From Prorocentrum cordatum (taxonomy: Eukaryota), in the NCBI GenBank assembly GCA_963575745.1, contig CAUYUJ010000268.1, positions 1 to 64,000 of the forward strand: a DNA stretch of 64,000 bases, written 5' to 3'. The translations under genes and the position numbers were made by a program. Each line of letters starts with the position of its first letter. Positions within the stretch are counted from its first letter, which is position 1. Shown here one piece after another: positions 1 through 64,000 of this stretch. Under the pieces are notes generated by a model that was not told the origin of the DNA, made no database searches, and saw only the letters and a list, made by a program, of their open reading frames with translations.

Positions 1-218
1 CTGGCTCATCCGCGATCCTTTTCCACGTCCTCCTCGCCCTCCGCCCCCTGCCCATCGCCTCTCAGTCTGCGACTCGACCTGTTCTAGAGTAGGCAAGGGC
101 CGTTCTAATTCTACCAGCGATTCGAGCAGTCTCATGGGCGCCCGTTAGGATTTGGATGTCATGGTCAGCAACCCCCCCCCCCTCATCCCGACAGAATACG
201 CACGGGCGAGCGTTGGTC

Positions 219-1422
219 CTTGACCGAGTCAACGTGCCAAAAGATGGAGCACGATGGGTTCTCCAAAAGCACTTTCACGTTGCGGGCGTCCGCGAGTACC
301 ATCAGCCATGACCTGGGCAATCCGCTGTCTGAGGTGTTTGGGCGCCCACGCTGCCGTTCTCCCTCTCAACCGATCTCTGTCCACATCCGCCTCCTGCCCG
401 CTTCCTCTCACTCTCACCCTCACCGTCTTCCGTGCCGCCCCCCCCCCCGCGCTGCCCTCTTCCCCCCTCTTACACGCAGCCCGCCTATTCCGATCCGACC
501 CGAACGCTTCCGAGAGACCGAGTCTACACAGTCGGTCTGTGTCGCATCGCTGCGTGAGTAGGTGGGCCGCGCGTTTTACAATGCCTGCCGTCGCCTAGGG
601 TCCGCGCAACTAGTTGCGCCTAAGCATGCGCGAGTCATGCTGCATACCGCTGTTGCGAATCCCCGCCCGCCCCCCCGACGCTATCACTCCAGGCCCTCTA
701 AGGGTCGCACACAGCTTCGGCCACAAAGTTGGCCTCGAGCACGTCCCGCCGATCTTCATCACCACGGATGTGGCTGCCCCTGTCCCGTTTCGCGCGGAAG
801 ACTGCGATGTTCAACCACGAGGAACATTCGGGCTCGAGAACGAGCGAGCCGCCAGGCTTGACCTGTAGTACTCCCAGTGCGCAAGTAAGGAGCCCAAGCA
901 AGGTGCACACGTCCTCGGATTCATGTGACGTACGCCTAGGACGAACGAAAGGAAGCGACGACGTCTCCCCTATAGAGCAGACAACGTTGAACGCGACTTG
1001 GACGCAGACTTGGACGCAGTTTGGGCGCACCCAGGTTCGCGTCCAAATCACCGCCAAGTCGCGCCCAGCGCGATCTGCGTCGAGGGCGCACAAGAGAGGG
1101 GTACACGTGGGGTGGGGAGGCTGGGCACAAGCGTTGCACCCCCACGCGGCCTGTCAAATCCTCGAGCTTTGAAGCCCCTGGCGATCAAGGCTCGCGCAAT
1201 GCCACCAGTTCCACAGAACACTTCAAAACAGTCTAAGTATTGATCGATTACAACGGGCCCTTCCCCCTTCAGCCACACAGCAACCTCATTTACAGCCGCA
1301 TCCATCATGTATTCAGAATTGTCACTAGTCAGACGTCGCTCCCCTTCGTTCGGCCACCGCTGGGAAACTATAGCAACGAGCCAACTCGGTGCGCCGTGGC
1401 CCAAACCCAGCCTCTCGGCCAT
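219..1422 (-). CDS. Multi-exon C5-cytosine DNA methyltransferase-like gene, 3'-incomplete (exons ~1422-1151, 935-711, 312-219)
   Basis: Manual splicing gives one open frame: ..LDCFEVFCGTGGIARALIARGFKARGFDR/RTSHESED..GGSLVLEPECSSW..EANFVAEAV/SWLMVLADARNVKVLLENPSCSIFWH. This has motif I (FxGxGG), the motif IV Cys (PxC) and motif VI (ENP). Introns are 1150-936 (GC-AG) and 710-313 (GT-AG); the next donor at 218 is GA. Start codon uncertain. Confidence 0.72.
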
Positions 1423-3879
1423 GCCTCTGGACAGGCGGTGCGTAAATGTATTTAGAATAGCCAAGGGCGCCAAGCACGCGGGCATGGTGGTGCAGGGTCC
1501 GAGAGAACATGGCTCGGTGACACCGCTGGGCCAGATTGCGCACGGTGAGGTTCAGAGACTCGTCTGTGAAGGTCGAATATAGACGAGGAGGGCCAAATTC
1601 CCATATCCTGTTCGGAAAATGACTACGTGCATCGAGTGATCAGCTGCTCTTGCATCATCCCCGATGTCTGACATCAGCCCATTAAGAGCCCCGACATCCC
1701 CCACTTGGAGAACATTTTGGGGAAGTGAGGGACGTGGACTGAGCGCAAGAGCAGCCGATCGTCGATGCCTCGGTGGGCGGAATTCTCACAACCTGAAACG
1801 TTGTCATGGATGAGGGACGAGTGAGTGGGAGGGACGAGACTAACATGTAATGCCGATTCACCAGATAAGAATAATAACGATGCGAATCATCGTCACCACC
1901 GACGATGGTGACGATGACTCGGAGGATTTACCATATGATGTTGGACGAAGAGTTCGGAGGACGAGTTGGAGCAAAGAGAAGGGTGAGGAGGAGGAGCTGA
2001 AGGAGTGGGGAGGGCTCCTGTGGGTGAGATGGCAGAACAAATGCCACTTTGGGGTAAGCCTCACCTTCGCATGTTGCGCGTGCACAACGACCCGCGCTGC
2101 AGCATCCAAAGCACACGTGTACTCGGAGTGGTTCGGTCGTGCGTCCATCTCCTTCGTCACCCTGAACCACGCCACCAACGCGTCAACACTCATCATCAGA
2201 GATCCAGCACACGGCACACGGTCGAAATATGTGTCCAATAGATATTTACAAAACGGGATTAGCATCGACATCTCCGCTCCTTTGATTTTCATGGGGCAGC
2301 CTGGGTGGGGTTCCCCCCTCCTCCTTTGTATTGTGAGCCCACCCCCGATCATGCCTGATGTGAGTCTGCCCATTCTTTGTTCATGAGGTATGTTGTTGAT
2401 GTCGTACCATGCATGTAACTCTGATTCCATATGTTTCACCCGTTGTGGAATAGCCCGCTTGCGGGCCACATTCGCTTCTAGAACCCTCCACAATACTGCC
2501 GAACCTAGCCGTTGCGCCACACCTAAATGGACAGTATGGAGCACGTCCAGGGCAAGTGTGCTTGCGGGGCTTGACTTCAACATGTTAGAGAACAATGGGC
2601 TTCGATGCGTCACTGGGTCCAATGCCGCTCCTTTAGCGTCTCTTTGAACCCGCCAGAACACAATGTCAAAAGGCACCGGCTGGCTGTACACCAATCGGAT
2701 GTCTGGAAGCTCAGGCGAGGGGAGCACCGCATCATTAAGCATTAAAGGAATCCCCGCCACCTCTTTGACTACAACGAGCCCACCAACCTTTTTTGACTCT
2801 GGGTCTGCAAAGCGCAACATGCCTAGTACCTGTGCCAGCTGTTCCTGATAATCAATACGAATGGTGTGCTCGCAGCGGTCACGTGCTTCTGAATACGATT
2901 ATGGATCTCTGTCTGGGAACGGAAGGCCCTCGGAGCTCAGGAAACCAGGGTATGTCACGTGCAAAGAATCCAGCGGCGCCGAGCAACACGGACAAGGATT
3001 GAAAATGCTGTTCCACCCTGACAGCCCGAACGTTTTCTGGAACTCAGCCCAATCCCCCTTGATGTACAACAATACTGCCCTGTACCCGAGGTCCCTGCCT
3101 GCCCGCCCATCCTCTGCCCAGCATGTCCCGTCGTACTGTGCATCAGGAGCCCGCCCTCTCACCATGGCACTGACCTGCCACTCCACGACACGCATAAACG
3201 CGCACAGCGTACAGTGCCCTGCACACCCGCAAGCACATTTGTCGAGCGAGCGTAAGTACCCAATATAGTGACGCTTGTGTGTAAGCAGATTGATGATACT
3301 AACGTTCAGGACGCTGTCCGTGCGCCCCGCATGAAGAGGCGAATACCGCACTGAGTCTGCGTATAATGCTATGGGAACGGGCCACTTTCCAGTTTCATTC
3401 AGACATTGCTGCACGTGGGCGTGATTTTGATAGCTGCGGGTCAGCATGGCAGAGTTTAAATCATCGGCGCCATATTCCAAAGTTTGTCGGCACACATCAT
3501 CGTGCAACACTTCTTCTGATATTGATTCGAACACAAGTTGCACGTCTGTGCTTGCCTTTGTCAAATGAGCTCCCCCGCGGACTTGCATCGGGATGGTTAT
3601 TTTCATCATGGCACCGACTGCAGGCATACGTTTATCTACATGATCTTTATATTTGCCAGACTGTTTACCAGGAGCCATCCCCCACCAATCCCAATGAGCC
3701 CCTCCAATCCCAGCCCTGGCGCAAAAATAACATCAAACTGCAAGGTCTTTAGCCGTCATTTGTCTGCCCGAAACGTAAATCCCAACTAAGTGGTGAAATA
3801 AATCAGATCCCGCCAAACGTTGCTGCGCACCATCGGTGCTGGGCTTCCACATGCGACGGGGTAATCTTTTGGGGGCCAT
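1325..3879 (-). pseudogene. CMC/EnSpm(CACTA)-like DDE transposase with two in-frame stops and one GA-AG intron (2017-1608)
   Basis: ORFs 3733-4071, 2899-3678 and 1858-2820 share one frame, separated by TGA (3733-3735) and TAA (2899-2901). Motifs are IALYADSV, IKGDWAE..CPCC, LDVLHTVHLGV, LTPKWHLFCHL and, after splicing, RIWEFGPPRLYSTFTDESLN. This is the D-D-(CxxC)-DxxH-KxHxxxH-E order of CMC-type transposases. Confidence 0.75.
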
Positions 3880-4625
3880 GATGCGTTCAATATGGGGTTG
3901 GGTAAGCTCTGAAACCTGCTTGCGCCAAAACTGCGGACTTGATGCCGTGACCACAGCCCTTTCCCTCAGCATCACCCCGCAGACAAGAGCACCAGGCACG
4001 TGCGCGGCGCCAAATGCACCTGCACATCGCGCGCGTGCCCGGTACCAAATGCACCAGCACGTTCGCTTCAAACTGACGATCTTGCGATGCCGTGCGATCT
4101 TGGAAGGAGCGCAGCGTTACACCCCACCCGCCCCGCGCACATCACGCGTGTCCTATGTGTCCTCGATGTCATGTGATCTCTGTATGTTCATTGCACGCGC
4201 GGAAGTGTGTTGTTGCGCTCATTGGCATTCGAGCGTGCACGATTATGGCATGATTCATCACTCTCCTGATGCGCGCGCACATTATACTCCAGACTGTGTC
4301 ATGGTCCTCTCGGCCATGCAGCTCGATCCTCGAGCGTTCGTCTGCCAGACGGGCATCGCAGAGAAAAAATGTAGCTGTCGCGCAGCGCGATTGGATTCAC
4401 CCTCAGCGCTGTCACACAGAAAAGCAGCAACTCAGCTCACTATTCTGTCCCACGACTCGGTCGCTGAGGCCAGGACTGTTGCACCCCGAGCCCTAGACTA
4501 AAGTCGCTGCGTGTGCCACGACATGCAGGCTGCTGGGTTGGCTTCTTGTATAGTTCCTCCCGCCTTTGTACTACATGTGCTAATAATTTTATGTGCCGTG
4601 TTTTTTTTGTTTTCTCTTTTTTTTT

Positions 4626-4630
<5 letters not shown>

Positions 4631-4710
<80 letters not shown>

Positions 4711-4716
4711 GTCTCG

Positions 4717-4770
<54 letters not shown>

Positions 4771-4788
4771 CTCTATATATATATATAT
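4631..4788. repeat. (TC)n followed by (TA)n microsatellite
   Basis: Directly visible; a second TC/TA tract lies at ~6118-6185. Confidence 0.95.
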
Positions 4789-4794
4789 GTAATT

Positions 4795-5946
4795 GAAGAG
4801 CGTTTTTCCACCGCTGCTGGCGAAACCGGGGGGTCACTGCCGGTTCGAACCCCTCCCCCCCCCCCCCCCCCTCCGGAAAACCGGGGGGGGTCACTACCGG
4901 TTCGACCCCTTCCCCCCCCCCCCCCCCTTCGCTCATCATGAAAAGGGGGGGGGGTCACTACCGGTTCGAACCCTCCCCCCCCCCCCCAGCTCATCATGAA
5001 AAGGGGGGGGGTCACTACCGGTTCGAACCCCACCCCCCCCTCGAAAACCGAGTGGGGGTGCGGACAGAGGTGGGGACGGTGTTGGTGGGACAGTGGTGAG
5101 GGGACAGCGGGACAGTGGTGGGGACAGTGGGACAGTGGGACAGTAGAGGGCCGGTAGTGGTGGGGACAGTGGGGGGGACAATGGTGGGAACAGGGGGGAC
5201 AGTGCAGTGTTGTGAGGTGGTGGTGGGGACAGTGGTGCTGGGACATGGGATGAGGTGGAACATTGGACAGTGAGGGTACAATGTGTGGGGACAGGGTGAG
5301 GCGGTGGCGAGAACGCGGTGGACAATGGGAGCAGAGATACGTGGGCGTGGTGGGACAGTGGGGGACAGTGGTTGATCGTGGGACAGCGGAGGAGTCAGTG
5401 GGACAGTGGGTACAGTGGGGATAGTCGGGCAGTGGTTGGGGCCGTGGAGACAGTGGGGAGAGTGGAACCGTGGTGGGAACAGTTCTGGGGACAGCGGGGA
5501 CAGTGCGACAGTGGTGGGGGCACTGGTGGGACAGTAGGGGCGGTGGTGGAACCAGTGGGGACAGTGGTGGTGAGGACAGGTGCTGGGAACACCAGTGGGG
5601 GATGTGATGCGGACGTGGTGGACGAGAGTCGTTTGCTGGCGTGAGCAGGCCCGGGGGGGGGGGGGGGGAGGTGGGGGGGTTCGAACCGTATGACTCCTCC
5701 GGTTTCCGGATCCGGAGGGGGTGGAGGGGTTTCGAACCCCAGTGACCCCTCCCCGTTTTCGACGGAGGGTGGGGGTGGAGGGGTTAGGGGAGAGGGAGGG
5801 TTTTGCCGGGGGAGAGAGGGGGGGGGGAGGGGGAAGGTCCAGCAGGGGAGGGGGGATTTTCGGAGGGCGGGGGGGGGCGACCCCCGGGTTCCGGAGGAAA
5901 AGGTGGCAATTTTCCACAGTAAAGCGGCGGTGGATCACGCTCTCTC
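4795..5946. mobile_element. Non-autonomous TIR element (MITE-like, ~1.15 kb) with subterminal repeats and a G-rich minisatellite core
   Basis: Left end GAAGAGCGTTTTTCCACCGCTGCT versus right-end reverse complement GAGAGAGCGTGATCCACCGCCGCT. Four GGGGGGTCACTRCCGGTTCGA units on the left, inverted degenerate copies at ~5675-5750, a GTGGGACAGTG-type core, TA-rich flanks. Confidence 0.65.
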
Positions 5947-6113
5947 ATATATATGTATATACATGAAACGTTCATACATGCGACCATCTGTCTACATAGA
6001 CACACGCTGATGTGTATACGACCATCTGGCGACACACGCGGTGTATGCATTGGCATCCCTTTGTAGTGTTATGGGTTCCTCTCTGCTTGTCTATCTGTCT
6101 GTCTGTCAGGATC

Positions 6114-6160
<47 letters not shown>

Positions 6161-6361
6161 CTCTATGTGTATATATATATATATCGTTACACTACATACT
6201 TGAGCATGTACGTGCGCATGTTGAAGGCATATGCGTGGTGCGCCTGTCTCTCATGTGCCCGCGACAATGCCTACACGTCGTGCTTAGTTTCTATCATATC
6301 CGTCTCTACTTACTGTTAGTGTCACAGCTGTACATGCGCCGCAGCAGGCCATCATCTTAAT

Positions 6362-7365
6362 TATTGACGCTTCGCGTACCCCCACCAGCCCATCCAGAAA
6401 CGATCAGCAGGGGACTTGGCGAGTCAGGGGCGGCAGGACGCATGTAGTCGCGCAGCAGTCTTCGAGGAAACAAGGATCACACATAGCTTCCCGCATTGAA
6501 GTTTACTATGGAAATCAGTACAAGCTACGATTGTGCTTCGATGAGTGGTGATGAGTGTTTCGATGACTCGTAATGGCTGATGCACTGATTTATATCTGAA
6601 ACTCGCGTGCGTTCCGAAACTTGGAGGCATATTTGGGCTCTCTTGGGACTCTCTTGGGCCCCTCTTGGGGCCTCCTGGGGCTCTTGCTTGGCGCTCTCTT
6701 GAGGTCCTCTTAGGGCCTTCGTGGGGCTTCGTGGTGCTCTATTGGTGCGTCTTGGGGCCCTCTTGGGGCTCTTTGGGGGTCTGGGAGGCCTCTAGGAGCC
6801 GTCTTCGGCCGCATATATCAAAAGAGGGCTGGTCTCAATTCCCATCGCCCCTCGGAGACACAAACATGCCGTCTTGGGCCCCTGTTGGGCCGCTCTCGGA
6901 TCGCTTTTGGGCGCTCTTGGGGCAATCTTGGGTGGGGCCCTCTTGGGCGTCTCTGGGAGCTTTCTTGGGCTATCGTGGGTCCATATTGACGCCTGAAGAG
7001 CCCATCTGAAGCGAAAAGGCGCCAATGCCAAAAACATGGGTTTCCCATAGGTTTTGGAGCCATGTTGGCCTCGGAGGGCATGCGAAACCGTCTTGGAGCA
7101 GTCTTGGAGCCTCTTGGATGCGTGTCTGAGGCTATCTTGAGCCAAGTTGATGAATGTTGGGCCATCTTGGTGGCCATCTTGGGCTCTCTGAGGCTCTCTT
7201 GGGGCCATCTGGAGCCCAAAATGACCCTATGCCACATCGCTGCCCTCGCCGTCCAGAGGCTGGGGGGGCGGGGGGGAGGGGGTGGGTAAACCTCCCCTCG
7301 AGCAGGAAGAGGTTGGCAAAAGAAACACGCTAGACCACCTCCGCCCAGAGGGCTGGTGAGATTTA
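6362..7365 (+). repeat. ~1-kb dispersed repeat, left arm of an inverted pair
   Basis: Similar along its length to the reverse complement of 8555-9546 (e.g. CCATCCAGAAACGATCAGCAGGGG, GCTAGACCACCTCCGCCCAGAGGG); rich in CTCTTGGG-type subrepeats. Confidence 0.85.
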
Positions 7366-7459
7366 CCGATCCACATCTGCCCAGTCGCGCGCTCACCCTC
7401 TCCATTCCTGATTCTTCCTGCTGCATCGCCGCCGGAGCTCAAAATCAAGCGCTGCCTGG

Positions 7460-7742
7460 GCTTGGACGGGACTTGGACGGGACTTGGACGGGACTTGGAC
7501 GGTACTTGGACGGTACTTGGACGGTACTTGGACGGTACTTGGATGGTATTTGGATGGTACTTGGATGGTACTTGGACGGTACTTGGACGGTACTTGGACG
7601 GGGAGATGGGGGTTCTATGTATTTTACAGGGTTTCGTCAACTTGGACGGGACTTGGACGGTACTTGGACGGTAGCCGTTTTGGATGGGTTTTGGATGGTA
7701 CTTGGACGCGACTTGGACGGTACTTGGACGGTGTTTGGATGC
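7460..7742. repeat. 11-bp tandem repeat (GGTACTTGGAC)n
   Basis: Roughly 20 near-identical units in two blocks, without spacers. Confidence 0.95.
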
Positions 7743-8554
7743 GTGTTTGCTGAGTTTTTTCGATGACGGAGAGGGTTCACGGGTCAAAACGTATGATTTT
7801 TGCATTTCTTCCCCCCCAAATCGTGCCAGCACCAGAAAATCTCGCTACAGCCATGCTCGCGCACGAATCACTGAGCGACCTTACGCCGCTTGGGCACTGA
7901 CTTCTCTGGAACAGGGTTGCGAGCCTGCTTCTGGCGGAAAATCTTATTGATCTCATTCCCCATGTTGTTCAGCGGCCCAGTGATGGCCTGCCGATCCCGT
8001 TTCTCCGCGCTACGTCTACCCGATTGCTAGGTTCATTGGTCTGACTGCTCGTTCGCATCGAACATACATGCTGATCCGTGGCAGGTGCATCATACATCAA
8101 ACAGAACACTCGAAAGCACCAATATGTGGAGCCAGCCGAGTCGAGGCGAGCTAAAGTTGGGGTAGGCATAGCGGAGGCAAGGGCTGGCAATGGGCGATGG
8201 GTGAGGATGGGGCATACGGGCAGGGTTGCGTCGGGGGGACGGGATGCCAGAGATGAAGTTGGGTGGCAATAGTCGATGAGGCGCACGGGGAGGAACATGG
8301 CACGACCCACCCCCGCACCGTGGTAAGCTGCTTGATCTTCACCTCGAACTCGGCCTCGCCGACTCTCTTCTGCAGGAGGGACACGTTGGCGCTGGTCATC
8401 GCCTCCCTGTAGAACGTCTCCTTGTCCATCTCCGTCTTTACATCCCCCCGCAGATGCGGCCCGCGCCAGTCCCACCCCCCTCCTCGCTGCCGTCCCTGCG
8501 TCGAAGCTTAGGTTGAGAACGAGTGTCCAAATGTCAGAGCTAGGGTCGAGAACG

Positions 8555-9546
8555 AATCCCACCAGCCCTCTGGGCGGAGGTGGTCTAGCGTGTTTCGTTT
8601 GCCAACCTCTCCCTGCTCGGGGGGGGGGTACCCCCCCCCTCCCAGCCTCTGGACGGCGAGGGCAGCGATGTGTCAGAGGGTCCTCGTGGGCTCCAGATGG
8701 CCCCACGAGAGCCTCAGAGAGCCCAAGATGGTCTCCAAGATGGCCCAACATCATACCTCAAGCTGGCTCAGGGTAGCCTCCGACACGCATCCAATATGCT
8801 CTACGACGGCTCCAAGACGGTTTCAAGTGCCCTCCGAGCCCTCCAAGGACCACTCCAAGGGGCCAACATGATTCCAACACTGAGGAAACAATGTGTTTGG
8901 CTTTGGTGCCGTTTCGCGTCCGACGTGCTCTTCAGGCGTCAAGATGGGCCCACGATGGCCGAAAGGGAGTTCCCAGAGACGCCCAAGAGGGCACCAAGAG
9001 CGCCCAGCAGCGCTCCGAGAGCGACCCAACAGAGGCCCAAGACGGCAGGTGTGTGTCTCCGAGGGGGGGCGATGTGAATTGAGACCAGCCTTGTTTGATC
9101 TATGCGGCCTAAGACGGCTTCTAGAGGCCTCCCAGCCCCCCCAAAGAGCCCCAAGAGGGCCTTAAGACGCCCCAAGAAGCCCCACCAATGCCCTAAGAGG
9201 ACCTCAAGAGAGCACCAAGAAAGAGCACCGGGAAGCCCCAAGAGGGGCCCAAGAGAGTACCAAGAGAGCCCCACGATGCCTCCAAGTTTCGGAACGCACA
9301 CGAGTTTAAGATACAAATCAGTGCAAGAGCCATTACGAGTCATCGAAACACCCATCACCCCTCATCGAATCACCATCGTAGATTGCACCGATGTCCATCT
9401 TAAACTTCAATGCGGGAAGCCATGTGTGACACTTGTTTTTTCCCGAAGACTGCTGCGCGACTGCATGCGTCATGCCGCTCCTGATTCACCAACTCCCCTG
9501 CTGATCGTTTCTGGATGGGCCAGTTGGGACACGCGAAGCGTCAATC
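8555..9546 (-). repeat. ~1-kb dispersed repeat, right arm of an inverted pair
   Basis: Reverse complement of 6362-7365, with many substitutions. Confidence 0.85.
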
Positions 9547-10342
9547 ATTTCCGATTGCCTGATGCCCATCTAACAGATCGCGGGGATATGAGTGCGAACG
9601 ATGGAGACGATGAGCAAGAAGAGGGCGAGGAAATAGGGCGTGGGAGAGGAGCGACCAGGATGGGACATCTGACATGTCAAGGTGGTGTTGTTATGATGAG
9701 GACGTGGGCACGATGCAGTGAGGGAAATATAACGATGGCAAGGGCGAGATAATTTGCTGCCTAGGGGGACCATCGCCGCGCGCACCTGAGGGCACATCGC
9801 CCCCCCGCCTTCGTTACTTAAACCACCCTGACGCCGAATGTGTTTCATTTAGTGGCGCTCCGAGATGGATCAGTCCCTGTTTGACGGGCTCACGACTAGA
9901 TCGAGAGGGTTACGCATGAGGTCTCAGATTGATGATGCTGTATATGCACCGGTTCGCTGCGATATCTAGAGGTTGACATGATGACGCGCATGATTTCGGT
10001 TATGGGACATGTGGTGATGGATGCGCTAACGGTGAACGATATGCTTGATCGTGTGGATGGTAATGGCGGCTACAAGGCGAGCGGACATCACGAGGAGGAG
10101 AGGTTAAAGGACGTGGATGCGGAGGATCGATAATGCTGACATCTGCTATGGTCGGTGCCGACGGCGGAAATAGCCGTTCTCCTGCGCACAGCTCGCTGTG
10201 TCTGTTGAGTGCATACCGCGAAAACACGCGACTGGCTGTCGTGCATTGCGATGTGCAATGCAAGCGTAAAATATCAATGTGTGGCGTGCGGCGCGCGGTG
10301 GCATCTCGGCCACACTAGAACATGCCCACAGTCTCCACCGCG

Positions 10343-12427
10343 TCAAACAGCCCGCCGCCCGAGCCGAAAATCTGCCATCGGATCGGTGTTGGCCACACTT
10401 GATCCTGCAGCGCCACTGCCGCCAACGGATGGCGGAGGGTCGGGTGAAGCAGAGCGGCTCGCTCTGACTTTCTTGGCGGGCGGCGAGCACGGATCCACTG
10501 GCGCTGGACGCACCTGCTGCGGGCCGACCTTCGCGGGGGGGGACTTGACGGAGCGGCGCCTCTTGACGCGGTCTGGTGGCGAACCGGCCGTGGCTGGCGG
10601 CCTAGCTGGTGGCGAGCTCGCCGTTGGAGGCGCTGGAAGGCGCTCAGGAGTGGCACGATTCGCTGGCGCCTGCACGTCCGTGTCCAATGATGCTGCAGGC
10701 CTCTTTTTGAATGCGCCATCCTTGGCGCGAGCCTTGGCGCGCGCCTTGGCGCCCGCCGTGGCGCCCACCGCGGCGCGCTTACCAGCGCGCATCTTGGTGG
10801 GCGCCTTCTCCCCGCCCTCCTCGCCAGACTCCTTGGCGGGCTTCCTGCCAGCACTGGGCGCCGCCTTCGCATCAGCATCACTCTCGACTGCATCTGCCTC
10901 GTCCTCCTCGCCCTCCTCCTCCTCCTCCTCCTCATCGCCAGCGGCCTCTCCCTCCTCGCAGCTCTGGTTGCCGTCGTCGGCGGGCTCCGCGTCATCCTGC
11001 GCCTCCTCATCGCACATCTTCATTGGTGGCGCCTTGGCAGCTGGTCGTTTCGATGCAGATGGCTTCTTCATCGGCACCTCGAGCGTCTGCCTGTGCGCTT
11101 GGATGTAGTTGCGCTTGACAATATCGATGTCCTGCTTGCTCGTCGTCCCAGCTGCCAACTTTTTTCATCTCGCCGAGCAGCATCTCCTCGTGGCCTGTCA
11201 TGCCGTCTTGAACTTGGAAATTCACAACCATTTTCTTTTTGGTGCCATCCTTGAACATCTGCCAGATCCCCATCTCTGGGCTGCCCTTCCTGGACCACTT
11301 GCTGAGCTGCAGCTTGTCGTTCTTGCGCTCGATCTCCAACAAGATGCCGCTCCCCTTCCTCTGCTTGAGGTCGCCGTTGTCCGCCCAGCCACGCATGCAC
11401 TCGTAGGTGAGCCCAGGGATCGCGTGCTCCGTGCCGTCCTTGAACTTTGCGACGACCTCATGGTGGCCAGGAGCGTCTCCTGTATCCACGAGCGGCAGGC
11501 TGTACTCTGGAGCGGGGTTGGACTTGCTCGCGCCCAGGCGGTAGACGGCCTCAAGAGGCCGAAGCTACAGAGATGGAAGTGGCGTGCCAAGAGGGCAACT
11601 GCCTCGCAGCCCTTCTAGCGCGCCATTTCCATCCGAGTCGGGTTGCACCCGCTGTCCTTATTGACCAGGTCGATCTTGTATTCGTACGACTTCTCCTCAA
11701 CAGGCTACCACATGGGCGATATGACAAAGTCGGTTCAGTGAGGGTGGTTCCATGGCCCCAGGGATTGGATGAGTGGCCTGGCAGGAGGGGGCATCCTGGG
11801 CCCATAGGGCCCACCCTCATTGATCCTCTTTCCCCCCATCGCCCATTTAAGGTAATGCCTATTGATTGCTCGTTGGCTCCGCATTCTCGAGGTCCTTCCA
11901 CTGCTGGACGAACGGCATGACCCACGAGGCGCTCTCTGGACAATCATGTGTCCTACTTCGGGGAATCCCGCCTCGATCCTAACACATTTGCGCACGCGGG
12001 GCGCGCGCCCTGAACTGCGCGCGCGCCAGCACGTGCGCAAATGCGTTAGGATTGAAGCAAGCTTCGCCGAAGTCCTGCGATGCTTGTTCTTGATCACTCC
12101 CTGCTGCACGTGCCGCATCATCGAGCGAAACATTCTCGACACTCTCTCCGCCCAGCTGGTCTCCTGGTCCGCGAGGTTCCAGCCCGAGCCGTTAGCCTCC
12201 AGCACTTGCTGGAACAGCTCTGCCCCCGTCGATTGGGAGATGCTGGTCTGGGGGAACATGGCCTGGCGCGCCTCGAGGACCAGCTCCTGCCACTCGGTGA
12301 TCGCTGCTGTGTCGCACTCGGCCTCGAGGTCGTCAGCGTACGAGAACTCGTCGGCATCTGAGAAGTGCTTCGTCAGCACCTCAAGCAAACGAGTCGTGTC
12401 CTCGCATCGCAGGCGCTTGGCCGGCAT
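10343..12427 (-). pseudogene. Multi-exon gene of unknown function (gene B) with an acidic tract and basic KRPAA-type C-terminal region; 1-nt frameshift in an A-run at ~11160
   Basis: ATG 12427 MPAKRL..HVQQGVIKNKHR/THDCPESASWVMPFVQQWK/..EKSYEYKIDLVNK/AVYRLGASK..EMKK, then a frame change to LAAGTTSK..KRPAAK. GA-AG introns at 12074-11953 and 11656-11550 preserve the frame. 3' end uncertain. Confidence 0.55.
11953..12074 (-). mobile_element. Palindromic introner-like intron (122 bp, GA-AG)
   Basis: Begins GACTTCGG and ends CCGAAGTAG; internal arms ATCCTAACRCATTTGCGCACG; AGGAC direct repeat at both junctions. Confidence 0.7.
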
Positions 12428-15199
12428 GGCGCCCAGCACGGCGCTTCTGCACAGCCTGAAAAAAGGCTGCGGATGACGGCGATGATCTGAGCGTGACACG
12501 CACGGATCACCGTGGATGGTGATGGGGGCGATGCGCTTAGGGGTGAAGAGAGGAGAAGACATTGGACGAGGAGGGGCAGGATGTGGAAGGGGTGGCGAAG
12601 GATGGCGAGGGTGAGGTGGGGGAAGTGAGATGGGCAGGCGGGCGGTGGCGCGATGAAAGGTGATGCTGAGGGAGGACAGGGTGACGATGAGAACGACTGC
12701 GCCGAGCAAACCAGTAAACTGCGCGACACCTCCAACTGGTATCGACCAATCGAAGCTGAGGAGGACCTTATCGCTGCCCTCTCAAGAACACATGCCACCC
12801 CCACCCCCTACATGCACGGGACTACACCGTGGGCGCGAGCCGTTCACCCAGAGAGGAAACGATTGTATCGTGTGACGGGTGCGTTGGGGCTCCTCGCAGA
12901 TACGCACGTTTTTGGAGCTTGGTAGACGCACGCATTCGTAGACCACGCGCAGATGGATTTGGATGCGACTTGGACGCGCCCAGGTCGCGTCCAAGTTACA
13001 TGCAAACACGAGTGGTTCACGCGGAGTCTACTATGCATGTGCCCACGTGACCCCATCCTGACTGAGAGGTGATGCGACCCCCCATCCCCTGGCACCAAGT
13101 CGTGGTTGAAGTCCAGGTCACCCCTGATGTCCTCTGCGTTGGCCCACTTCCACTCCTTGTCAGCAGCGATCAGCGAATCAATCGTAGTCACCTCCCCTCG
13201 CCAGCATCTGTGCCAGTTCCGTGCATACGAGAAGGAGGCGGAGGAGGAGGAGGAGAAGGAGGAGTGGGATGAGAAGACGATGGGAAATCGTAGCGATGAG
13301 CAGTAGGTGAAGGGATAGAGTAGCAGACGGTCGAGCAACAAACAAACATTACACGCATTCAACTAGACTCCCTGAGGGAGCGCGCACATCATCCTCGCGT
13401 GAGCCACACTCGTCTGTATCACGCACCCTTGCCTTTCCCGCGTAAGATCGTTCGCACACCAAGATGTAGGGCGTCGGATGTAGACAGCGAAACAAATGGG
13501 TTGGGAGGGAGACCGTTGGGACGGTGATTGTTTGCTTGGAAGGGTTAGCCAATCGGATGCGAGGTGGCCAGAAAGGGGCTCATCCTCCTCCTCCTCCTCG
13601 TCCTCCTATTCCTCATCATCCTCTATCCACCCAGTAGCCTCCATCTAATTCTCCCGCGTCCCCCTTACCCCTGGCCCTGTCATTTGATTCTCTATATGTG
13701 TCAACGCGTCATCCCCAAGACCCTTAACATCCTGATATCCCAACTTTCGGTGCAGCAGTCATCGGTAGCACCGCCATCTTCATCATCGTCATCTAATTAC
13801 AGTCTGCATCGTCTTCATCTCCTGTGGCATGCCCTCCACCCTGCGGGGCCCTCCCCTGCTCTCCTGCGAAATGTTTTGCGTGTACAGCGTCCTGACCTTG
13901 CGGAACTCCAGCAACCATTCAGCTGCCTTCTGGACCGTCCTCTTCTTCGGCTCACCGCTGCTTGCACGGCCCTCCTCCGCCTTCTTCGCCTTCTCGGTGC
14001 TCATGGGCTGCTCCTGCAGCTCGCCGTGCTTGGGCGTCTCGGACACCGCGTCGCCGAGCATGGTCACCGCTGCACTTGCACCACCAGCACCGCGAGCGCC
14101 GCCACCTGCGCGACCGTCGCTGCCAGAGCCCGCCTCCATCCATGTCTCGTAGCTCACCCACGCCTGCGTCCAGGTGTCCTCCAAGGAGTGCTCCACGAAG
14201 AGGAACATGAGACAGTCCGTCATGTTGCACCACTTCGTCCAGATGCCGCCCATGACCACCGGCTTCGCCGCGTACGCGTAGGACATTTGTTGGCCCTGAG
14301 GTCCTCCGCCAAGCTTCCATGCCAGCCTCGCCAACGGCATGTAGACGCCTTTCATCTTCTGCGACTTTGTGTTGCCAACCGACTTCTCGAAGGACCGCCG
14401 CTTCTCCCACTTGTGGAACTCCCACTTCGCCCACTCCTGGCGGATCTCCTTCTTCGCAGGGTAGCCCTCCGCCTTCATGTACTTCTCCGACCATTGATTC
14501 TCGCTCTGCATCACGCGGTCCCACCGCCCAGCAATGGCATTGCCCTTCTTCTTCTCCGTGCTGAACTTGAAGCCGCCCGCCTGCAAGGACTCCCACATCA
14601 TGCGCTCCTCACGCTCGAACGCCGTCTCCTGGACCTCGGGCTGGGCGTCGAGCTTCTTCTCGCGGCTCTCGGGGCGCATCTCGCGCAGCTTCACAATCAG
14701 CGCGCCTTTGTAGAACTTCTCGAACGTGGCGTCTACATCCTGGATGTTCGCCGTCTCGTCGGACGCCGTGAGGGTCTGGTAGGCGCGCTTCAGCTTCTCC
14801 ACCAGCGAGTCCTTGGTGATGCCGACCATGTCCTCTCCCGTGAACAGCACATCACGAGCGTCTGCTTGTTGCCCGACTGGTGCTGCCTGTTGACGCTGCT
14901 CGGCTGGCGCTGGCTCTGGACGATGCTCGACTGGCGCTGGCTCTGGACGATGCTTGACTGGCGACGGCGCGCGCACAGGCGCGCGCGGCGGCGTGGGGAT
15001 GCGCCGAGCCGCCGACATCGGGCTGGCCCTGGGACTGGTGGCCGCATCCACGCTCTCGGATCCACCCCTCCTGGCCCACCTCCTGAGCTTCTTGCCATCC
15101 CTTGCCGTGCCGCCGTATGCCGATCGCTTGGCGTGCAGCTGCAGATCCTCTTGGACTGGTGCTGGCGTTCCTGGATGCTGGTCGTGCTGCTGGTGCTGG

Positions 15200-15230
<31 letters not shown>

Positions 15231-15465
15231 CCGCCGCTGGTTCGCTGTTGTAGGGCAGGGCGGCGTCGTCGTCAATCTTGGCAATGATGGATCCCAACGT
15301 GTCATGCCTGTCAGGCGGTGGCGACTCAGGCGGTGGCCAATCAGGCGAATCAGGCGTCGTCATCTGCTGCTGCTGCGGGCGCTAGGTGGCCGAACGAGGC
15401 TGCGACGTCGGCGACGCTGGCGCTGGAGGCATCTGCATCATCGGCTTCGGCGCCACCAGCGGCTC

Positions 15466-15566
15466 CTCGGAGGACCAATCGAGTGCAGCAGTCATGGGCT
15501 GCGTCGAGTGGCTGTCGCCCACTCGACGCAGCCCATGACTGCTGCACTCGTTTGGTCCCCTCACTC
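15466..15566 (-). mobile_element. Palindromic introner-like intron (101 bp, GA-AG)
   Basis: Perfect 32-bp inverted arms at 15480-15511 and 15519-15550; CGAGGAG direct repeat at both junctions; excision removes a TGA and restores the gene A frame. Confidence 0.8.
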
Positions 15567-15791
15567 CTCGTCCGAACTGATGATCTCGGCTGCCCCCGCC
15601 GAGCCCTCGCCGCTCGCGACAGCGTAGCCGGAGGGCATGCTCGCCGTCTCCGCCCACTCGTGTGCGTCGAAGGCCGCCTGCAACTCCGCCTCCGCCTGCA
15701 CCTCCGCCTGCGTCTGGGCCTGCGTCTGGGCCTGCGTCTGGGCCTGCGTCTGCGCCTGCGTCTGCGCCTGCGTCTGGGCCTGCGTCTGGGC

Positions 15792-15834
<43 letters not shown>

Positions 15835-16020
15835 GCCTCTGCGTGCGCCTGCAGCTCGTTCGTGTCGGTGTCTGCCGCAGCCGCGCCCGTCTCCACCTGG
15901 GCGGAGGGGGGCGCTTCGAGGCGAACCTAGCTGCTACGACAGCGAAGCCGACATCATCATCGTCACCGTCACCATCACCATTACATATCCATCGCCATCA
16001 CCATCACCACCATCATCGAA

Positions 16021-16360
16021 ACTGCGGAAACACCGTTAGGAAATTGGATGCGCTTTGGACGCGGGTTGGACGCGTCCAATTTGCGTCCAACCCGCATCCG
16101 TTTTGCGAGTGGACGATGTGTTGAGTGCGGGGGAACGCTAGCTCACAGCGAGGATTAAACAGCATGATGTAACGACTAATGGTGTTGTCTTCCTCCACAT
16201 CCTTGGTATCGTGCCGCCTTCTCATCCTCGCCGTGAGCCAGCGTTCCCCCTCGCTCTCAAAATTGCTTCCACTCGCAAATTGGGTGCGGGTTGGACGCAA
16301 ATTGGACGCGCCCAACCCGCATCCAAAGCGCATCCAACTTCCTAACGGTGCTTCCGCAGT
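16021..16360. mobile_element. MITE-like element with ~93-bp inverted repeats built from TTGGAYGC motifs
   Basis: 16021-16113 is the near-exact reverse complement of 16268-16360; lies inside a putative intron of gene A. Confidence 0.7.
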
Positions 16361-18099
16361 CGCCCCTTCGACGTGTTCTCCTCCTGCGCTTCCTTCCTTC
16401 TCCTCCTCCTCCTCCTCCTCCTCCTCCTCATCCTTGTCCTCCTGCTATTCCCTTCCATCGCATGTCGCCTCCTCGAGTTCCTTCCAATTCCCACCATCTG
16501 TTATTCGATCCTCATCATTGTCTCCCTCCTCATTCGTTCGCCATCGACCTGCGTCGCCTCCTCCTCGTCCGACGTGTGCGGCGTCTCCGGGACGCCCTGC
16601 AGCGCCCGCGCCTTGGAGGAGGAGGAGGAGGGTAAGAGGTTACGTGGCACCCCGCAGTTGCAGGTACGAGTGAGGGGGGCAGGGGTCGTCGGGAGTCTGC
16701 GATGTTCAGACGAAGCCAGCCGCAGGCGCCGATTTTTGCAAACTGGGCAACAAGCCCGCCGCAGGCGCAGTTTCTCGTCAAAGCAATGCGGGCGGGTCGC
16801 TGAGTGGGTCATGCGGTTGGTCGCAGGGTGGGTCGCGGGCGAAGGCGATTACCAGAACAACAGCAACAACAACAACAACAACAGCAGCAGCAGCAGCAAC
16901 ACCGACACCAACAAAACAACAGCAACAGCAACATAAACAGCAACAGCAGCAACACCAACGCACCGCAACAACGGAAACACAATCCGCACCGCGGAAGCCC
17001 GCATCAGCCACGCCCAGCGACAATGAATGACCGTTCGGCCCCCTCATTCTAATTTATTACTTAAGAGAAGGGCCCCGCGCACCATCGGCACCCGCACCAT
17101 GAATTCGCGGATGTCCGTGAAGCGCGGGGATGGCGCGGGCGCTTTGCCCATAAGGTCCGCCTCGAACCAGATGGAGCTTGCCCGAGGACGAGGATGAGGG
17201 GCAACGGATTCGATGAGTTCAGAAGCAACGACATGAATATCGTTGCCCCGTTGCTCCTGAACTCATCGAATCCGAGAAGGGAAACCAACCTATGGCAAGT
17301 GTGTATAGTTTCTATGGGGTGTCGATGTGTTTTCGAAGATCCTGGAACCATAAACTATGTTAATTCAGCTATGTTGTGTAAGGTTCTTATTTACAAAAAT
17401 CATCATGATCATAAAATAAGATCCTACATACCCGATCTTAAATTAAGATCATGAGGACCTCTGGGCGGTCCGCCGGTCAGCCGGTCAACTTGCACAACTA
17501 TTCCACCATCGCCCGGAGGGAGGGGCAAGGGGGGAGGAAAGGAGGCACAACACAAAGGCAGGGGGCAGAAAGAAGGGGGTGGGCCCAGCTCAGCGGGTCG
17601 AGGACGATCCACGCGCCAATTCTTCACGGCGCGTATGGGCCGCCGGCTTCCACTGAGGCTTACATAGCGCCCACGGATCTTGTTGTCCCTCCACATCGAT
17701 GGATCCTTGAATCGTAGCTGAAGACGTGGCGTTCCAGTCTCCTCCAGGTCTCGCATGCCTTGGTCCCGTGGGGGGGGGGGGGGGCAGCGGCGGACACGGG
17801 CGTCGGGGGGGAGAGCCAACAAGTCGCGGGGGTGGGGGAGCTGGGGGACGGGGGAAGGTGACATGTGGAGGGGTGTAAGGAGCTCAACCCGGGGGTTCCC
17901 GGCGGCGCGCGGGGGTGGCCCAGGGGTAACGCCAATCTGCCGAGCGGCAGGGACAAGTGCGGAGAGCATGCTGACTACCAGAGGCAGGCGGCCAATGGCC
18001 GGGGGAAGAGGCCCCAGCCCGAGGGGCTGCATCGGACGGCCAGCGAGGAGCGAAGGAGTTGTCTCAATTCCGGACGGTGTACGGCCCACCATGGAGAGA

Positions 18100-19230
18100 G
18101 ACGCCAGCGGCGTCGGATACCGTCCTGGGGCAGGGGTGCGAAGCAGCGTCGGAACGCGGGAGGGCGGAGCCGGTGGCAGCGCCCGAGTGAAAGCGTCGGC
18201 ATGGAGGGGTGGCGTCGGTGTCGTCAGGGGCTCAGCGGCGCCGTCGGAGCGGGACCGTCGGCCCATGTGTGGTATATAGTTACGGCGTCGTGGCCTTCGT
18301 CAAGGGCGGAGTCGGGGGCAGCGTCGGGAGGGCGGGGGACCAAGGGTGGTACGGCGCCGCGGTCGTCGCAGGGGGTGGAGCCGGGGGCGACATCGGAGTA
18401 GAAGTGTCGGCCAGGGGGGCGCCGTAGAGGACGTCGGGGACGGCGTCTGAGGCGTCATCGGAGTGGGGGGCGTCTCAGGTGTGTCGGCCTTTGTCGCGTG
18501 CGGAGGCAGAGGCAGCGTCAGATTGAAAGCGCCGGCGCCGGCATCGGAGTCGTCCAGGGCGGCGTCGGAGGCAGCGTTGGAGTCAGGGCGCCGGCCTGGG
18601 GCTGGAACGGCGTCGCGGCTTTCGTCGAGGGCGAAGCCAGAGGCAGCGTCGCAATGAAAGCGTCGGCCCGGGGAGGGGTCGGCTTGGATGTCGTCCGGGG
18701 CGGCGTCCGAGGCGTTGTCGGAGCGGGGGCGTCAGCTCTGGTGTGGTACGGCGTCGTGGCCTTCGCCGAGGGCGGAGTCGGAGGCAGCTTCGGAGTTGGG
18801 GCGTCGGGGGCGGAGCCAGGGGCAGCATCGGAGTGAGAGCGGCGGCCAGGGGAGGGATCGGCGTCAGAAGCGTCGTCGGGAGCGGCGTCGGAGGCAGCAC
18901 CGGGGTGAGGGCGTTGGCCCAGGGAGGGAAGAGCCTCGGAAGCGTCGTCGGGGGCGGCGTCAGAGACAGTGTCGGGGTGGGGGCGTCGGCCTGGGGGTGG
19001 CACGGCGTCGTGGCCTTCGGCCCCCCAGTTCGTCACGCTACGGGTTTTCCTCCTGTCAGGAAAGTTACGCCTCGAGTGGAAGCCTTCATCGAGGGCGGAA
19101 CCGAAGGCAGCGTCAGGGTAGGAGTGTCGGCCCAGGGAGGGAACGACGTCGGGCGGAGGCAGCGTCGGGGTGGGGGCGTTGGTCTGGTGGTGGTACGGCG
19201 TCGCGGTCGTCGTCGAGGGCGGCGCCAAAG
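18100..19230. repeat. Degenerate GC-rich minisatellite (GGCGTCGTGGCCTTCGTCGAGGGCGGAGTCGGAGGCAGCGTCGG-like units)
   Basis: Recurring GGCGTCG / GAGGGCGG / GCAGCGTCGG blocks. Confidence 0.7.
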
Positions 19231-22200
19231 GCTGGATCGCTCTTCGCGCTCGCTGATTTCTGAGCTGTAACTGATCGTATCGGGCTACCAGCTCCGCCTC
19301 ACGCATCTGCGAGGGTTCGCCGGCTTCGCGTGCCCTGACGCCCGGATTGTAGTTGATGTTATCGGGCTCTAGCTTCGTCCCACGCATTTGCCAGAACTCG
19401 CCGGACTCGCAATGGCTTATTCCTGACTTGTATCTGAAGGGGTCGGACGACGGATTCGGCGTCGGGAGCGGTAAACGTTGGGTGCGGCGTCGGATGCGGT
19501 GTCGGGTGAGGAGTCAGGCATGGCGTCGAATGGGCCGTCGTAAGGGTCGTGGGGAGAGAGGCCAGGGGAAGTGGATGAGACACGAGGCTGGGCGTGAGGA
19601 TGAGCGTCGGGCAAGGCATCGAGTTGGGCGTTGGGCTTGGCGTCTTTGTTACGTTTCTGGGCGCAGTCGCTGGTCCCGACACTGTAGCTGACGGCAGTTG
19701 GCTTCGACTTGGAAGCTGGTATCTCGCTGAGCAGCGGCGTGGTCCGCTGCCACCGCTCCCCATTCTCACAATCGCTGATCCCAGCGCAATAGCTGATCCC
19801 AACACTCGTGTTTCTGCTCCTGCTTTCCGCAAGGGGTGGCAGGATTTGCCAACCTGCGGCGTTGCAGGCAGCTGACGGCGAATCATCTGCATCGTGATCT
19901 CTTCTCACTCGGCGGCTCGGGATGCGAACTGCAAGCGCGCGAGCTATGAACATGCTGATGCGCTGTATTCGTGGGAAGAAAATGTTATAACCAGCGTAGA
20001 CCCAAGACATATGGTTTCTTGTACTGCTTGGGGTGCAGTCCATGTGGTGTAACGTATGCGATGCAGCCAACGTAAGGCAATATATGCGGTGCGGTCTATG
20101 TGGTTCTATGTATGGTATTCGCACTAATAGCAATCGTCTTGTACTTTCTCCTCCTCGCCCTCGTCCTGTAGGCCCCCCCCCGTTTCTCCGGCTCCTTTTC
20201 TGCACTCTTCCGTGCTCCTCTTCATCCTCTTCTTCTTTAGTTTTCCTTCTCTTTGCTGATGGCGACGTTGGCGATGACGAGGGCGATGATGATGATGAAG
20301 ACGGTGACATCGGTGAAGTCATCGGCGATGGCGACGATGGCAGCGATGGTGGAGAGTTGGGATTGTGTTGTCAGCGCAGGCGAAAGGTGATGTTCGTAGC
20401 GCTGCTCTGCAGCAAGTGCTTTCGCAGTCATCAAAAAAGTACGCACAGCACCGATAATCCAAGAAGAAACTGTACTCAAGAAAACTCGACCATACGCAAA
20501 ACACCTCTAACGTATTCATGACACCTCTTAGGTAATGAAGAGTACCTGAACGTATTCAGGACAACCCTGGCGCATTCAAGGCGCATCTCTTGTGATGAAG
20601 CGCTCACTCTAATAGTAATCGTATTCTTCTCTCTCCATCTTGTTTTATTCCTCTTACACGTTTCTTTCTCGTCCGCCCCCTTGCCGATGACGACGTTGAC
20701 GATGACGAAAGCAATGATGATGACGACGGCGACGTCGGTGAAGTAAGCTATGGTGGTGGCGATGATGGCGACCATTGTGAAGAGTTTGGATTGTTTTTGT
20801 CAGTGCAGGATAAGCGCGAAGTGCAGTGCAGTTTCAGTGCAATACGCCCAGCCTAGTTCAGCGAGAAGCCCATTTGCTGTCGAGTCGTGCGGGTGCTTTT
20901 TTCGGACTCAGCGAACATCGCGTCGAATCTGGAAAGAACACCCTCGGCGGCCCGCCTTCGATAAAATCCCGAAGGCCTGCTGGCAGCCCCACGGAAATCA
21001 GCTGGCGGAGAGACGGCGGGCGACATGATACGACGTAAGTTGCCAGCCAGCGCCATTCCGGCGAGAAGAACCGGGGAAAGCACCAGTGGAAGGTCAAACC
21101 CGGGTCGGCCGTGGCGCCTTGCAGAGCGTGAAGAGTGCTAGCCGGTTTGATTGTCACGGGCGGCTGCCTGCGCTGCACGCGGAGCTCGTACTTTACATGC
21201 GGTCGCTGCCGGGGGTAGGGTCGGCGACTTCCACCTTCAAGCTGCCGCGCGACAGCTGCGGTTCCACCGCGATGCATTCAGGCTGATAGAAAGCGCAGCG
21301 CGGGACGGCGCCGTCGGCGCCAGAGGCCGCGCGGTCGGCGCACGGAGCCGACAGCAAATAGTGTTTTTTGCGTCATCTTTTTGGACGGCAGCGGCAAGCG
21401 GAAATTTCCGGAGAATGCGCGTCGGCGGGGGGGAGAGTTTGCGCGCTCTGCAGCAGCGTTTGGGATCTCATCGTCAAAGCGCAAGTGGATGCCAACGGCT
21501 CGGCCTGTTCCGTGTGTAACAGCTTCCGGTAGCCCCACCGTGTTCGTCAAGCTCACGACAATGCCCAGGTGAAGCATGAAGCTCGACAGCCTGCCAGTCG
21601 CGTTCATGTTTGGGACGGCAGGTATTTGTTCCACGATGTATGTGTTGGCGAGGCGTGAGTTCTGCAGGCGGTTCAAGACGAAGTTCTGCGCCGGCACAAA
21701 ATACAAAGTGGCGGCTGCCTGCTGCGCGGCAAGTTTGCTGCGCAACACTTGCGCCGCGGCCACGGCGGCCCACGCGAAAACAGATTGGCTCTCTGCTGTT
21801 CTGTAGCAGGCAGGTCTGCAATGTCAGTTGTTTGCCAAGCGTTCGTGAGATTGCAGCCGCCTTGAATCCGCATATTCGCGGGCAGGGCGACGAGAGTCGG
21901 GTCGGTGAATCTCTTCATAGTAGTCAGCCGATATACGTAGCTTTTCTGCCAGAAGATGCCCACGCGCGCCTCATGGGCAGCGGGGGCGCCGTCGAGTTCC
22001 GCGAAGTCCGAAGAGACCTGCGGCGCAAGGGATCGGGGGGCGGCTGGAGTTCGTCGCCGCGCCCCGCTACTTTCGGCACGGCGCCAAAGGCGCCAGTTGG
22101 TTCGGCGCCTTCGGCCACGGCGAGTCCGCGCGGCGCTGCGCGACAGCGCGCGCAGCGCAGGACCAGGGCACGGCGCGGAGGCGCTGCGCCTTGCGACGTT

Positions 22201-25200
22201 TCGTCGATGATCACAGCGCCGCAAGGCGCCCGCAGACAGCGCAAGGCCATCTGCGATTTCTCGGGGCAGCTTAGGGAATTGGCATCGAGAGCGCCGCTTC
22301 CCACGTTCGCCACGGCGCGCGGCGTTTTCCCACGTTGGAAGGCGCAGCTTCAACGAGGGCGCTGTCGCCCCAGAACTCCACGAAGAGAACGGCGATAACC
22401 AACTTTGTGACCCCGCGCGACTCGCGTGGCCCTACGACGCCCGCGCTTCCTGCGCGTCTGCGGCCAGGGAAGCGACGGCCCAGAGCTGATCTGCATCGAT
22501 CGCGGCGACGTCCGCCGAGCTCGCGGCATGGGCGAAAGGGCCGCGGTCGCGAATGTCAGGCGCGATGCTCTGCAGCACGCTCGCGGCCCCTTCTGCGAGG
22601 ACAGCGACGGCGGGGGGGGCGGCGGCGCGGTCGTCATAAGTAGCGCCATCTGCGGGCGGGTCCTGGCCTTCCTGGAACTCGCGCGCGCGCGGCGTGCAGT
22701 CTCGGCCTGGCGAGCCAGCTGCGCGGCGACTTCCGATCCCAAGTGGCGGTTGCGTCGATGCCGCATTGGGTGGATGTTAGACAAGTCTTCGAGCACAACC
22801 GAGCGTCTGCGCCTATGCCCAGACGTCTCTGCGGGCGTCGCGTTGGCGACCAGCGCGGCCCGCAGTCGCGCGCCCCTCTGCGCGAGCGAGCGCCCGCGCG
22901 ACGGCCGCTGCGAGCAGACGCATCTCTCGCTCGTCTTCCGGCGCCAAATCCGGGGGCGCGTCCTCGTCCAAATCTGCGGGCGCGCCGCCGATGTCATCGA
23001 CCGCCGCGCGCGCGGCCGGCGGGGGCGCCCCCTCGTCGTTGGCGCCGCCCCTGACAAGGTCTGCCGCGCGGGCGCGATCCTGAGCTTGCGCTGCGTTCCG
23101 CGCGCCGCCGGCCTGGTCCAAGCGGGGGGGGGGCCGGCGCGTCGAGCACGCCTGCCATTCGGAAAGGCGGGGCCGCCCCGGTCACCCGGGAAGCGGAATG
23201 CCGACGAACTACACGAGCAGAGTGGCCACGTGCTCGAAGCAAGCAGTTCGGCGCTGCGGACCTAGCTTTGCAATTTGCGAAAGCAAGAGCTGGCGCAGCC
23301 TGGTCTCGAACCCGCGCCCTGCAGCAGCGGGCGCTTCGGACTGCGGGATCGGCGCGCGTTCGAATGCAGTTGCGTCGTGGGGGGGCGCCGATGCGCCCGG
23401 CAGCGTCGCGCGCCCGGGCTTCGCGATCGGCGGGCGTTTCTATATCGCTGCGCTGGGCGCGCCATGCCTGGCGGAAGCACATCGCCATTATTTTCGACGG
23501 CGGCGGTGCTCCAGCAGCGCCAAGCAACGGCCCGCGTCGTTTATGAAAGGGCGCAGGATCGGGCGATAGACGGGCGGGTTAGCGCACTCGTCGGCCCCTG
23601 GGCAGAGAACGCACGAGTGGTGCTATGTCTTGCGCGTCGCATTGTCTTCGCGCCGCGCATTCTGCGGCGTCTTCGGGAACGGGCAACGCGCCCGCGCGCG
23701 CGTCGCCGAGGGCGGGCAGCGGCCATCGAAGCAGCGCCAGACGCCCACTTGCTTCATTGCCTGCTCTTGGGAGAGGCACGTTGCCGACGAAGCGCGCGCA
23801 GCAGTTGTGGTCCGCGTCGCGGGGGGAATCGCTTCCGCGCAGCCAGTCATCGCGACGGCCGCAGGTTCTCGCCAACACTTGTTTATGATTGCACTGATCC
23901 TGCCCGCCGCTTCCCGCGAGGAGTAAGCGCGGATATCCTCTGCCTTCGTCGGCGCCGGCGTCTGTCGGCGGGCCGTCAGCGTCGACGTCGTCGTCTTCGC
24001 CCTCCTCCCCTGACGCGTCGGGCACGGAGCTTTCGCCCGCGGCAGAGCGCGCGCCCTCGCCTCGCAGTTCCGCGGCAGGGCGCAGCGCAATCGCGACGCG
24101 GAGCGCCCGGGCGTCGCGGCGCCCCGCGGCCCGCCCCTCGGGAATGAGCGGCCCGTCTGCGGCGGCGCAGCGGTTCAGCGGCCGTTTGCGCCCGCGCATC
24201 ATCGCAGGGCTTCTGCCGGAGAAAGTCTGGATGGCGCGTTCTGTTTTGACCGCGGAAGCCCCAGTCGTTGCAAATGGCAAGTTCGCGCGGCGAGAACCAC
24301 GCTGCGCGGTTTGCGCTGAGCGCGAAGCGGCGAATTCTACGCTTCGCCGCCCCCAGCAGCGCGGCGCCTCGCGCGCGCACTTCCAACTGCGGCTGCGCCT
24401 TGGGCGTCTGTCTCGGCGCCGGACGCGCCGGTGAGACGCGCCCCCCCCTGCTCGACGCGGCGCGCGCCTGCGAATGATGGGGCCGAGCTTTTCCTGCGGC
24501 TTGGAATGGCACTTCGCCGCGGAGAAGTCCGCCGCGTTCGCTGCTCGCGCAGCGGCCGCCAGCGCCGCGGCCACGGCTCGAGCGAGGGCGCCGCGAGCGC
24601 GCGCAGCCGTGCGCCGGAGAAGCGATGCCGGCTTGCTCTGTCAGTGGCAGCGCCGCTATCCTCTGCGGCAGAGGCCTGGGCCTCCGCGTCCGGAATGCTT
24701 CTTTTCTGGCACTGGTAGTCGGCGCTGGGTTGCCGCGACGCCTGCGAGACGTCAGACGACGACGATGTAAAATGCATCGTGCGGTGCGCACGGGAATGGC
24801 CTTGCCGAGTTTGTTCTGATCGCTTCCAGCGGGGATGAACATGCTGGGGGCGCGCTCTCCGCCGCGTCTCACGACGTACTTCGCCGCGCGTTCCATGGTC
24901 TATGAGACGCACCGGTAAAACCGAAAGCGACGCTGAGGCACTCCAGCGCCGGTCTGTTTCTGGCTGGGTCGAGCGGGCGGTTGCTGTCCTTTCAGATGGT
25001 TCGCGCAAGTTGCAGTTCGCTTGCGCTTTTGGCTCCGCGCGAAATAAGCGCGCTGGTCGCGAGCGAAGCTCGCGGCCCGCGCCGCGGCGTCGGCGGCCAA
25101 GTCCTCCGCCAAAGCAGGCGCCCCTGACAGCAGTCGCGCGCCCGCCACTTCGCCGCTTGAGTCCAGAAGATGGGCGCGCCAATGGAGCGCGCGCATGAGC

Positions 25201-25719
25201 ATGGATGCCGCGCGCATAAGCTCACGGCGTGCTCGGTCGCAAAACGTCGCGAGCTCGTCGCTGCCGCGCTTTGTAGCAGCGGCGGGCTGCGCGAAAAAAA
25301 CTCTCGAGGCGAGCGGCGCGCCAGCGGGGCACGCCTGCGCACTCGCCGTGCCCGCGCGCGAAGTCGCGGCCCCGCGCTTCCAATGGCTTCAGGCCCGAGC
25401 GGACGAGCTGGGCAATGCCGATCTGACAGACGGCGGAGTAGTCGTCCGCCCCGTCGTCATAGGATTGCAAACCAACGAAAGCACAAGTGCCAATCAGCCC
25501 AGCGTGGACTAGGTCGTCGATCGAAATGGAAAGGCGCGCCTGAATCGCCGAATGCCTTGCGAGCGCTCGGTGCATGTCGCGGAGGGTGGGCGTGCAAGGG
25601 CAATCCGCTGGCCCCTCGCTGAGGCTCGGGGCTCGCTGGCGGCCCACAGAGGGCGCCACGTGCGCTGGGCCACATAGATTGCACCATGCGCAGTGGGCGC
25701 CACACCTTGCACCCAACGT

Positions 25720-26000
25720 ACTCACGACAACGCTGACGTATTCAAGAGAACCCTAACGCACTCATCGCAGTTCTAGCGCACCCACGAAAGTTATAACGCA
25801 TTCAAGACAGCTCTAACGCATTCAAGACACCTCTCGAGTATTCAAGACAATTCGAACGCACTCAAAGCCACTCTACCGTACCCAAGACAGCTCAAACGCA
25901 TTCAAGACAACCCAAAAATATGCCAGACGCTCCTGACACACTCAAGGCAAACCTAACATACTCAAGGCGGCCCTAACGTAGCCATGACAACCCGAACGTA
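25720..26000. repeat. ~20-bp degenerate tandem repeat (TTCAAGACA..CTCTAACGCA), inserted within the Helitron remnant
   Basis: Periodic CAAGAC / AACGYA units; a related block lies at ~20470-20610. Confidence 0.75.
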
Positions 26001-28169
26001 CTCGCATCGCACAGAGCGCACCGTAGAGATGTCATAACATAGATCGCAGCACATCGCACCGCACATATTGCATCACATAGCAAGCAAGAGAAATAGTATA
26101 AGGAAACGGTTTAAGGTAGGCACCAAGTACAATGCAACCGATTGCAGTGCGGTCGATGGCCGTCGACTGCATTGCAAACAGGTTGCGTTGCAATACGTTG
26201 CGTTACATAATGTGCACGGTGTGTGAGTACGTTAGCTCCGGCCACATAGGTGCGTCAGGATTGTAGTTGCAGTACGCGAAGCGCGAATAATCTGCCCCGC
26301 CATAGGCGTAGCAGTGATCGGAGAGTACGCGTCTGCGAAGTTAGCGGTCAAGAAGACATCCAAGGGGCCATCGCACACGTTCAGGCCGTGCCCCAGCTGG
26401 CGCAGGCTTACCCTGTACCCTCGCGCCAGAGGAATGCTGGCCATCTGGAAGATGACGTGCTGCAGCGCCTTCAGACGCGGCTACAACTTCTGCTGAGCGG
26501 CCGCGTGGGTGATCAGCGCCAAGCTCTGATAGCCGCGGCGTGCGAGCATGGAGGCGAGAGTCTCGACGCGTGGACCTTCGTGGCGCAGATGGTTTTCATG
26601 GCGTCGCTTGATGTCCTTGCCTTTTTCACGTGAGCTGAGTAGTGGTAAGTATTTGCTGCTTTCGCAGAGTGTGAATGCTGTTAGCAGCTTTGGCGCGCTC
26701 CAGCGGGAGTGCGGCGGTGCTCCGAAGCAGCCCTTGAGAATGAGCGGATCCGCCGCATCGGATGAGAGAGTGCACTCGAGCTCCTCGCGCTCGATCAAGG
26801 ATTTGAATGTCTGCCGCGTCGAGCGCAGTCGCCGCAGGAGATGTGCGCGAACGCGGCAGGCCAGGCTTGCGGCTCGAATCCGTCCACCAGCTTATCGGAC
26901 TTGACATGGAGAGTCTGCGGCGCGTTCGCGATAGCGGAAGCCAAAGCATCTTCGAGTTGCCGTCGCCAGTTAGAACCCATGCTCTGCGCCGCGGCGCGCG
27001 GGTCCACGAGAGCAGCCGCGCGGGGGGGCTTTCGCGGCAGCCAAGTCGGCGGCGGCGGGCGCCTCCGGCACCGGGCCCGCCGCCCTCGCCAGCGGAGGCC
27101 GCGACCCAGCGCGCCAACCTCGTGGACCATCTACTTGTTTTTTTCTCCCACAGCTATCACCCTGCCCACTGAGTCACGGGAGTCGCACCCTTGAGCGCCG
27201 ACTGCAAACTCTGCGGGCGCCTCTGCCAGAGGCGTCGCCGGATTTTCCGGCCGCTCTGCCAGCGAAGTCGCGAGGGCCGTGCTCTGTAGATGCGGCATTG
27301 TCGTCGCCGTCGACTCCTAGCTCCGCGGCTGCGCTTGCCTCGCCGTCTTGCACCGCGCGCGAGTCCGCAGCATCGCATGCAGGAAGGAGACAGGAAGCCG
27401 CGCGCATGGGCGCTGGTCCACCCAGAGTCGGCGCGAACTCGCGCGGCGCGCCCATAGCCTGGGCGCCGTCGACGATGCTGGGCGGAGCAAGGCCCCGTGC
27501 CCACTGTCGATGAACGCGGCTCTCATCCAGGGCTGCGTCTGCAAATGCGGGGCAAACCTCCCGGCGCAGCCGCGCGCGGCGAACGTGGAGGTCTGGGTCG
27601 ACGGCGAGGGCCCTCTGCGCACCAACTTGAGCGCGGGTAAAGATTTGACTGTTGGAGCAAGCGGAAATTCTCTCGCCGACGCTCGCTTCCGCCGGCGAGA
27701 AAGTTTGGGTGAATTTTTCCGGCGCTGGCTGCGCGAGCAGGGTTGCGTTGCTCGCGAACCCTGTCTCCAGCTCTTCTGGAGCGCCCGTGCGCCGCAGGAC
27801 GATCGCGCGGCAGACAAATATGGCGAGGCCCAGAAGTGTCTGCGTCGTGACGGACACGTCGGTGGACAGCAGATGCAAGCGGCCCCCCCGGTTCCAGCCG
27901 CCAAGGCGAACGGCGGCATGGATGGTTTTTGATTGCAGAGGGCGCCCGCGCAGGCGGCGCGCAGCCACGCGGTCGCGCCCTGGTCCCCGATGGAGCCCAT
28001 TTCTCAATTGCTCGGGGCATGACGGGCGCCGCGCGGGCCATGGCCCCCGCGCGCCCCGCCCCTATGACGCCGCGCCCCCCCTCTCCAGCGCGCTCCGGGC
28101 ACTGCCGCCGTGCGCGTTGGGATCCGCGTAGGTGTCCGCGTAGGAGTCCGCATAGGTGTCTGGTCCGCA

Positions 28170-28204
<35 letters not shown>

Positions 28205-28381
28205 TCGTGGCTCGTCGCTCGTCGCTCGTCGTCGTCGCGCGCGCGGGCGCGGCTGGGGCTTGTTTTTTAGTCCGGGCCGATGACGGCAATCATCTGTGGG
28301 GGGGTCGATGACGCCGCGCATCGCGCCGGCGGCGTCTGGGAATGCTTCGACATGACGGAGGACGGGTAGCAATGACACGTA

Positions 28382-29400
28382 GGTGGCGATCTGCACCACA
28401 ACGCCCGCGCACATCACAGCGCCCGCGTGCACCACAGCGCCTGCGCACGCCGCGCCGCCTACGTACACCACAGCAGCCGCTTGCAACGCAGCGTCAGTTT
28501 GCGCCACCGTGCCCGCGGACGCAATAGCTCCTTCGCACACCGCAGCGCCTGCGCACACCACATCAGCCGCGTGCAACGCAGCGCCAGTGCACGCCGCAAT
28601 GCTTGCGTGCATTACAGCGACTGCGTACGCCGCGGCGCCCGCGTGCACCGCGCCAGCCGCGCGCAGCGCAGTACCACTGTTGCGCGTGGAATGTTCGAAG
28701 GAATCCCAATGGCAAAATGGAGCGCTTGTGGGCCCCAGAGAAAGCAATGGAACAAAAATCTTCATGGACAAAGGGGCGCCGCCAGAGCCCACGAGCCCCC
28801 CCGAGTGCGCCTGCATCGCCCCAACACCCATTTGCGCCCAGGAGGCCCCAGCTAAATTGGCCGCCCGAGAACCAAGTGGCCCGATTCAATCGACCATTCT
28901 GCGGCGCAGTTGAGATGCGCGCGCGCGCTGCAGCGCCAAGCCGCACGACAGGGGGTAAGGAGGAGGAGGGCGACGACGTAGATGAGGCGGGAGGAGGGAA
29001 GAACGTCGCATTCGATTATCAGAACTTTCCTGGCGCGGCGTTTAGTTGTCCGCAGCAGATCTTCACGCACATGCCCCTTCTACCTGTACTACGCACGCAG
29101 ACGCAGAGGCGCACACCGGCGCTGCGCTGCACGCGGATGCTGCGGTGTAGACAAGCGTTTTGGCGTGCACAGGCGCTGCGGTGCACGCAAGCGCTGCGGT
29201 GTACACCGGCGCTGCGTTGCACGCGGCCGCTGCGGTGCATGTACGTTGGCGCTGTAGTGTTCCCAAGCACTGCGGTGTGCACAGGCGGTGCCTTGCACGC
29301 ACCTGTTGCGGCGCACGCAGGCGCTGCGGTGCACGCGCGCGTCGTGGCGCACGCGAGCGCTGTGGTGTGCACAGGCGCACTGGGCCAAATCGCCACCTGC
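28382..29400. repeat. Foldback-like insert with inverted arms of 18-bp tandem units (GCACCGCAGCGCCTGYGC-like)
   Basis: 28382-28675 and ~29100-29400 are inverse arrays bounded by GGTGGCGAT / ATCGCCACC. Confidence 0.6.
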
Positions 29401-32400
29401 ATGCTGCTCGCGTCGTCGTCGTCGCCCTCGTCCTCGTCGCTCGTCGCTCGTCGCTCGTCGCGTCGGGCGCGCGGGCGCGGCCGCGGCGCCGGAACCGCGC
29501 GGAGGGGGGGGCGTTGCGCCATGCCCCCCCCCCCACCGCCCTCCCCCCCAGTGACGCCCGTCATCGCCGAACATAATGAAACGCGCTCATGCCGGCGCGC
29601 TGCGGCAGTTCGCAGCCTGGCGCGGGCTCTCGCGGCGCGCCTGCCTCGGCAGCGCGCTCTGCAGCAGAGCCGCTTGAACTTTCTGGTCCAAGCGCGCGCA
29701 TGGGAATTCGCCGCGCGTCCAAATCCAGAGATGGTCTGGTCGCGCCGGGTGGCGCGCTGAGGACGCGCGCCGTTCCTCGCGCGGAATGCGCGGCCACGCT
29801 CGCGCGCAGGCGCGGGCGCTCAGAGAGCGGTCGACGTCCTCAGCGCCGAGAACATAATATCCCGCGGAATCTTTCTGAAGGCGCTGGGCCCCGCGGCGGT
29901 CGTCGGAGACGTTGTCGAGATGATCAGCAGCATTCTCGCTGGAAGCGCCGGAGAAATCCCCGCCTCCGCCCGCGCGGGAATCCGCGCGGCCCGCGCGCGC
30001 CAAGACTCGCAGCGGGCATTCGCGAAAGAGACGGCAAGGCGCTGCCCCCTCGATCCATTCGATGCGAGCGCGCGCAGCACGCGCCACAAGCTGCCGCATG
30101 CACTCTTCGCCTCTGTGGAATTGGTTGCCGCCAAGCTTAGAAAAGGCCCCGGCCTGCGCGAAGTTCTGAAGAGTGCGTTTTTTTTTCGCTGCGGAGTTAA
30201 GGCTAGTCGTCGAGCGCGCCAGCCCCCCAGAGCACGCGCTTGCACGCTTCTGCCCAGTCGCGGCGCTCCGCGAGGCAATGGCGCCACAATGCGGGAAAGT
30301 CTCCAAATAAGCTTGCCTTATAGGAGTCATATTTCATCATGATTAATCTGCGTCTAGCCCCCCCGCCCCCCCACCACCACCACCACCGCCACCGCCGCCA
30401 CCGCCACCCACCCACCCACGCGCGCATCCTCTTTCCAATGGCGCCCCCCTTATTTCCAACGCCCCCCCCCCCCCATTTGCCAATGGCGCCCCCCCTGCCT
30501 TTTGTCCCGCCCCCCCCCCCTTTCGGTTTTTCCCAATGGCGAATCCTATGGCTTTCTGTGGGTTCCGATGGTTCCGATGGATTCCTCTACATCATCATCA
30601 CGCACTTGCACTTGCCTGCTTGCTCTTGCGTTCTTGCACTCGCTTGCTTGCTCTTGCTTACCCTTGCTTGCTTGCGCTTGATCGCTGGCCCTTGCTTGCT
30701 GGTTATTGCTCGCTTGTGATGCTCCTCCCGCCCCCTCCCCCGCCCTCCTCTCGCCCCCCCTCCATCGCCCTCTCGCCCCCTTCCTGTCCCCTAATCTATT
30801 TGGAGCCATCGCTGGCTGATATTTCGGCGCGCCGCTGCTCTCGCGCGCCACGCGCCACGAGGACCTCCCGCTCACGCGGGCGCCGCGCATCGATTTTTCC
30901 CCGGCAGGGCCGCCAGAGGGCTTGCGGAAGCAGCTGGAGCAGTTTGCGACGCGCACGGAGGGGCGCAGGAGGGCGGCGGCGGTCTTGGCCAGGCTCGCCC
31001 GGGAGCTGGGCCTCGCCGAGATCATCCGCGAACCCCGACCTGTGCCTGGGCCACGCGCCCTCTCGACTGTCCAGCTGTTTGGTCTCGCGCCGCGGACGAC
31101 GCGCGCGCCGCTGGAACCCTCCCGGGGCGACTGGCGCGCGTCGCGGGGACCCCCTTGCATCTCTGCCTCCAGAAGCTGCCTGACACCCGCGCGCCGAACT
31201 GGGCGCTTCGCCCGTCGCAACCCGTCGTCGTTACCGTCAACATCATCGTCGCCAGCAACGCAAGCATCGTCGCCTTCCCCTCGCGCGCTTCGCGGCCTTA
31301 TAGGGAGCTTCACCGGGGCCCGGGCTCCAGGGCCCGCGCGCCGCACTTCGTGGCCCCAGAGGCAGCGCCCGCGCGGCGGCCCCTTTCTTTGGCCGGTTGA
31401 CGCCCAGATCAGTAGTGACGGGCTTCATCGAGATGCACCCCATTGCGGTTGACCTCTGCTACCCAATCAGCAATGTGGTTCCGTCCTTGCTTGAGTTGTT
31501 CTGCCAGGCCTTCCCGTCATTTCCGCGCGTGTCATCGCGCCAACATCGCAGAGCGGATTTCGTTCGGAAAACGATGGGGTCGGCCTTGGGTGTCCTGGAG
31601 AATTTCGTTCCAGATTTCGATGTGAATTTCATGCATTTTTCCCCCCAGTAATGAAGATCGCAAACAAACATCAACGCGAAATTCACGTCGTTTTTCACGC
31701 GCCGCTTCGGGCAGAAATCCACGCAGAAATCCGCTGCAGCACGTTTGCAAGGCTGGCCAATGACCTGTGTCGTGGTGCGCGCAGGTACGCATGGCTGGAC
31801 ATAAGTAGGAGGATCGCAGCGGGAGGAACGGAGTACGAAGAGGGGTGATGGATCGGAGTAGGACGATCGGAAAAAAAAAAGGAAGGGGGCGAGGGAAATG
31901 GCGGGGGAGGAAGGAGAAGGGAAGGGGCGATCGAGGAAGCAGGAGGCGGAGGATGCAGGGTAGCGCGAGGGAGAAAGGCGTAGGGAAGACGCGTCGTCGA
32001 CTTCGTCGTCGCCGTCGCTGTCGTCTTTGTCGTCGCCGTCGGCATCATCGCCTTCGCCGCCGCTGTTGCCGTCGTCGCCGTGTTCGTGTTTTTCGCCATC
32101 GTCAACTCAGCGTCGGAGCTTCGACGGTTGACGAGGGAGGAAGATGAGGAAGGGGGCAGAGGCGGAGGGAGGGTCGTCGTCGTCGTTGTCTCGTCGTCCT
32201 CGTCTCGCTGTTTCGTCGTTTTGCTGATTTTTCCGTAGTCGTGCCGTTGCCGCGTCATCGTCTGGTTGTCGTCGACTTTGCCTCGTTGTCCCATCGCCGT
32301 CTTGTTGTTTCGTCGTCATATCGTTGTCGTCGTCGTCACCGTCATCGTAGTCGTGTCGTTGTCACCACCTCGTTTCACTGTCGTTGTCGTCGTCGTCGTG

Positions 32401-32723
32401 GTCGTCGCTGTTTCGTCGTTGTCTCGTTGTTTCGTCGCTGTGTCATTGTTTCGTCGTTGATTCGTTGTTTCGTCGTCGATGGCCGCAACGGCTTACATCT
32501 GTAACCCGCTTCGGCTGACCTCCGCGCCCCTTGCGGGCGGCCCCCCGCGCACCCTGCACAAGGATACCCACCGAAGGCGATGCCCATCACGACGGCACCC
32601 ACAACTGCATATGGGCGGGCCCTTCGCCTGGACAACGTTTAGGGGCTTACATCTGGCGGACTTCAACGAAGCAGCTACGTTGGCCGGGGTTCCCCAGCGA
32701 CGAAAAACGAGTATACTCATCAC

Positions 32724-32919
32724 TGTGTATGGAACCCGTGTAATACCCTCATATATACTCCTTATCCTTACCTCTCCCGCACCTGGCCGTTTGGGCTCAG
32801 GTACTGAGTTGGAGCGATCGTACCTTGATCGCTTGGGAGGGAAAGATATCCATCTATCCCTCCATCTCTCTACCAACGGATCAGGGGTTCTGTACTCTTG
32901 TACTTCAACCCCATACACA
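32724..32919 (+). repeat. 5' LTR (196 bp)
   Basis: TGTGTATGG...CCATACACA (9-bp terminal inverted repeat); four substitutions relative to the 3' LTR. Confidence 0.97.
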
Positions 32920-32931
32920 GGTTATCAGCCC
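32920..32931 (+). promoter_or_regulatory. Primer-binding site of the tRNA-half type (GGTTATCAGCCC)
   Basis: Abuts the 5' LTR. It lacks the TGG start complementary to tRNA CCA and instead resembles the GGTTATGRGCCC PBS of copia/Ty5, which pairs with the initiator tRNA-Met anticodon arm. Confidence 0.75.
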
Positions 32932-32983
32932 TTTAACGCTCACCTTCACCGACTCGCCCGCGGTGACCTTGCATGCGAGCCCA

Positions 32984-35900
32984 ATGGAGCCGCTTCGGCG
33001 CATGCGCCGTAAGGGTTCCATTGGGGCTTCGCGTCCAAGCTCTCCCACGGTGCGACGGCTCGGTGACGAGTTGGAGAGCATTAATGCGGACTGTGTTGGT
33101 GTCCCCGATACCCCCCCCCCCCCCAGCTCCCGAGGACCCGAGGCGCGTCTAGCTGCTGAACTTCGCCGCAGCGCCGCCCGCGGGGGGACAGGAGAAGGAG
33201 TAGGAACAGGAAGGAAGGAGTTTCACACGCCGACCTTTGATCCTCCCTCCCCTTCCCCGTCGGGAGCAATCCCAACCGCGTCAGGCGAAAGCCTTACCGG
33301 TCTCGATACTCCAGGGCGCTTCCGCGCTAACCGCCGATGGACCTCAGGTGCTGGAACCCCCAGCCCTGCGACCGTCCCTGTGGCGGAGCACGTAGCTACC
33401 TTCGAGGAACTCAGTAGACCAGTGTCGGCACAGCCACAGACGCGGTACCCCAAGGTATCATCGGATGAGACATCACACACACATGGTCCGAGTCGCAGCT
33501 CGTCCGCGCGCAACCGCCGTGGAGCCCCAGGCCCATACGGCGAAAGCAGGTCGAGCCCGCGCACTGCCTCTCAGAGGCCATGCACTCCCCGCGACAGGGG
33601 ACACAGGGAAGCTGACGCTCCCCACCTCTCCATCTCAGACGACCAGCTGGCGGAGACGTCCGCCGCAGGTGACATAGCTGAGCTCAGAGACCAGGTTGAA
33701 ACCTTCGTGTCCAGCCAATACTCTGGACTACTACAGAGCGTTCAGACGAACGCCACCGATACTGCAGCCATACGCCGCGATCTTGACGGCGCCTTAGGGA
33801 TCATCGATTCCAGGATCGCCGAAGATCGACGCATCATAGGAGAACTGCAGTACCAGGTTGATCGTGAGGTGTCACACTCAGGTGAACGAACGGCGATGGT
33901 CGAGAACCTGCGCAACTATCTCGCGCAGATGGAGCAACAACTTGTGATCGTACGCGACACAGGCATTTCTGCGGTCAGGATTTTACACGATGAGATCCAC
34001 GACCAGCTCCGTAACCGACCAACCCCAACCGAGGCCACAGACCTCGGCGACGTTCAGTCTCAGATCAATGATCTTCGATCTTACCTAGACCACACTACGG
34101 CGACGCTTCGTACCGAAGCACACACAAACTCGTCGAACCTGATCGACATGTTGCAGCGTACTGAGAGAGTCATCACTCAAAGGCTTGATGCGACCAACGC
34201 TGTCGTGCAGCCACTCGCTAACCGGATCTCTGACATAGAGCAGCGTTTCCCTGGTGTACAGGACGCCCTGGCAGAGTTGCGTGTCGGACGAGCCCAGACT
34301 GATCAGCTGGATTCTCCTCCCACGGTTTACGATTTCGCCCGCCTCACTGACAGGTTGCAGGAGGTTGAGAAGGCGGCGGACCACACGCAGTTAGAGCTCT
34401 CCCAGGTTATTCATGAAAGAGATACTGAGAAGGTACGTGTTGAGAGTTATCTCGCACGACTGGAAAGCGAGGTGGAGGCACAAAGCGCCCGTCTCCGAGC
34501 ATGCGAGCAACGACTTGATCGGTATTCCCAACGGTCTCGGGATACTGATGAGTATACACGCCAAAAGGTGGGTCAAATACAAGAAGACATGACGAGCTGG
34601 ACGAATCAGCTGATCGACCACACTAACGACACCAACATTCACCTTCGACCTGCAGCCGACCCGCACAGGCCGACGGCAGCGTCCGCCGAAGCACCACAAG
34701 CTTCAGCAGGACAACAACGACGTACATCTCCAGGAGCAGCCTCCGCGGCAGTTTCTGCACAGACACGTCATGTGTCTCCTGTGCGCACAGAACCAACCAT
34801 CGACGGTGCACCGATACCCTCACAGCCAGTGTCTGCGGTGTCGGTCCATACTACGACGCCTATCAAGGAGTCAGACACCGTCCGTGTACCTGTCTTGCCT
34901 AAGATCACGCAGCTGCTGGAGTGGCAGCAAAGAGTGCGGAAGAACTTTGGGGCCGCCTCAGGGCGACCATCCAAAGCATACGCCTTCCCACGCGTGGCAG
35001 AACAGCCCGAATGTACATTCGAGGATTTACAAGACAGTGGAGACTTTGAGAGCATCGATTGCAAACTCGCAACTGCTCTGAGCGACATCTTATCCTCAGA
35101 CTTACGCTACCAAATCAGGCTCATCGAGACCAAAGAGCACACAGCAGGACGCATGCTCAAAGGACGCCAGATATACTGGCATATCCTACAGTCCTACAAA
35201 GTGACAGACGTCGACGACGACCTGCACGATTTCGAGCGCCTTAACGAACTGAGGATGAGAGACGAAGATTTGCAACGTTTCATTACCGATTGGGACGCCT
35301 TACTCTTGGAATGCCGAGAAGTACCCGATCCAAAGATATTGGAATCGCTATTCCGCACACAGATTCGTAGACATGCATGGATGAAACAAGACATGTACGA
35401 GTACCAGCGCATGAAGATGAGCGACCCGAATCGTACCTACGGTTGGCTTCGACAGCGTGTCCTGGACATACTGGAGATTAAACAATTGGAGAAGAATCAA
35501 AACAAGCTACGGTACGAACACGAGACACGATCTCAGGTCAACGCGTGCGTTGCATGGAAGAAAGGCAATTGTCGCAATGGTGAACGGTGCAAGGCTTTAC
35601 ATACATATTCCAGGGATTGGAAGAACAACAAATCTTCCAGAACATCAACGGCTGGTGGCAACCCCCGCCGTAGTATGTCCACTCCTGCGAATCACAAGAA
35701 GCCAGCATCAAGGCCGTTCTGCTTCGATTTTGCCAAGCGCAACACATGTACCAGAGGTGATAAGTGCAACTACCCGCACGTCGCACAGTGCAAGGATTTC
35801 GCACAGAACAAGTGCACAAAAGGCGACAAATGCAAATACGCTCATCTCGCACCTGGTGCAAAGACTCCTGAACGAAGCCCGAGTCGACCACGGACTTCCA

Positions 35901-37951
35901 GCCAGGACAGCCGTGGCCGATCGCCATCCCGCGGATCAGGAAGCCAACGGTCTTCACAACGCGGGGGGTTTCGCTACGCAAGCGATTCACGACAGGGACG
36001 TGGCAACCGACGCCAATACGACCGATCCCGTTCGACATCCAGGAGGTCCCAAGACTCTCGCAGCCAATCGAGAAGTCGTTACGACAGATCTTCGAGATCT
36101 ACCTCCCGAGGACGAGACAATCGTGGCGGCGGACGCGGCAGTCCACGCGGCCGTGATAGATCATATGGCAGTGACAAAGGACGTGGCAAGCGGTATCCGA
36201 GCCGCGGATCGTCCCGTGGTTCACCCAACACTAGAGCACGTTCTCCTGCCAACTTTAGACGTTCACGTCATTCAGACCGCAGTTACGTCATCCGTGACAA
36301 GACCCGCATGGCCAACACTAAGGCCACAGCGACAGCTACCAAGACACGTCGTCGGATACGCTTCGACGTACGCAACGTGGACTACTACTTCCATACCAGA
36401 TCTGGCAGAGCCAGACTGGACAGATGGAAAGAGCTGCCGAATGAGGGCGACATCGTCAAAGTACCAGATCCATTACCACAAAAATGGTGGGATGATAGTG
36501 CAGAAGCCTTACGAGAATGTCAAAAAGAGGCACAACTATGGTACGACGAACTGTACGACTACCGACACAACAAAGAGTCGGTGGCCACACCAACTGCGAT
36601 CCGAAAGCATGACGACACTGTCAAGCAGTCATCAAAGACTGCCCAGACGACAACAACGACAATGCAAGTCGACACTCCACGTTCGACTGCAGCATTGACA
36701 AGGTCTTGGGTTCTTGATAGTGGCTCTGCCCATCATATTCAGGGAAAACATGAACTTACGCAGACTGAGTCGAATCGCATATCTATTCGCGAAGAGCATA
36801 TTCTGGAAACTGCAAATGGTGATCGTACCGTCAACGAGCACTACGACATACGGCTACCCGAGGTTGGACTGCATAGTTCAGCCCTTGCTTTACCAGACTG
36901 CCCATCATTACTATCAGTTGGAAAATTGATTGAGGTTGATGGCTTTCGACAGCTTTGGGATCCTGAGCTGGGCTACATGCTTCAGGATCCGGGGGGCCAA
37001 TGGTATAAGATTCCAGTCAACAATCGAGTGCCAGAGTTACGACTCGACGACTTAACACGGATACCACCACCACGTTTATGCACTTCGTCAGCACCCCGCC
37101 GTCGTCAGCGAAAGCGTTCATCCGCCCGCTGTAACGACACTTGTTGGCGCTGCAAAACTACAGAGCAACCAACCACTGCAGACGAGCTACGACCCCACAT
37201 AGGGACCTGCCCCAAGAGACCACATGTCGGAGAGGGAGGAGGAGCACGGACCATCACGGTCGAAGAATCTCCCGACACACGCACAGACGAGCCCAGCGTG
37301 GACACAACCACCGACTCGCCTACGTCTCAGATGCAGTGTTCTCCTCCACAATGCGGGGGGTTCGATATAGCTCAAGCAGACAACGACATACCGACAGAGA
37401 CATCCACACGGACGCATCCAGACAACGATCGAGTTCTGCCCAACAGACAAAAGAAACCGATCGACCCGATGCATTACATGACTCACAGCCCAAAACATCC
37501 CGACTGTGAGATCTGTTCTCGTACGATGGCACAGAATGCCCCGTGTAGACGACAGCACAAACCACATCCACCGGCAGACCCCACCGAAGAGGATAACGCC
37601 TACGAGGCTTTTGTCCCGAAGAAGTTCGGTGAGGCTCTAACTGCCGACCATATCGTACTGGCCAAAGACGATGCCGCGGACAAACATGGCGACAAATATG
37701 CACTCGTTGTCCTTGACAGATATACTGGCATCTTCATGGCCTACCCAGCGCTACACAAAGACGCAGCTACTACAAAGGCATCCTTTCAACAGTTCATCGC
37801 CGCGAACGATGAGGTGAAGCATATCTACACAGACAACTCTGGAGAGCTTCAGAAAGCTTGCCGCCAACTGGGATGGAGACACGACACGAGTACGCCACAT
37901 CGTCCACAGACAAATGGATTGATTGAGCGCGTTGTCAAAATTGTCATTCCT
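32984..37951 (+). CDS. gag-pol: Copia polyprotein part 1: coiled-coil Gag, three CCCH zinc fingers, RS-rich tract, aspartic protease, integrase HHCC and DDE core
   Basis: First ATG after the PBS. CCCH fingers at 35546-35845, WVLDSGSAHH at 36707, HYMTHSPKHPDCEIC at 37472, LTADH..IYTDNSGE..NGLIER. The coding frame switches at ~37952 (one extra T); unshifted, the ORF stops at 38101. Confidence 0.9.
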
Positions 37952-37952
37952 T

Positions 37953-40900
37953 GGTACCAGAGCTGTGTTACATATGTCTGGTCTGGGACACGAATGGTGG
38001 AAAGAGGCCATGCAAGCCTTTTGCTGTGGACACAACTTTGTGCATACATCCACGGGCGTCGCTGCCCTCAACGAGGAGCATGCAGAAAAGACAGCTCATG
38101 AAATAAGATTTGGCGAAAGCTTTCCTGGGCACTGCATACCATTCGGTGCTCGGATATTTTGGAAATGCCTCAACCCCGAGATTAACAACGAGACTGCAAA
38201 GTTTAAAGAAAATACTCGGGAAGGGTTATTCATGGGATACCACTTACACTCTGGTGGACGATGGTCAGGTGACTACCTTGTTTTGGACACGGCTACATAC
38301 GCCAAGAATCCTGATGGTGATCTGTGTCATGTGCACAGAGTCAAAGACATCATCATTCCTGATGGCAGGTTCACCTACCCCGTGCAAGATGGTACTCTGC
38401 GACATCATAACCCTGAGGCACACGACGAGGTGAAGGCATCTACTTCTCGCCCCTTGGGTGACAAGCCAATGCCTGATCCTCCACTTTCTTACCCTAAAGA
38501 ATGGGATGATCCGTCTATGATGACGACGGAAGATAACGCTATTGATATCCAGACATCGGCTTCTGAAGTTGCTGCACCAGCGCCGGAGCCAGACTACTGG
38601 GAACAGCGTGGATATTGCGTCATCAGACACATTCGTACCCCAAGAAAGAAACTATTCATCCCAACGGACGACGTCATGAATATACCGGTACCTGTTGACC
38701 AACTCGACGTGACACGAGATTTCAAAACGACTTCTACTTTCGAAGGCGAAAGTAACTTCCGAGATGTTTGGGATGGTGTTAGCGCCAACGACCACAGGGA
38801 GCTGAGCGAGCCGTGGACAGGCACGATACAGTTCTATGAGCTTCCAAAAATAACGCCAGACGGCAAAATGGTGGTTCGTGGACGCGAGACACGCGTGCAG
38901 ACTACCACACGTCCTGATCACGTTCTTCCCGAGCATTGGAAAACACTTTCCCGTGGACAGCAAAAGAAAGAGATCGATTACGCCAACGACGTTAAACGAG
39001 CCCGTGAGATTCGTGATCGTGCTGCATTGAGAGTGTGGACAAGACAGGATAAACAGGTCAACAATTTCCGTACTACTACATCAGGCGGACCCACCTGGAA
39101 TACTGTGGAACGACGGATTACATACGACACTGACAATGGCGACGTCATCCGCGACGAGAATGTCAAAGGCGTGACAAACAAAGAAATACTGTATGCCAAA
39201 TTACCTGGTGGGCCACGTGACATTACCACGGTACTATACTACCGTCAACTACCACAACAGCACGATGGAGAAGAACGTGCTTTGGTATTTGTGGATAATG
39301 AAGGAACCGACTTTGGGACTTTGAACCCGCTCATACGCAAGTTCACCCAGTCGGTAGCAATACCAACCATGCCACGTGAGACCAACTACATGCCGGCACA
39401 CAGAGATAAAATACCAGATTCGACATGGTCACGCCCAGCATTAGTTACCAGAAACCTGAGTAAGAAAGAAGTTGCCGCAGAACCACGTGCACAAGAAGCC
39501 CTACGAAAAGAATACGAGAGATTGGAAAAGAAACAAACATGGATGTTGGAGACTGTTGCAGAAAAAGCTGACATTGAGTCACAAGCTATTCGCAATGGAA
39601 CAAAGGTGCATTTCTTCAATATATTGGAATTATCTTCAGTCAAACATGAAGAACTTCCTCCTGATCTACGTAAATTCAAGGGCAGAGTGGTGGTTCAGGG
39701 CAATACAGGCAAAGATGAAACTGGTTTGGCCGCCATATTCGCCGACGCCGCTTCCAGTGCTTCGCATATAGAGGCTTCCAAACTTTGCGATGCTACTGCG
39801 TTATTACCGCAATATGCGGGAGAGCAAAGTGACGCACCTGGAGCTTACACGCAGGCATTATTATACGGCGACGGACGAATTGATCCAGTTGATACTTGGA
39901 TTACTATACCTAAATGGCGACAACCGACATCATGGTCAAAATACAATAACCCAGTGTGCCGATTGCGATTGGCACTATACGGACACCCTCTTGCAGGTGT
40001 CTTTTGGGAACGAAAATGCCGTACATGCTTGGAAAGCGTCGGTTTCGAGCCTATTTCAGGATGGGAATGTGTATGGAGACACAACAAACTGGGACTGATA
40101 CTTTCAGTATATGTGGACGATTTCAAATTGGCCGGCCCAGCTCATAATCTACAGACTGGTTGGGATTATATTCGTAAAAGCGGTATCGATTTGGATCCAC
40201 CTACTCCATACTCACAATATTTGGGTTGTGGACAACAAGCATATGACGTACCGCAGAGCATCTTCGACAAAAGAATGTCCACAATACGCCCTATGCTACC
40301 TGCACACAACGAGAAAGAATACAATACGGCAAAACACGTTCGTGGCATTCGACATGACATGCTTGGTTTTACAGATCAGTGCATTGAGCGGTACCTGGAA
40401 TGCGCCTCCAAGCGCGCCCAGGGAACAGGGTCACGTCGGAAACGATCCGACTCGCCGAGGGCTTCGCGATCCAAATCGCCATCCTCCTCCGGGTCGGTCG
40501 CCAGACCTACTAGTGTGCTCAACGCACGGACAAGATCATCCAGCCCAGCAAAATCGGTCGACACAACTTCTACCAATACCATACCCGCCACATACCATGA
40601 TCTACCCGACGCAGAGACCCCTGGCATCGAGGACACCTCCTTCACTGAGTCCGACTATTCAGACGAGGGCGTTCTCGGCCAGGACGCGGCAAGTGTACTA
40701 ATGAAGATCCTGTACTTGGCACGTTGCTGTCGTTTCGATCTTCTACATCCGGTATGTATGTTGGCCAGAGAAATTACCAAATGGAATACTACATGTGACA
40801 AACGTCTACATCGGTTGATATGCTACATCAAAACGACGCGTACACATTGCTTACACGGATGGATAGGCGATTCATCAGACAAGTTATCCATCATGCTCTT

Positions 40901-43900
40901 CACTGACGCCTCGTTCGCTGATTGCATTACATCATCCAAATCCACTACCGGTGTTTTTGCTGCGCTTGTTGGACCCAATACGTTCTTTCCAGTCAACGCT
41001 GTATGTAAGAAACAAACGGTTGTTTCACATTCATCTACTGAATCGGAGATCGTTGCTCTCGATTCCGCACTACGACTGGAAGGGTTACCACTACTATCAT
41101 TCTGGGAAGCCGTGGTGGGAGTTGCCAAAACATGCAAAGAGAAGAATACATGCCTGAGTTGCCATCGACACGTTGACCCGGCGATGTGTCCTACATTGGC
41201 AGCCAAAAAGAAGCGTAAACCATCGCCTCGCAAGGCACCCCCTACTCGGGGATCTTCTCCTAGCCGTAGGCAACTACCGCTAAATACGGATTTACCTACG
41301 ACTCCAAAGAGACGTACAATATCCCATGAAGGTACCGTACTACACGTGGATCCAGAGCCAGCTCCAGAGATCAGTGCACCGAAAGTACGACTCATCGTCC
41401 TGGAGGATAACCAGGCCGTTATCAAAATTGTCCAAAAGGGACGTACACCAGCACTTCGTCATCTTCATCGTACTCATCGTATCAATCTGGATTGGATATG
41501 CGAAACATGTCAAATTGAACATATCGAGCTTAAATATGTAGGAACAAAAGAGCAGATCGCAGATATGATGACCAAACATTTCGAGACCAAGAAAGCAGAC
41601 CTTTGGAAGGACCTCTTGGAACACTCGCTTATTTTTCCTGTTACTCCGATACAATGTCCGCCGATACGAGGGCCTCGGAGGCCCGACGGTTTACCTCATG
41701 AAGCGGAACCTCCTAAATTGAATGGATGCCCAGAAATATGCAAGATATTGCTGACGGAAAAAGAAAGATGGGGCGAGGTAGGATCAGAATGCGGATTTCA
41801 GTGTGTTGGACAAGCTAACCATGAGGGACTATGTGCATGCATGTACCACTATGGCGTACCAGCCGCAGATACTGCGTCGCGCACACCTCGTTCACGCGCA
41901 CGTTCACCGCACGGTAGACATCCTCGCCATCCTCCCTCACCTCAACGAGATGCAGAGAGAGTTAGGACATTGATTATTCGTTCACACCGCAGCAATTTTA
42001 CGACTCGAGCTACAAAGCTTACAAGCATCCTGTTTGCCGCTTGCGAGGCGAACATAAGTGAGATCGGTTCTAATCCCGACCCCTCCATCCACGAGATGGA
42101 TCAGGCACAGCCGCTCAACCTCGTCGGCTGGCCCATCGGCTACGACAAGGAGTACGACCCGAACGCCAGGGACGATGACCGCGTGGGCTTTGCGTACCAC
42201 GCTCAAACTGGTCGTCCTCGTGATCCCGAAGATGGTTACATATACATACATCAACGGCGTGCCGATCGGAGCGGAGAATTTGATCTTCGCGTACCCGACG
42301 AGTCTTCTATCCGTGAACTTGCCCGCTTCGCGTCCGTCGAGGCTAAGAAATGGGCCAGCACTGAGAGTGGATCCGTCGGCGGCAACGCCAACTACGAGTA
42401 CAACACGTTCACAGCTACGCCGTGGCTATCTTTCATGCGTGCTATGTGTATGATTTCCAGCCTTTTCAATCGCAATCCTTCAGTACAAGATAGTGTTCGT
42501 GGACTACATGATGATTTGAATGCGACGATCCCAGGATCAGACCGCAAATGTCCACCATCAAACTTTACTACAATGATACTGAAGACGGAGTGGATGATGA
42601 TTCACAACGATTGGTCCAAAATTGGCAGTGCAGTTCTGGGACAATACACCGAGGACAGCGTTACGGATACGCAAAACTATTACAACAATGGTCTGAGTGC
42701 ACCATCCGATGTATACCAGAATGGATTGGTAACGCCATGCTATGCTCCTAAAATTGATCGTGCAATGGCCAAGCTACCTACTCGTCCACCTGGCATCGCC
42801 AGGACATCGGATACATCTGGGCACATCGGTCATATCGTCGAGGATAACTTGGTCACCAACACGAGAGCTTTTTCCGACCTTACCCAAACAAAGAAGTTCC
42901 GCCGCAAGCTTACTACATGGTTGACTGCGCGCGGAGGCTTTGGAAGTATCGGATCAAACTCCAAGACGGTGGCAACACCATCCGACCATCCGAATGGTTG
43001 GGTGGCGATATTGGATGATCCACAAGAGACAGAGCGTACCTATCGTTGGACACCATACAACGAGGGCAACGACTTCTTCGGCGACGCTGCTGACCACATG
43101 GGTTCGAATGATCCTGGCATGACTCCTGGCAATGATGTTGACCCATTCGAGCTGGACCACGCAAAATACAGTGCTTTCTGTGGTGGTCGCTTGGTTTCTA
43201 CCCTATTGTCAGACAATGGGTGGCACTCCCTCGTACAAGAGGACTTGGGACTACTATTACATCATGCATTTGGGCCATCGGGTCATGCGTACAAATGGAC
43301 CAACTTGTACACTGATTCAACATGGATTATGCATCCGAAGAAAGGGGCTAAGGGTGCAAAACACAAGAAGTACCCCACTTTCGGCATCGACGAGCTCAAC
43401 GCTGCCCAGAAGAGAATCGACCTCGCCAAAGCATCAAATACTGCTCTTGTACCGCTATTCATGCCGTGCCTTAACCGCGCGGAATACATGGGTGGCGCTA
43501 CTCTTGAGCACCTGTCGACCATGATCCGCGACGACATCATGATGTGGGCATTCTCTTTTGGCAATTACAGGGAATGGTTCAGACAGAATGACACGCCGAT
43601 CGGTCAAGATTGCGTTCTCTTGCCTGAAGCTGGTTATGAGGGCGTACGATACGGAATGGAGGAACTACGCAAGCAACGTTTCGAGAAAGAGGAAAGCCGT
43701 ATCAACGCTCTTCTCAACAATCAGTTTGAGAACACTCTCGAGCAGCGCAATATGATCAGGAAGATCCGCGAAGCCAGAGGCCTCATGTTTCAAAGCGACA
43801 ACGCTTCCATCAAGAAGTGGCGCGAGCTGAACGAGACCATCTGGGAATACTGGGCCAATGATTTCCCATCATCCATAAAACAAAGACACTATCACAGGGG

Positions 43901-46900
43901 ACTCAATGCCATGGTAGTATGGAGTGCGAACGACATCGCATGTGCTAATCCTGGACAGAACACCATCGACATGCGCCGACATCACAGTCGTGCTCCTACC
44001 AACGTACACGAGCTCCAAAAGATGGAATGTGAGGGCGGCGTCCCGACGCTCATGCCCGTACACGTGCTCGTGGACGTATCACGTTTTGTCGATGTGATGC
44101 AGTATTTCCGCTGCCCCACGGTCATGGGACCTGGAAAAGCAGCGCAATGGGGCGCACACCCGAACTTTGATCACCACACGAGCGACTTGATCACTATCAT
44201 GCAGAACCGTGGTATCACTGTTCTTCCATCCGACCATTGGGTGGATACGTACGACAGGGTTACCCCACAGGCTTGGCACGCCAAACAGAACAACCATAAC
44301 ATGGCAATGTTTACAACGCAATTCTGCGACGCAGTATGCTATCGCAATTTTTGCGCATTGATACAGTCTCTTCCTTCTCAGCCATATCCATTCAGGCCGC
44401 CATTGCTGACTTCTGTCACGGACAACCAGGCCTACACTCAGGCCAAGGAAATCATGGCAGCCCTCGACTTCAGAGAAAAGTTGACAAACGAATGGAAAAG
44501 AGACCTCAGCCTCACAACATTGATGACACAGACGGCAAACGAGATGGCTCATTGTGCGTGGATGGCGTCATGTGCCGAGGGCACATTGCCGGCATCACTG
44601 CCTGCCGAGACGGGCGACACGACTGAGCCGACTCCTGGAAGGTCTACACGTACGCCAGCAACGGACCCTAGCGATCCTGACCAAACCCTTCCTGATAATG
44701 ATCCATGGGTTATGGCATACAATGACTTATTCCAGTACCTTATGCTGTTGATCAAAGAATACCCTGGGGCTTGGGCATCTTGGCATTCTCTTGAGAAAGA
44801 TGAACTTCTAGAACCCAAGATCGTCAAAACAGTTGAAGATGCACATGCAGTTACTTGGGTTGTATTCGAGCAATTCTTACGTCAGATCAAAGAGTTGGAT
44901 GGAGACGATAATGCGACCAAATCAAGACTCATTGCAGAAGAAAACAGATTGTCTTCTCACCGCATCGGCCCAGCTGCCGAGAACGAGAAGAACATCGAGG
45001 CATGCAAAACATTCTTCAAACAGAATGCACTGGATCGAGTGGCTTTGGGTCATGACCCTAATGTTCCTACATCCGTATGGAGGGCAGCTGATGACACAGC
45101 ACAGCCAGCCCCACCAGGCCCATTGCCTGATCCACTGCAACCTGGACCGCAATCGATCAAAGCGTCGCAACCATCGACTCCAGAGCCTAAAGCAGAACAA
45201 CAACCAGCAGATCAGCTCCCAAAAGCTGAGGCGGTACCGATCCCTGATGACGGCACCGACCTTGAGGCAATGGAGCTGGAGGCAACTCCTGCTGAGGAGG
45301 AGCCTTCTCCACATGAGATGAATATATTGTCATGGCAGGACAGTTGTGAGCGTTCCATGCACGAGGATACCAGCAAGCTCGGGATCTTCGACAACTCATG
45401 CACTATTCGCGAATGGAAGCTACAGTATGGCGTCAAAGATGAACATCCATACATGTGCCCAATGTTGCGGGGCACGAAAGCGACCAATGGATTTGCCTGC
45501 ATCGAAGACCAAGAGTGGTACGAGCAGCTACTGCATGATGATAGTGTAATTGCTCATGCGCCTGACATTGCACAATCTGGTTGTTTCCCAGAATGGAAAT
45601 GGATACCATTACCACATTACGACGATGTACGTTATGGTCCTGAGCTAATTGATGAAGAATGGCTGGGAACAAACAAATACATGAGCAAAGACATCACGAC
45701 TATGTTACGCCACGAGATTCACTACAAAAAGTTTTGGATCAACCAATTTCATGACAGACGTATTAATATCTGGGACAAAACAACAAAGAATGATTGGAAG
45801 ATTCCAAGCAATTGGAAATCATTTAAAGAAATGGTTGAATGGAAATTCCGAGATCGCAAAGAAAGACACAATGGACCATCCATGGAAGCGGCAGTGGCAC
45901 ATTTCAAGAAAGACGGTGAAAATGATGGATACACCGATTGGAACGACTACTATCCGATATTCATTATTCGTGCGTTCCAGAAGCATATTGACCCGCAGAA
46001 AAACAGAATCGAGATATACGCCAAGCCGATTCCTGACGGAGGTGACCCCAGCACTTTTGACTGGAACAGCGTTATTGCTATTCGGTGCGTCGGTGGTCAC
46101 AGTTGTGTCAACCCATCTTCAAAGCCATGGAACATGGGATGGGAGAGCTTACAGTGGACAGATATCAAATATCTCCATCATGGAACAGCATCCCGCGCCT
46201 GGAAGAACATATTGAAGACAGGGATCATTCCTGGATATGTTGAACCACATTCTCAGAGAGACAGAACTTACAAACCATCGCAGCGATCCGAGGCATTCTT
46301 CAGTTCTAGCACATATTTGAACAATGTTCAAAAGAACCCACATACTTCAGTGGAATCGTACAAGTTCAACAGCTACAAGAACGAAGTCGAGCTGGTGATC
46401 AACATGGAGATCGCCACAAAAGCAGGTTGCAGATTTTGGTTGGGTGCTCAGGGCGCTATCATGACTGAGGACGTGGTACCCGCTGCGGCAATTATTGCAA
46501 TTCGCCGCCTCAAACCACACCACATGCATGGCCAGCAGCTGTGGCCAGACGGCGACCCATGGGACTACCCGCCATTGGCAGCCAGAGAGCCATTGAGCAA
46601 GTACGAGATTTGCGCCTGCCTTCCTGGAGAACTTATTGACGACCCACCTGGATTGGCACCTATCGACCCCGACCAAGACATGGAGCCTCCAAGGACGACG
46701 CCAGCATCAGCACCCTCGGCCAGGCCGGGGGAAACCCCTGCTGGCCGTACATCCGCAGAGGACGCCTTGGACGAGCAAATAGTACGTGCTATGATCCAGG
46801 AGACCAATCACAAAGCAGATGATAAAGAATGGTTGATTGCATTATCACATTGTCGTGAAGCTCTTCGACCAATCACAGCAAAGATCATGCAAAAAGATTG

Positions 46901-47735
46901 GGGTCGTCGTCCTGCATTTAACGATGTTCGAATGGGCGACTTCATTGTCATTAAGAATTGGGGTTCTACCAAATGCTTCCACTACGACAACCATTGGCCC
47001 AAAGGCAATCACAATACCAAGATTGCCTTGTCCAAGGGACACATATATGGTCCAATCATCCATTTCGGCATCTTCGACAAGTTCTTTGCGGTACAAGTAC
47101 CTATTCTCAACTACGGTTTACGATGGGTAAATATCTGGTATAATGACAAAAGCATGCCCCTCAAGGGCGTTGTATTTGCATTGCCGATTCGTATCGAAGA
47201 ACACGCCATCGATCCAACATGGATGGAGACTGCCCTGAAAGGCCCGACATCTTGCAGCGAGGGGATACTGCAGCACAAGGTTAGCGGCAGCTTACCATAC
47301 CTTGGAATGCCTAGCATCCATAGACCACGTATTCCGCGTACACCACCAAGAAGGCCCGCTCCACGGACACCTGATCCAGACGAGCTGGTGGCCACACCTG
47401 CCGAGGACAACGCTCAGACGGGCGACATTCCTCGACAGGATACAGCATCATCGCATGATCCACTGATCACCGTAATCGTGGACATATCAAATATCGTTCT
47501 TACTGCAGATGAGAAAGCTGCGAACGACAACATGAGGGCAGACCTCTCGGCAGACATCCAAGCAGAAGAGCAGATCGAGGCAAGCATCCTCGATAACATC
47601 ATTGATCCGCCATCGAATTTCCGTGATCATCCAGACTACGACCCCGACGAGGATTCAAGATGGATTACACAGTCTGATGATTGCCGCGTGTATTGTTGGA
47701 CATCGGCGTTATTGGTGGATTCGCCTATGATCTAG
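37953..47735 (+). CDS. pol: Copia polyprotein part 2: integrase C-terminus, RT, RNase H, then an extension with SGNH-like and Tpt1/KptA domains
   Basis: EGLFMGYH; KFKGRVVVQGN, LRLALYGHP and YVDD (40110-40121); RNase H FTDASFAD..SSTESE..EDNQA..ADMMTK (40899-41576); frame stays open to TAG at 47733-47735. Confidence 0.92.
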   Translation, partial: GTRAVLHMSGLGHEWWKEAMQAFCCGHNFVHTSTGVAALNEEHAEKTAHEIRFGESFPGHCIPFGARIFWKCLNPEINNETAKFKENTREGLFMGYHLHSGGRWSGDYLVLDTATYAKNPDGDLCHVHRVKDIIIPDGRFTYPVQDGTLRHHNPEAHDEVKASTSRPLGDKPMPDPPLSYPKEWDDPSMMTTEDNAIDIQTSASEVAAPAPEPDYWEQRGYCVIRHIRTPRKKLFIPTDDVMNIPVPVDQLDVTRDFKTTSTFEGESNFRDVWDGVSANDHRELSEPWTGTIQFYELPKITPDGKMVVRGRETRVQTTTRPDHVLPEHWKTLSRGQQKKEIDYANDVKRAREIRDRAALRVWTRQDKQVNNFRTTTSGGPTWNTVERRITYDTDNGDVIRDENVKGVTNKEILYAKLPGGPRDITTVLYYRQLPQQHDGEERALVFVDNEGTDFGTLNPLIRKFTQSVAIPTMPRETNYMPAHRDKIPDSTWSRPALVTRNLSKKEVAAEPRAQEALRKEYERLEKKQTWMLETVAEKADIESQAIRNGTKVHFFNILELSSVKHEELPPDLRKFKGRVVVQGNTGKDETGLAAIFADAASSASHIEASKLCDATALLPQYAGEQSDAPGAYTQALLYGDGRIDPVDTWITIPKWRQPTSWSKYNNPVCRLRLALYGHPLAGVFWERKCRTCLESVGFEPISGWECVWRHNKLGLILSVYVDDFKLAGPAHNLQTGWDYIRKSGIDLDPPTPYSQYLGCGQQAYDVPQSIFDKRMSTIRPMLPAHNEKEYNTAKHVRGIRHDMLGFTDQCIERYLECASKRAQGTGSRRKRSDSPRASRSKSPSSSGSVARPTSVLNARTRSSSPAKSVDTTSTNTIPATYHDLPDAETPGIEDTSFTESDYSDEGVLGQDAASVLMKILYLARCCRFDLLHPVCMLAREITKWNTTCDKRLHRLICYIKTTRTHCLHGWIGDSSDKLSIMLFTDASFADCITSSKSTTGVFAALVGPNTFFPVNAVCKKQTVVSHSSTESEIVALDSALRLEGLPLLSFWEAVVGVAKTCKEKNTCLSCHRHVDPAMCPTLAAKKKRKPSPRKAPPTRGSSPSRRQLPLNTDLPTTPKRRTISHEGTVLHVDPEPAPEISAPKVRLIVLEDNQAVIKIVQKGRTPALRHLHRTHRINLDWICETCQIEHIELKYVGTKEQIADMMTKHFETKKADLWKDLLEHSLIFPVTPIQCPPIRGPRRPDGLPHEAEPPKLNGCPEICKILLTEKERWGEVGSECGFQCVGQANHEGLCACMYHYGVPAADTASRTPRSRARSPHGRHPRHPPSPQRDAERVRTLIIRSHRSNFTTRATKLTSILFAACEANISEIGSNPDPSIHEMDQAQPLNLVGWPIGYDKEYDPNARDDDRVGFAYHAQTGRPRDPEDGYIYIHQRRADRSGEFDLRVPDESSIRELARFASVEAKKWASTESGSVGGNANYEYNTFTATPWLSFMRAMCMISSLFNRNPSVQDSVRGLHDDLNATIPGSDRKCPPSNFTTMILKTEWMMIHNDWSKIGSAVLGQYTEDSVTDTQNYYNNGLSAPSDVYQNGLVTPCYAPKIDRAMAKLPTRPPGIARTSDTSGHIGHIVEDNLVTNTRAFSDLTQTKKFRRKLTTWLTARGGFGSIGSNSKTVATPSDHPNGWVAILDDPQETERTYRWTPYNEGNDFFGDAADHMGSNDPGMTPGNDVDPFELDHAKYSAFCGGRLVSTLLSDNGWHSLVQEDLGLLLHHAFGPSGHAYKWTNLYTDSTWIMHPKKGAKGAKHKKYPTFGIDELNAAQKRIDLAKASNTALVPLFMPCLNRAEYMGGATLEHLSTMIRDDIMMWAFSFGNYREWFRQNDTPIGQDCVLLPEAGYEGVRYGMEELRKQRFEKEESRINALLNNQFENTLEQRNMIRKIREARGLMFQSDNASIKKWRELNETIWEYWANDFPSSIKQRHYHRGLNAMVVWSANDIACANPGQNTIDMRRHHSRAPTNVHELQKMECEGGVPTLMPVHVLVDVSRFVDVMQYFRCPTVMGPGKAAQWGAHPNFDHHTSDLITIMQNRGITVLPSDHWVDTYDRVTPQAWHAKQNNHNMAMFTTQFCDAVCYRNFCALIQSLPSQPYPFRPPLLTSVTDNQAYTQAKEIMAALDFREKLTNEWKRDLSLTTLMTQTANEMAHCAWMASCAEGTLPASLPAETGDTTEPTPGRSTRTPATDPSDPDQTLPDNDPWVMAYNDLFQYLMLLIKEYPGAWASWHSLEKDELLEPKIVKTVEDAHAVTWVVFEQFLRQIKELDGDDNATKSRLIAEENRLSSHRIGPAAENEKNIEACKTFFKQNALDRVALGHDPNVPTSVWRAADDTAQPAPPGPLPDPLQPGPQSIKASQPSTPEPKAEQQPADQLPKAEAVPIPDDGTDLEAMELEATPAEEEPSPHEMNILSWQDSCERSMHEDTSKLGIFDNSCTIREWKLQYGVKDEHPYMCPMLRGTKATNGFACIEDQEWYEQLLHDDSVIAHAPDIAQSGCFPEWKWIPLPHYDDVRYGPELIDEEWLGTNKYMSKDITTMLRHEIHYKKFWINQFHDRRINIWDKTTKNDWKIPSNWKSFKEMVEWKFRDRKERHNGPSMEAAVAHFKKDGENDGYTDWNDYYPIFIIRAFQKHIDPQKNRIEIYAKPIPDGGDPSTFDWNSVIAIRCVGGHSCVNPSSKPWNMGWESLQWTDIKYLHHGTASRAWKNILKTGIIPGYVEPHSQRDRTYKPSQRSEAFFSSSTYLNNVQKNPHTSVESYKFNSYKNEVELVINMEIATKAGCRFWLGAQGAIMTEDVVPAAAIIAIRRLKPHHMHGQQLWPDGDPWDYPPLAAREPLSKYEICACLPGELIDDPPGLAPIDPDQDMEPPRTTPASAPSARPGETPAGRTSAEDALDEQIVRAMIQETNHKADDKEWLIALSHCREALRPITAKIMQKDWGRRPAFNDVRMGDFIVIKNWGSTKCFHYDNHWPKGNHNTKIALSKGHIYGPIIHFGIFDKFFAVQVPILNYGLRWVNIWYNDKSMPLKGVVFALPIRIEEHAIDPTWMETALKGPTSCSEGILQHKVSGSLPYLGMPSIHRPRIPRTPPRRPAPRTPDPDELVATPAEDNAQTGDIPRQDTASSHDPLITVIVDISNIVLTADEKAANDNMRADLSADIQAEEQIEASILDNIIDPPSNFRDHPDYDPDEDSRWITQSDDCRVYCWTSALLVDSPMI
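45684..46505 (+). other. Tpt1/KptA-family NAD+-dependent RNA 2'-phosphotransferase domain within the polyprotein
   Basis: SKDITTMLRH, KNRIE, IRCVGGHS, YLHHGT..ILKTGIIPG, RSEAFFS and LVINMEIATKAGCRFWLGAQGAIMTEDVVP match the family motifs SKxxSxxLRH, KxRF, IRAxQGHS, LxHGT..I..GL, RxHVHxS and F..S.NGV.L...VP in order. Confidence 0.85.
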
Positions 47736-49766
47736 ATGAGGCAGATCATTGAGATACACAGTGGCGCAGACAGAATCGTAATGGACAAAATTCAGTCACA
47801 TCTACAATTTGAAATTCGATTTGGATCGAAAGCATGGAACGCGGAGTCATATCATTTGAACTACAATCATACCCACAAGTGGGCACATGACTTACCCAAT
47901 TGTGGTGCAGATCACTTCTTCAAAAAGTTGGTACACTACCTCGACCCAGAGACTATCGAGGAGTCGACCACTGGCATCTTTCAATGGATTTCCAAAGTAT
48001 ACCAGAACATCTTGAAAGATAGTATTGTGGAGCTACCAGATTTCGCCAAGGAAGTCATCCATGACAACCATCCTGCACTTCAGGCATTGCGTGACCTATA
48101 CAAAAATTGTACTGCGACATACGGTGATCCAGAGTTTCCTGCGTGGGAAGAGCTGGTGGAAACACCTGCTGCGCCTCGAGAGGAAGGCGCTGAGCAGGAT
48201 ATTCCCCAGGACCCAGGCAGTGTTGCGTCTGCAGCTCCCGATCAGGAGACTATGGTACGCATCATAGCTGAACAGACGGGACTCAAGCGCGAGGAGGGCG
48301 ACAACGAGGCTACCTTGCAGAAGCAGGCTCGCCGTCTTCGTGAGGAGAACGTATGCCATGGCGGTACTGAGGATACCGACAACGTCAAGATAGAGTACAA
48401 AGGACTGCCAGGGGAAAGGTTGTCTCGGATCGAGATCGAGGGTTTAAGCAGATCGATCGCTTCCAGACCAAACACCGAGATCAATCGTGAGGCGATCAAT
48501 CAGATCGGTCAGAGCCTCGCTCGCGGTCAGGACACCCGCTGGGGATCCCGCGATCACCTGACTTCGGCAGGGGCCCCCGAGACGATCTTGCATCCCATAC
48601 CGCTCTGTAACAATTGCGGTCGAGATCTGCCCCTCGGTATCGTCACAGGTGACGGCACACTCTGTGATATATGTTGGCAATACACTGTGGCCGTAGGCGC
48701 CACAGGTAAGAGCACCGCCACACAGAGTGACCTCGCGTACCTCCAGAAGTTGACGAACTGGATCAAGACGACGTTGTCCGAGGACCAGGTCGCGAGATAC
48801 ATGAAGGATGGCGCACATGTCATTATGGCGGGTGCGCGATCCCCCATAGGCACAGAGAAAGATCAGTTGCGGAGATTGGCCAATACGTCCAAGAAGAGGT
48901 ATCAGAAGTGGGTCGAAGCCGGTAGCCCGCCTGCACACGAATGCAGATTAATGGGCGAATCCGAGGACGACCGACCTCTGTACTACCCATACGCCAATCT
49001 CATTCAACGCTTTCTCAACGACCTCAGATTCCATCATCAGATGACAGGAGCCCGCGTGAATGTCGGCAAGAAGCCCTGGAGAGTCGAGGACATGCGCGAC
49101 GCGTGGGACATCCTTGACGTCAGTATTAGGACAGGACAGGCTGGTCGGAGAAAGTGGTGGCTGAACGAGGGACGCATTGACAGGCAGACGCGGCAGGCGC
49201 GCGGACTGATTACGGTTTCTCTCCCTCGAGGGGACGGAACCCGTGAACAGTTCACCCAGCGCAAGCTTGCCGCGATTGCCAACGAGCTGATAGGCTCCCT
49301 CGATCCGTCACACACTGACCAGAGGGGGGGTAGTACAGGGATGAGAACCGATCCAGATACACACTCCCAACAGTCCGATGACGCCATGGAGCCGCGGCCG
49401 CCGCCGCGGCCGCCGCCGCGCCCTGCTCCTGGCGACGCCGCTGCATCCAGCGCCTCAGGCGCAGAGGACTACATGCCCGCGATGCCGCGCGCCAAGAGAG
49501 CACGTACATCTGATTACGCTGCTTACTGGCGCCACAATCTCGAGGACAGCGATTGGGGTCTTCGATACTGGAGTTATTACATCAAATGTTGGATCTACAT
49601 TGCGATCAACAACGACGAGTATGTGTACATCCAGGATATCACGTACAACGATTGGTTCCGCAACTGGATCCCGAGGACCACTTGGGAAACGTTTACGACA
49701 AGCTATGCGACGTACAACGGCCAGAGGGTGTGGGACCGCAGGTTCTACAAGGACGGCGACGCGTAG
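47736..49766 (+). CDS. Copia polyprotein part 3 (676 aa), in frame after a single TAG; CxxC..CxxC zinc ribbon and W/Y-rich C-terminus
   Basis: Same frame as pol with a TAG-ATG junction; LCNNCGR..LCDICW; ends in tandem stops TAG TGA inside the element. Confidence 0.8.
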   Translation: MRQIIEIHSGADRIVMDKIQSHLQFEIRFGSKAWNAESYHLNYNHTHKWAHDLPNCGADHFFKKLVHYLDPETIEESTTGIFQWISKVYQNILKDSIVELPDFAKEVIHDNHPALQALRDLYKNCTATYGDPEFPAWEELVETPAAPREEGAEQDIPQDPGSVASAAPDQETMVRIIAEQTGLKREEGDNEATLQKQARRLREENVCHGGTEDTDNVKIEYKGLPGERLSRIEIEGLSRSIASRPNTEINREAINQIGQSLARGQDTRWGSRDHLTSAGAPETILHPIPLCNNCGRDLPLGIVTGDGTLCDICWQYTVAVGATGKSTATQSDLAYLQKLTNWIKTTLSEDQVARYMKDGAHVIMAGARSPIGTEKDQLRRLANTSKKRYQKWVEAGSPPAHECRLMGESEDDRPLYYPYANLIQRFLNDLRFHHQMTGARVNVGKKPWRVEDMRDAWDILDVSIRTGQAGRRKWWLNEGRIDRQTRQARGLITVSLPRGDGTREQFTQRKLAAIANELIGSLDPSHTDQRGGSTGMRTDPDTHSQQSDDAMEPRPPPRPPPRPAPGDAAASSASGAEDYMPAMPRAKRARTSDYAAYWRHNLEDSDWGLRYWSYYIKCWIYIAINNDEYVYIQDITYNDWFRNWIPRTTWETFTTSYATYNGQRVWDRRFYKDGDA

Positions 49767-50489
49767 TGAGTCGGCCGCAAGGCCCACTGCTCAAGAGCAG
49801 AACTTCCGTTCATCAAAGTTCGCCTTGAGCGGTGGCTAATACATTCTTTTAGGCCACTTCAATCTTTCACACAAGTGGCCATACACACATATAGATATCT
49901 TTTGCGATCACCGAGGCAGCCTCCTAAGGAGCAACGCCAACGGGAGTCGCCAAACAGATTTTATACATCATTTTCGTGTTCATCAACACGACATTTTCTC
50001 CTGGCCAGGTACTTGCTTTAACGCAGATTCGCATTTCTTTCAGGATCGCGTTCGTCAACACGATCTTGGCATACATTTGCTTTTAGGCAGACTTGTGCTT
50101 GATTTCAAGATTGTGTTCGTCAACACGATCTTAGCATGCATATGTTAACAATTTAACAATATTGCGTCGAGAATAATCTGATAGCTGGTGGCAACACCTG
50201 CCTCGCAAATCTTGCGAGGCGGTTTACGTTGCCTTGGTGCTCAGATCTTCTTTCTCCGCCTACCTTTGCCTCATTCTTCTCCTCCCTCGAGTGCCGAAGC
50301 GTTTTGGGGGGCGCACCGAGGGGCGGCAAAGACCGCCTGGAGAAGAAAAAGAGACCCAAGGTATCTCTTCTTACCTCACTTCGCAGCTGTGGCTTCGCTG
50401 ACTTTTAGCCCAGCTGCCTTTCAGACTTAAGGTAAAGGAGTTCTGAGGTTACGGGTTCCATCCTCCTGATCCCGAGTCCTGCCTTCACG

Positions 50490-50510
50490 GGCGGGATTCG
50501 GGACGGGGGG
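50490..50510 (+). other. Polypurine tract
   Basis: G-rich ..GGGACGGGGGG immediately 5' of the 3' LTR. Confidence 0.8.
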
Positions 50511-50706
50511 TGTTTATGGAACCCGTGTAATACCTTCATATATACTCCTTATCCTTACCTCCCCCGCACCTGGCCGTTTGGGCTCAGGTACTGAGTTGGA
50601 GCGATCGTACCTTGATCGCTTGGGAGGGAAAGATATCCATCTATCCCTTCATCTCTCTACCAACGGATCAGGGGTTCTGTACTCTTGTACTTCAACCCCA
50701 TACACA
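50511..50706 (+). repeat. 3' LTR (196 bp)
   Basis: Direct repeat of 32724-32919, followed by the ATCAC TSD. Confidence 0.97.
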
Positions 50707-50834
50707 ATCACCTGCAGCACGGGCTTGTAATTTTAAAGTTGGCATGGGAAAGTGGCTGTGGCAAGTGTCGTAAAGCGCATGCGAATTAGTTGTATTCCGT
50801 ATTCGTAATTCGTCTCACTAGGACTGTTCGGAAC

Positions 50835-52885
<2,051 letters not shown>

Positions 52886-53024
52886 TAGTAGTAGTAGTAG
52901 TAGTAGTAGTAGCGTAGCAGTAGTAGTAGTAGTAGTAGCAGTAGTAGTAGTAGTAGCAGTAGTGGTAGTGGTAGTAATAGTCGCAGGACTAGTCGTAGCA
53001 GTAGTCGTAGTAGTCGTAGTAGTC

Positions 53025-53065
<41 letters not shown>

Positions 53066-53126
53066 TGTTGTAGTAGTAGTAGCAGTAGCAGTAGTAGTAG
53101 TAGTAGTAGTTGTTGTTGTTGTTGTT

Positions 53127-56100
53127 GTGAGCACAGCATAAGTGCAAGATTTCAGGTGAGAACGCAGCATAAGTACAGACCACACCTGGCCACACCTTAC
53201 CACATCCTTCGTCTCATACTTCTCTCACGATGGCTTCACCTCCGGCATGGTGGTCGAGCGCTGAGGAGAGCTTGTTGGAAAAGCAGGAAGATAAGATGAA
53301 GGAGATGTTGACCCCGATCAAACAAGATGTCCAGACCTTGAAGGGGGACGTCACGGGCATCAAACAGTCCCAAAAGGAATTGGAGGAGCGGGTCGGGAAG
53401 CTCGAGACGGCTCAGCCTGCGAGCTCCTGGCGTGCCATTTTCGTCGAGATCATGGGGCTGTGCGAGTGGGAGTACACATCCTCCAAGGGGATGAACAGGA
53501 CCGAGGCCACCGAAATGGTCTTGGAGTTGAAGGGCCAACTTCCGCAGGAACTCCGTGAGCACGTCCGGGAGATGCAGCTCAAGGGACCCAGGAACTACGC
53601 CATCAGGATCCCCATGGCGCCCGAGTATTTACAGGAGATCCGTGTGATCTGGAACGAGTACCTCACGAAGGAGGACAAGAAATGGAAAATGGCGGACACC
53701 GTGATCTACGTGCACGCCGAGCGCCACCCCGACGTCCAGGCGCAGTATACCAAGCTCGGGCGCGTCAAGGACTGGGTACGGGATGGGATCGACGCGACGC
53801 TGGAGCCGAAAGTGCGTTGGAGCCCCGACTTCAGCGTGGTCATCAACAAGTCCGACACGGAGGGGGATATGGGTGTTAAGGCAACTATCGTGTTATGCGA
53901 AGTTCAGCTTGGTGGAGGTATTGTATGGCATGATGAGGGGCTTCGGATCGGTGGCCTGTCCAAGACAGCCGCAGAAGAAGGAGTCAAGCGGGTCCGGAGG
54001 AAGGGACCTTTCACCAGGCAGTAGGGGTGCCCGCCGCTGAATTCGAGCACCGGGGGAGGAGGATGCTCGGTTATCACTTACAACGCGCACAAGAAGAATC
54101 CTTTTGAAATACTTCGGATCTCCAGGAGTTTGACGCGTTTGGGTACTGGGGATGCGGTTGTGCGCCTGCAGGAGATCCCGAAGTGGACCAGTGGGCGCGT
54201 AATCAATGGCACGAGGTATGTTGTACATAGCTGCCGTACCAAGAGGGCCGAACTTGCCGGGGCAAGTGGATTCGATTGTGGCTTCTTGGTGCGGGGAAGC
54301 CTGAATCCGAAGGTGAGGGGCGAGAGGCGCGGCAAATAGTGGGGTGGCCTTGTCTTGGCACAAGGCCCAGGCGGTTATACATTATATTTAAATGCGCATT
54401 TTATCCACGACAAGGGGAATGAGGGAGAGTATGAGGCAGACGATTTTGTTGATGAGGCGCGGGAGGAGACGGTAGCATATTGGAGGGACTGTCAGAGACG
54501 TTCTGGACGAGATCTATGCGTGATTTGCGGTTTTGACGCCAACGTGACGCTTCCAGGAAGTATAGAAGGCGCAACAGGAGAAGCGGTGCTCAGCCCTCTC
54601 CGCTCACACACTGTACGAATGCAGCGCCGGAACACTTCTTGGATGGAGGTTTTAGGAATACGAGCGGTCAACTCGTATGCCACCCGCGCGTCGGGTGGAG
54701 AACTTTGGACGTGTGGCCTGAAACGCCGGCCGGAGGATTGATCTCAGATAGACTACATCGGAGTATCCTCTATACTGCAGGGTGCTGGGGGTGCCATTAA
54801 TTATTTTGACATCCGTAATGAAAGCCGCTTGATGAAGAAGATGGACCACAGACCCGTCAAAGCCGAGATCACGTGGAAAGACGGTTCTGGATTTGATTCT
54901 CAGGGCCCGGCCTCACACCAAATACTTAGGCGACTTCCCAAGCGGGCTATATCCGACGCGTCGGTGCGGGAAGCATTCAGATCATGCGTTGCGCGGCCCG
55001 GTGTTTTTTTAATTTTCAATTGGATGAGTTCGGGATGGTCATGTTCGAGATATCCTATGAGTATTTCTCTGCCGATTGCCATCGCCCAGAAGACGACGGC
55101 CAAGCCCAGCGCCGCGCGCGGATCAAGGACATCCGGGCGCTCCTCCGGATCGAAGCCGACACGGGGAGGAGGAGATCACCGCTGAAATTGCATTGGGTGT
55201 CTCGGAGGGCCATTGCAGCATCCGCTTCTCATAAGCGGCTAGAAGGGTTGAAGAAACACAGTACCAAGGAACCGTGTACTCTACCAACCTCCTTCGAAAT
55301 CGGCGGCATCCAAAGTTTCGACCGAGAGGAGTGGTTGGATGGGGGCAGTCCAGTTCGGCATCGGTCGCTTCACGGACCCGGACAACCCACCTTCGAGGCA
55401 ACACGAACGGATGCAAGAGCTTTGGTCGGCAGCTCGCTATGATCGCTGGGACGGCCGCGGCGGTGAGATTGTCGAGCTTTGGGACGTCATGCAAGCGAGG
55501 GCCTCCTTGCGGAAAGGAGGGGGGCCAGGAGCAGATGGCATTATTCCGGACGCGTATCACATGACCCCGTTCTTATGTATATTTCACATTCATGAACTTT
55601 TTTCAGCAGTGCGCTCCTCTGGGCCCATCGGCACCGCGATCGCCATTCTGGTGCACTTGGGAATCTATAAACCTTCCAAAAACGAAAATTATGGAACGAT
55701 TCGAAGACCTGCGCTGGATCTGTAAGTCGGCCAACCTTCAAACATGGTATATGCGAGCATTGCGTCCCAGGCTCCGGGACCAATTGCGCCCATCCCACGC
55801 CCACTCGCACGGATTCCGATCTGGGACTTCCACGACGAAGATGACAGGGTTGGTGCGCGAAGTTCTTCATCTCTCTCACGTTTGGGGCTTGCCGGTGATA
55901 GTCGGGTGCCAGGATGTTTTGATAGCGTGCGACTCCATGCCGCATGAATTGGTGAAGGAGTCCTTGCTCGCTCGTGGGATGTCTTCGCACTCCGTCGGCC
56001 TCTTCACGCGGGAACTGAGCGGGCTTGAATCCAGCATCCGCTTACCCTTGGTAGGTGAGACTAGACGGTTCCCATTTACAAAAGGAGGCAAGCAGGGCGG

Positions 56101-57567
56101 AGTGGAAACTCCAGATGAGTGGAGGGCACTTCTAGAACGCGTGTTAGAGCCACTCGTCAGATTATGGATGGAGGCTGGAATTGGTTTTAGATTACCAGGC
56201 GACGGTGATAGAGAATCTGGTCTTCTCGCCAACCATGCGATCTGGGCCGGCAGCGTAGTTTTGTCTGCTACAGGGGGAGGTATGATGCAGCATATGATAC
56301 AACAGCTGAACGAGTTCATCGCTCAATATCGTACTTCTCGCGGAGAGCGATGCTTGAAGTGGAAGCCAGAGTCGCTAGAATTCATGCGCGGCGTGTCTTT
56401 GGCGGATAAGTCGATCGGACGCTTCTCTTTGGAACAACGCGGAACCGCGTTATTTTACGAACAGAAAGACGGGTTGATGTTATTGGGGGGAATATCTGGA
56501 CCACAGAGGAGCCACGGGCAAACGCGCGGACTTCAAGTTGGGCCGGGCCGAGAAATGCCACTACCGACACCTGTCCGCCTTGCAGAGCCGGAGTGCACCA
56601 GTCTTGAAGCGGCTTCGGGCGCGGGCGACGGGGCCTGCAGCTTGCGCCGCGCGCGGTTCAGAGAATTGGCGCCTTACTGCCGGCTTATTGCGTAAATTGA
56701 GGACGTGGGAGCTTCAGATTGCACGGAGGATGTTTCGTTTTCGCCGCCGGCCCGACGAATCGGCAATGTTGTTTAACCAGCGAACTTCGACTTGTATCGC
56801 AAAGTGGATGTCAGCAGCCGGATTGGATTCTGTTTCCATGCGTGCGACGCGTGCTGCATACCAGTCTGATTGAGACGCGCACTCTTGGAGATTAGATTCC
56901 GGCGAGAACCCGCCTGCAGAAGCACGCGACTGCCGATCGACAGTGTGGTGGGAGACAACGCGAATACTAGCAACTTATTCAAGACGACGGCGGCTGGGAA
57001 TCGTGCGTTCGAGAGCAGGGCATCCAGTGACATCCTGGGAACATCTTTGTCAGCTTGCTCATGTACTCGGCGGCGCGTCAGTTTTGAAAGGTGATCATCA
57101 CAGGCCGTTGTTCGCACGCGTTTCCAGGTCACTGCTGAAACTTCATCATCTGAACATCCAGCCCCGGAAGCAGACCAGTGAGTTCGTTGAGTGGGGCCCA
57201 CGCGATTTTAACGCCCTTGCAGATGACGCTGCCAATAAAGCCCTGGGCCGGGGGGCGGATTGGATGCGCGCGCAGCGATGGCGCGCAGAGGGCACGAGCC
57301 AGCGCAGTCAATGACCGTCCATGTCTCGACGGTGCTAGGCGCGGCTCGGGTGAATCAGCTGCTGGTGTCGCTTTTATCGCATATTGCGTTTCCTTGGAGA
57401 GAGACCTCCTGCTCCGCGCTGGAAAGTTGCTCTGCGCGTTGCCATCGGCGTTCCATGCCGAAGTACTCGCTGCAGAATGGTGCCTCGACATATTCCTTTC
57501 GCATTTTCCCGTTATACCCAGCGGCGGGCAGGCATGCGAACCGCATGTGCCTTGAGGGAAGAAAGAC
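53127..57567 (+). mobile_element. Decayed APE-type non-LTR retrotransposon (LINE), copy 1
   Basis: Coiled-coil N-terminal ORF (53230-54024); APE motifs TYN, LQEIP, GFDANV, IDYI, MDHRPV; RT motifs HGFRSG, GGKQGGVETP; RNase H motifs. Many stops and frameshifts; lacks ~280 bp present in copy 2 at ~62980-63260. Confidence 0.9.
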
Positions 57568-57805
57568 AGTAGTAGTAGTAGTAGTAGTAGTAGTAGTCGT
57601 CGTCGTAGTAGGAGTAGTAGTAGTAGTAGTAGTAGTGGTAGCAGTGGTAGTAGTGGTAGTAGTAGACGTATAGATAGTAAAAGTAGTTGTAGTACTTGTA
57701 GTAGTTATAGTAGTCGTAGTAGTAGTAGTCGCCGTAGAAGTAGTAGTATCAGTAGTAGTAGTAGTCGTAGTCGTAGTCGTAATAGTGGTAGTAGTGGTAG
57801 TAGTG

Positions 57806-57840
<35 letters not shown>

Positions 57841-57873
57841 CGTAGTGGTAGTAGTGGTAGTCGTGGTAGTCGT

Positions 57874-57912
<39 letters not shown>

Positions 57913-58044
57913 TCCGTGGTAGTAGTTGAAGAAGACGAAGAAGAAGTAGTAGTAGTCCCAGTAGTAGTAGTGGTACTAGTAGTACTAGTAGTAGTCGTAA
58001 TAGCAGTAGTAGTAGTAGCAGTAGTAGGAGTAGGAGTAGGAGTA

Positions 58045-58884
58045 GGAGTCAAGCTAGCCAGCTCGAGCGAGTCAAGCATGGCATGCCCAGCCCCACCCGC
58101 CCTCCCACAACATAAGAAGCAAAGCTGGCACAACTGGGGGCCGAAGTCACACCGGCCAGCCGGTTTGGTACAGCTGATGCGGCCGCGATGGCGGTTGCCG
58201 ACGGGAACTGGCGAGCGCGTGTTGAATGCCGCGCACGCATTGCCAGACGAGTCGAGAATGGCCCGGTACACCGCAGGAAGCCAGAGGTGGCCGGAGGAAG
58301 CCCGACGGTCTGACAGGACACCCCAAAGCATTTTTGTGAAAAAGCATTGGGTTTTTGATGTTTTTATGTTGAAATGCTTGCAAACACACGGTGTTCGGTA
58401 GGATTCTGACATGAACGCGCGAGTGTGCTCTTTGTGGTATTTTTTGCACAGGATTCGCGGCCTGGGTGCATGACAGAGCATCGCGAGCGCACCGCGCGAT
58501 GACGTGAAATCGCTGGATTTGACCGAATTCTTAAGATTCCTATGGTTTTCCTATGATTTCAGCAAGAGAGCCCGGGCGGGAAATTTGTACAACTTTTGTG
58601 GAAAAAAGCATTGGGTTTTTGATGTTTTTATGTTGAAATGCTTGCAAACACATTGTGTTCGGTAGGATTCTGACATGAACGCGTGCGTGTGCTCTTTGTT
58701 GTGTTTTTTGCAATGGATTACCGCCGTGGACGACAGGACGTCCGTGTCGAGAGAAAAAAATAAGAAAAATGTTGATTTTGTATTGTTTTTTACATGTTAG
58801 GATGGGACCACCCGGACGCGGCCCCTAATGGCCGGCCTGAGGGGGGAGTAGGAGTATATTCTAATAAGGAATAAGGATAGGAGT
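58045..58884 (+). repeat. Non-coding spacer unit, copy 2, with an internal duplication
   Basis: Matches 51746-52592; the AAAAAGCATTGGGTTTTTGATG...CTGACATGAACGC block occurs twice here (~58331 and ~58593). Confidence 0.9.
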
Positions 58885-59005
58885 AGTAGTAGTGGTAGTA
58901 GTCGTAGTAGTAGTAGTAGTAGCAGTAGTAGTAGTAATAGTAGTAGTAGTAGTAGTAGTGCTAGAAGTAGTCGCAGGAGTAGCCGTAGTAGTAGTAGTAG
59001 TCGTC

Positions 59006-59072
<67 letters not shown>

Positions 59073-59077
59073 TAGTA

Positions 59078-62000
59078 GTGAACACAGCATAAGTGCAATA
59101 TTTCAGGTGTGAACACAGCATAAATACAGACCACACCTGGCCACACCTTACCACATCCTTCGTCTCATACTTCTCTCAGGATGGCTTCGCCTCTGGCATG
59201 GTGGTCGAGCGCTGAGGAGAGCTTGTTGGGAAAGCAGGAAGATAGGATGAAGGAGATGTTGACCCCGATCAAAGAAAATGTCCAGACCTTGAAGGGGGGC
59301 GTCACGGGCATCAAACAGTCCCAGAAGGAAGTGGAGGAGCGGGTCGGGAAGCTCGAGACGGCTCAGCCTGCGAGCTCCTGGCGCGCCACTTTCGTCGAGA
59401 TCATGGGGCTGTGCGAGTGGGGGGGGTGCACATCCTCCAAGGGGGTGAACAGGACCGAGGCCACCGAATTGGTCTTGGAGTTGAAGGGCCGACTTCCGCA
59501 GGAGCTCCGCGAGCACGTCCGGGAGATGCAGCTCAAGGGACCCAGGAACTACGCCATCAGGATCCTTATGACGCCCGAGTATTTACAGGAGATCCGTGGG
59601 ATCTGGAACGAGTACCTCACGAAGGAGGACAGGACATGGAAAAAGGCGGACACCGTGATCTACGCGCGCGCCGAGCGCCACCCCGACGTCCAGGCGCAGT
59701 ATACCAAGCTCGGGCGCGTCAAGGACTGGGTACGGGATGGGATCGACGCGACGCTGGAGCCGAAAGTGCGTTGGAGCCCCGACTTCAGCGCGGTCATCAA
59801 CAAGTCCGACACGGAGCGGGATATGGGTGTTAAGCCAACTATCGTGTTATGCGAAGGTCAGCTTGGTGGAGGTATTGCATGGCATGATGAGGGGCTTCGG
59901 ATCGGTGGACCGTCCAAGACAGCCGCAGAAGAAGGAGTCAAGCGGGTCCGGAGGAAGGGGCCCTTCACCAGGCAGCAGGGGTGCCCGCCGTTGAATTCGA
60001 GCACCGGGGGAGGAGGATGCTCGGTTAGCACTTACAACGTGCACAAGAAGAGTCCTTTTGAAATGCTTCGGATCTCCAGGAGTTTGAAGCGTTTGGGCAC
60101 TGGGGATGCGGTTGCGTGCCTGCAGGAGATCCCGAAGTGGACCAGTGGGCGCGTAATCAGTGGCACGAGGTATGTTGCACATAGCAGCCGTGCCAAGTGG
60201 GCCGATTTTGCCGGGGTGAGTGGATTCGATTGTGGCTTCTCGGTGCGCGGAAGCCTGAATCCGAAGGTGAGGGGCGAGAGGTGCGGCAAATATTGGATTG
60301 GCCTTGTCGCGGCACAAGGCCCAGGTGGCTATGCGTTAGTTTTATGTGCGCATTTTATCCATGACAAGGGGAATGATGGGGAGTATGAGGCAGACGATTT
60401 TGCTCATGAAGGGCGGGAGGAGACGGCAGCATATTGGAGGGGCTGTCAGAGACGTTTTGGACGAGATCTATGCGTGACTTGCGGTTTTGACGCCAACGTG
60501 ACGCTTCCAGGAAGTATAGAAGGCGCAACAGGAGAAGCAATGCTCAGCCCTCTCCGCTCCCACGCTGTACGAATGCAGCGCCTGATCACTTCTTGGATGG
60601 AGGCTTTAGGAATGCGAGCGGTCAACTCGTACGCCACCCGCGCGTTGGGCGGAGAACTTTGGACGTGTGGCCTGAAACGCCGGCCGGAGGATAGATCTCA
60701 TATCGACTACATCGGAGCATCTTTTATACTGCAGGGCACTGGGGGTGCCATTAATTATTCGGGCATCCGCAATGAAAGCCCCTTGATGAAGAAGATGGAC
60801 CACAGACCTGTCAAAGCCGAGATCACGTGGAAAGAGGGTTCTGGATTTGATTCTCAGGGCCCAGCCTCACACCAAATACCTAGGCGACTTCCCAGGCGGG
60901 CTATATCCGACGCATCGGTGCGGGAAGCATGCAGATCATGTGTTGCACGGCCGGATGTTCTTATCCTTCAATTGGATGAGTTCGAAAAGGTCACGTTCGG
61001 GATATATTATGAACATTTCTCTGCCGATTGCCATCGCCCAGAAGAAGACGGCCAAGCCCAGCGCCGCGCGCGGATCAAGGACATCCGGGCGTTCCTCCAG
61101 GTCGAAACCGACACGGGGAGGAGGAGATCACTGGTGAAATTGCATTGGGTGTCTCGGAAGGCCAGTGCAGCATTCCGTTTCCAATGAGCGGCTAGAAGGG
61201 TTGAAGAAACACGGTGCCGCGGAACCGCGCACTCTACCAACCTCCTTCGAAATCGGCGGCATCCAAAGTTTCGACCGAGAGGGGCGGTTGGAGGGGGCAT
61301 TCCAGTTCGGCATCGGTCGCTTCACGGACCCGGACAACCCACCTTCGAGGCAACACGAACGGATGCAACAGCTTTGGTCGGCAGCTCGCAATGATCGTTT
61401 GGACGGCCGCGGCGGTGAGACTTTCGAGCTTTGGGACGTCACGCAGGCGAGGGCCTCCTTGCGGAAAGGGGGGGGGGGGCCAGGGGCAGATGACATTATT
61501 CCGGACGTATATCGCATGATCCCGTTCTTATGTATATTTCTCATTCATGTTTGTTTTTGTTCAGCGGTGCGCTTCTCTGGACCCATCGGTACCGCGATCG
61601 CCATTCTGGTGCATTTTGGAATTTATAGGCCTGCCAAAAACGAAAGCTATGGAACGATTCGAAGACCTACGCTGGATCTGTAAGTCGGCCAACCTTCAAA
61701 AATGGTATATGCGAGCATTGCGTCCCAGGCCCCGGGGCCACTTGCGTCCATCCCACGTCTACTCGCACGGATTCCGATCTGGAGCTTCCACGACGAAGAT
61801 GACAGGGTTGGTGCGCGAAGTTCTTCATCTCTCTCACGTTTGGGGCATCTCTCTCACGTTTGGGCCTTGCCGGTGATAGTCGGGTGCCAGGATGTCTTGA
61901 TAGCGTTCGACTCCATGCCGCGTGAATTGGTGAAGGAGTCCTTGCTCGCTCGTGGGATGTCTTCGCACTCCGTCGGCCTCTTCACGCGGGAACTGAGCGG

Positions 62001-63780
62001 GCTTGAATCCAGCATCCGCTTACCCTTGGTAGGTGAGACTAGACGGTTCCCATTTACAGAAGGAGGCAAGCAGGGCGGAGTGGAAACTCCAGTTGAGTGG
62101 AGGGCACTTCTAGAACGCGTGTTAGAGCCACTCGTCAGATTGTGGATGGAGGCTGGAATTGGTTTTAGATTACCAGGCGACGGTGATGGAGAATCTGGTC
62201 TTCTCGTCAACCATGCGATCTGGGCCGACAACATAGTCTTGTTTGCTACAGGGGAAGGTATGATGCAGCATATGATACAACGGCTGAACGAGTTCATCGC
62301 TCAATATCGTACTTCTCGTGGAGAGCGATACTTGAAGTGGAAGCCAGAGTCGCTAGAATTCATGCGCGGCGGGACTTTGGCGGATAAGTCAGTCGATCGG
62401 ACGCTTCTCTTTGGAGCAACGCGGAACCGCGTTATTTTACGAACAGAAAGACGGATTGATGTCATTGGGCGAATATCTGGACCCCAGAGGAGCCACGGGC
62501 AACAGCGCGGACTTCAAGTTGGGCCGGGCCGAGAAATGTCACTACCGACACCTGTCCGCCTTGCAGAGCCGGAGTGCACCAGTCTTGAAGCGGCTTCGGG
62601 CGTGGGCGACGGGGCCTGCAGCTTGCGCTGCGCACGGTTCAGAGAATTGGCACTTTACTGCGGCTTATTGCGTGACATGAGGGCGTGGGAGCTTCAGATG
62701 TTACGGAGGATGTTTCGTTTTCGCCGCCGGCCCGACGAATCGGCAATGTTGCTTTACCAGCGAACTTCGACTTGTATCGCAAAATGGACGTCAGCAGCCG
62801 GATCGGATTTTGTTTTTATGCGCGCGATGATTCCGGCGAGAACCCGCTCGCAGAAGCACGCGATTGCCGATCGACAGTGTGGCGGGGGACAACGCGAATA
62901 TTAACACTTTATTCAAGACGACGGCGGCTGGGGATCGCGCGTTCGAGAGCAGGGCATCCAGTGACACCCTGGGATCATCCTTTTACTTGCGCGCGGCAGA
63001 CGGGCGGGGGCGATTGACAGGGGCATCGACGAAAGTGTTCTCCCAGGCAGAAGTGTGGGAAGACGTTCGAACAGTTTTCTGAGAGCCTCTGCCGACAGCG
63101 GGGCCTTCAGGCGCAACGGGCGGAGCGAGCAGAAGGTGGCTTCTCGACGCTCGTCACGGCGCGGCCCCCGTCGGAGGAATCTGAGCTCCTGAAGCCTAAC
63201 CCTCGGGGGCGCTCCTGGGGCACATTTGGGCGACGGGTTTGGATGCAGACGGACGACCGACAGCTTGCTCATGCATTCGGCGGCGCGTCAGTTTTGAAAG
63301 GTGCTCATTACAGGCCGCTGTTCGTGCGCATTTCCAGGTCATTGCTGAAACTTCATCATCTGAACATCCAGCCCTGGAAGCGGACCAGTGAGTTCGTTGA
63401 GTGGGGCCCGCGCGATTTTAATGCCCTTGCAGATGACGCTGCCAATAAAGCCCTGGACCGGGGGGCGGATTGGATGCGCGCGCACAGCGATAGCGTGCAA
63501 AGGGCGCGAGCCAGCCTAGTCAATCACCGTCCATGTTTCGACGGTGCTAGGCGCAGTTCGGGTGAATCAGCTGCTGGTGTCGCTTCTATCGCATATTACG
63601 TTTCCGGGGAGAGAGACCTCTTGCTCCGCGCTGGAAAGTTGCTCGGCGCGTTTCCATCGGCGCTCCTTGCCGAAGTACTCGCTGCAGAATGGCGTCTCGA
63701 CATCTTCTTTTCGCAGTTTCCCGTTGCGCCCAGCGGCGGGCAGGCATGCGAACCGCATGTGCCTTGAGGGAAGAATGAAA
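59078..63780 (+). mobile_element. Decayed APE-type LINE, copy 2 (more complete)
   Basis: ORF 59181-61187 fuses the coiled-coil domain with APE (TYNVHK, CLQEIP, GFDANV, HIDYIG, MDHRPV); RT GCQDVLIAFDSM, GGKQGGVETP, WADNIVL; RNase H at ~63234-63720; flanked by (GTA)n on both sides. Confidence 0.92.
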
Positions 63781-64000
63781 GTAGTAGTAGTAGTAGTAGT
63801 AGTAGTCGTCGTAAAAGTAGTAGTAGTAGTAGTAGTAGTAGGGGTAGGAGTAGTAGTAGTAGTAGTAGTAGTAGCAGTAGTATTAGTGGTAGAAGTAAAA
63901 AATAGAAGTAGAAGTAGTTGTAGTAGTTGTAGTAGTTGTAGTAGTAGTAGTAGTAGTCGTCGTAAAAGTAGTAGTAGTAGTAGTAGTAGTAGGAGTAGTA

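What the first reader, a model, noticed from the sequence alone, without database searches (positions are those of the whole stretch)
219..3879. Spliced C5-DNA-methyltransferase-like gene coupled to a CMC/EnSpm-type transposase
Seen: the ORF track misses this gene because it is split by GC-AG and GT-AG introns. Spliced, it shows FxGxGG, PECSSW and ENP in the canonical C5-MTase order. Its first exon abuts or overlaps the last transposase exon on the same strand. Known: dinoflagellate retrotransposons have captured cytosine methyltransferases. Inference: this is a cut-and-paste DNA transposon carrying its own methyltransferase, which could modify itself or its targets. I do not know this arrangement as well described.
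Basis: partly seen in the sequence, partly recalled or inferred. Interest (0 to 1): 0.75.

Follow-up and report, generated by a model that had tools for sequence, protein, structure and literature searches.

The report
Transposon carrying a methyltransferase-like second gene
A decayed copy of a cut-and-paste jumping gene from a marine alga has, overlapping the end of its transposase gene, a second split gene that looks like a small virus-type DNA cytosine methyltransferase, a pairing so far reported only for transposons living in giant viruses.

Summary
The observation largely holds. On the minus strand lies a two-exon DDE transposase gene (3879-2018, 1607-1328). It has no Pfam family, but its relatives carry the D, D, C(2)C, H(3)H, E signature of the CACTA/Mirage/Chapaev/Transib (CMCT) group. 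Its last exon overlaps the start (1422) of a second, split gene.

Exons 1 and 2 of that gene are conserved in at least 12 fragments from elsewhere. Direct searches (Pfam, PDB, a canonical C5 profile) saw only the SAM-binding motif. A profile-profile comparison then matched the family to small (~220 aa) phage and archaeal-virus PF00145 proteins whose own motifs are SPxC and ENP. The result was 95.9%, P 5e-9, with motifs I, IV and VI in register.

A second, diverged copy keeps the same transposase-end/gene-start spacing. No trace was found in 23 distant transposase relatives, only five of which keep enough flank to test, and one is a repeat-bounded transposase-only element.

This copy is dead: it has two in-frame stops, and a 99%-identical public version reads sense codons at both. 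The gene runs off the window, so motifs VIII-X, the shared ends and all splice junctions are unverified. Verdict: new variant of a known kind, moderately interesting.

The parts
2018..3879 (-). Transposase exon 1 in one frame. Candidate catalytic D at 3357-3355 (LYAD) and D at 3054-3052 (KGDWAEF); CxxC at 2994-2983; HxxxH at 2043-2029. In-frame stops: TGA at 3735-3733 and TAA at 2901-2899.
   Evidence: One tblastn segment to P0001, residues 46-658, at 51% identity. Family motif table. Reads of run X1 show C for A at 2901 and 3735, giving GAA and GGA.
1608..2017 (-). Transposase intron as placed by homology (GA..AG, with ACAGGA repeated at both ends). An in-frame canonical alternative is a GT..AG intron at 1861-1623, which would add about 52 residues that no relative has.
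   Evidence: Relatives read H.T.R + .W..G.P without a break. Sequence read. No RNA evidence.
1325..1607 (-). Last transposase exon, in a different frame from exon 1, with the candidate catalytic E at 1561-1559 (TDESLN). The stop is at 1327-1325. In the X1 version the stop is already at 1375-1373.
   Evidence: BLASTP to L001 residues 436-496 (E 3e-12) and to L007 (E 6e-6). Variant at 1373. The piece 1517-1594 is held by several diverged contigs in 4 runs.
1151..1422 (-). Second gene, exon 1: ATG at 1422, a conserved helical N-terminal region (G.P.W...), SAM-binding motif I FCGTGG at 1218-1201, and motif II ..GFD. It overlaps the transposase's last exon by 95 nt.
   Evidence: 12 homologous fragments. 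Invariant P, W, W, E, C, G, G, D in 10 sequences. The family profile's top PDB hits are SAM methyltransferases, E 0.005-0.02. On the subfamily matrix, motif I is the best of 93,340 six-frame positions in the window.
936..1150 (-). Intron 1 of the second gene (GC..AG as placed: GACAG|GC ... CCTAG|G).
   Evidence: 10 of 12 fragments end or diverge right after GFDR. P0004 reads on into a similar intron. No RNA evidence.
711..935 (-). Second gene, exon 2: PECSSW at 832-815 (motif IV-like, P-x-C) followed by GDEDRRDVLEANF.
   Evidence: 42% identity to P0005, E 4e-12. In hhalign, LEPECSSW aligns with SPDCTTYS of the small C5 subfamily.
313..710 (-). Intron 2 of the second gene (GT..AG as placed).
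   Evidence: Frame change between the conserved exon 2 and the ENP frame. No GC2 dip here. No RNA evidence.
204..312 (-). Candidate exon 3: ...NVKVLLENPSCSIFW, with ENP at 263-255 (motif VI-like). The end is uncertain (a GTGCGT donor-like site lies at 203-198). The gene continues beyond the window's first base.
   Evidence: ENP aligns with the subfamily's ENP. 3 of 200 shuffles of this exon reach the full score. GC2 is 0.33 against GC3 0.76. No homologue was found.
3996..4060 (.). Two direct copies of a 30-nt unit, 35 nt apart, 117-181 nt upstream of the transposase ATG. They may be subterminal repeats; the element's 5' end was not located.
   Evidence: By analogy only with the repeated units in the inverted arms of L003.

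Best explanation
This is one decayed copy of a two-gene cut-and-paste DNA transposon of a marine eukaryotic alga.

Gene 1 is a DDE transposase of a lineage that has no Pfam model. Its conserved residues follow the CACTA/Mirage/Chapaev/Transib order: D, D, C(2)C, H(3)H, E. By analogy with that group it would bind repeats near the element's ends and cut and paste the element (inferred).

Gene 2 starts inside the last transposase exon in another frame and is split by introns. It encodes a helical N-terminal region followed by a SAM-dependent methyltransferase domain. The nearest relatives of that domain are small (~220 aa) C5-cytosine-methylase-like proteins of phages and archaeal viruses, whose motifs are SPxC and ENP.

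The likeliest role of gene 2 is a DNA cytosine methyltransferase that travels with the element and marks the element's own or nearby DNA. It could do this either to tune transposition or to blunt host silencing. That role is inferred; nothing here tests it.

Shown: both genes, their overlap, the family signature, the profile match, and a second copy with the same layout. Inferred: catalytic activity, the substrate, that both genes lie inside one pair of ends, and the splice junctions.

The window's copy cannot make transposase, because it has two premature stops. A 99%-identical version in public reads has sense codons at both places.
For: Transposase:
- P0001 (662 aa) matches at E 5e-78 and aligns in one frame at 51% identity.
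- 23 metagenome relatives were found.
- Motif table over the rows that cover each block: Y.D 20 of 20, KGDWAEF 22 of 22, CxxC 22 of 22, PK.HxxxH 12 of 14, E of DE.LN 11 of 14.
- This is the signature quoted for the CMCT clade in PMC12730594 (passages read).
- In relative L003, 43-nt inverted arms (86% complementary) lie 3,481 nt apart around the gene.
- The last exon is found at 1607-1328.

Second gene:
- 12 fragments at E<=1e-3, five of them carrying one organism label, so it is a multi-copy family.
- The family profile against PDB gives three SAM methyltransferases on top (E 0.0048, 0.0055, 0.019), and 6 of the 10 listed chains are methyltransferases.
- tblastn of P0005 against 2.3 Gb of phage DNA gives 4 hits, 3 of them (from two phages; one is filed under two accessions) on a 'C-5 cytosine-specific DNA methylase I' (E 3-7).
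- That protein passes Pfam's PF00145 threshold (30.4 against 22 bits). So do 4 of the 5 further proteins scanned, three of them small members.
- BLASTP of P0005 against it gives E 1e-6 pairwise, with WASPECSTW over WMSPDCTTY.
- All 6 small members have ENP at motif VI.
- An HMM of 7 members scores P0005 at 17.8 bits and the spliced window model at 13.7 bits; 0 of 1000 shuffles reach either score.
- An HMM without the Bacillus phages still scores P0005 at 9.9 bits (0 of 1000 shuffles).
- hhalign of the family against the subfamily gives 95.9%, P 5.1e-9 over 119 columns, with motifs I, IV and VI in register. A reversed template gives 1.6%, P 0.03.
- hhalign against an amino-methyltransferase-type control gives P 9.5e-5.

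Linkage:
- A diverged contig, seen in runs X1 and X4 (two studies), matches 1392-1428 and 1517-1594 with the same 88-nt gap.
- Its loose ends, read by hand in the two frames, give V-P-D-W-L-A-A-R-V-R, which equals residues 11-20 of fragment P0008, and R-I-S-E-F where the window has R-I-W-E-F.
Against: - No Pfam, NCBIfam or PHROG model reaches its threshold on any exon or on P0005, and phmmer against PDB finds nothing.
- A profile of 8 canonical C5 methylases aligns motif I only. It scores 0.7 bits, and 1 of 500 shuffles scores higher. hhalign against that set gives 13%.
- On ungapped matrices the window's own PECSSW and ENP sites score -3.4 each. 455 of the window's 93,340 six-frame positions reach the ENP site's score.
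- With the Bacillus phages left out, the window's spliced model scores only 1.7 bits, and 8 of 1000 shuffles reach that.
- The phage subfamily was picked after a database search whose own E-values were 3-8. The later P-values are therefore not corrected for that choice.
- The half of the enzyme after motif VI is not in the window.
- The AlphaFold model of P0005 was poor (pLDDT 57) and showed no strands.
- None of the 23 distant transposase relatives has the second gene by tblastn (best E 0.079) or by HMM (best E 0.08, antisense). Only L002, L003, L007, L008 and L012 keep about 680-1,080 nt beyond the gene, so most loci were not testable. L003's repeat-bounded unit has room for the transposase only.
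- Differences between the window and the X1 version are 3 synonymous to 8 non-synonymous in transposase exon 1, and 4 to 6 in the second gene. That shows no sign of purifying selection.
Confidence: 0.58

Rival explanations
1. The second gene is a real SAM-dependent methyltransferase carried with the transposase, but it is not a DNA cytosine-C5 enzyme. It could methylate another base, RNA or a protein, or it could be a catalytically dead DNA-binding accessory factor like TnpA of En/Spm elements.
For: - The firm sequence signal is motif I-II, which all class I methyltransferases share.
- An amino-methyltransferase-type viral ORF (NPPF) also aligns over 59 columns at P 9.5e-5.
- The motif IV core has Glu, not Pro, before the Cys.
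- The canonical C5 profile does not see motifs IV or VI.
Against: - The best match by four orders of magnitude is the PF00145 small subfamily, which itself has P-x-C and ENP.
- P0005's motif IV scores 17.5 bits on that subfamily's matrix, above all 93,340 six-frame positions of the window.
- The nearest Pfam-named clusters in the protein atlas are PF00145 (scores 0.86 and 0.83; a lead only).
Confidence: 0.2
2. The two genes are neighbours but not one mobile unit. Either a transposase gene landed beside, or was duplicated together with, a member of a multi-copy host or viral-derived methyltransferase family, or the pair spread by segmental duplication.
For: - No terminal repeats or target duplication were seen around the pair, and the 3' side is off the window.
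- Only one further copy with the same layout was seen.
- None of the 23 distant relatives shows the second gene, though only 5 were testable, and L003 is a transposase-only unit.
Against: - The start of gene 2 lies inside the last transposase exon, and the spacing is kept to the base in a copy that is under 80% identical elsewhere.
- Gene 2 is multi-copy and diverged like a transposon family: 33-59% identity among fragments, five under one organism label.
- Two-gene layouts on one strand are usual in CACTA-type elements (recalled).
Confidence: 0.17
3. There is no second gene. The motifs are chance strings in decayed transposon sequence downstream of a dead transposase.
For: - ENP is three residues long, and PEC is not the canonical PC.
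- The window's own motif IV and VI sites are not above chance on matrices.
- This copy is decaying.
Against: - Exon 1 has 12 homologues down to 33% identity, with invariant residues and a conserved start.
- Exon 2 is conserved in P0005.
- The profile-profile match is P 3.7e-8 even without exon 3.
Confidence: 0.05

Closest known systems
Mariner-1_OLpv and Mariner-2_PGv: Tc1/mariner transposons in giant algal viruses that encode a transposase, an endonuclease and a methyltransferase (Bao and Jurka 2013, PMC3627910; passages read)
   Same: A cut-and-paste DNA transposon carries its own DNA methyltransferase gene; in Mariner-1_OLpv this is a C5 methylase domain. The setting is marine algae and their viruses.
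   Different: The transposase superfamily differs (mariner there, CMCT-like here). Those elements also carry a restriction-type endonuclease and sit in virus genomes without introns. Here the element lies in intron-bearing, apparently cellular DNA, no endonuclease gene was seen, and the methylase is a small, far more divergent type.
Fungal DNA transposons that carry TET/JBP dioxygenase genes, including EnSpm, Plavaka and ESTA of the CMCT clade (PMC12730594; passages read)
   Same: CMCT-type transposases are paired with a gene for an enzyme that acts on cytosine modification. The same D, D, C(2)C, H(3-4)H, E signature is present.
   Different: The passenger there removes or oxidises 5mC; here it would write it. 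The host there is a fungus. Termini (5'-CA..TG-3') and 2-5 bp duplications were defined there and could not be tested here.
DNMT-bearing retrotransposons of Symbiodinium and charophytes (de Mendoza et al. 2018, PMC5890265; abstract, passages and reference list read)
   Same: A mobile element has taken a cytosine methyltransferase on board. Self-methylation has been proposed as its use.
   Different: Those are retrotransposons with a eukaryotic Dnmt3-type domain inside the polyprotein, giving clear PF00145 hits. Here it is a DNA transposon with a separate gene of a small phage-like type.
Small C5-cytosine-methylase-like proteins of phages and archaeal viruses: Bacillus phage BCP8-2 'methylase I', BC-VP, an Inoviridae genome, and Haloferax tailed virus 1 gp60 (records read)
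   Same: Motif I, a motif IV with a residue between Pro and Cys (SPDC or SPLC; SPPC in two members), motif VI as ENP, and the same spacing. hhalign gives 95.9% over 119 columns.
   Different: Identity is only about 20-26%. The viral proteins lack the ~55-residue helical N-terminal region, have no introns, and pass Pfam's PF00145 threshold, which the alga's family does not. In the Bacillus phages this protein is one half of a split enzyme, with an HNH gene between the halves.
En/Spm (CACTA) elements of plants, with two products (TnpD transposase and TnpA) from one strand (recalled, not from a call)
   Same: A transposase plus a second protein encoded downstream on the same strand; subterminal repeats.
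   Different: TnpA is a DNA-binding protein, not a methyltransferase. The plant transposases hit Pfam Transposase_21, which this family does not.

Membership tests
C5 cytosine DNA methyltransferase (Pfam PF00145) | Significant match to the family model | tested here: not met
   There is no PF00145 hit at E<=10 on the exon translations or on P0005. The link is indirect only: hhalign gives 95.9%, P 5.1e-9 to a subfamily of which 5 of 6 small members pass the PF00145 threshold.
C5 cytosine DNA methyltransferase (Pfam PF00145) | Motif I F.G.G followed by an acidic residue at the end of strand 2 | tested here: met
   FCGTGG lies at 1218-1201 and ..GFD follows 18 residues later. The site scores 7.6 bits on the canonical matrix (6 of 95,323 window positions reach it). 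It scores 12.5 bits on the subfamily matrix, the best of 93,340 positions.
C5 cytosine DNA methyltransferase (Pfam PF00145) | Motif IV with the catalytic Pro-Cys | tested here: inconclusive
   The window has P-E-C, not P-C, and the canonical matrix does not pick it. Four of the 6 small PF00145 members also have a residue between P and C (SPDC, SPLC). P0005's site scores 17.5 bits on their matrix, but the window's own site scores -3.4.
C5 cytosine DNA methyltransferase (Pfam PF00145) | Motif VI E-N-V with the catalytic Glu | tested here: inconclusive
   ENP at 263-255 lies in an exon with no homologue. All 6 small members have ENP, and it aligns in register. The increment from this exon is reached by 3 of 200 shuffles. 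The matrix score is -3.4.
C5 cytosine DNA methyltransferase (Pfam PF00145) | Motifs VIII-X and the target recognition region | not testable with these tools
   The gene runs off the first base of the window. No genome is held. No longer homologue was found. The subfamily HMM finds nothing more in window 1-4200.
C5 cytosine DNA methyltransferase (Pfam PF00145) | Class I methyltransferase fold | tested here: inconclusive
   The AlphaFold2 model of P0005, made with 10 sequences, has mean pLDDT 56.9 and no strands. Foldseek found no match at E<=0.001.
Class I SAM-dependent methyltransferases (superfamily) | Sequence profile matching the SAM-binding N-terminal half of solved methyltransferases | tested here: met
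   The profile of 10 fragments against PDB puts 7zgt, 9gdj and 9icz on top (E 0.0048, 0.0055, 0.019), and 6 of the 10 listed chains are methyltransferases. The sub-threshold NCBIfam hits are also methyltransferases.
CMC / CMCT clade of DDE transposases (CACTA/EnSpm, Mirage, Chapaev, Transib and allies) | [quoted passage not shown] | tested here: met
   Alignment A7, counting the rows that cover each block: first D 20 of 20, KGDWAEF 22 of 22, CxxC 22 of 22, HxxxH 12 of 14, E of DE.LN 11 of 14. The window has all five.
CMC / CMCT clade of DDE transposases (CACTA/EnSpm, Mirage, Chapaev, Transib and allies) | Sequence similarity to known members or their Pfam models | tested here: not met
   There is no Pfam family at E<=0.09 for the window pieces, P0001 or 11 relatives. 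The profile of 36 rows finds no RAG1, Transib or other transposase in PDB. No known member's sequence was on hand for a direct comparison.
CMC / CMCT clade of DDE transposases (CACTA/EnSpm, Mirage, Chapaev, Transib and allies) | Termini 5'-CA..TG-3' and 2-5 bp target site duplications | not testable with these tools
   The 3' end lies beyond the window and the 5' end was not located. Relative L003 has 43-nt inverted arms built of repeated units, but its exact termini were not resolved.
CMC / CMCT clade of DDE transposases (CACTA/EnSpm, Mirage, Chapaev, Transib and allies) | RNase H-like catalytic fold | not tested

The most novel reading that the evidence does not exclude
An autonomous CMCT-type cut-and-paste transposon of a cellular marine alga has taken up a phage-type mini cytosine-C5 methyltransferase as a second gene that overlaps its transposase. 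The enzyme is active and methylates the element's own ends or its landing sites, so the transposon writes its own epigenetic mark. This would be the DNA-transposon counterpart of the DNMT retrotransposons, and the mirror image of the fungal TET-carrying transposons.
Probability: 0.25. Interest if true: 0.72.

Novelty: new variant of a known kind. Interest (0 to 1): 0.55.

Why it matters
Mobile elements that carry enzymes for DNA modification show that transposons can act on the host's silencing system instead of only suffering it. [quoted passage not shown]

My three literature searches did not find a CMCT-type DNA transposon in a cellular genome with a virus-like cytosine methylase. These searches do not cover Repbase reports or subscription journals.

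If the pairing is real, it gives a small natural enzyme and a defined target (the element itself) on which to test self-methylation. It also points to gene flow from viruses into algal transposons.

Separately, the transposase family has no Pfam model, is present in 23 metagenome contigs, and deserves a name and a place in transposon classification.

Tried and rejected
- RNA evidence: no RNA holder was listed for the stretch, so no splice junction could be checked.
- Whole genome: none is held, and metagenome loci are not in held genomes.
- Direct family searches found nothing usable:
  - Pfam on six window frames, P0001, P0005 and other fragments.
  - PHROGs and NCBIfam gave only sub-threshold methyltransferase hits.
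  - phmmer of P0005 against PDB gave only ribosomal L18 at E 0.35 or worse.
- Longer or fused homologues: none for P0005, and none for exon 2 alone.
- Scan with the second-gene alignment: metagenome contigs gave 193 pattern matches and no relative. Viral contigs gave one 25-residue motif I match in an NPPF-type methylase ORF.
- Transposase alignment in viral contigs: none.
- P0010 in genome contigs: one match on the strand opposite to the only ORF there, so spurious.
- Canonical C5 tests saw motif I only: HMM of Dcm plus 7 phage enzymes, hhalign and ungapped matrices.
- Structure: the P0005 model has pLDDT 57, and its Foldseek rows are all at E>6.
- Protein atlas on exon 2 alone: scores 0.77-0.78, below the level at which a hit is even a lead.
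- Dinoflagellate spliced-leader relic in the window: 0 matches with up to 2 mismatches.
- Terminal inverted repeats around the pair within window 1-12000: none that bracket it.
- Earlier notes of this scan: nothing by place or by sequence, and nothing for the first word set.
- Literature: nothing for the strain code printed with the fragments. A search for work on the Haloferax virus methylase gave no obviously relevant title (listing only).
- Considered and rejected: that the in-frame stops mark introns. P0001 aligns straight across both, and reads show sense codons there.


Full report
**What is in the sequence.** Everything relevant lies on the minus strand of window 1-4200.

- One frame is open from an ATG at 3879 down to about 2014, apart from two in-frame stops: TGA at 3735-3733 and TAA at 2901-2899.
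- A 662-aa protein from a public assembly (P0001) matched the larger piece at E 4.8e-78. It aligns to 3852-2017 as one tblastn segment at 51% identity, straight across both stops.
- The stops are therefore mutations, not intron marks.
- Laying contigs of four public runs on the stretch showed a version about 99% identical in run X1 (24 differences in 2,630 nt). It reads C for A at 2901 and at 3735. These turn TAA into GAA, the residue P0001 has there, and TGA into GGA.
- The window's copy is thus a dead copy, or an erroneous assembly, of a gene that is open at those two places elsewhere.
- No second copy lies in the 64-kb window.

**The transposase and its family.**

- No Pfam family is found for the window pieces, for P0001 or for 11 relatives.
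- A scan of metagenome contigs with the alignment of P0001 and the window gave 23 loci at 24-36% identity. Several have intact frames of 540-850 residues.
- In the alignment of 36 rows (A7) I counted the rows that cover each block: Y.D 20 of 20, KGDWAEF 22 of 22, CxxC 22 of 22, D.LH..LG throughout, PK.HxxxH 12 of 14, and the E of DE.LN 11 of 14. The other three rows look misaligned or frameshifted.
- The order D, D, C(2)C, H(3)H, E is the signature that PMC12730594 quotes for EnSpm/CACTA, Mirage, Chapaev, Transib and allies, its 'CMCT' clade (passages read).
It is not supported by any direct similarity to a known member: the family profile finds no transposase or RAG1 in PDB, and I had no Repbase sequences.
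- Relative L003 has 43-nt inverted arms (86% complementary), built of repeated units and 3,481 nt apart, around the gene. This fits a terminal-repeat transposon.

**The last transposase exon.**

- P0001 and the window's long frame stop being alike right after H.T.R, whereas longer relatives go on with .W..GNP..Y.TF.DE.LN.
- That block is in the window in another frame, at 1607-1328..RIWEFGPPRLYSTFTDESLN... BLASTP to L001 gives E 3e-12 and to L007 E 6e-6.
- So the transposase has an intron.
  - Placed by homology it is 2017-1608, reading GA..AG, with ACAGGA repeated at both borders.
  - An in-frame canonical alternative (GT..AG, 1861-1623) would add about 52 residues that no relative has.
  - I cannot choose between them without RNA.
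- Homology-placed introns in L003 also read AG|GA..AG|G.
- GC and GA donors are the habit of dinoflagellates (PMC11453091, passage read). Yet the fragments nearest to the window carry a prasinophyte label. I leave that conflict open.

**The second gene.**

- The frame of the last transposase exon stays open to 1325, or to 1373 in the X1 version.
- Inside it, in another frame, an ATG at 1422 opens exon 1 of the second gene (1422-1151).
- A search of 1.84 billion representative proteins with this frame gave 12 hits at E<=1e-3.
  - All are short fragments.
  - 10 of them end or diverge right after GFDR.
  - Most begin with a Met a few residues before a conserved G.P.W.
  - Five carry one EukProt organism label. 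The rest come from ENA, NCBI or Logan assemblies.
- One fragment, P0005 (153 aa), continues into a sequence that matches window exon 2 (935-711) at 42% identity, E 4e-12.
- Exons 1 and 2 therefore belong to one conserved, multi-copy protein family. The intron after GFDR is real in most copies. In the window it reads GC..AG as placed.
- Exon 3 (312 to about 204, holding ENP) has no homologue. Its support is a coding-like dip in GC at second codon positions (0.33, against 0.53-0.70 in the introns) and the test described below.

**Is it a methyltransferase, and of which kind?** The first round of tests was mostly negative.

- No Pfam hit, even at E<=10, and nothing by phmmer in PDB.
- The AlphaFold model was poor (pLDDT 57).
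- A profile of 8 canonical C5 enzymes (E. coli Dcm and 7 phage enzymes) aligned motif I only. It scored 0.7 bits, and 1 of 500 shuffles scored higher. hhalign gave 13%.
- Ungapped matrices from those enzymes did not pick PECSSW or ENP.
- What did come through was the SAM-binding half. The profile of 10 fragments put three solved SAM methyltransferases on top in PDB (E 0.005-0.02), and 6 of the 10 listed chains are methyltransferases. The weak NCBIfam and PHROG hits were methyltransferases too. The nearest Pfam-named atlas clusters were PF00145 at 0.86 and 0.83, which are leads only.

**The turn.**

- tblastn of P0005 against 2.3 Gb of phage DNA gave only 4 hits, at E 3-8. Three of the four (from two phages, one of them filed under two accessions) lie on a Bacillus phage 'C-5 cytosine-specific DNA methylase I'.
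- That 224-aa protein passes Pfam's PF00145 threshold (30.4 against 22 bits, profile positions 1-113 of 324).
- It aligns with P0005 from motif I to beyond motif IV, with WASPECSTW over WMSPDCTTY (E 1e-6 pairwise). It has FIENPRGG where canonical enzymes have ENV.
- I fetched its relatives: two more phages, a PinkBerry-associated phage, an Inoviridae genome, Haloferax tailed virus 1 and one canonical enzyme.
  - Five of the six small ones pass the PF00145 threshold.
  - All six have ENP at motif VI.
  - Four of the six have a residue between Pro and Cys in motif IV.

**Tests against that subfamily.**

| Test | Result |
|---|---|
| HMM of 7 members, P0005 | 17.8 bits; 0 of 1000 shuffles reach it |
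| HMM of 7 members, spliced window model | 13.7 bits; 0 of 1000 shuffles reach it |
| HMM without the Bacillus phages, P0005 | 9.9 bits; 0 of 1000 |
| HMM without the Bacillus phages, window model | 1.7 bits; 8 of 1000 |
| hhalign, family (window model as master) vs subfamily | 95.9%, P 5.1e-9, 119 columns; motifs I, IV (PEC on PDC) and VI (ENP on ENP) in register |
| hhalign, P0005 as master | 91.8%, P 7.5e-7 |
| hhalign, reversed template | 1.6%, P 0.03 |
| hhalign, without exon 3 | 95.0%, P 3.7e-8 |
| hhalign, exon 3 shuffled | 3 of 200 reach the full score |
| hhalign, amino-methyltransferase-type viral ORF (control) | P 9.5e-5 |
| hhalign, canonical C5 set | P 0.002 |

Caveats on these tests:

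- The subfamily was chosen after a database search whose own E-values were not significant.
- I built the spliced model myself.
- On ungapped matrices the window's own motif IV and VI sites score -3.4, although P0005's motif IV scores 17.5 bits, above every one of the 93,340 six-frame positions of the window.

I put the odds at about 85% that the family is a class I methyltransferase. I put them at about 65-70% that it belongs with the small C5-type enzymes. The half after motif VI is off the window. No activity can be claimed.

**Are the two genes one unit?**

For:

- The second gene starts inside the last transposase exon.
- A diverged contig present in runs X1 and X4 (two studies) matches 1392-1428 and 1517-1594 with exactly the same 88-nt gap.
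- Its loose ends, translated by hand in the two frames, read V-P-D-W-L-A-A-R-V-R, which is residues 11-20 of fragment P0008. They also read R-I-S-E-F where the window has R-I-W-E-F.
- A second, old copy therefore keeps the same layout.

Against:

- None of the 23 distant relatives shows the second gene, by tblastn with 15 queries (best E 0.079) or by HMM on six frames (best E 0.08, antisense).
- Only five loci (L002, L003, L007, L008, L012) keep about 680-1,080 nt beyond the gene.
- L003's repeat-bounded unit holds the transposase alone.

The passenger, if it is one, was therefore taken up within one lineage. Shared ends were not seen, because the 3' side is beyond the window. Upstream of the ATG there are only two 30-nt direct repeats, at 3996-4060.

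Differences between the window and the X1 version show no purifying selection: 3 synonymous to 8 non-synonymous in transposase exon 1, and 4 to 6 in the second gene.

**Comparison with what is known.**

- Bao and Jurka (PMC3627910, passages read) described mariner elements in giant algal viruses that encode a transposase, an endonuclease and a methyltransferase. One has a clear C5 domain. They wrote that a methyltransferase in a transposon had not been reported before.
- de Mendoza et al. (PMC5890265) described DNMT retrotransposons and cite that paper for DNA transposons in viruses.
- PMC12730594 describes fungal DNA transposons, CMCT lineages among them, that carry TET/JBP genes.
- My searches found no report of a CMCT-type transposon in a cellular genome with a cytosine methylase. 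Repbase reports and subscription journals were not searched.

I therefore file this as a new variant of a known kind. The evidence is moderate, and much remains to be checked outside the window.

Noticed in passing
window 32744-49763 (+): Three abutting stop-free frames of 1,785, 3,270 and 676 residues. Pfam finds integrase core (E 1.3e-6), RVT_2 reverse transcriptase (1.2e-5), a CCCH zinc finger (4e-10) and a weak Tpt1/KptA match (1.5e-4). This looks like a very large Ty1/copia-like retroelement with about 17 kb of coding sequence and much unassigned protein.
   Followed up: partly
window 55565-56692 (+) and 61684-62901 (+): Two long frames about 6 kb apart share identical 14-residue pieces (..AEPECTS.. 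at 56573-56614 and 62554-62595) and near-identical pieces about 85 nt upstream. This is a duplicated unit with no Pfam family. tblastn shows no relation to the second gene.
   Followed up: no
window 2017-1608, 1150-936; L003 about 4170-4460: Introns placed by homology start with GA or GC right after AG and end with AG followed by G, with 4-8 bases repeated at both borders. That is the dinoflagellate habit (PMC11453091). Yet the nearest labelled protein fragments carry a prasinophyte label. Unexplained.
   Followed up: partly
window 4620-4790, 4830-5040 and 5650-5760: A long (CT)n microsatellite is followed by several copies of a unit 'GGTCACTACCGGTTCGAACC + poly-C', mirrored about 700-900 nt further on as poly-G + GGTTCGAACCG.
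   Followed up: no
window 6359-6779 and 9138-9549: A large inverted repeat in several segments (301 nt at 86%, 112 nt at 88%, and nested inner arms up to 7363/8555) encloses about 1.2-2.4 kb. No Pfam family was found in the frames tested there.
   Followed up: no
L003 1440-1482 and 4964-5006; L002: A metagenome relative of the transposase sits between 43-nt inverted arms made of repeated GTGTGGCATCA-like units. It has at least two introns in its 3' part. The same element occurs in a second metagenome contig, L002.
   Followed up: partly
L034 (Bacillus phage BCP8-2) 1-1881: The phage's C5 methylase is annotated as two genes, 'II' and 'I', with an HNH endonuclease gene between them. In an Inoviridae genome and in Haloferax tailed virus 1, the 218-aa 'I'-type protein stands alone.
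   Followed up: no

What the first reader, a model, noticed from the sequence alone, without database searches (positions are those of the whole stretch)
32724..50706. Giant 18-kb Copia element with a ~5,590-codon polyprotein, half of it cargo beyond RNase H
Seen: LTRs are only 196 bp and 98% identical with an intact TSD, so the insertion is recent. Coding runs 32984-49766 with just two interruptions. Typical Copia polyproteins are roughly 1,300-1,800 aa and end at RNase H. Here ~2,700 more residues follow in frame with almost no decay, which implies selection on the cargo.
Basis: partly seen in the sequence, partly recalled or inferred. Interest (0 to 1): 0.85.

Follow-up and report, generated by a model that had tools for sequence, protein, structure and literature searches.

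The report
Giant algal Copia retrotransposon, conserved extension
This is a real 18-kb Copia-type jumping gene of a Pyramimonas-like green alga whose protein runs about 2,700 residues past the usual end, and that extra part is conserved in many copies and includes a domain resembling an RNA 2'-phosphotransferase, which has not been reported for such elements in the papers searched.

Summary
Two 196-bp LTRs (192 of 196 identical, TG..CA) are flanked by the 5-bp duplication ATCAC, with PBS-like and polypurine tracts. One reading frame of 5,594 codons is broken only by a 1-nt insertion in integrase (37947-37950) and one TAG (47733-47735). Integrase precedes a Copia-type RT, so the element is Copia-like. 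About 2,726 residues follow the RNase H end.

The extension belongs to a high-copy family. Contigs of four public runs cover it without a joint skipping it. About 190 diverged protein fragments, many from a Pyramimonas sp. data set, tile ORF2 residues 1292-3013. One metagenome protein matches 727 residues at 37-39% identity. Of 13 printed variants in the extension, 8 are synonymous (P = 0.002). This shows purifying selection.

The only recognisable domain is Tpt1/KptA-like (Pfam 28.5 bits against a cutoff of 26; hhalign against E. coli KptA 89%). The other five or so Pro-linker-separated domains match nothing. There is no membrane segment.

What the extension does is inferred, not shown. This copy is itself defective. 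I rate it a new variant of a known kind, interest about 0.65.

The parts
32719..32723 (+). 5' target-site duplication ATCAC
32724..32919 (+). 5' LTR, 196 bp, TG..CA
32920..32931 (+). PBS-like tract directly after the LTR. Its resemblance to the usual initiator-tRNA-Met primer site is recalled, not tested against a host tRNA.
32984..36700 (+). Enlarged Gag region of about 1,240 aa. It holds a coiled-coil N-terminal part, a capsid-like part (about 34904-35509, by eye), three CCCH zinc fingers (35546-35845) and an Arg/Ser/Gly-rich tract (about 35861-36283).
   Evidence: Pfam zf-CCCH families. Coiled-coil-type weak hits. Numbered translation.
36704..37100 (+). Aspartic protease region, with the D-S-G motif at about 36716
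   Evidence: By eye. No Pfam hit.
37472..38400 (+). Integrase: HHCC finger at about 37472-37516, rve core at 37679-37906. It continues in the next frame after the frameshift.
   Evidence: Pfam rve E 2.5e-7, 31.3 bits against cutoff 32.6
37947..37950 (+). 1-nt insertion (frameshift) inside the integrase core. Copies lacking one base here read straight through.
   Evidence: table 4 (37947, 37949 'left out 1') and the X2 loose end at 37953.
39672..40229 (+). Reverse transcriptase of the Copia type (RVT_2), with YVDD at 40110-40121
   Evidence: Pfam RVT_2 E 4.8e-7, 30.1 bits against cutoff 31.6
40890..41582 (+). RNase H, holding a basic Pro-rich insertion of about 90 aa. The canonical Copia C-terminal motif ends at ORF2 aa 1220.
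   Evidence: Motifs by eye. No Pfam model hit.
41583..49766 (+). In-frame extension of about 2,726 residues beyond RNase H
41727..41849 (+). Cys/His cluster, a possible zinc-binding module
   Evidence: only a weak RBR-type Pfam hit, E 0.087
42090..44597 (+). Domain A, about 830 aa, no known family. It is conserved in relatives down to 28-39% identity. The sub-domain at ORF2 about 1859-2109 is confidently predicted and mostly helical.
44700..45122 (+). Domain B, about 140 aa, unknown, flanked by Pro-rich linkers
45681..46520 (+). Tpt1/KptA-like domain (RNA 2'-phosphotransferase / ADP-ribosyltransferase fold), ORF2 aa 2587-2866, with insertions in the N-terminal lobe
   Evidence: Pfam PF01885 28.5 bits against cutoff 26. 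PHROG 5470 E 2e-4. hhalign against E. coli KptA 89%, E 2e-6.
46950..47432 (+). Domain D, about 160 aa, unknown
   Evidence: One fragment, P0163, reaches into it.
47733..47735 (+). Single in-frame TAG, followed directly by ATG
47736..49766 (+). Last 676 codons of the extension (ORF3). It has a CxxC..CxxC motif at 48606-48674, a Pro-rich linker and a Trp/Tyr-rich C-terminus. No family hit.
49767..50499 (+). 3' untranslated region with short internal repeats whose number varies among copies
   Evidence: table 5 (joints 49996/49997 to 50094-50161)
50500..50510 (+). Polypurine tract
50511..50706 (+). 3' LTR
50707..50711 (+). 3' target-site duplication ATCAC

Best explanation
This is a structurally complete, fairly young copy of a high-copy Copia-type LTR retrotransposon family of a Pyramimonas-like prasinophyte green alga. 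Its gag-pol frame does not stop after RNase H. It runs on for about 2,700 codons that encode at least six soluble domains separated by proline-rich linkers. This module is a conserved part of the family, kept by purifying selection, not a passenger picked up by this one copy. One domain belongs to the Tpt1/KptA family of NAD+-dependent RNA 2'-phosphotransferases / nucleic-acid ADP-ribosyltransferases.

Inferred mechanism: the extension is translated as the C-terminal part of the polyprotein and cut at the linkers by the element's protease. The Tpt1-like enzyme would act on a nucleic-acid end or a 2'-phosphate of the element's own RNA, its tRNA primer or its cDNA. That could mean repairing or 'cleaning' cleaved RNA, or capping ends with ADP-ribose. 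The other domains would be accessory factors of unknown activity.

Shown here: the anatomy, the copy number, the conservation and the family assignment of one domain. Inferred: translation as one polyprotein, processing, catalytic activity and the substrate. This particular copy cannot make integrase or the last 676 residues without frameshifting or read-through, so it probably moved using proteins from intact relatives.
For: Anatomy: LTRs, TSD, PBS-like tract and PPT. rve lies before RVT_2. One frame runs for 5,594 codons with two breaks.

Family and copy number: in runs X1 and X2, 19,977 and 8,870 contigs lay on the element at 85% likeness or more, across all 30 bins including the extension. 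No joint skips the extension (tables 1, 2, 5). In X2 a flank contig has depth 3, while contigs identical to the extension have depth 242-463 (table 8).

Relatives of the extension: 16 fragments, 15 of them from EukProt 'Pyramimonas sp.'; 54 further fragments for the Tpt1 segment, all from the same source; and 127 cluster representatives with E <= 1e-3, 19 of them <= 1e-30, for ORF2 1300-2499. Together they tile ORF2 1292-3013 and bridge the linkers between domains. P0018, from a 2,265-nt metagenome contig, matches 727 residues at 37-39% identity, E 1e-138.

Selection: 58 invariant columns, mostly W, G, P, R and D. Of the 13 printed variant places in the extension, 8 are synonymous, against 21.8% expected at random (P = 0.002). 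In gag-pol it is 20 of 27.

Tpt1: Pfam PF01885 28.5 bits against cutoff 26, E 1.9e-6. PHROG RNA 2'-phosphotransferase E 2e-4. hhalign of the family profile against E. coli KptA gives 89%, E 2e-6, over KptA residues 58-177 of 184, with the R..GHS, HGT and C-terminal FW..G motifs aligned.
Against: There is no RNA evidence. No listed run is on record as RNA, and I could not establish whether the EukProt set comes from transcripts. No nucleotide sequence of another full copy was available, so there is no proper dN/dS. The synonymous/non-synonymous count uses only the 40 best-supported of 1,791 variant places, and the bias towards transitions raises the random synonymous expectation somewhat.

Summed contig depth over the extension is only about 0.45-0.51 of that over gag-pol in all four runs (my arithmetic table 2). 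So either a sizeable share of copies lacks it, or it diverges faster. The tool warns that these depths are not copy numbers.

The Tpt1 assignment rests on the C-terminal lobe. The N-terminal lobe with the Arg-His pair is seen only by eye and is not supported by hhalign. PDB sequence and profile searches did not find Tpt1. The AlphaFold model of the domain is poor (pLDDT 49.9). Only 1 of 16 sequences scanned, the window's own, reaches Pfam significance, because the others are short. Some fragments carry Arg where the conserved His of GGHS stands, or have scrambled ends, so many copies are decaying.

The majority of depth in X1 and X2 shares this copy's integrase frameshift (table 4).
Confidence: 0.7

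Rival explanations
1. The extension is a transduced piece of host coding sequence. It rides along without serving the element and looks intact only because the amplification burst is recent.
For: GC at third codon positions differs between segments: RT-RNase H 0.44, first part of the extension 0.55, ORF3 0.63, in host flanks of 60-70% GC. That pattern fits acquisition from host genes. Low decay in this copy is not significant on its own. Depth over the extension is about half of that over gag-pol.
Against: Relatives of the extension are diverged to 28-39% identity yet keep long open frames and invariant residues. Variation among copies is biased towards synonymous changes. The domain order is kept across linkers in the fragments. 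The exhaustive search returned only short pieces; its longest hit, P0018, fills its whole 2,265-nt contig, so whether that hit stands alone or belongs to a retroelement was not determined.
Confidence: 0.1
2. The family has two forms: a shorter autonomous Copia that ends near RNase H, and this long form. The long form is a derived, perhaps parasitic or specialised, sub-lineage that uses the other's proteins.
For: The depth ratio of extension to gag-pol is about 0.45-0.51 in 4 of 4 runs (table 2). This copy and most of the depth in X1 and X2 carry an integrase frameshift, so they need integrase in trans (table 4).
Against: No contig in the four runs joins RNase H to the 3' untranslated region (table 5). 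Faster divergence of the extension would lower its depth at the 85% threshold just as well. Summed contig depth is not a copy number, as the tool's own warning says.
Confidence: 0.2
3. The extension is not made as part of the polyprotein. It is expressed separately, for example from a spliced or subgenomic RNA, or by re-initiation at the TAG-ATG junction, much as the env-like ORFs of some Copia elements are.
For: The stop at 47733-47735 is followed at once by ATG. Very long polyproteins are costly, and retroelements often regulate their downstream products.
Against: 2,050 codons follow RNase H in the same frame with no stop or obvious start signal. There is no membrane segment or signal-like feature. 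Nothing was tested at the RNA level.
Confidence: 0.12
4. It is an assembly chimera or a nested insertion of an unrelated element in the same orientation.
For: None beyond the unusual size.
Against: Coverage by contigs is continuous in four runs from four studies, with no joint at the RNase H-extension boundary. There is a single pair of LTRs with one TSD. The extension has no second RT, integrase or transposase and no internal repeats. The frame is the same as that of pol.
Confidence: 0.02

Closest known systems
Ty1/copia (Pseudoviridae) LTR retrotransposons
   Same: Short LTRs ending TG..CA, a 5-bp TSD, PBS-like and polypurine tracts, one gag-pol frame, the order protease-integrase-RT-RNase H, and an RVT_2-type RT.
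   Different: The element is 18 kb and 5,594 codons, against the usual 5-9 kb and 1,300-1,800 aa (recalled). About 2,726 residues follow RNase H. Gag is also about 4 times the usual size and has CCCH fingers where CCHC fingers are usual. The rve and RVT_2 scores fall just under Pfam's curated cutoffs, so this is a divergent lineage. Its place in an RT tree was not tested.
Sireviruses and other Copia elements with an extra ORF after pol (recalled)
   Same: Additional coding capacity downstream of RNase H in a Copia element.
   Different: There the extra ORF is separate, env-like and has membrane segments. Here the extra part is fused in frame, is about 2,700 aa long, and has no transmembrane-like window.
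LTR retrotransposons that fixed an RNA-modifying enzyme domain, e.g. orchid Ty3/gypsy elements with an m6A demethylase domain (PMC9289625; title and start of abstract seen in the listing only)
   Same: A retrotransposon lineage keeps an extra enzymatic domain that acts on RNA. That abstract calls such fixations rare.
   Different: A different superfamily, a different enzyme (Tpt1/KptA-like here), a single domain there against a module of at least six domains here.
Tpt1/KptA/TRPT1 enzymes
   Same: The C-terminal NAD+-binding lobe aligns with the Pfam model and with E. coli KptA, including the R-x-x-x-G-H-S, H-G-T and C-terminal motifs.
   Different: Here it is embedded in a 5,594-codon retroelement polyprotein. 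It has long insertions in and after the N-terminal lobe, its fold is not confirmed, its activity is unknown, and phmmer does not reach solved Tpt1 structures.
Giant retroelements with many accessory genes (rotifer Terminons, planarian Burro, plant Ogre; all recalled, not read here)
   Same: Retroelements far larger than their class norm that carry extra coding sequence.
   Different: Those are Penelope-like or Ty3/gypsy elements and mostly carry separate ORFs. Here it is a Copia element with one continuous frame.

Membership tests
Ty1/copia LTR retrotransposon | Direct LTRs with TG..CA ends, flanked by a short target-site duplication | tested here: met
   196-bp LTRs, 192 of 196 identical, with ATCAC on both sides
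Ty1/copia LTR retrotransposon | Integrase encoded upstream of reverse transcriptase (PR-IN-RT-RH order) | tested here: met
   rve at 37679-37906 and RVT_2 at 39672-40229. Protease and RNase H motifs by eye.
Ty1/copia LTR retrotransposon | RT of the Copia type (Pfam RVT_2) | tested here: inconclusive
   E 4.8e-7, but 30.1 bits against the curated cutoff of 31.6. No other RT family matched. RT phylogeny was not done.
Ty1/copia LTR retrotransposon | Primer-binding site complementary to a host tRNA, plus a polypurine tract | tested here: inconclusive
   Both tracts are present at the right places. No host tRNA was available for comparison.
Tpt1/KptA RNA 2'-phosphotransferase | Match to the family profile above the curated threshold | tested here: met
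   PF01885 28.5 bits against 26 on the 482-aa segment, and 26.3 on the 262-aa segment. PHROG 5470 E 2e-4. hhalign against E. coli KptA 89%. Only profile positions 67-176 of 177 are covered.
Tpt1/KptA RNA 2'-phosphotransferase | Catalytic Arg-His-Arg-Arg tetrad (recalled from the Tpt1 literature) | tested here: inconclusive
   The Arg of the R..GHS motif aligns (R2721). A candidate fourth Arg (R2788) and an N-terminal Arg-His pair (R2596-H2597) are seen by eye only. hhalign did not align the N-lobe.
Tpt1/KptA RNA 2'-phosphotransferase | Two-lobe fold (winged helix plus ADP-ribosyltransferase-like lobe) | tested here: inconclusive
   AlphaFold2 model has mean pLDDT 49.9, too poor to compare
Tpt1/KptA RNA 2'-phosphotransferase | NAD+-dependent removal of RNA 2'-phosphate, or ADP-ribosylation of 5'-phosphate ends | not testable with these tools
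   Needs a biochemical assay
Env-bearing Copia (Sirevirus-like) | Downstream ORF with transmembrane segments | tested here: not met
   No 19-residue window with Kyte-Doolittle mean >= 1.6 anywhere in the polyprotein
PD-(D/E)XK nuclease (PvuII-like) in domain A | Significant profile match with the catalytic D..(D/E)xK | tested here: inconclusive
   Per-domain E is only 1.3. The low whole-chain E comes from a tandem-fused PvuII chain. The acidic residue before Lys is His in the window.

The most novel reading that the evidence does not exclude
A retrotransposon lineage has built a virus-like accessory proteome into its pol gene. This comprises an active Tpt1-type NAD+-dependent enzyme plus five or more conserved domains of unrecognised fold. 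The element would need them to repair, de-phosphorylate or ADP-ribose-cap its own RNA, tRNA primer or cDNA ends, for instance to escape a host RNA-cleaving or end-sensing defence. That would be the first retroelement-encoded RNA 2'-phosphotransferase, and the longest known Copia polyprotein.
Probability: 0.3. Interest if true: 0.8.

Novelty: new variant of a known kind. Interest (0 to 1): 0.65.

Why it matters
Copia elements are regarded as compact and uniform, with pol ending at RNase H. A family that keeps about 2,700 extra residues under selection, across copies diverged to under 40% identity, shows that LTR retrotransposons can accumulate large accessory modules, as large viruses do.

The Tpt1/KptA-like domain gives a testable handle. 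The role of these enzymes outside tRNA splicing is an open question, according to the abstracts of PMC6573784 and PMC12678800 seen in the listing. A selfish element that pays to carry one points to a role in protecting or processing nucleic-acid ends.

Four full-text searches found no paper linking a retrotransposon with Tpt1/KptA, and none describing a giant algal Copia of this kind. Domain A, about 830 aa with a confidently predicted helical core, matched no solved or viral predicted structure, so it is a candidate new fold or family.

Tried and rejected
No RNA holder was listed among the 24 runs, so expression is untested.

No whole genome is held for this window. There is no second copy or fragment of the element in the window's flanks by tblastn or blastn.

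The near-length protein search for the extension scored none of 4,072 candidates.

PDB sequence searches gave nothing meaningful. This covers the extension pieces and the profiles A4, A5 (marginal PvuII) and A6 (GFP-type chance hits).

The ESM Atlas gave no usable hit for domain A or its core.

The AlphaFold2 model of the Tpt1 segment was poor. The domain A model was good only for residues about 520-770. Foldseek against PDB found nothing at E <= 1e-3. The VIA-align wide search was filled by coiled-coil matches to one long helix, best Z 6.0. BFVD's best hit had E 1.7e-3 with TM 0.07.

NCBIfam, PHROGs and PADLOC gave nothing for the other extension segments. Pfam on 19 distant fragments gave only sub-threshold hits, including Ribonuc_2-5A (KEN domain) at E 0.014 in P0032. 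That would fit a Tpt1 partner, but the profile search of PDB did not confirm it, so I rejected it as unsupported.

The search for related loci and a degenerate DNA pattern found no relatives in the JGI metagenome contigs or the viral contigs (searches failed for lack of conserved columns). So no nucleotide copies were available for dN/dS.

MAFFT on all fragments together misaligned them. Narrower sets were used instead.

Ten large flanking ORFs have no Pfam domain. Earlier findings of this scan held nothing.
Full report
**1. Observation**

The repeat finder gives one two-copy family of 196 nt, at 32724-32919 and 50511-50706, 98% alike. The alignment shows 4 mismatches, TG..CA ends, and the same five bases, ATCAC, immediately outside both LTRs. 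A PBS-like tract follows the 5' LTR directly, and a purine run at 50500-50510 abuts the 3' LTR.

Under the standard code, three stop-to-stop frames cover the interior: 32744-38101, 37923-47735 and 47736-49766. The second and third are the same frame, split by a single TAG at 47733-47735 that is followed at once by ATG. The first and second overlap inside the integrase core. From the first Met (32984) to the final stop there are 5,594 codons. The window has no other copy or fragment of the element.

**2. What it is**

Pfam finds three CCCH zinc fingers in the Gag region, an integrase core (rve, E 2.5e-7) and, downstream of it, a Copia-type RT (RVT_2, E 4.8e-7). Both pol hits fall 1.3-1.5 bits below Pfam's curated cutoffs. 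A D-S-G protease motif, the HHCC finger, YVDD and the RNase H motifs are visible in the numbered translations. Integrase before RT is the Copia order.

The motif that normally closes a Copia polyprotein (recalled knowledge) ends at ORF2 residue 1220, nt about 41582. After it, 2,050 + 676 = 2,726 residues continue in frame. The part before the protease is also about 1,240 aa. It has a coiled-coil N-terminal region, which gives SMC/LmuB-type compositional hits, and an Arg/Ser/Gly-rich tract. So the element is enlarged at both ends.

**3. The two breaks**

In the public runs, some contigs lack one base at 37947 or 37949 (table 4). A diverged variant read across the site (the X2 loose end at 37953) is one base shorter, and in the upstream frame it runs straight into the downstream integrase sequence. 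The break is therefore a 1-nt insertion, not a programmed site.

By summed depth, the intact-frame form is the minority in X1 and X2. At place 37947 it holds 67 of 673 in X1 and 242 of 1,555 in X2. At place 37949 it holds 35 of 482 in X1 and 155 of 1,001 in X2. It is the only form in the marine metagenome run X3 (16.6 of 16.6). The window's sub-family thus seems to have multiplied while carrying a broken integrase, presumably using integrase from relatives (inference). Whether the TAG is shared by other copies could not be seen in the printed tables.

**4. Is the extension part of the family?**

No whole genome is held, so I used public runs and protein collections.

- Sequencing runs: 20 of the 24 listed runs, from 14 studies, hold 31-mers of the extension, and 8 hold half or more. 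They are labelled with three coded organisms and with marine, freshwater, estuary and other metagenomes.
- Contigs: laying the contigs of four runs on 32500-50900 at 85% likeness or more placed 19,977 (X1), 8,870 (X2), 347 (X9) and 664 (X3) contigs. All 30 bins are covered in each run. Identity classes range from 99% and above down to under 90%. No joint jumps from RNase H to the 3' end.
- Depth in X2: a contig of the unique 5' flank has depth 3, whereas contigs identical to the extension have depth 242-463 (table 8). That suggests on the order of a hundred near-identical copies. This is rough, because the tool warns that depths are not copy numbers.
- Depth ratio: summed depth over the extension is about 0.45-0.51 of that over gag-pol in all four runs (my arithmetic from table 2). 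Either many copies lack the extension or it diverges faster. I could not decide between these.

Protein searches agree with this picture.

- Nothing of similar length matches.
- Among shorter proteins, 16 match ORF2 1251-3270, 15 of them from a EukProt 'Pyramimonas sp.' set. That set is named EP00959 Pyramimonas sp. CCMP1952.
- A further 54, all from that set, match the Tpt1 segment.
- The exhaustive HMMER search with ORF2 1300-2499 gives 127 cluster representatives at E <= 1e-3, of which 85 are <= 1e-10 and 19 are <= 1e-30.
- Of ten representatives looked up, seven are from ENA metagenome assemblies, one from JGI/IMG, one from NCBI and one from EukProt.
- Mapped back, the fragments tile ORF2 1292-3013 at 28-99% identity. 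Several bridge the Pro-rich linkers between domains, so the domain order is shared.
- The longest, P0018 (749 aa, filling a 2,265-nt contig), aligns to ORF2 1398-2123 at 37-39% identity, E 1e-138.

For them, the only evidence is the contig cover and five printed variants.

**5. Selection**

With 4 differences in 196 LTR bases, about 83 substitutions and 3.5 new stops are expected in the extension since insertion. Seeing one stop has P = 0.14, so that argument does not carry. For the whole frame, 7.2 stops are expected and one is seen (P = 0.006). This more likely means that the LTR differences overstate the age, for instance because of template switching between unlike co-packaged RNAs (inference). 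It does not mean that an inserted copy is under selection.

Independent evidence does support constraint.

- Relatives diverged to below 40% identity keep long open frames, with 58 invariant columns rich in W, G, P, R and D.
- Among the 40 best-supported variant places printed by read laying (of 1,791), 8 of 13 in the extension are synonymous, and 20 of 27 in gag-pol. Random changes would be 21.8% synonymous, giving P = 0.002 and P = 1e-8.
- A crude ratio gives omega near 0.2 for the extension and 0.1 for gag-pol. This comes from few and selected sites.
- Some fragments are clearly from decayed copies, with Arg in place of the conserved His or with scrambled N-termini, as expected in a transposon family.

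**6. What the extension encodes**

It has no transmembrane-like window and no internal repeats. Pro-rich linkers cut it into at least six blocks:

- a Cys/His cluster (41727-41849);
- domain A (about 830 aa);
- domain B (about 140 aa);
- the Tpt1-like block;
- domain D (about 160 aa);
- ORF3, with a CxxC..CxxC motif and a Trp/Tyr-rich tail.

Only one block is recognisable. PF01885 (RNA 2'-phosphotransferase, Tpt1/KptA) scores 28.5 bits, above its cutoff of 26, when the 482-aa segment is scanned alone. It had scored 22.3 within the whole ORF. PHROG 5470, with the same function name, hits the same place at E 2e-4, and three NCBIfam KptA models hit it weakly.

A profile of the window plus 43 fragments aligns to E. 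coli KptA residues 58-177 of 184 with 89% probability, E 2e-6. The R-x-x-x-G-H-S, H-G-T-A-S-R and C-terminal F-W..G..T motifs match. An N-terminal S-K..L-R-H stretch that resembles KptA's start lies 125 residues upstream (by eye). hhalign does not support that part, and the AlphaFold model is too poor to check the fold.

I therefore file the domain as a divergent Tpt1/KptA-family member, with its catalytic competence untested.

Domain A has a confidently predicted, mostly helical core (model residues about 520-770, pLDDT 86-97). It matches nothing in PDB or BFVD by Foldseek, and the VIA-align wide list was filled by matches to one long helix. Sequence and profile leads to PvuII and to the KEN ribonuclease domain are too weak, and the latter was not confirmed.

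**7. Mechanism**

Shown here: a Copia element whose pol frame carries a conserved multi-domain C-terminal module that includes a Tpt1/KptA-like domain.

Inferred: the module is made as part of the polyprotein and released at the linkers by the element's protease. The Tpt1-like enzyme would use NAD+ to remove a 2'-phosphate from RNA or to ADP-ribosylate 5'-phosphate ends; both activities of the family are described in the abstracts listed. Its substrate would be the element's RNA, the tRNA primer or cDNA ends, either for repair or to hide ends from host nucleases or sensors.

I put about 0.3 on the enzyme being active and needed for transposition. The alternatives are a neutral passenger, a long and a short form of the family, separate expression, and an artefact. 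They are weighed in the Rival explanations section.

**8. Comparison and novelty**

It works like, and is, a Copia-type LTR retrotransposon. It differs in size, in the fused extension of about 2,700 aa, in its enlarged CCCH-finger Gag and in carrying a Tpt1/KptA-like domain. Env-bearing Copia elements are not a fit, since there is no membrane segment.

Four full-text searches returned no paper that links retrotransposons with Tpt1/KptA or describes such an algal Copia. The nearest precedent listed is an orchid Ty3/gypsy lineage that fixed an m6A demethylase domain (PMC9289625; I saw only the title and the start of the abstract).

A paper on the related alga Cymbomonas (PMC10675990; passages read) reports a genome that is 68% interspersed repeats with abundant LTR elements. 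It does not mention Copia at all ('copia' occurs 0 times). Supplements were not consulted.

**Verdict**

This is a new variant of a known kind. Interest is 0.65.

Noticed in passing
window 32984-36700: The Gag side is also oversized, with about 1,240 aa before the protease. It has a long coiled-coil region, three CCCH zinc fingers (35546-35845) in place of the usual CCHC knuckle, and an Arg/Ser/Gly-rich tract like those of splicing factors.
   Followed up: partly
window 37947-37950: The 1-nt insertion that breaks integrase is shared by most of the contig depth in runs X1 and X2. Intact-frame variants are the minority there and the only form in X3 (table 4). This suggests that an integrase-defective sub-family was amplified in trans.
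   Followed up: partly
window 32984-49766: From the LTR divergence (4 of 196), 7.2 new stop codons are expected in the whole frame, but only 1 is seen (P = 0.006). The LTR differences may predate insertion, so the LTR-based age may be too high.
   Followed up: partly
window 36701-49763: GC at third codon positions differs by segment: RT-RNase H 0.44, PR-IN 0.50, extension 0.55 and 0.50, ORF3 0.63. The host flanks have 60-70% GC. This may mark parts acquired at different times.
   Followed up: no
window 49767-50499: The 3' untranslated region contains short repeats sharing a common core. Contigs from several runs skip or replace 96-164 bases here (tables 5, 5c), so the repeat number varies among copies.
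   Followed up: no
window 50855-51750 and 52587-53110: Long microsatellites, (GTA/GTAGTA)n of about 780 bp and (TAG)n of about 520 bp, lie just 3' of the insertion. From about 50 kb to the window's end there is a strong positive GC skew.
   Followed up: no
window 41673-49766 in public runs: Near-identical 31-mers of the extension occur in runs labelled with three different coded organisms and in marine, freshwater, estuary, marsh and urban metagenomes, 14 studies in all. This may simply reflect a widespread alga, or one used as feed or present as a contaminant. I did not pursue it.
   Followed up: no
window 1-32700 and 50712-64000: Ten of the largest flanking open frames (330-692 aa) have no Pfam domain at E <= 0.001. 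In GC-rich DNA such long frames may be chance.
   Followed up: partly

What the first reader, a model, noticed from the sequence alone, without database searches (positions are those of the whole stretch)
45684..46505. Tpt1/KptA RNA 2'-phosphotransferase fused into Pol: a possible primer-healing or end-capping system
Seen: all Tpt1 motifs are present in order, with candidates for the Arg-His-Arg-Arg catalytic tetrad (LRH 45705-45713, R 46005, R 46284) and the HGT NAD-binding motif, in frame with RT and RNase H. Known: Tpt1 uses NAD+ to remove RNA 2'-phosphates in tRNA splicing, and some members ADP-ribosylate phosphorylated DNA/RNA ends. Inference: this element primes from a cleaved tRNA fragment, whose end may carry a blocking phosphate. 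The domain could therefore heal the primer, repair element RNA cut by host nucleases, or cap and protect cDNA ends. I know of no described Copia-Tpt1 system.
Basis: partly seen in the sequence, partly recalled or inferred. Interest (0 to 1): 0.92.

Follow-up and report, generated by a model that had tools for sequence, protein, structure and literature searches.

The report
Tpt1 RNA-repair domain inside giant Copia retrotransposon
An 18-kb Copia-type jumping gene of a microbial eukaryote carries, fused to its reverse-transcriptase protein, a real relative of the NAD-dependent RNA 2'-phosphotransferase Tpt1/KptA, a combination I did not find described, and what it does for the element is still unknown.

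Summary
Window 45684-46505 lies in one 3270-codon open frame (37923-47735) that also encodes a Copia-type reverse transcriptase. The frame sits in a complete LTR retrotransposon (32724-50706) with 196-bp LTRs, a 5-bp target duplication ATCAC, a polypurine tract and a non-TGG primer-binding site.

**Tpt1/KptA identity.**
- Pfam PF01885 scores 29.4 bits (cut-off 26) on the excised domain.
- Profile-profile comparison with E. coli KptA gives probability 95.8%, E 7.5e-9.
- Foldseek's first 22 listed PDB ranks are all Tpt1/KptA.
- The VIA-align second look gives Z 12.5, rmsd 2.0 Å.
- Relatives keep them: R 10/10, H 10/10, R 8/12, R 16/19.
- Caveat: only the NAD lobe is matched directly. The RNA lobe is enlarged, poorly modelled and placed by motifs.

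**Family.** It is rare: 45 hits among 1.84 billion representatives, mostly fragments. Thousands of 90-100% identical contig pieces cover the whole element in four public runs. No relative was long enough to show reverse transcriptase and Tpt1 together.

**Function.** It is inferred only. My first choice is RNA 2'-phosphate healing of primer or template, with 5'-phosphate ADP-ribose capping as the rival. This is a new variant of a known kind, of moderate to high interest.

The parts
32719..32723 (+). Left target-site duplication, ATCAC
   Evidence: Sequence read. The same five bases follow the 3' LTR.
32724..32919 (+). 5' LTR, 196 bp, with inverted termini TGTGTATGG...CCATACACA
   Evidence: Repeat family D12, alignment, blastn 192 of 196 identical to the 3' LTR.
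32920..32934 (+). Primer-binding-site candidate GGTTATCAGCCC(TTT). It abuts the LTR and is not the TGG (tRNA 3' end) type. Its complement reads like an anticodon stem, loop and two more bases.
   Evidence: Sequence. The reading as an anticodon arm is inference; no host tRNA was available.
32825..38101 (+). ORF1, 1758 codons: Gag-like region with CCCH zinc fingers (about 35546-35845) and the integrase core (rve, 37679-37906)
   Evidence: Pfam zf_CCCH_4 E 6e-13. Pfam rve E 1.5e-7, 32.0 bits against a cut-off of 32.6.
37947..37950 (+). Frame change inside the integrase, between ORF1 and ORF2. Some contigs in public runs are one base shorter here, which puts both ORFs in one frame.
   Evidence: Three-frame translation, sequence, read-laying table 4 at 37947 and 37949.
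37923..47735 (+). ORF2, 3270 codons: integrase C-terminus, reverse transcriptase, RNase H-like motifs, then about 2000 extra residues that include the Tpt1 domain
39672..40229 (+). Copia-type reverse transcriptase (Pfam RVT_2)
   Evidence: E 2e-7, 31.3 bits against a cut-off of 31.6. Also.
40965..41582 (+). RNase H-like region (motifs DAS..D, SSTESE, EDNQA, ending QIADMMTKHF)
   Evidence: Read; end located. The motif pattern is recalled from Copia elements. Pfam gave no match and PDB sequences gave none.
41583..45683 (+). Pol extension of unknown function (about 1370 residues). It is conserved in sibling fragments.
   Evidence: No Pfam family in overlapping slices. 55 fragments at 60-99% identity. 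Collinear matches of P0035, P0049 and P0043. The AlphaFold model was too poor to use.
45684..46505 (+). Tpt1/KptA-like domain. The enlarged RNA lobe runs about 45684-46067: SK-x6-LRH at 45684-45713 and K-x-R at 45999-46007. The NAD lobe runs 46068-46505: IRCVGGHS, HGT at 46179-46187 and R201 at 46284-46286.
46506..47732 (+). C-terminal tail of ORF2. One stretch resembles, by eye, the N-terminus of relative P0038.
   Evidence: No Pfam family. P0006 continues collinearly to residue 2953. The likeness to P0038 was seen by eye and was not recovered by BLASTP.
47733..47735 (+). TAG stop, followed in the same frame by ORF3
47736..49766 (+). ORF3, 676 codons, in frame with ORF2, no recognised domain
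50500..50510 (+). Polypurine tract GGGACGGGGGG, directly before the 3' LTR
50511..50706 (+). 3' LTR
50707..50711 (+). Right target-site duplication, ATCAC

Best explanation
**Shown.**
- An 18-kb Ty1/Copia-type LTR retrotransposon (32724-50706) inserted as one unit.
- It encodes a two-lobed Tpt1/KptA-family domain as part of a roughly 2000-residue C-terminal extension of its Pol frame.
- The residues that define Tpt1 catalysis are present and are kept in diverged relatives: the Arg-His-Arg-Arg tetrad plus SK, K-x-R and HGT.

**Inferred.**
- The domain is an active NAD+-dependent enzyme that transfers ADP-ribose to a phosphate on a nucleic acid.
- It is made with Pol, so it is present where reverse transcription takes place.
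- Its most likely job is the family's canonical chemistry: removing a 2'-phosphate, internal or 3'-terminal, from RNA that the element needs. That RNA could be its tRNA-derived primer or its genomic template.
- The likely source of that phosphate is cleavage by a metal-independent RNase, followed by opening of the cyclic phosphate or by plant/fungal-type ligation.
- I expect (not checked here) that a 2'-phosphate would block priming or stall the reverse transcriptase.

I put identity as a true Tpt1-family domain of the element at about 0.9, catalytic competence at about 0.6, and this particular role at about 0.35-0.4.
For: **Element**
- LTR pair 192 of 196 identical, identical 5-bp flanks ATCAC, PBS and PPT.
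- Integrase core lies before RVT_2.
- One uninterrupted 3270-codon frame runs from the integrase C-terminus through Tpt1.

**Domain**
- PF01885 at 29.4 bits, cut-off 26.
- 8 of 42 aligned family members hit PF01885. The best is 2.3e-13, and P0043 and P0048 cover profile 6-176 and 15-176.
- hhalign against KptA: probability 95.8%, E 7.5e-9, aligning R201 with KptA R125.
- BLASTP of P0043 against KptA aligns SK..LRH, DKxR and IRAxQGHS.
- All 5 hits of the profile against PDB sequences are Tpt1.
- Foldseek and VIA-align rank Tpt1/KptA first.

**Residue conservation among relatives that cover each site**
- R9 10/10, H10 10/10, R108 8/12, R201 16/19. Two of the three R201 misses have the Arg one residue off in their sequence.
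- S1 10/10, R134 18/18, H166 15/19.
- The tetrad and the SK, K66, H101 and T103 roles are from PMC6333775 (passages).

**Integral to the family**
- Flanks of the domain are collinear in P0035, P0049, P0006 and P0043.
- 55 sibling fragments cover the extension.
- All 30 bins of 32000-50800 are covered in 4 runs of 4 studies, by 1272 to 21749 contig pieces at 90-100% identity.

**Chemistry and precedent**
- A subset of Tpt1 enzymes remove terminal 2' and 3' phosphates (PMC6573784, abstract).
- KptA domains are embedded in polyproteins of a few positive-strand RNA viruses and were proposed to process cleaved RNA ends (PMC9503650, passages).
Against: - No activity, expression or substrate data exist.
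- Only the NAD lobe is matched directly for this copy.
- The RNA lobe has about 50 extra residues between LRH and K-x-R and about 15 between K-x-R and IRxxGGHS. Its first 45 residues are modelled at pLDDT below 50.
- hhalign of the N-lobe subfamily alone paired KptA's KKRF with the window's PSTFDW, not with KNR (probability 75%). The third Arg is therefore not settled.
- The profile against PDB sequences is weak (E 0.07-0.9) and single-sequence phmmer found nothing.
- HGT is HAT in 8 of 19 relatives.
- No partner enzyme (2H phosphoesterase, ligase, kinase, Macro, Nudix) was detected in the element.
- No relative was long enough to show RT and Tpt1 together.
- This copy has a frame change in the integrase and a TAG before ORF3, so it may itself be inactive.
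- Half-tRNA-primed Copia elements without Tpt1 exist (recalled).
Confidence: 0.4

Rival explanations
1. The domain acts as a 5'-phosphate ADP-ribosyl 'capping' enzyme. It stops after step 1 and leaves ADP-ribose on 5'-phosphorylated ends of element cDNA or RNA. This would protect them from 5' exonucleases or from ligation into dead-end circles.
For: The Tpt1/TRPT1/KptA family ADP-ribosylates 5'-phosphate ends of nucleic acids in mammals and bacteria (PMC12678800 and PMC10415124, abstract starts in the listing). The best structural matches include TkoKptA complexes with DNA and 5'-p-ADPR-DNA. From general knowledge, reverse-transcription intermediates carry 5'-phosphate ends after RNase H cuts.
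Against: Nothing in the sequence separates capping from 2'-phosphate removal. All four tetrad residues, including those tied to step 2, are kept. No hydrolase (Macro or NADAR) to reverse a cap was found in the element.
Confidence: 0.2
2. The domain is a passenger: a captured Tpt1 sequence that is inactive, or kept for a non-catalytic role such as binding the anticodon arm of the primer tRNA.
For: The match to the family is weak (29 bits). The RNA lobe carries large insertions. HGT is altered in many relatives, and H139 of GHS is Q in 4 of 16. Many sibling fragments look decayed or frame-shifted.
Against: The catalytic Arg and His residues are kept across relatives that are only 31-77% identical. 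Relatives with a compact RNA lobe hit the Pfam model end to end. The open frame is kept over 3270 codons.
Confidence: 0.15
3. The domain is aimed at the host rather than at the element's own nucleic acids. It would be a conflict function, for example modifying host RNAs or undoing host RNase attack on the translation apparatus, as proposed for phage KptA.
For: Phage and virus KptA are discussed in this light in PMC9503650 (passages). The ADP-ribosyltransferase fold is common in conflict systems, and the lower-ranked fold matches are toxins and DarT.
Against: The fold and residues are those of Tpt1 proper, not of the toxin clades: Z 12.5 against 7.5 or less. No evidence of any host defence is at hand.
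Confidence: 0.1
4. The domain is not part of the retrotransposon: a chance match, an assembly chimera, or a host gene lying between the LTRs of this one copy.
For: No database protein joins RT and Tpt1. The contigs laid are too short to bridge them.
Against: There is a single stop-free frame from integrase to Tpt1. Identical target duplications flank the whole 17,983-bp unit. The extension is repeated at 90-100% identity in four runs of four studies and in 55 sibling fragments. Independent sequence, profile and fold matches all point to Tpt1.
Confidence: 0.03

Closest known systems
Cellular Tpt1/KptA/TRPT1 RNA 2'-phosphotransferases (Pfam PF01885), e.g. E. coli KptA and Clostridium thermocellum Tpt1
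   Same: The NAD-lobe fold matches (Z 12.5, rmsd 2.0 Å over 94 residues, 26% identity). The motifs occur in the same order: SK-x6-LRH, K-x-R, IRxxGGHS, HGT, R-x-E-x-FFS (VHLS in KptA) and FW..G..T. The Arg-His-Arg-Arg tetrad is kept.
   Different: It is not a free-standing protein of about 180 residues but is embedded at residues 2588-2861 of a 3270-residue retrotransposon frame. The RNA lobe is about 65 residues longer. The score against the family model is only just above the cut-off. Activity is untested.
KptA domains embedded in polyproteins of positive-strand RNA viruses (Beihai picorna-like virus, Botrylloides leachii nidovirus) and KptA in jumbo phages, sawfly nucleopolyhedroviruses and Bodo saltans virus (PMC9503650, passages)
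   Same: A selfish replicon that copies RNA carries its own KptA inside a replicase polyprotein. The proposed role there is processing of cleaved RNA ends.
   Different: Those are viruses. That survey has no occurrence of 'retrotransposon' or 'retroelement' in its main text. Here the host replicon is an LTR retrotransposon that primes from tRNA and makes DNA.
LTR and other retrotransposons that captured host enzymatic domains: cytosine methyltransferases in dinoflagellate and charophyte retrotransposons (PMC5890265, passages) and an m6A demethylase domain in orchid Ty3/Gypsy elements (PMC9289625, listing and abstract start only)
   Same: A nucleic-acid-modifying enzyme domain is fixed in a retrotransposon coding region and kept across a family.
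   Different: The enzyme class differs. PMC5890265 states that the abundant Symbiodinium Copia elements lack DNMT, and the text does not mention Tpt1 (0 occurrences).
Drosophila copia and other Ty1/Copia elements primed by a 5' tRNA half (Kikuchi et al. 1986, as cited in PMC10275265; the original was not read)
   Same: Gene order is integrase before RT, with short LTRs, a 5-bp target duplication, and a PBS complementary to the anticodon-arm region rather than to the tRNA 3' end.
   Different: The element is three to four times larger (17,983 bp). It has CCCH instead of CCHC fingers and a Pol extension of about 2000 residues with Tpt1, plus ORF3. The PBS complement reads with anticodon GAU, or IAU if inosine is read as G, not the initiator CAU (inference).

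Membership tests
Tpt1/KptA family (PF01885) | Significant match to the family profile at or above Pfam's gathering score | tested here: met
   The excised domain scores 29.4 bits against 26, E 9.8e-7, but covers only profile 71-176. Within the whole ORF it scores 22.3 bits, below the cut-off. Relatives P0048 (51 bits, profile 15-176) and P0043 (39.2 bits, profile 6-176) match nearly end to end.
Tpt1/KptA family (PF01885) | C-terminal NAD+ lobe with the Tpt1-type ADP-ribosyltransferase fold | tested here: met
   The AlphaFold model has pLDDT mostly 75-98 over residues 150-274, with one block near 54. Every Foldseek row listed up to rank 22 is Tpt1/KptA. VIA-align gives Z 12.5-7.9 and rmsd 1.7-4.8 Å for 19 Tpt1 entries, with other ARTs at 7.5 or less. 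hhalign against KptA gives probability 95.8%.
Tpt1/KptA family (PF01885) | N-terminal winged-helix RNA lobe | tested here: inconclusive
   The motifs SK-x6-LRH and K-x-R are present, and relatives' RNA lobes match Pfam and KptA. For this copy, however, residues 1-45 are below pLDDT 50. Only one VIA-align row reaches back to residue 86, and hhalign of the N lobe alone aligned only from residue 117 on.
Tpt1/KptA family (PF01885) | Arg-His of the catalytic tetrad (CthTpt1 R18, H19; KptA R21, H22) | tested here: met
   R9-H10 lie in SKDITTMLRH. The S-to-R spacing is the same as in KptA (SKFLSFVLRH) and in P0043, which BLASTP aligns to KptA. Both residues are kept in 10 of 10 relatives. The placement for the window copy rests on motif, not on a direct alignment.
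Tpt1/KptA family (PF01885) | Third tetrad Arg in the K-x-R motif (CthTpt1 R68; KptA R69) | tested here: inconclusive
   R108 (QKNRIEIY) aligns with P0043's DKPRYQ by MAFFT, and P0043's with KptA's DKKRF by BLASTP. It is kept in 8 of 12 relatives. But hhalign of the N-lobe subfamily paired KptA's KKRF with PSTFDW instead.
Tpt1/KptA family (PF01885) | Fourth tetrad Arg in the NAD lobe (CthTpt1 R121; KptA R125) | tested here: met
   hhalign pairs R201 (QRSEAFF) with KptA's R in ERHYVHLS. It is kept in 16 of 19 relatives, and 2 of the 3 misses have the Arg one position off.
Tpt1/KptA family (PF01885) | NAD+-dependent removal of RNA 2'-phosphate (or phosphate ADP-ribosylation) | not testable with these tools
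   This needs an enzyme assay or yeast tpt1-delta complementation.
Ty1/Copia LTR retrotransposons | Direct LTRs with TG..CA termini, a target-site duplication, and PBS and PPT next to the LTRs | tested here: met
   196-bp LTRs, 192 of 196 identical. TG...CA termini, ATCAC on both sides, and a PBS candidate and purine tract.
Ty1/Copia LTR retrotransposons | Gene order integrase before reverse transcriptase, with RT of the RVT_2 type | tested here: met
   rve at 37679-37906 (E 1.5e-7, 32.0 bits against 32.6). RVT_2 at 39672-40229 (E 2e-7, 31.3 bits against 31.6). Both are significant by E-value but just under Pfam's cut-offs.
Ty1/Copia LTR retrotransposons | Protease and RNase H domains | tested here: inconclusive
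   No Pfam family on the slices 36272-37100 and 40860-41720 and no PDB sequence match. RNase H-like motifs are seen by eye against a recalled Copia pattern.

The most novel reading that the evidence does not exclude
The element matures its own primer. Its PBS pairs with the anticodon arm of a tRNA, roughly positions 27-40. By the established tRNA-splicing pathway (recalled), that is where the splice-junction 2'-phosphate, the natural Tpt1 substrate, sits, and where anticodon nucleases cut. The Pol-borne Tpt1 would remove a 2'-phosphate from a freshly ligated or cleaved tRNA. That would let the tRNA prime minus-strand synthesis and be copied during plus-strand transfer. This would be a retroelement-encoded primer-healing step with no known counterpart.
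Probability: 0.12. Interest if true: 0.9.

Novelty: new variant of a known kind. Interest (0 to 1): 0.62.

Why it matters
Retrotransposons rarely fix new enzymatic domains, and each case has shown a pressure point in their life cycle, such as chromatin targeting, DNA methylation or RNA demethylation. A conserved Tpt1 domain in Pol would point to RNA-end or phosphate chemistry as a limiting step for a retroelement. That step could be primer or template damage by RNases, ligation scars carrying a 2'-phosphate, or the fate of 5'-phosphate ends. It would also give Tpt1, whose role outside fungal and plant tRNA splicing is still obscure (PMC6573784 abstract), a new natural setting in which substrate and phenotype can be tested. 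Finally, it parallels the KptA domains noted in a few RNA-virus polyproteins (PMC9503650), which suggests convergent recruitment by RNA-copying replicons.

Tried and rejected
**Sequence and database searches**
- Single-sequence phmmer of the domain against PDB sequences gave 0 hits at E up to 1. The same search for the RT-RNase H stretch also gave 0.
- No whole genome is held for the window. The scan holds no earlier findings, by place, words or sequence.
- Word-indexed searches for long proteins carrying the domain found none: 481-2000 aa and 1798-5723 aa. Both tools warn that this is weak evidence.
With A4, 43 pattern matches in metagenome contigs and 74 in viral contigs were found, and none was confirmed by tblastn. 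No sibling locus with DNA context was obtained, so I could not test co-occurrence of Tpt1 with RT or with PBS type, dN/dS, or a phylogeny against host Tpt1.

**The rest of the extension**
- Pfam found no family in slices covering 41580-45683, 46506-47732 and ORF3.
- The ESM Atlas gave no usable hit for residues 1560-2590.
- The AlphaFold model of 42180-44972, with 57 rows in the alignment, reached only mean pLDDT 49. I did not send it to a fold search.
- A motif scan found one Walker-A-like string in ORF3 and no paired HxT, KxDG or GDS signature. I treat the Walker-A string as chance.
- My by-eye idea of an SGNH-like VVWS.ND...D..H pattern around residues 1985-2100 was not tested.

**Public runs**
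- No RNA holder is listed, so nothing can be said on expression.
- The contigs laid are 100-650 bases long, so none bridges RT and Tpt1. Depth differences between the canonical part and the extension are not interpretable for contigs, as the tool states.
- Only 40 of about 900 variant positions were shown, and none lies in 45684-46505. Whether the TAG at 47733 is shared by other copies is unknown.

**Window context**
- Twelve flanking ORFs gave no Pfam family.
- There is no second copy of the element and no solo LTR in the window.

**Literature**
- Searches gave no paper describing Tpt1/KptA in a retrotransposon.
- The supplements of PMC5890265 and PMC9503650 were not opened. They may list domain contents of dinoflagellate Copia elements or further KptA-bearing polyproteins.
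Full report
**1. What is at the coordinates**

Window 45684-46505 translates into 274 residues without a stop. It is part of a 3270-codon open frame, 37923-47735.
- LRH at 45705-45713.
- Arg at 46005 (residue 108, QKNRIEIY).
- Arg at 46284 (residue 201, QRSEAFFSS).
- HGT at 46179-46187.

**2. The surrounding element**

A 196-bp direct repeat lies at 32724-32919 and 50511-50706 (family D12; alignment). It is 192 of 196 identical.
- The repeat starts TGTGTATGG and ends CCATACACA.
- Both copies are flanked by the same five bases, ATCAC.
- A purine run, GGGACGGGGGG, precedes the 3' copy.
- GGTTATCAGCCC follows the 5' copy.

This is a complete LTR retrotransposon of 17,983 bp that inserted as one unit.

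Its coding content is as follows.
- ORF1 (32825-38101) has three CCCH zinc fingers and an integrase core.
- ORF2 continues the integrase and carries an RVT_2-type reverse transcriptase at 39672-40229 (E 2e-7).
- RNase H-like motifs end near 41582. These are seen by eye against a recalled Copia pattern; Pfam is silent.
- About 2000 further residues follow.
- After a TAG at 47733, ORF3 runs on in the same frame for 676 codons.

Integrase before RT, RVT_2 and a 5-bp duplication place the element in Ty1/Copia. The rve and RVT_2 scores are significant but sit just under Pfam's cut-offs. The element is 0.48-0.51 G+C against 0.59-0.70 in the upstream flank.

ORF1 and ORF2 are out of frame within the integrase, near 37947-37950. 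In four public runs some contigs are one base shorter there, which makes one continuous frame (table 4).

**3. Is the domain Tpt1?**

Sequence evidence:
- Pfam PF01885 matches the excised domain at 29.4 bits (cut-off 26, E 9.8e-7), over residues 129-262 = profile 71-176 of 177. Within the whole ORF it scores 22.3 bits.
- An exhaustive phmmer over 1.84 billion representatives found only 45 relatives at E up to 1e-3, most of them fragments of 46-190 residues.
- 8 of 42 aligned members hit PF01885. The best is 2.3e-13, and P0048 and P0043 cover the profile nearly end to end.
- The family profile against PDB sequences returned five hits, all Tpt1, but weak (E 0.07-0.9).
- hhalign of the family against E. 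coli KptA (taken from NC_000913.3) gave probability 95.8%, E 7.5e-9 over 100 columns. It pairs IRCVGGHS, HHGTAS, R201 and FW..G..MT with KptA's IRAVQGHS, YHGTAS, R125 and FW..G..LT.

Structure evidence:
- An AlphaFold model (mean pLDDT 68.6; NAD lobe mostly 75-98; first 45 residues under 50) found Tpt1/KptA structures in every Foldseek row listed up to rank 22.
- In the VIA-align second look, 19 Tpt1 entries led at Z 12.5-7.9 and rmsd 1.7-4.8 Å, at 16-28% identity. Other ADP-ribosyltransferases scored 7.5 or less.

The NAD lobe is therefore Tpt1 beyond reasonable doubt.

**4. The RNA lobe and the tetrad**

Banerjee et al. [quoted passage not shown] They also name S10, K11, K66, H101 and T103.
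- The window has SKDITTMLRH, with the same S-to-R spacing as KptA's SKFLSFVLRH and P0043's SKTVGFVLRH.
- BLASTP aligns P0043 to KptA across SK..LRH, DKxR and IRAxQGHS.
- MAFFT aligns the window's QKNR with P0043's DKPR and P0048's NKPR.

Among relatives covering each site:

| Site | Kept |
|---|---|
| R9 | 10/10 |
| H10 | 10/10 |
| S1 | 10/10 |
| K106 | 9/12 |
| R108 | 8/12 |
| R134 | 18/18 |
| H166 | 15/19 |
| G167 | 10/19 (Ala in 8) |
| T168 | 13/19 |
| R201 | 16/19 |

- Two of the three R201 misses (P0033, P0048) carry ARSE one residue off.
- Of the four R108 misses, P0010 and P0027 run into unrelated sequence there and P0021 does not really cover it.

Against this, the window's RNA lobe is enlarged. 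It has about 97 residues between LRH and K-x-R, against about 47 in KptA, and a 15-residue longer hairpin before IRxxGGHS. It is also poorly modelled. hhalign of the N-lobe subfamily alone paired KptA's KKRF with PSTFDW rather than KNR (probability 75%). The third Arg is therefore probable, not settled.

**5. Is it an integral part of the element?**

- The frame is unbroken from integrase to Tpt1, and the target duplication brackets the whole unit.
- Relatives extend collinearly beyond the domain: P0035 and P0049 about 108 residues upstream, P0006 about 90 downstream. P0043 also matches residues 2052-2098 upstream.
- The 931-residue stretch before the domain has 55 sibling fragments at 60-99% identity. 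54 of them come from one EukProt data set labelled Pyramimonas sp..
- Other relatives come from ENA and JGI metagenome assemblies. One relative is a gene model labelled Prorocentrum cordatum or Polarella glacialis, in which a piece of the RNA lobe is joined to WD40 and phosphodiesterase domains.
- One JGI relative was already named RNA:NAD 2'-phosphotransferase by its source.
- Twenty listed runs of 14 studies hold part of 45000-47000.
- In four runs of four studies, 1272 to 21749 short contig pieces at 90-100% identity cover all 30 bins of 32000-50800. The whole element, extension included, is therefore a high-copy, diversified repeat.

What I could not obtain is any relative long enough to show RT and Tpt1 on one molecule. 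The generality of the 'Copia-Tpt1' architecture rests on this copy plus the coverage pattern.

**6. How it most likely works**

*Shown:* a Tpt1-family domain with the catalytic constellation, conserved across relatives that are only 31-77% identical, and translated as part of Pol.

*Inferred:* it is active and acts on a phosphate of a nucleic acid in the element's replication.

The family's chemistry gives two options.
- (a) Removal of an internal or terminal 2'-phosphate. A subset of Tpt1 enzymes do remove terminal 2' and 3' phosphates (PMC6573784, abstract).

I favour (a), at about 0.35-0.4, for three reasons.
- All four tetrad residues are kept, including those tied to the second, phosphate-releasing step.
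- I expect (not checked here) that a 2'-phosphate on a primer end or in a template would obstruct reverse transcription.
- KptA in RNA-virus polyproteins and phages has been interpreted the same way (PMC9503650).

The PBS is complementary to a tRNA anticodon arm; its complement reads GGG-CUGAUAA-CC. That is the region where splice-junction 2'-phosphates and anticodon-nuclease cuts occur (established pathway knowledge, recalled). This makes the primer a natural candidate substrate, but it is a coincidence of place, not evidence. The element encodes no recognisable cyclic phosphodiesterase, ligase, kinase, Macro or Nudix partner. Any pathway would have to lean on host enzymes or on the unassigned 1400-residue region.

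Rivals are 5'-phosphate capping (0.2), an inactive or merely RNA-binding passenger (0.15), a host-directed conflict function (0.1), and artefact or chance (0.03).

**7. Comparison with what is known, and novelty**

- Captured enzymatic domains in retrotransposons are known. Examples are DNMT in dinoflagellate and charophyte elements (PMC5890265) and an m6A demethylase in orchid Gypsy elements (PMC9289625, listing only).
- KptA inside viral polyproteins is known (PMC9503650).
- A 5' tRNA half primes Drosophila copia (Kikuchi 1986, via PMC10275265).
- I found no report of Tpt1/KptA in a retrotransposon. PMC9503650 has no occurrence of 'retrotransposon' or 'retroelement' in its main text.

I therefore rate it a new variant of a known kind: an LTR retrotransposon with a new accessory enzyme. 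The function is unproved, and this particular copy carries a frame change and an in-frame stop. Interest is 0.62.

Noticed in passing
window 37947-37950: ORF1 and ORF2 are out of frame inside the integrase. In four public runs some contigs are one base shorter here, which gives a single continuous Gag-Pol frame. The window's form has most of the contig depth in three of the four runs, and about half in X5 at 37949 (table 4).
   Followed up: partly
window 47733-49766: A TAG ends ORF2 and is followed at once, in the same frame, by a 676-codon ORF3 with no recognisable domain. This could be read-through, a recent stop, or a separate protein. I could not see whether other copies share the TAG.
   Followed up: partly
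window 35546-35845: The Gag-like part of ORF1 carries three CCCH zinc fingers (Pfam zf_CCCH_4, E 6e-13) rather than the CCHC knuckles usual in retroelement Gag proteins.
   Followed up: no
window 32920-32934: The PBS complement reads as an anticodon stem-loop with anticodon GAU. That would fit a tRNA-Ile(IAU) if inosine is copied as G, rather than the initiator tRNA-Met used by Drosophila copia. No host tRNA was available to check.
   Followed up: partly
window 41583-45683: About 1370 residues between RNase H and Tpt1 have no Pfam, Atlas or usable AlphaFold assignment, yet are conserved in 55 sibling fragments. A VVWS.ND ... D..H pattern shared with relative P0043 (residues about 1985-2100 of ORF2) looked SGNH-hydrolase-like by eye and was not tested.
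   Followed up: partly
window 45423-45428: Most contigs in the four runs have one base more after 45423 and one base fewer at 45428. The window copy therefore reads two codons differently from most other copies, just upstream of the Tpt1 domain.
   Followed up: no
window 52146-64000: A unit of about 6 kb is duplicated in tandem (families D5-D19, spacing 5934-6288, 81-98% identity). The region has strongly positive GC skew.
   Followed up: no
window 50838-51900, 52778-53021, 63781-64000: Dense short-period repeats, with steps of 9, 12 and 15 bases, directly after the element. They stopped read laying at first.
   Followed up: no
window 25715-25994: A tandem array of 20-bp units (family D4).
   Followed up: no
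protein P0030 (relative): A gene model labelled Prorocentrum cordatum or Polarella glacialis joins a piece of this family's RNA lobe (SK..LRH..K-x-R) to WD40 repeats and a cyclic-nucleotide phosphodiesterase. It is probably an element remnant swallowed by gene prediction.
   Followed up: partly
window 45000-47000 in public runs: Near-identical sequence is held by runs labelled marine, freshwater, estuary, plankton and urban metagenomes as well as three coded organisms (20 rows, 14 studies). Only four runs were laid.
   Followed up: partly

What the first reader, a model, noticed from the sequence alone, without database searches (positions are those of the whole stretch)
63234..63720. Circularly permuted RNase H at the LINE C-terminus
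RNase HI order is normally FDGA(D1)..AE(E2)..xD(D3)..RxxNxxAD(D4). Here it is RVWMQTDDRQL (D3), EWGPRDFNALADDAAN (D4), a linker, CFDGARRSSGESAAGV (D1), SALLAEVLAAE (E2), then stop. Copy 1 shows the same D4-D1-E2 order (~57190-57480). All four acidic residues are retained, and the two halves add up to one archaeal/plant-type domain, which fits a true permutation. I do not know of this being described in retroelements.
Basis: partly seen in the sequence, partly recalled or inferred. Interest (0 to 1): 0.78.

Follow-up and report, generated by a model that had tools for sequence, protein, structure and literature searches.

The report
Circularly permuted RNase H in a LINE
The last domain of this jumping-gene (LINE) protein is an RNase H enzyme whose two halves are joined in swapped order. 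The same arrangement is kept in hundreds of distant relatives, so it looks like a real evolved rearrangement of a classic enzyme fold, although the two copies in this window are broken.

Summary

**In the window.** ORF 63018-63767 (+) carries the four RNase H catalytic motifs in the order D3, D4, D1, E2, then a stop, then a (GTA)n tail.

**In relatives.**
- A phmmer search of 1.84 billion representatives found 270 relatives (125 at E<=1e-10).
- Of 154 relatives examined, 118 have both halves. All 118 show this order, none the canonical order, and none has a second copy of either half.
- Pfam RVT_3 hits relatives as two half-matches in swapped order.
- The family profile hits only four PDB sequences, all type-1 RNases H, each with its two stretches swapped.
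- D23, D83, D119 and E163 are conserved in 66/68, 96/96, 95/96 and 79/90 sequences.

**Structure.** AlphaFold2 with the family alignment gives pLDDT 93.7 and pTM 0.89. The element order is beta4-alphaB-alphaD-beta5-alphaE-linker-beta1-beta2-beta3-alphaA.

**Refutation test.** Twenty-six relatives with more than 100 residues upstream show no hidden D1/E2 half. So the "tandem domains" condition is not met.

**Limits.**
- Both window copies are decayed units of a roughly 5.95 kb tandem array.
- The window's own sequence gets no Pfam hit.
- I could not measure the active-site geometry or test catalysis.
- I found no paper describing this in retroelements. One 2026 paper reports an unnamed permuted "RNase H-like" pair.

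The parts
63186..63764 (+). Permuted RNase H domain of copy 2 (193 aa), an open frame with all four catalytic carboxylates present
63216..63485 (+). Half A (domain residues 11-100): beta4 ending in D23 (63252-63254, 'D3'), alphaB, alphaD, beta5, then alphaE with R76, N79, D83 (63432-63434, 'D4') and N87. Corresponds to RVT_3 profile positions about 55-123
63462..63521 (+). Linker of about 20 residues joining the old C-terminus (end of alphaE) to the old N-terminus (beta1). Predicted as a short strand (96-99) plus a helix (101-110). D91 (87/96) and W96 (77/96) are conserved
63507..63725 (+). Half B (domain residues 108-180): beta1 with D119 (63540-63542, 'D1'), beta2, beta3, then alphaA with E163 (63672-63674, 'E2'). 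Corresponds to RVT_3 profile positions about 2-55
63765..63767 (+). TGA stop of the ORF2-like frame. In relatives the protein ends a median of 3 residues after the half-B profile
63780..64000 (+). (GTA)n-type microsatellite 3' tail, which is also the start of the next array spacer
62829..63185 (+). Trp-rich connecting region between RT/thumb and RNase H, colinear with P0012 residues about 599-727. It is interrupted by an in-frame TGA at 63015-63017. It shows no similarity to either RNase H half
61186..62829 (+). Reverse transcriptase region of copy 2. It is broken by frame changes and by an in-frame stop at 61681-61683
   Evidence: (RVT_1 E 0.0047)
59124..61187 (+). N-terminal 687-aa open frame with a coiled-coil-like start and a probable AP-type endonuclease (about 60030-60989)
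   Evidence: ESM Atlas lead 0.94 to Exo_endo_phos clusters. There is no Pfam hit and no PDB sequence hit
57051..57555 (+). RNase H remnant of copy 1. D4, D1 and E2 are in the same order. D3 is lost to a 279-bp deletion at 57048/57051, and there is a frameshift between the halves at about 57272-57286
53150..57566 (+). Copy 1 of the LINE-like element, 91% identical to copy 2 (59101-63780)

Best explanation
The C-terminal domain of this element's RT polyprotein is a naturally circularly permuted type-1 RNase H of the archaeal-like (Pfam RVT_3) kind. The chain starts at the old alphaA/beta4 loop and runs beta4(D)-alphaB-alphaD-beta5-alphaE(RxxNxxAD). It then crosses a roughly 20-residue linker that joins the old C- and N-termini, continues through beta1(DGA)-beta2-beta3, and ends with alphaA(AE). 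The stop codon follows a few residues later.

The arrangement is fixed in an old, diverse family of APE/RT-type non-LTR retrotransposons. Members are 25-55% identical to the window's domain.

Shown here: the order of the motifs, their conservation, the half-wise homology to RNase H, and a confident single-domain fold prediction.

Inferred: that in intact members the four carboxylates form the usual two-metal site; that the domain removes the RNA template from the RNA:cDNA hybrid during target-primed reverse transcription; and that the permutation arose by duplication or fusion of an RNase H domain followed by loss of the outer halves.

The two copies in the window are dead. They are decayed units of a tandem array about 5.95 kb long.
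For: Sequence order in the window.

Family: 270 hits at E<=1e-3, 125 at E<=1e-10 and 18 at E<=1e-30.

Order in relatives: I searched 154 proteins with my own half-domain HMMs. Of these, 137 have a significant half A, 134 a significant half B, and 118 both. All 118 have A before B, none B before A, and none has two significant copies of either half.

Pfam RVT_3: half-hits in swapped order, several above the 21.6-bit cutoff; 41 of 96 members hit at E<=0.01.

Family profile against PDB sequences: only 4 hits at E<=10, all type-1 RNases H, each with its two stretches swapped. 3hst_B has E 1.9e-4, with profile 131-170 matching chain 6-43 and profile 37-110 matching chain 73-136. The others are 4e19_A (E 0.0038), 3u3g_D and 4h8k_A.

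Conservation: D23 66/68, R76 94/96, N79 94/96, D83 96/96, N87 95/96, D119 95/96, G120 95/96, E163 79/90.

AlphaFold2: pLDDT 93.7, pTM 0.89. Elements are E20-22, H25-31, H40-58, E71-73, H76-92, E96-99, H101-110, E113-122, E127-137, E143-155, H159-177. The catalytic residues sit where they do in canonical RNase H: D23 just after a strand, D83 in a helix, D119 inside a strand, E163 near a helix start (the canonical placement is recalled, not computed).

Half-wise structural matches in swapped order: 3u3g_D Z 4.0, model 5-95 to chain 25-140; 3aly_B Z 3.9, model 7-97 to chain 25-141; 4e19_A Z 3.8, model 111-182 to chain 67-174; Ty3 RT 4ol8_A Z 3.9, rmsd 2.6, model 103-180. The top two BFVD hits are pithovirus RNases H, at E about 0.01.

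Position in the polyprotein: colinear with P0012 from the RT through to the end. In L001 and L002 the ORFs stop within about 20 residues of the E2 helix.

ESM Atlas lead: RVT_3 and RNase_H clusters at 0.91.
Against: The window's own domain gets no Pfam hit at E<=10 and no PDB sequence hit to an RNase H.

Whole-domain structure searches find no RNase H at significance. Foldseek against PDB gives no hit at E<=1e-3, and its top hit is PelC at TM 0.34. The VIA top Z is 5.1, to CinA and SPOUT-type proteins. The RNase H half-matches at Z about 4 lie within the noise band the tool itself describes. This is what sequential aligners should give on a permutant, but it is not positive proof of the fold.

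I had no coordinates, so I did not measure the clustering of the four carboxylates or the strand order.

E163 is less conserved (79/90) than the three aspartates.

Most relatives are short, unnamed metagenome fragments on 1-5 kb contigs. No complete APE-to-RNase H open reading frame was recovered.

Catalysis is untested.
Confidence: 0.85

Rival explanations
1. The fold really is permuted, but the domain no longer acts as an RNase H. It could be a structural or nucleic-acid-binding module, or a nuclease with another substrate, with the element relying on host RNase H.
For: Many non-LTR elements lack RNase H and use the host enzyme, and the benefit of element-encoded RNase H is called poorly understood (PMC5348765, passages read). 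E163 is the least conserved catalytic residue, at 79/90. No activity data exist.
Against: The three Asp are near-invariant (66/68, 96/96, 95/96). The RxxNxxAD and DGA motifs are kept across sequences that are only 25-55% identical to the window's domain. That pattern is typical of selection on catalysis.
Confidence: 0.09
2. This is a remnant of tandem RNase H domains. A diverged first half lies upstream of TDD and completes a normal domain, and the C-terminal D1/E2 piece is a leftover of a second domain.
For: Dual RNase H arrangements exist in LTR retrotransposons and retroviruses (abstracts of PMC4408406 and PMC10508981, seen in the listing). Duplication is the usual route to permutation.
Against: Among the 26 relatives with more than 100 residues upstream of a complete half A, none has a significant second half B; across all 154 proteins searched, the secondary hits have i-E>=2.9 and at most 1.6 bits. 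A profile of the 200 upstream residues (26 sequences) against half B gives hhalign probability 0.2%, E 0.29, and against half A 1.4%. Pfam finds no RVT_3 stretch there. AlphaFold2 packs the two halves present into one confident domain, pTM 0.89. The C-terminal half carries the conserved D1 and E2.
Confidence: 0.03
3. This is a private rearrangement or assembly artefact of the two decayed, tandemly duplicated copies in this window.
For: The two copies are units of one tandem array. The spacer 57569-59079 is also repeated at 51260-52788. They are therefore not independent insertions, and both are broken.
Against: The same order is seen in 118 of 118 relatives from other sources (ENA, NCBI, JGI). 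It is also present in the contigs of L001 and L002.
Confidence: 0.01
4. The motifs resemble RNase H by chance and the domain is not an RNase H homologue.
For: No Pfam or PDB hit on the window sequence alone. The structure searches give only weak scores.
Against: Relatives score above Pfam's own cutoff on RVT_3. The family profile hits only RNases H in the PDB. All ten best named ESM Atlas clusters share the RNase H clan.
Confidence: 0.02

Closest known systems
Archaeal-like RNase H (aRNH, Pfam RVT_3 PF13456) domains at the C-terminus of plant Ta11/L1, oomycete L1 and Utopia non-LTR retrotransposons (PMC5348765, passages read)
   Same: A type-1 RNase H of the Arg-containing archaeal-like kind, sitting at the C-terminal end of a non-LTR RT polyprotein. 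It has the DEDD carboxylates and the PRxxNxxAD motif.
   Different: Those domains are colinear, in the order D1-E2-D3-D4. Here the order is D3-D4-linker-D1-E2. The word stem 'permut' occurs 0 times in that paper. I did not determine the RT clade of the present family.
Solved stand-alone type-1 RNases H: Rv2228c N-terminal domain (3HST), Halobacterium RNase H1 (4E19), LC11-RNase H1 (3U3G, 4H8K), Sulfolobus tokodaii RNase HI (3ALY)
   Same: These four sequences (3HST, 4E19, 3U3G, 4H8K) are the only PDB sequences the family profile hits. 3U3G, 3ALY and 4E19 each give a structural match to one half of the model.
   Different: In every case the two matched stretches are in swapped order relative to the chain. 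No whole-domain colinear match exists.
[quoted passage not shown]
   Same: A recent report that a permuted RNase H-like fold exists in nature. Its authors state they found no earlier literature case of RNase H permutation.
   Different: The text I could read does not name the proteins. The figures and supplement could not be read. No link to retrotransposons is mentioned ('retrotranspos' occurs 0 times). It may or may not be this family.
Engineered circular permutants of E. coli RNase H used in folding studies (recalled from memory, not checked in any call)
   Same: They would show that the fold tolerates new termini.
   Different: They are laboratory constructs, not natural, and I did not verify where they were cut.

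Membership tests
Type-1 RNase H, archaeal-like / Pfam RVT_3 (PF13456) | Significant match to the family profile | tested here: met
   Met in relatives only, and only as half-domain matches. P0001 30.5 bits, P0013 29.5, P0057 29.4, P0003 27.8, P0023 26.3 and P0006 25.0, against a cutoff of 21.6. 41 of 96 members hit at E<=0.01. The window's own sequence gets 0 hits at E<=10.
Type-1 RNase H, archaeal-like / Pfam RVT_3 (PF13456) | Four catalytic carboxylates (D, E, D, D) | tested here: met
   All four are present in window copy 2. In alignment A1: D23 66/68, D83 96/96, D119 95/96, E163 79/90. 3hst_B aligns D1, D3 and D4 to its own motifs.
Type-1 RNase H, archaeal-like / Pfam RVT_3 (PF13456) | Conserved Arg in the active-site region instead of His (aRNH signature, per PMC5348765 passage) | tested here: met
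   R76 of the W-x-P-R-x-x-N-x-x-A-D motif is present in 94/96.
Type-1 RNase H, archaeal-like / Pfam RVT_3 (PF13456) | Canonical chain order beta1-beta2-beta3-alphaA-beta4-alphaB-alphaD-beta5-alphaE | tested here: not met
   The order is beta4-alphaB-alphaD-beta5-alphaE-linker-beta1-beta2-beta3-alphaA. This is the point of the finding: a homologue with permuted connectivity.
Type-1 RNase H, archaeal-like / Pfam RVT_3 (PF13456) | RNase H three-dimensional fold with a clustered active site | tested here: inconclusive
   The model is confident (pLDDT 93.7) with the right set of elements. Only half-wise matches at Z about 4 were obtained. I had no coordinates and no permutation-aware aligner.
Type-1 RNase H, archaeal-like / Pfam RVT_3 (PF13456) | Cleavage of the RNA strand of RNA:DNA hybrids | not testable with these tools
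   Needs a biochemical assay.
APE-type non-LTR retrotransposon (LINE) | Non-LTR-type reverse transcriptase | tested here: met
   The window gives RVT_1 at E 0.0047, 17.1 bits, below the cutoff. The colinear relative P0011 gives RVT_1 at 32.8 bits, above the 29.6 cutoff. The best PDB hits of P0012 are R2 retrotransposon proteins, E 0.006. Colinearity is shown.
APE-type non-LTR retrotransposon (LINE) | AP-like endonuclease upstream of the RT | tested here: inconclusive
   No Pfam hit and no PDB sequence hit. The ESM Atlas lead is 0.94 to Exo_endo_phos clusters. P0018 gives Exo_endo_phos at E 0.0021, below the cutoff. APE-like motifs are visible by eye, but the motif knowledge is recalled.
APE-type non-LTR retrotransposon (LINE) | Simple-repeat 3' tail, no LTRs | tested here: met
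   (GTA)n follows the stop in both copies. The same microsatellite also precedes each copy.
APE-type non-LTR retrotransposon (LINE) | Dispersed, 5'-truncated copies with target-site duplications | not tested
   No genome is held for this window. The two copies here are tandem-array units.

The most novel reading that the evidence does not exclude
An old and diverse clade of protist or environmental LINEs has fixed a catalytically competent, naturally circularly permuted archaeal-like RNase H as its C-terminal domain. This would be the first described natural permutation of the canonical RNase H domain in any retroelement. The permutation moves the tether to the RT from beta1 to beta4, so it may re-orient the RNase H active site relative to the polymerase. 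It probably records a duplicate-then-trim event in modular retroelement evolution.
Probability: 0.6. Interest if true: 0.72.

Novelty: new variant of a known kind. Interest (0 to 1): 0.62.

Why it matters
RNase H is one of the best-studied folds. It is a model for protein folding, a drug target in retroviral RTs, and a marker for the modular evolution of retroelements.

- A natural, conserved permutant gives an evolutionary test of which chain connectivities the fold tolerates.
- It gives a ready case for studying how tether position between the RT and RNase H affects template degradation.
- It shows that profile- and Foldseek-based annotation pipelines miss such domains. Here Pfam gives at best half-hits, and Foldseek gives no RNase H at E<=1e-3.
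- RNase H-carrying LINEs may therefore be under-counted in protist and environmental data.

Tried and rejected
- **Single-sequence AlphaFold2:** pLDDT 41, unusable.
- **Foldseek against PDB and BFVD:** no hit at E<=1e-3. VIA-align against 48,161 chains gave no Z>=8. Sequential aligners cannot test a permutation directly.
- **phmmer of the window domain against PDB:** only chance-level hits (old yellow enzyme, chlorite dismutase).
- **The search for homologous proteins, 'longer':** none.
- **The listing of cluster members:** no informative names; the only name given was 'hypothetical protein'.
- **Own genome:** not held.
- **The search for related loci with A1:** failed because no stretch was conserved enough. 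The smaller alignment A2 gave 3 short metagenome loci, none with a full-length element.
- **The look-up of sequencing runs:** no RNA holder listed. One DNA run holds a 0.15 share of the words; I did not lay reads on it.
- **Earlier scan notes:** nothing on this family.
- **Literature searches:** I found no paper describing a permuted RNase H in a retroelement. PMC2628886 and PMC8775202 mention permutation only in unrelated senses.
- **Rejected readings:** tandem-domain remnant, private rearrangement, and chance motifs (see rival explanations).

Full report
**What is in the window**

The stretch 63234-63720 lies in a stop-to-stop open frame, 63018..63767 on the + strand (249 aa). Reading it directly gives:
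- RVWMQTDD, starting at 63234
- EWGPRDFNALADDAAN
- a spacer of about 28 residues
- CFDGARRSSGESAAGV
- SALLAEVLAAE
- about 30 more residues, then TGA at 63765-63767
- about 12 bases later, a (GTA)n microsatellite that runs to the window end

A second copy lies at 53150-57566 and is 91% identical.
- It has D4, D1 and E2 in the same order.
- It lacks the TDD motif, because 279 bp (equivalent to 62983-63260) are deleted.
- It has a frameshift between the halves.

**Context**

tblastn with the long relative P0012 (903 aa) shows that copy 2 is colinear with it. P0012 residues 49-583 match 61186-62829, and residues 599-893 match 62829-63710. [quoted passage not shown]

- RT: the signal in the window is weak (RVT_1 E 0.0047). 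The colinear relative P0011 passes Pfam's cutoff (32.8 bits). P0012's best PDB sequence hits are R2 retrotransposon proteins (E 0.006).
- Endonuclease: an AP-type endonuclease upstream is only a lead. The ESM Atlas scores 0.94 to Exo_endo_phos clusters. There is no Pfam hit and no PDB hit.
- Decay: copy 2 has several frame changes, and in-frame stops at 61681-61683 and 63015-63017.
- Tandem array: the 1.5-kb spacer between the copies (57569-59079) is also repeated upstream of copy 1 (51260-52788). The two copies are therefore units of a tandem array about 5.95 kb long, not independent insertions. By themselves they say nothing about function.

**Relatives**

phmmer of the 249-aa frame against 1.84 billion representative proteins gave 270 hits at E<=1e-3, 125 at E<=1e-10 and 18 at E<=1e-30. 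Hits are colinear over query residues about 57-232. In long proteins they lie at the very C-terminus: P0012 707-892 of 903, P0011 463-695 of 700.

I built HMMs of the two halves from a 96-sequence alignment (A1) and searched 154 fetched proteins with all filters off.
- 137 have a significant half A (D3/D4) and 134 a significant half B (D1/E2).
- 118 have both. All 118 are in the order A then B, and none in the opposite order.
- No protein has two significant copies of either half.
- After half B the protein ends a median of 3 residues later (n=104, maximum 108 in P0010).
- In two metagenome contigs the frame stops within about 20 residues of the E2 helix.

**Is it RNase H?**

Pfam finds nothing on the window's own sequence, even at E<=10.
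- The first part of the domain matches profile positions about 55-123: P0001 residues 59-131, 30.5 bits, E 3.8e-7; P0057 29.4 bits; P0006 25.0 bits.
- The second part matches profile positions about 2-55: P0013 residues 170-223, 29.5 bits; P0003 residues 145-196.
- Of the 96 aligned members, 41 match RVT_3 at E<=0.01. Apart from one RVT_1 hit and one Exo_endo_phos hit, no other family appears.

A profile of A1 searched against all PDB sequences gives only four hits at E<=10. All four are type-1 RNases H, and each has its two stretches swapped:
- 3hst_B: E 1.9e-4. Profile 131-170 matches chain 6-43, which holds the DG motif. Profile 37-110 matches chain 73-136, which holds the D and N..AD motifs.
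- 4e19_A: E 0.0038.
- 3u3g_D and 4h8k_A.

The ESM Atlas also points to RVT_3 and RNase_H clusters (0.91; all ten best named hits are in one clan).

**Conservation**

In A1 (identity to the window's domain 25-55%), the putative catalytic residues and nearby motif residues are conserved as follows:

| Residue | Role | Conserved |
|---|---|---|
| D23 | D3 | 66/68 |
| R76 | aRNH Arg | 94/96 |
| N79 | motif | 94/96 |
| D83 | D4 | 96/96 |
| N87 | motif | 95/96 |
| D119 | D1 | 95/96 |
| G120 | motif | 95/96 |
| E163 | E2 | 79/90 |

The conserved Arg in W-x-P-R-x-x-N-x-x-A-D fits the archaeal-like (aRNH) subtype described for plant and oomycete non-LTR elements (PMC5348765, passages read).

**Structure**

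Single-sequence AlphaFold2 was useless (pLDDT 41). With A1 as the alignment the 193-residue domain is predicted at pLDDT 93.7 and pTM 0.89. The elements, in order, are:
- E20-22, H25-31, H40-58, E71-73, H76-92
- E96-99, H101-110
- E113-122, E127-137, E143-155, H159-177

This reads as beta4-alphaB-alphaD-beta5-alphaE, then a linker, then beta1-beta2-beta3-alphaA.

The four acidic residues fall where they do in canonical RNase H. D23 comes right after beta4, D83 is in alphaE, D119 is in beta1, and E163 is near the start of alphaA. The canonical placement is recalled, not computed.

Colinear structure searches fail, as expected for a permutant:
- Foldseek against PDB: no hit at E<=1e-3; the top hit is PelC at TM 0.34.
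- VIA-align against 48,161 chains: top Z only 5.1, to unrelated alpha/beta proteins.

The VIA list does contain RNase H chains matched by halves in swapped order:
- 3u3g_D, Z 4.0: model 5-95 to chain 25-140
- 3aly_B, Z 3.9: model 7-97 to chain 25-141
- 4e19_A, Z 3.8: model 111-182 to chain 67-174
- Ty3, MLV and foamy-virus RT RNase H or connection domains: rmsd 2.0-2.6 on model about 90-180

The top two BFVD hits are pithovirus RNases H at E about 0.01.

These Z values are within the tool's stated noise band, so they corroborate but do not prove. I had no coordinates. I therefore did not measure the active-site geometry or the strand order.

Twenty-six relatives have more than 100 residues upstream of a complete half A, up to 728 residues in P0012. 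None has a significant half B there. A profile of the 200 upstream residues (26 sequences) gives hhalign probability 0.2% (E 0.29) against half B and 1.4% against half A. Pfam finds no RVT_3 stretch there. That region is a conserved Trp-rich segment following the RT thumb-like 'W-E-L-x-x-L-R-R-M' motif. Tandem domains are therefore not supported.

**Mechanism**

- Shown: the permuted order, its fixation in a diverse family, the retention of the DEDD set, and a confident compact fold.
- Inferred:
  - In intact members the domain is an active two-metal RNase H. It would degrade the RNA template of the RNA:cDNA hybrid during target-primed reverse transcription.
  - The new N-terminus at the alphaA/beta4 loop changes how the domain is tethered to the RT.
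  - The permutation arose by duplication or fusion and trimming. I found no intermediate.
- The window copies themselves are dead.

**Novelty**

Six full-text searches found no paper on a permuted RNase H in a retroelement. The aRNH survey PMC5348765 contains the stem 'permut' 0 times.

[quoted passage not shown] Its authors say they found no earlier RNase H case. The proteins are not named in the text I could read, and the figures and supplement are unreadable here, so overlap with this family is open.

I rate this a new variant of a known kind. The enzyme and the element type are known; the connectivity is new. It would be moderately to clearly surprising for retroelement and protein-evolution specialists.

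Noticed in passing
window 51260-64000: The LINE-like element and its 1.5-kb spacer form a head-to-tail tandem array with a period of about 5.95 kb. The spacer consists of (GTA)n-type microsatellites plus about 700 bp of unique sequence with an internal 126-bp direct repeat (58332-58455 / 58594-58719). There are at least two full units, and a third begins at 63713. Each element is flanked on both sides by (GTA)n. This could mean microsatellite-targeted insertion, or plain segmental duplication.
   Followed up: partly
window 32724-50706: Very long open frames at 32744-38101, 37923-47735 and 47736-49766 (+) carry zf-CCCH, an integrase core (rve, E 1.3e-6), a copia-type RT (RVT_2, E 1.2e-5) and a weak Tpt1/KptA RNA 2'-phosphotransferase match (E 1.5e-4). 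A 196-bp direct repeat at 98% identity lies at 32724-32919 and 50511-50706. This looks like a giant (about 18 kb) Ty1/copia-like LTR element with extra domains.
   Followed up: partly
P0018 (375 aa): A predicted protein in which an Exo_endo_phos-like region (residues 5-205, E 0.0021) abuts the permuted RNase H directly (residues about 200-370), with no RT between them. It is probably an internally deleted element or a gene-call artefact.
   Followed up: no
window 14000-32000: GC content rises to 63-70% here, against 48-56% in the transposon-rich right half. Long ORFs in this part gave no Pfam hits.
   Followed up: no
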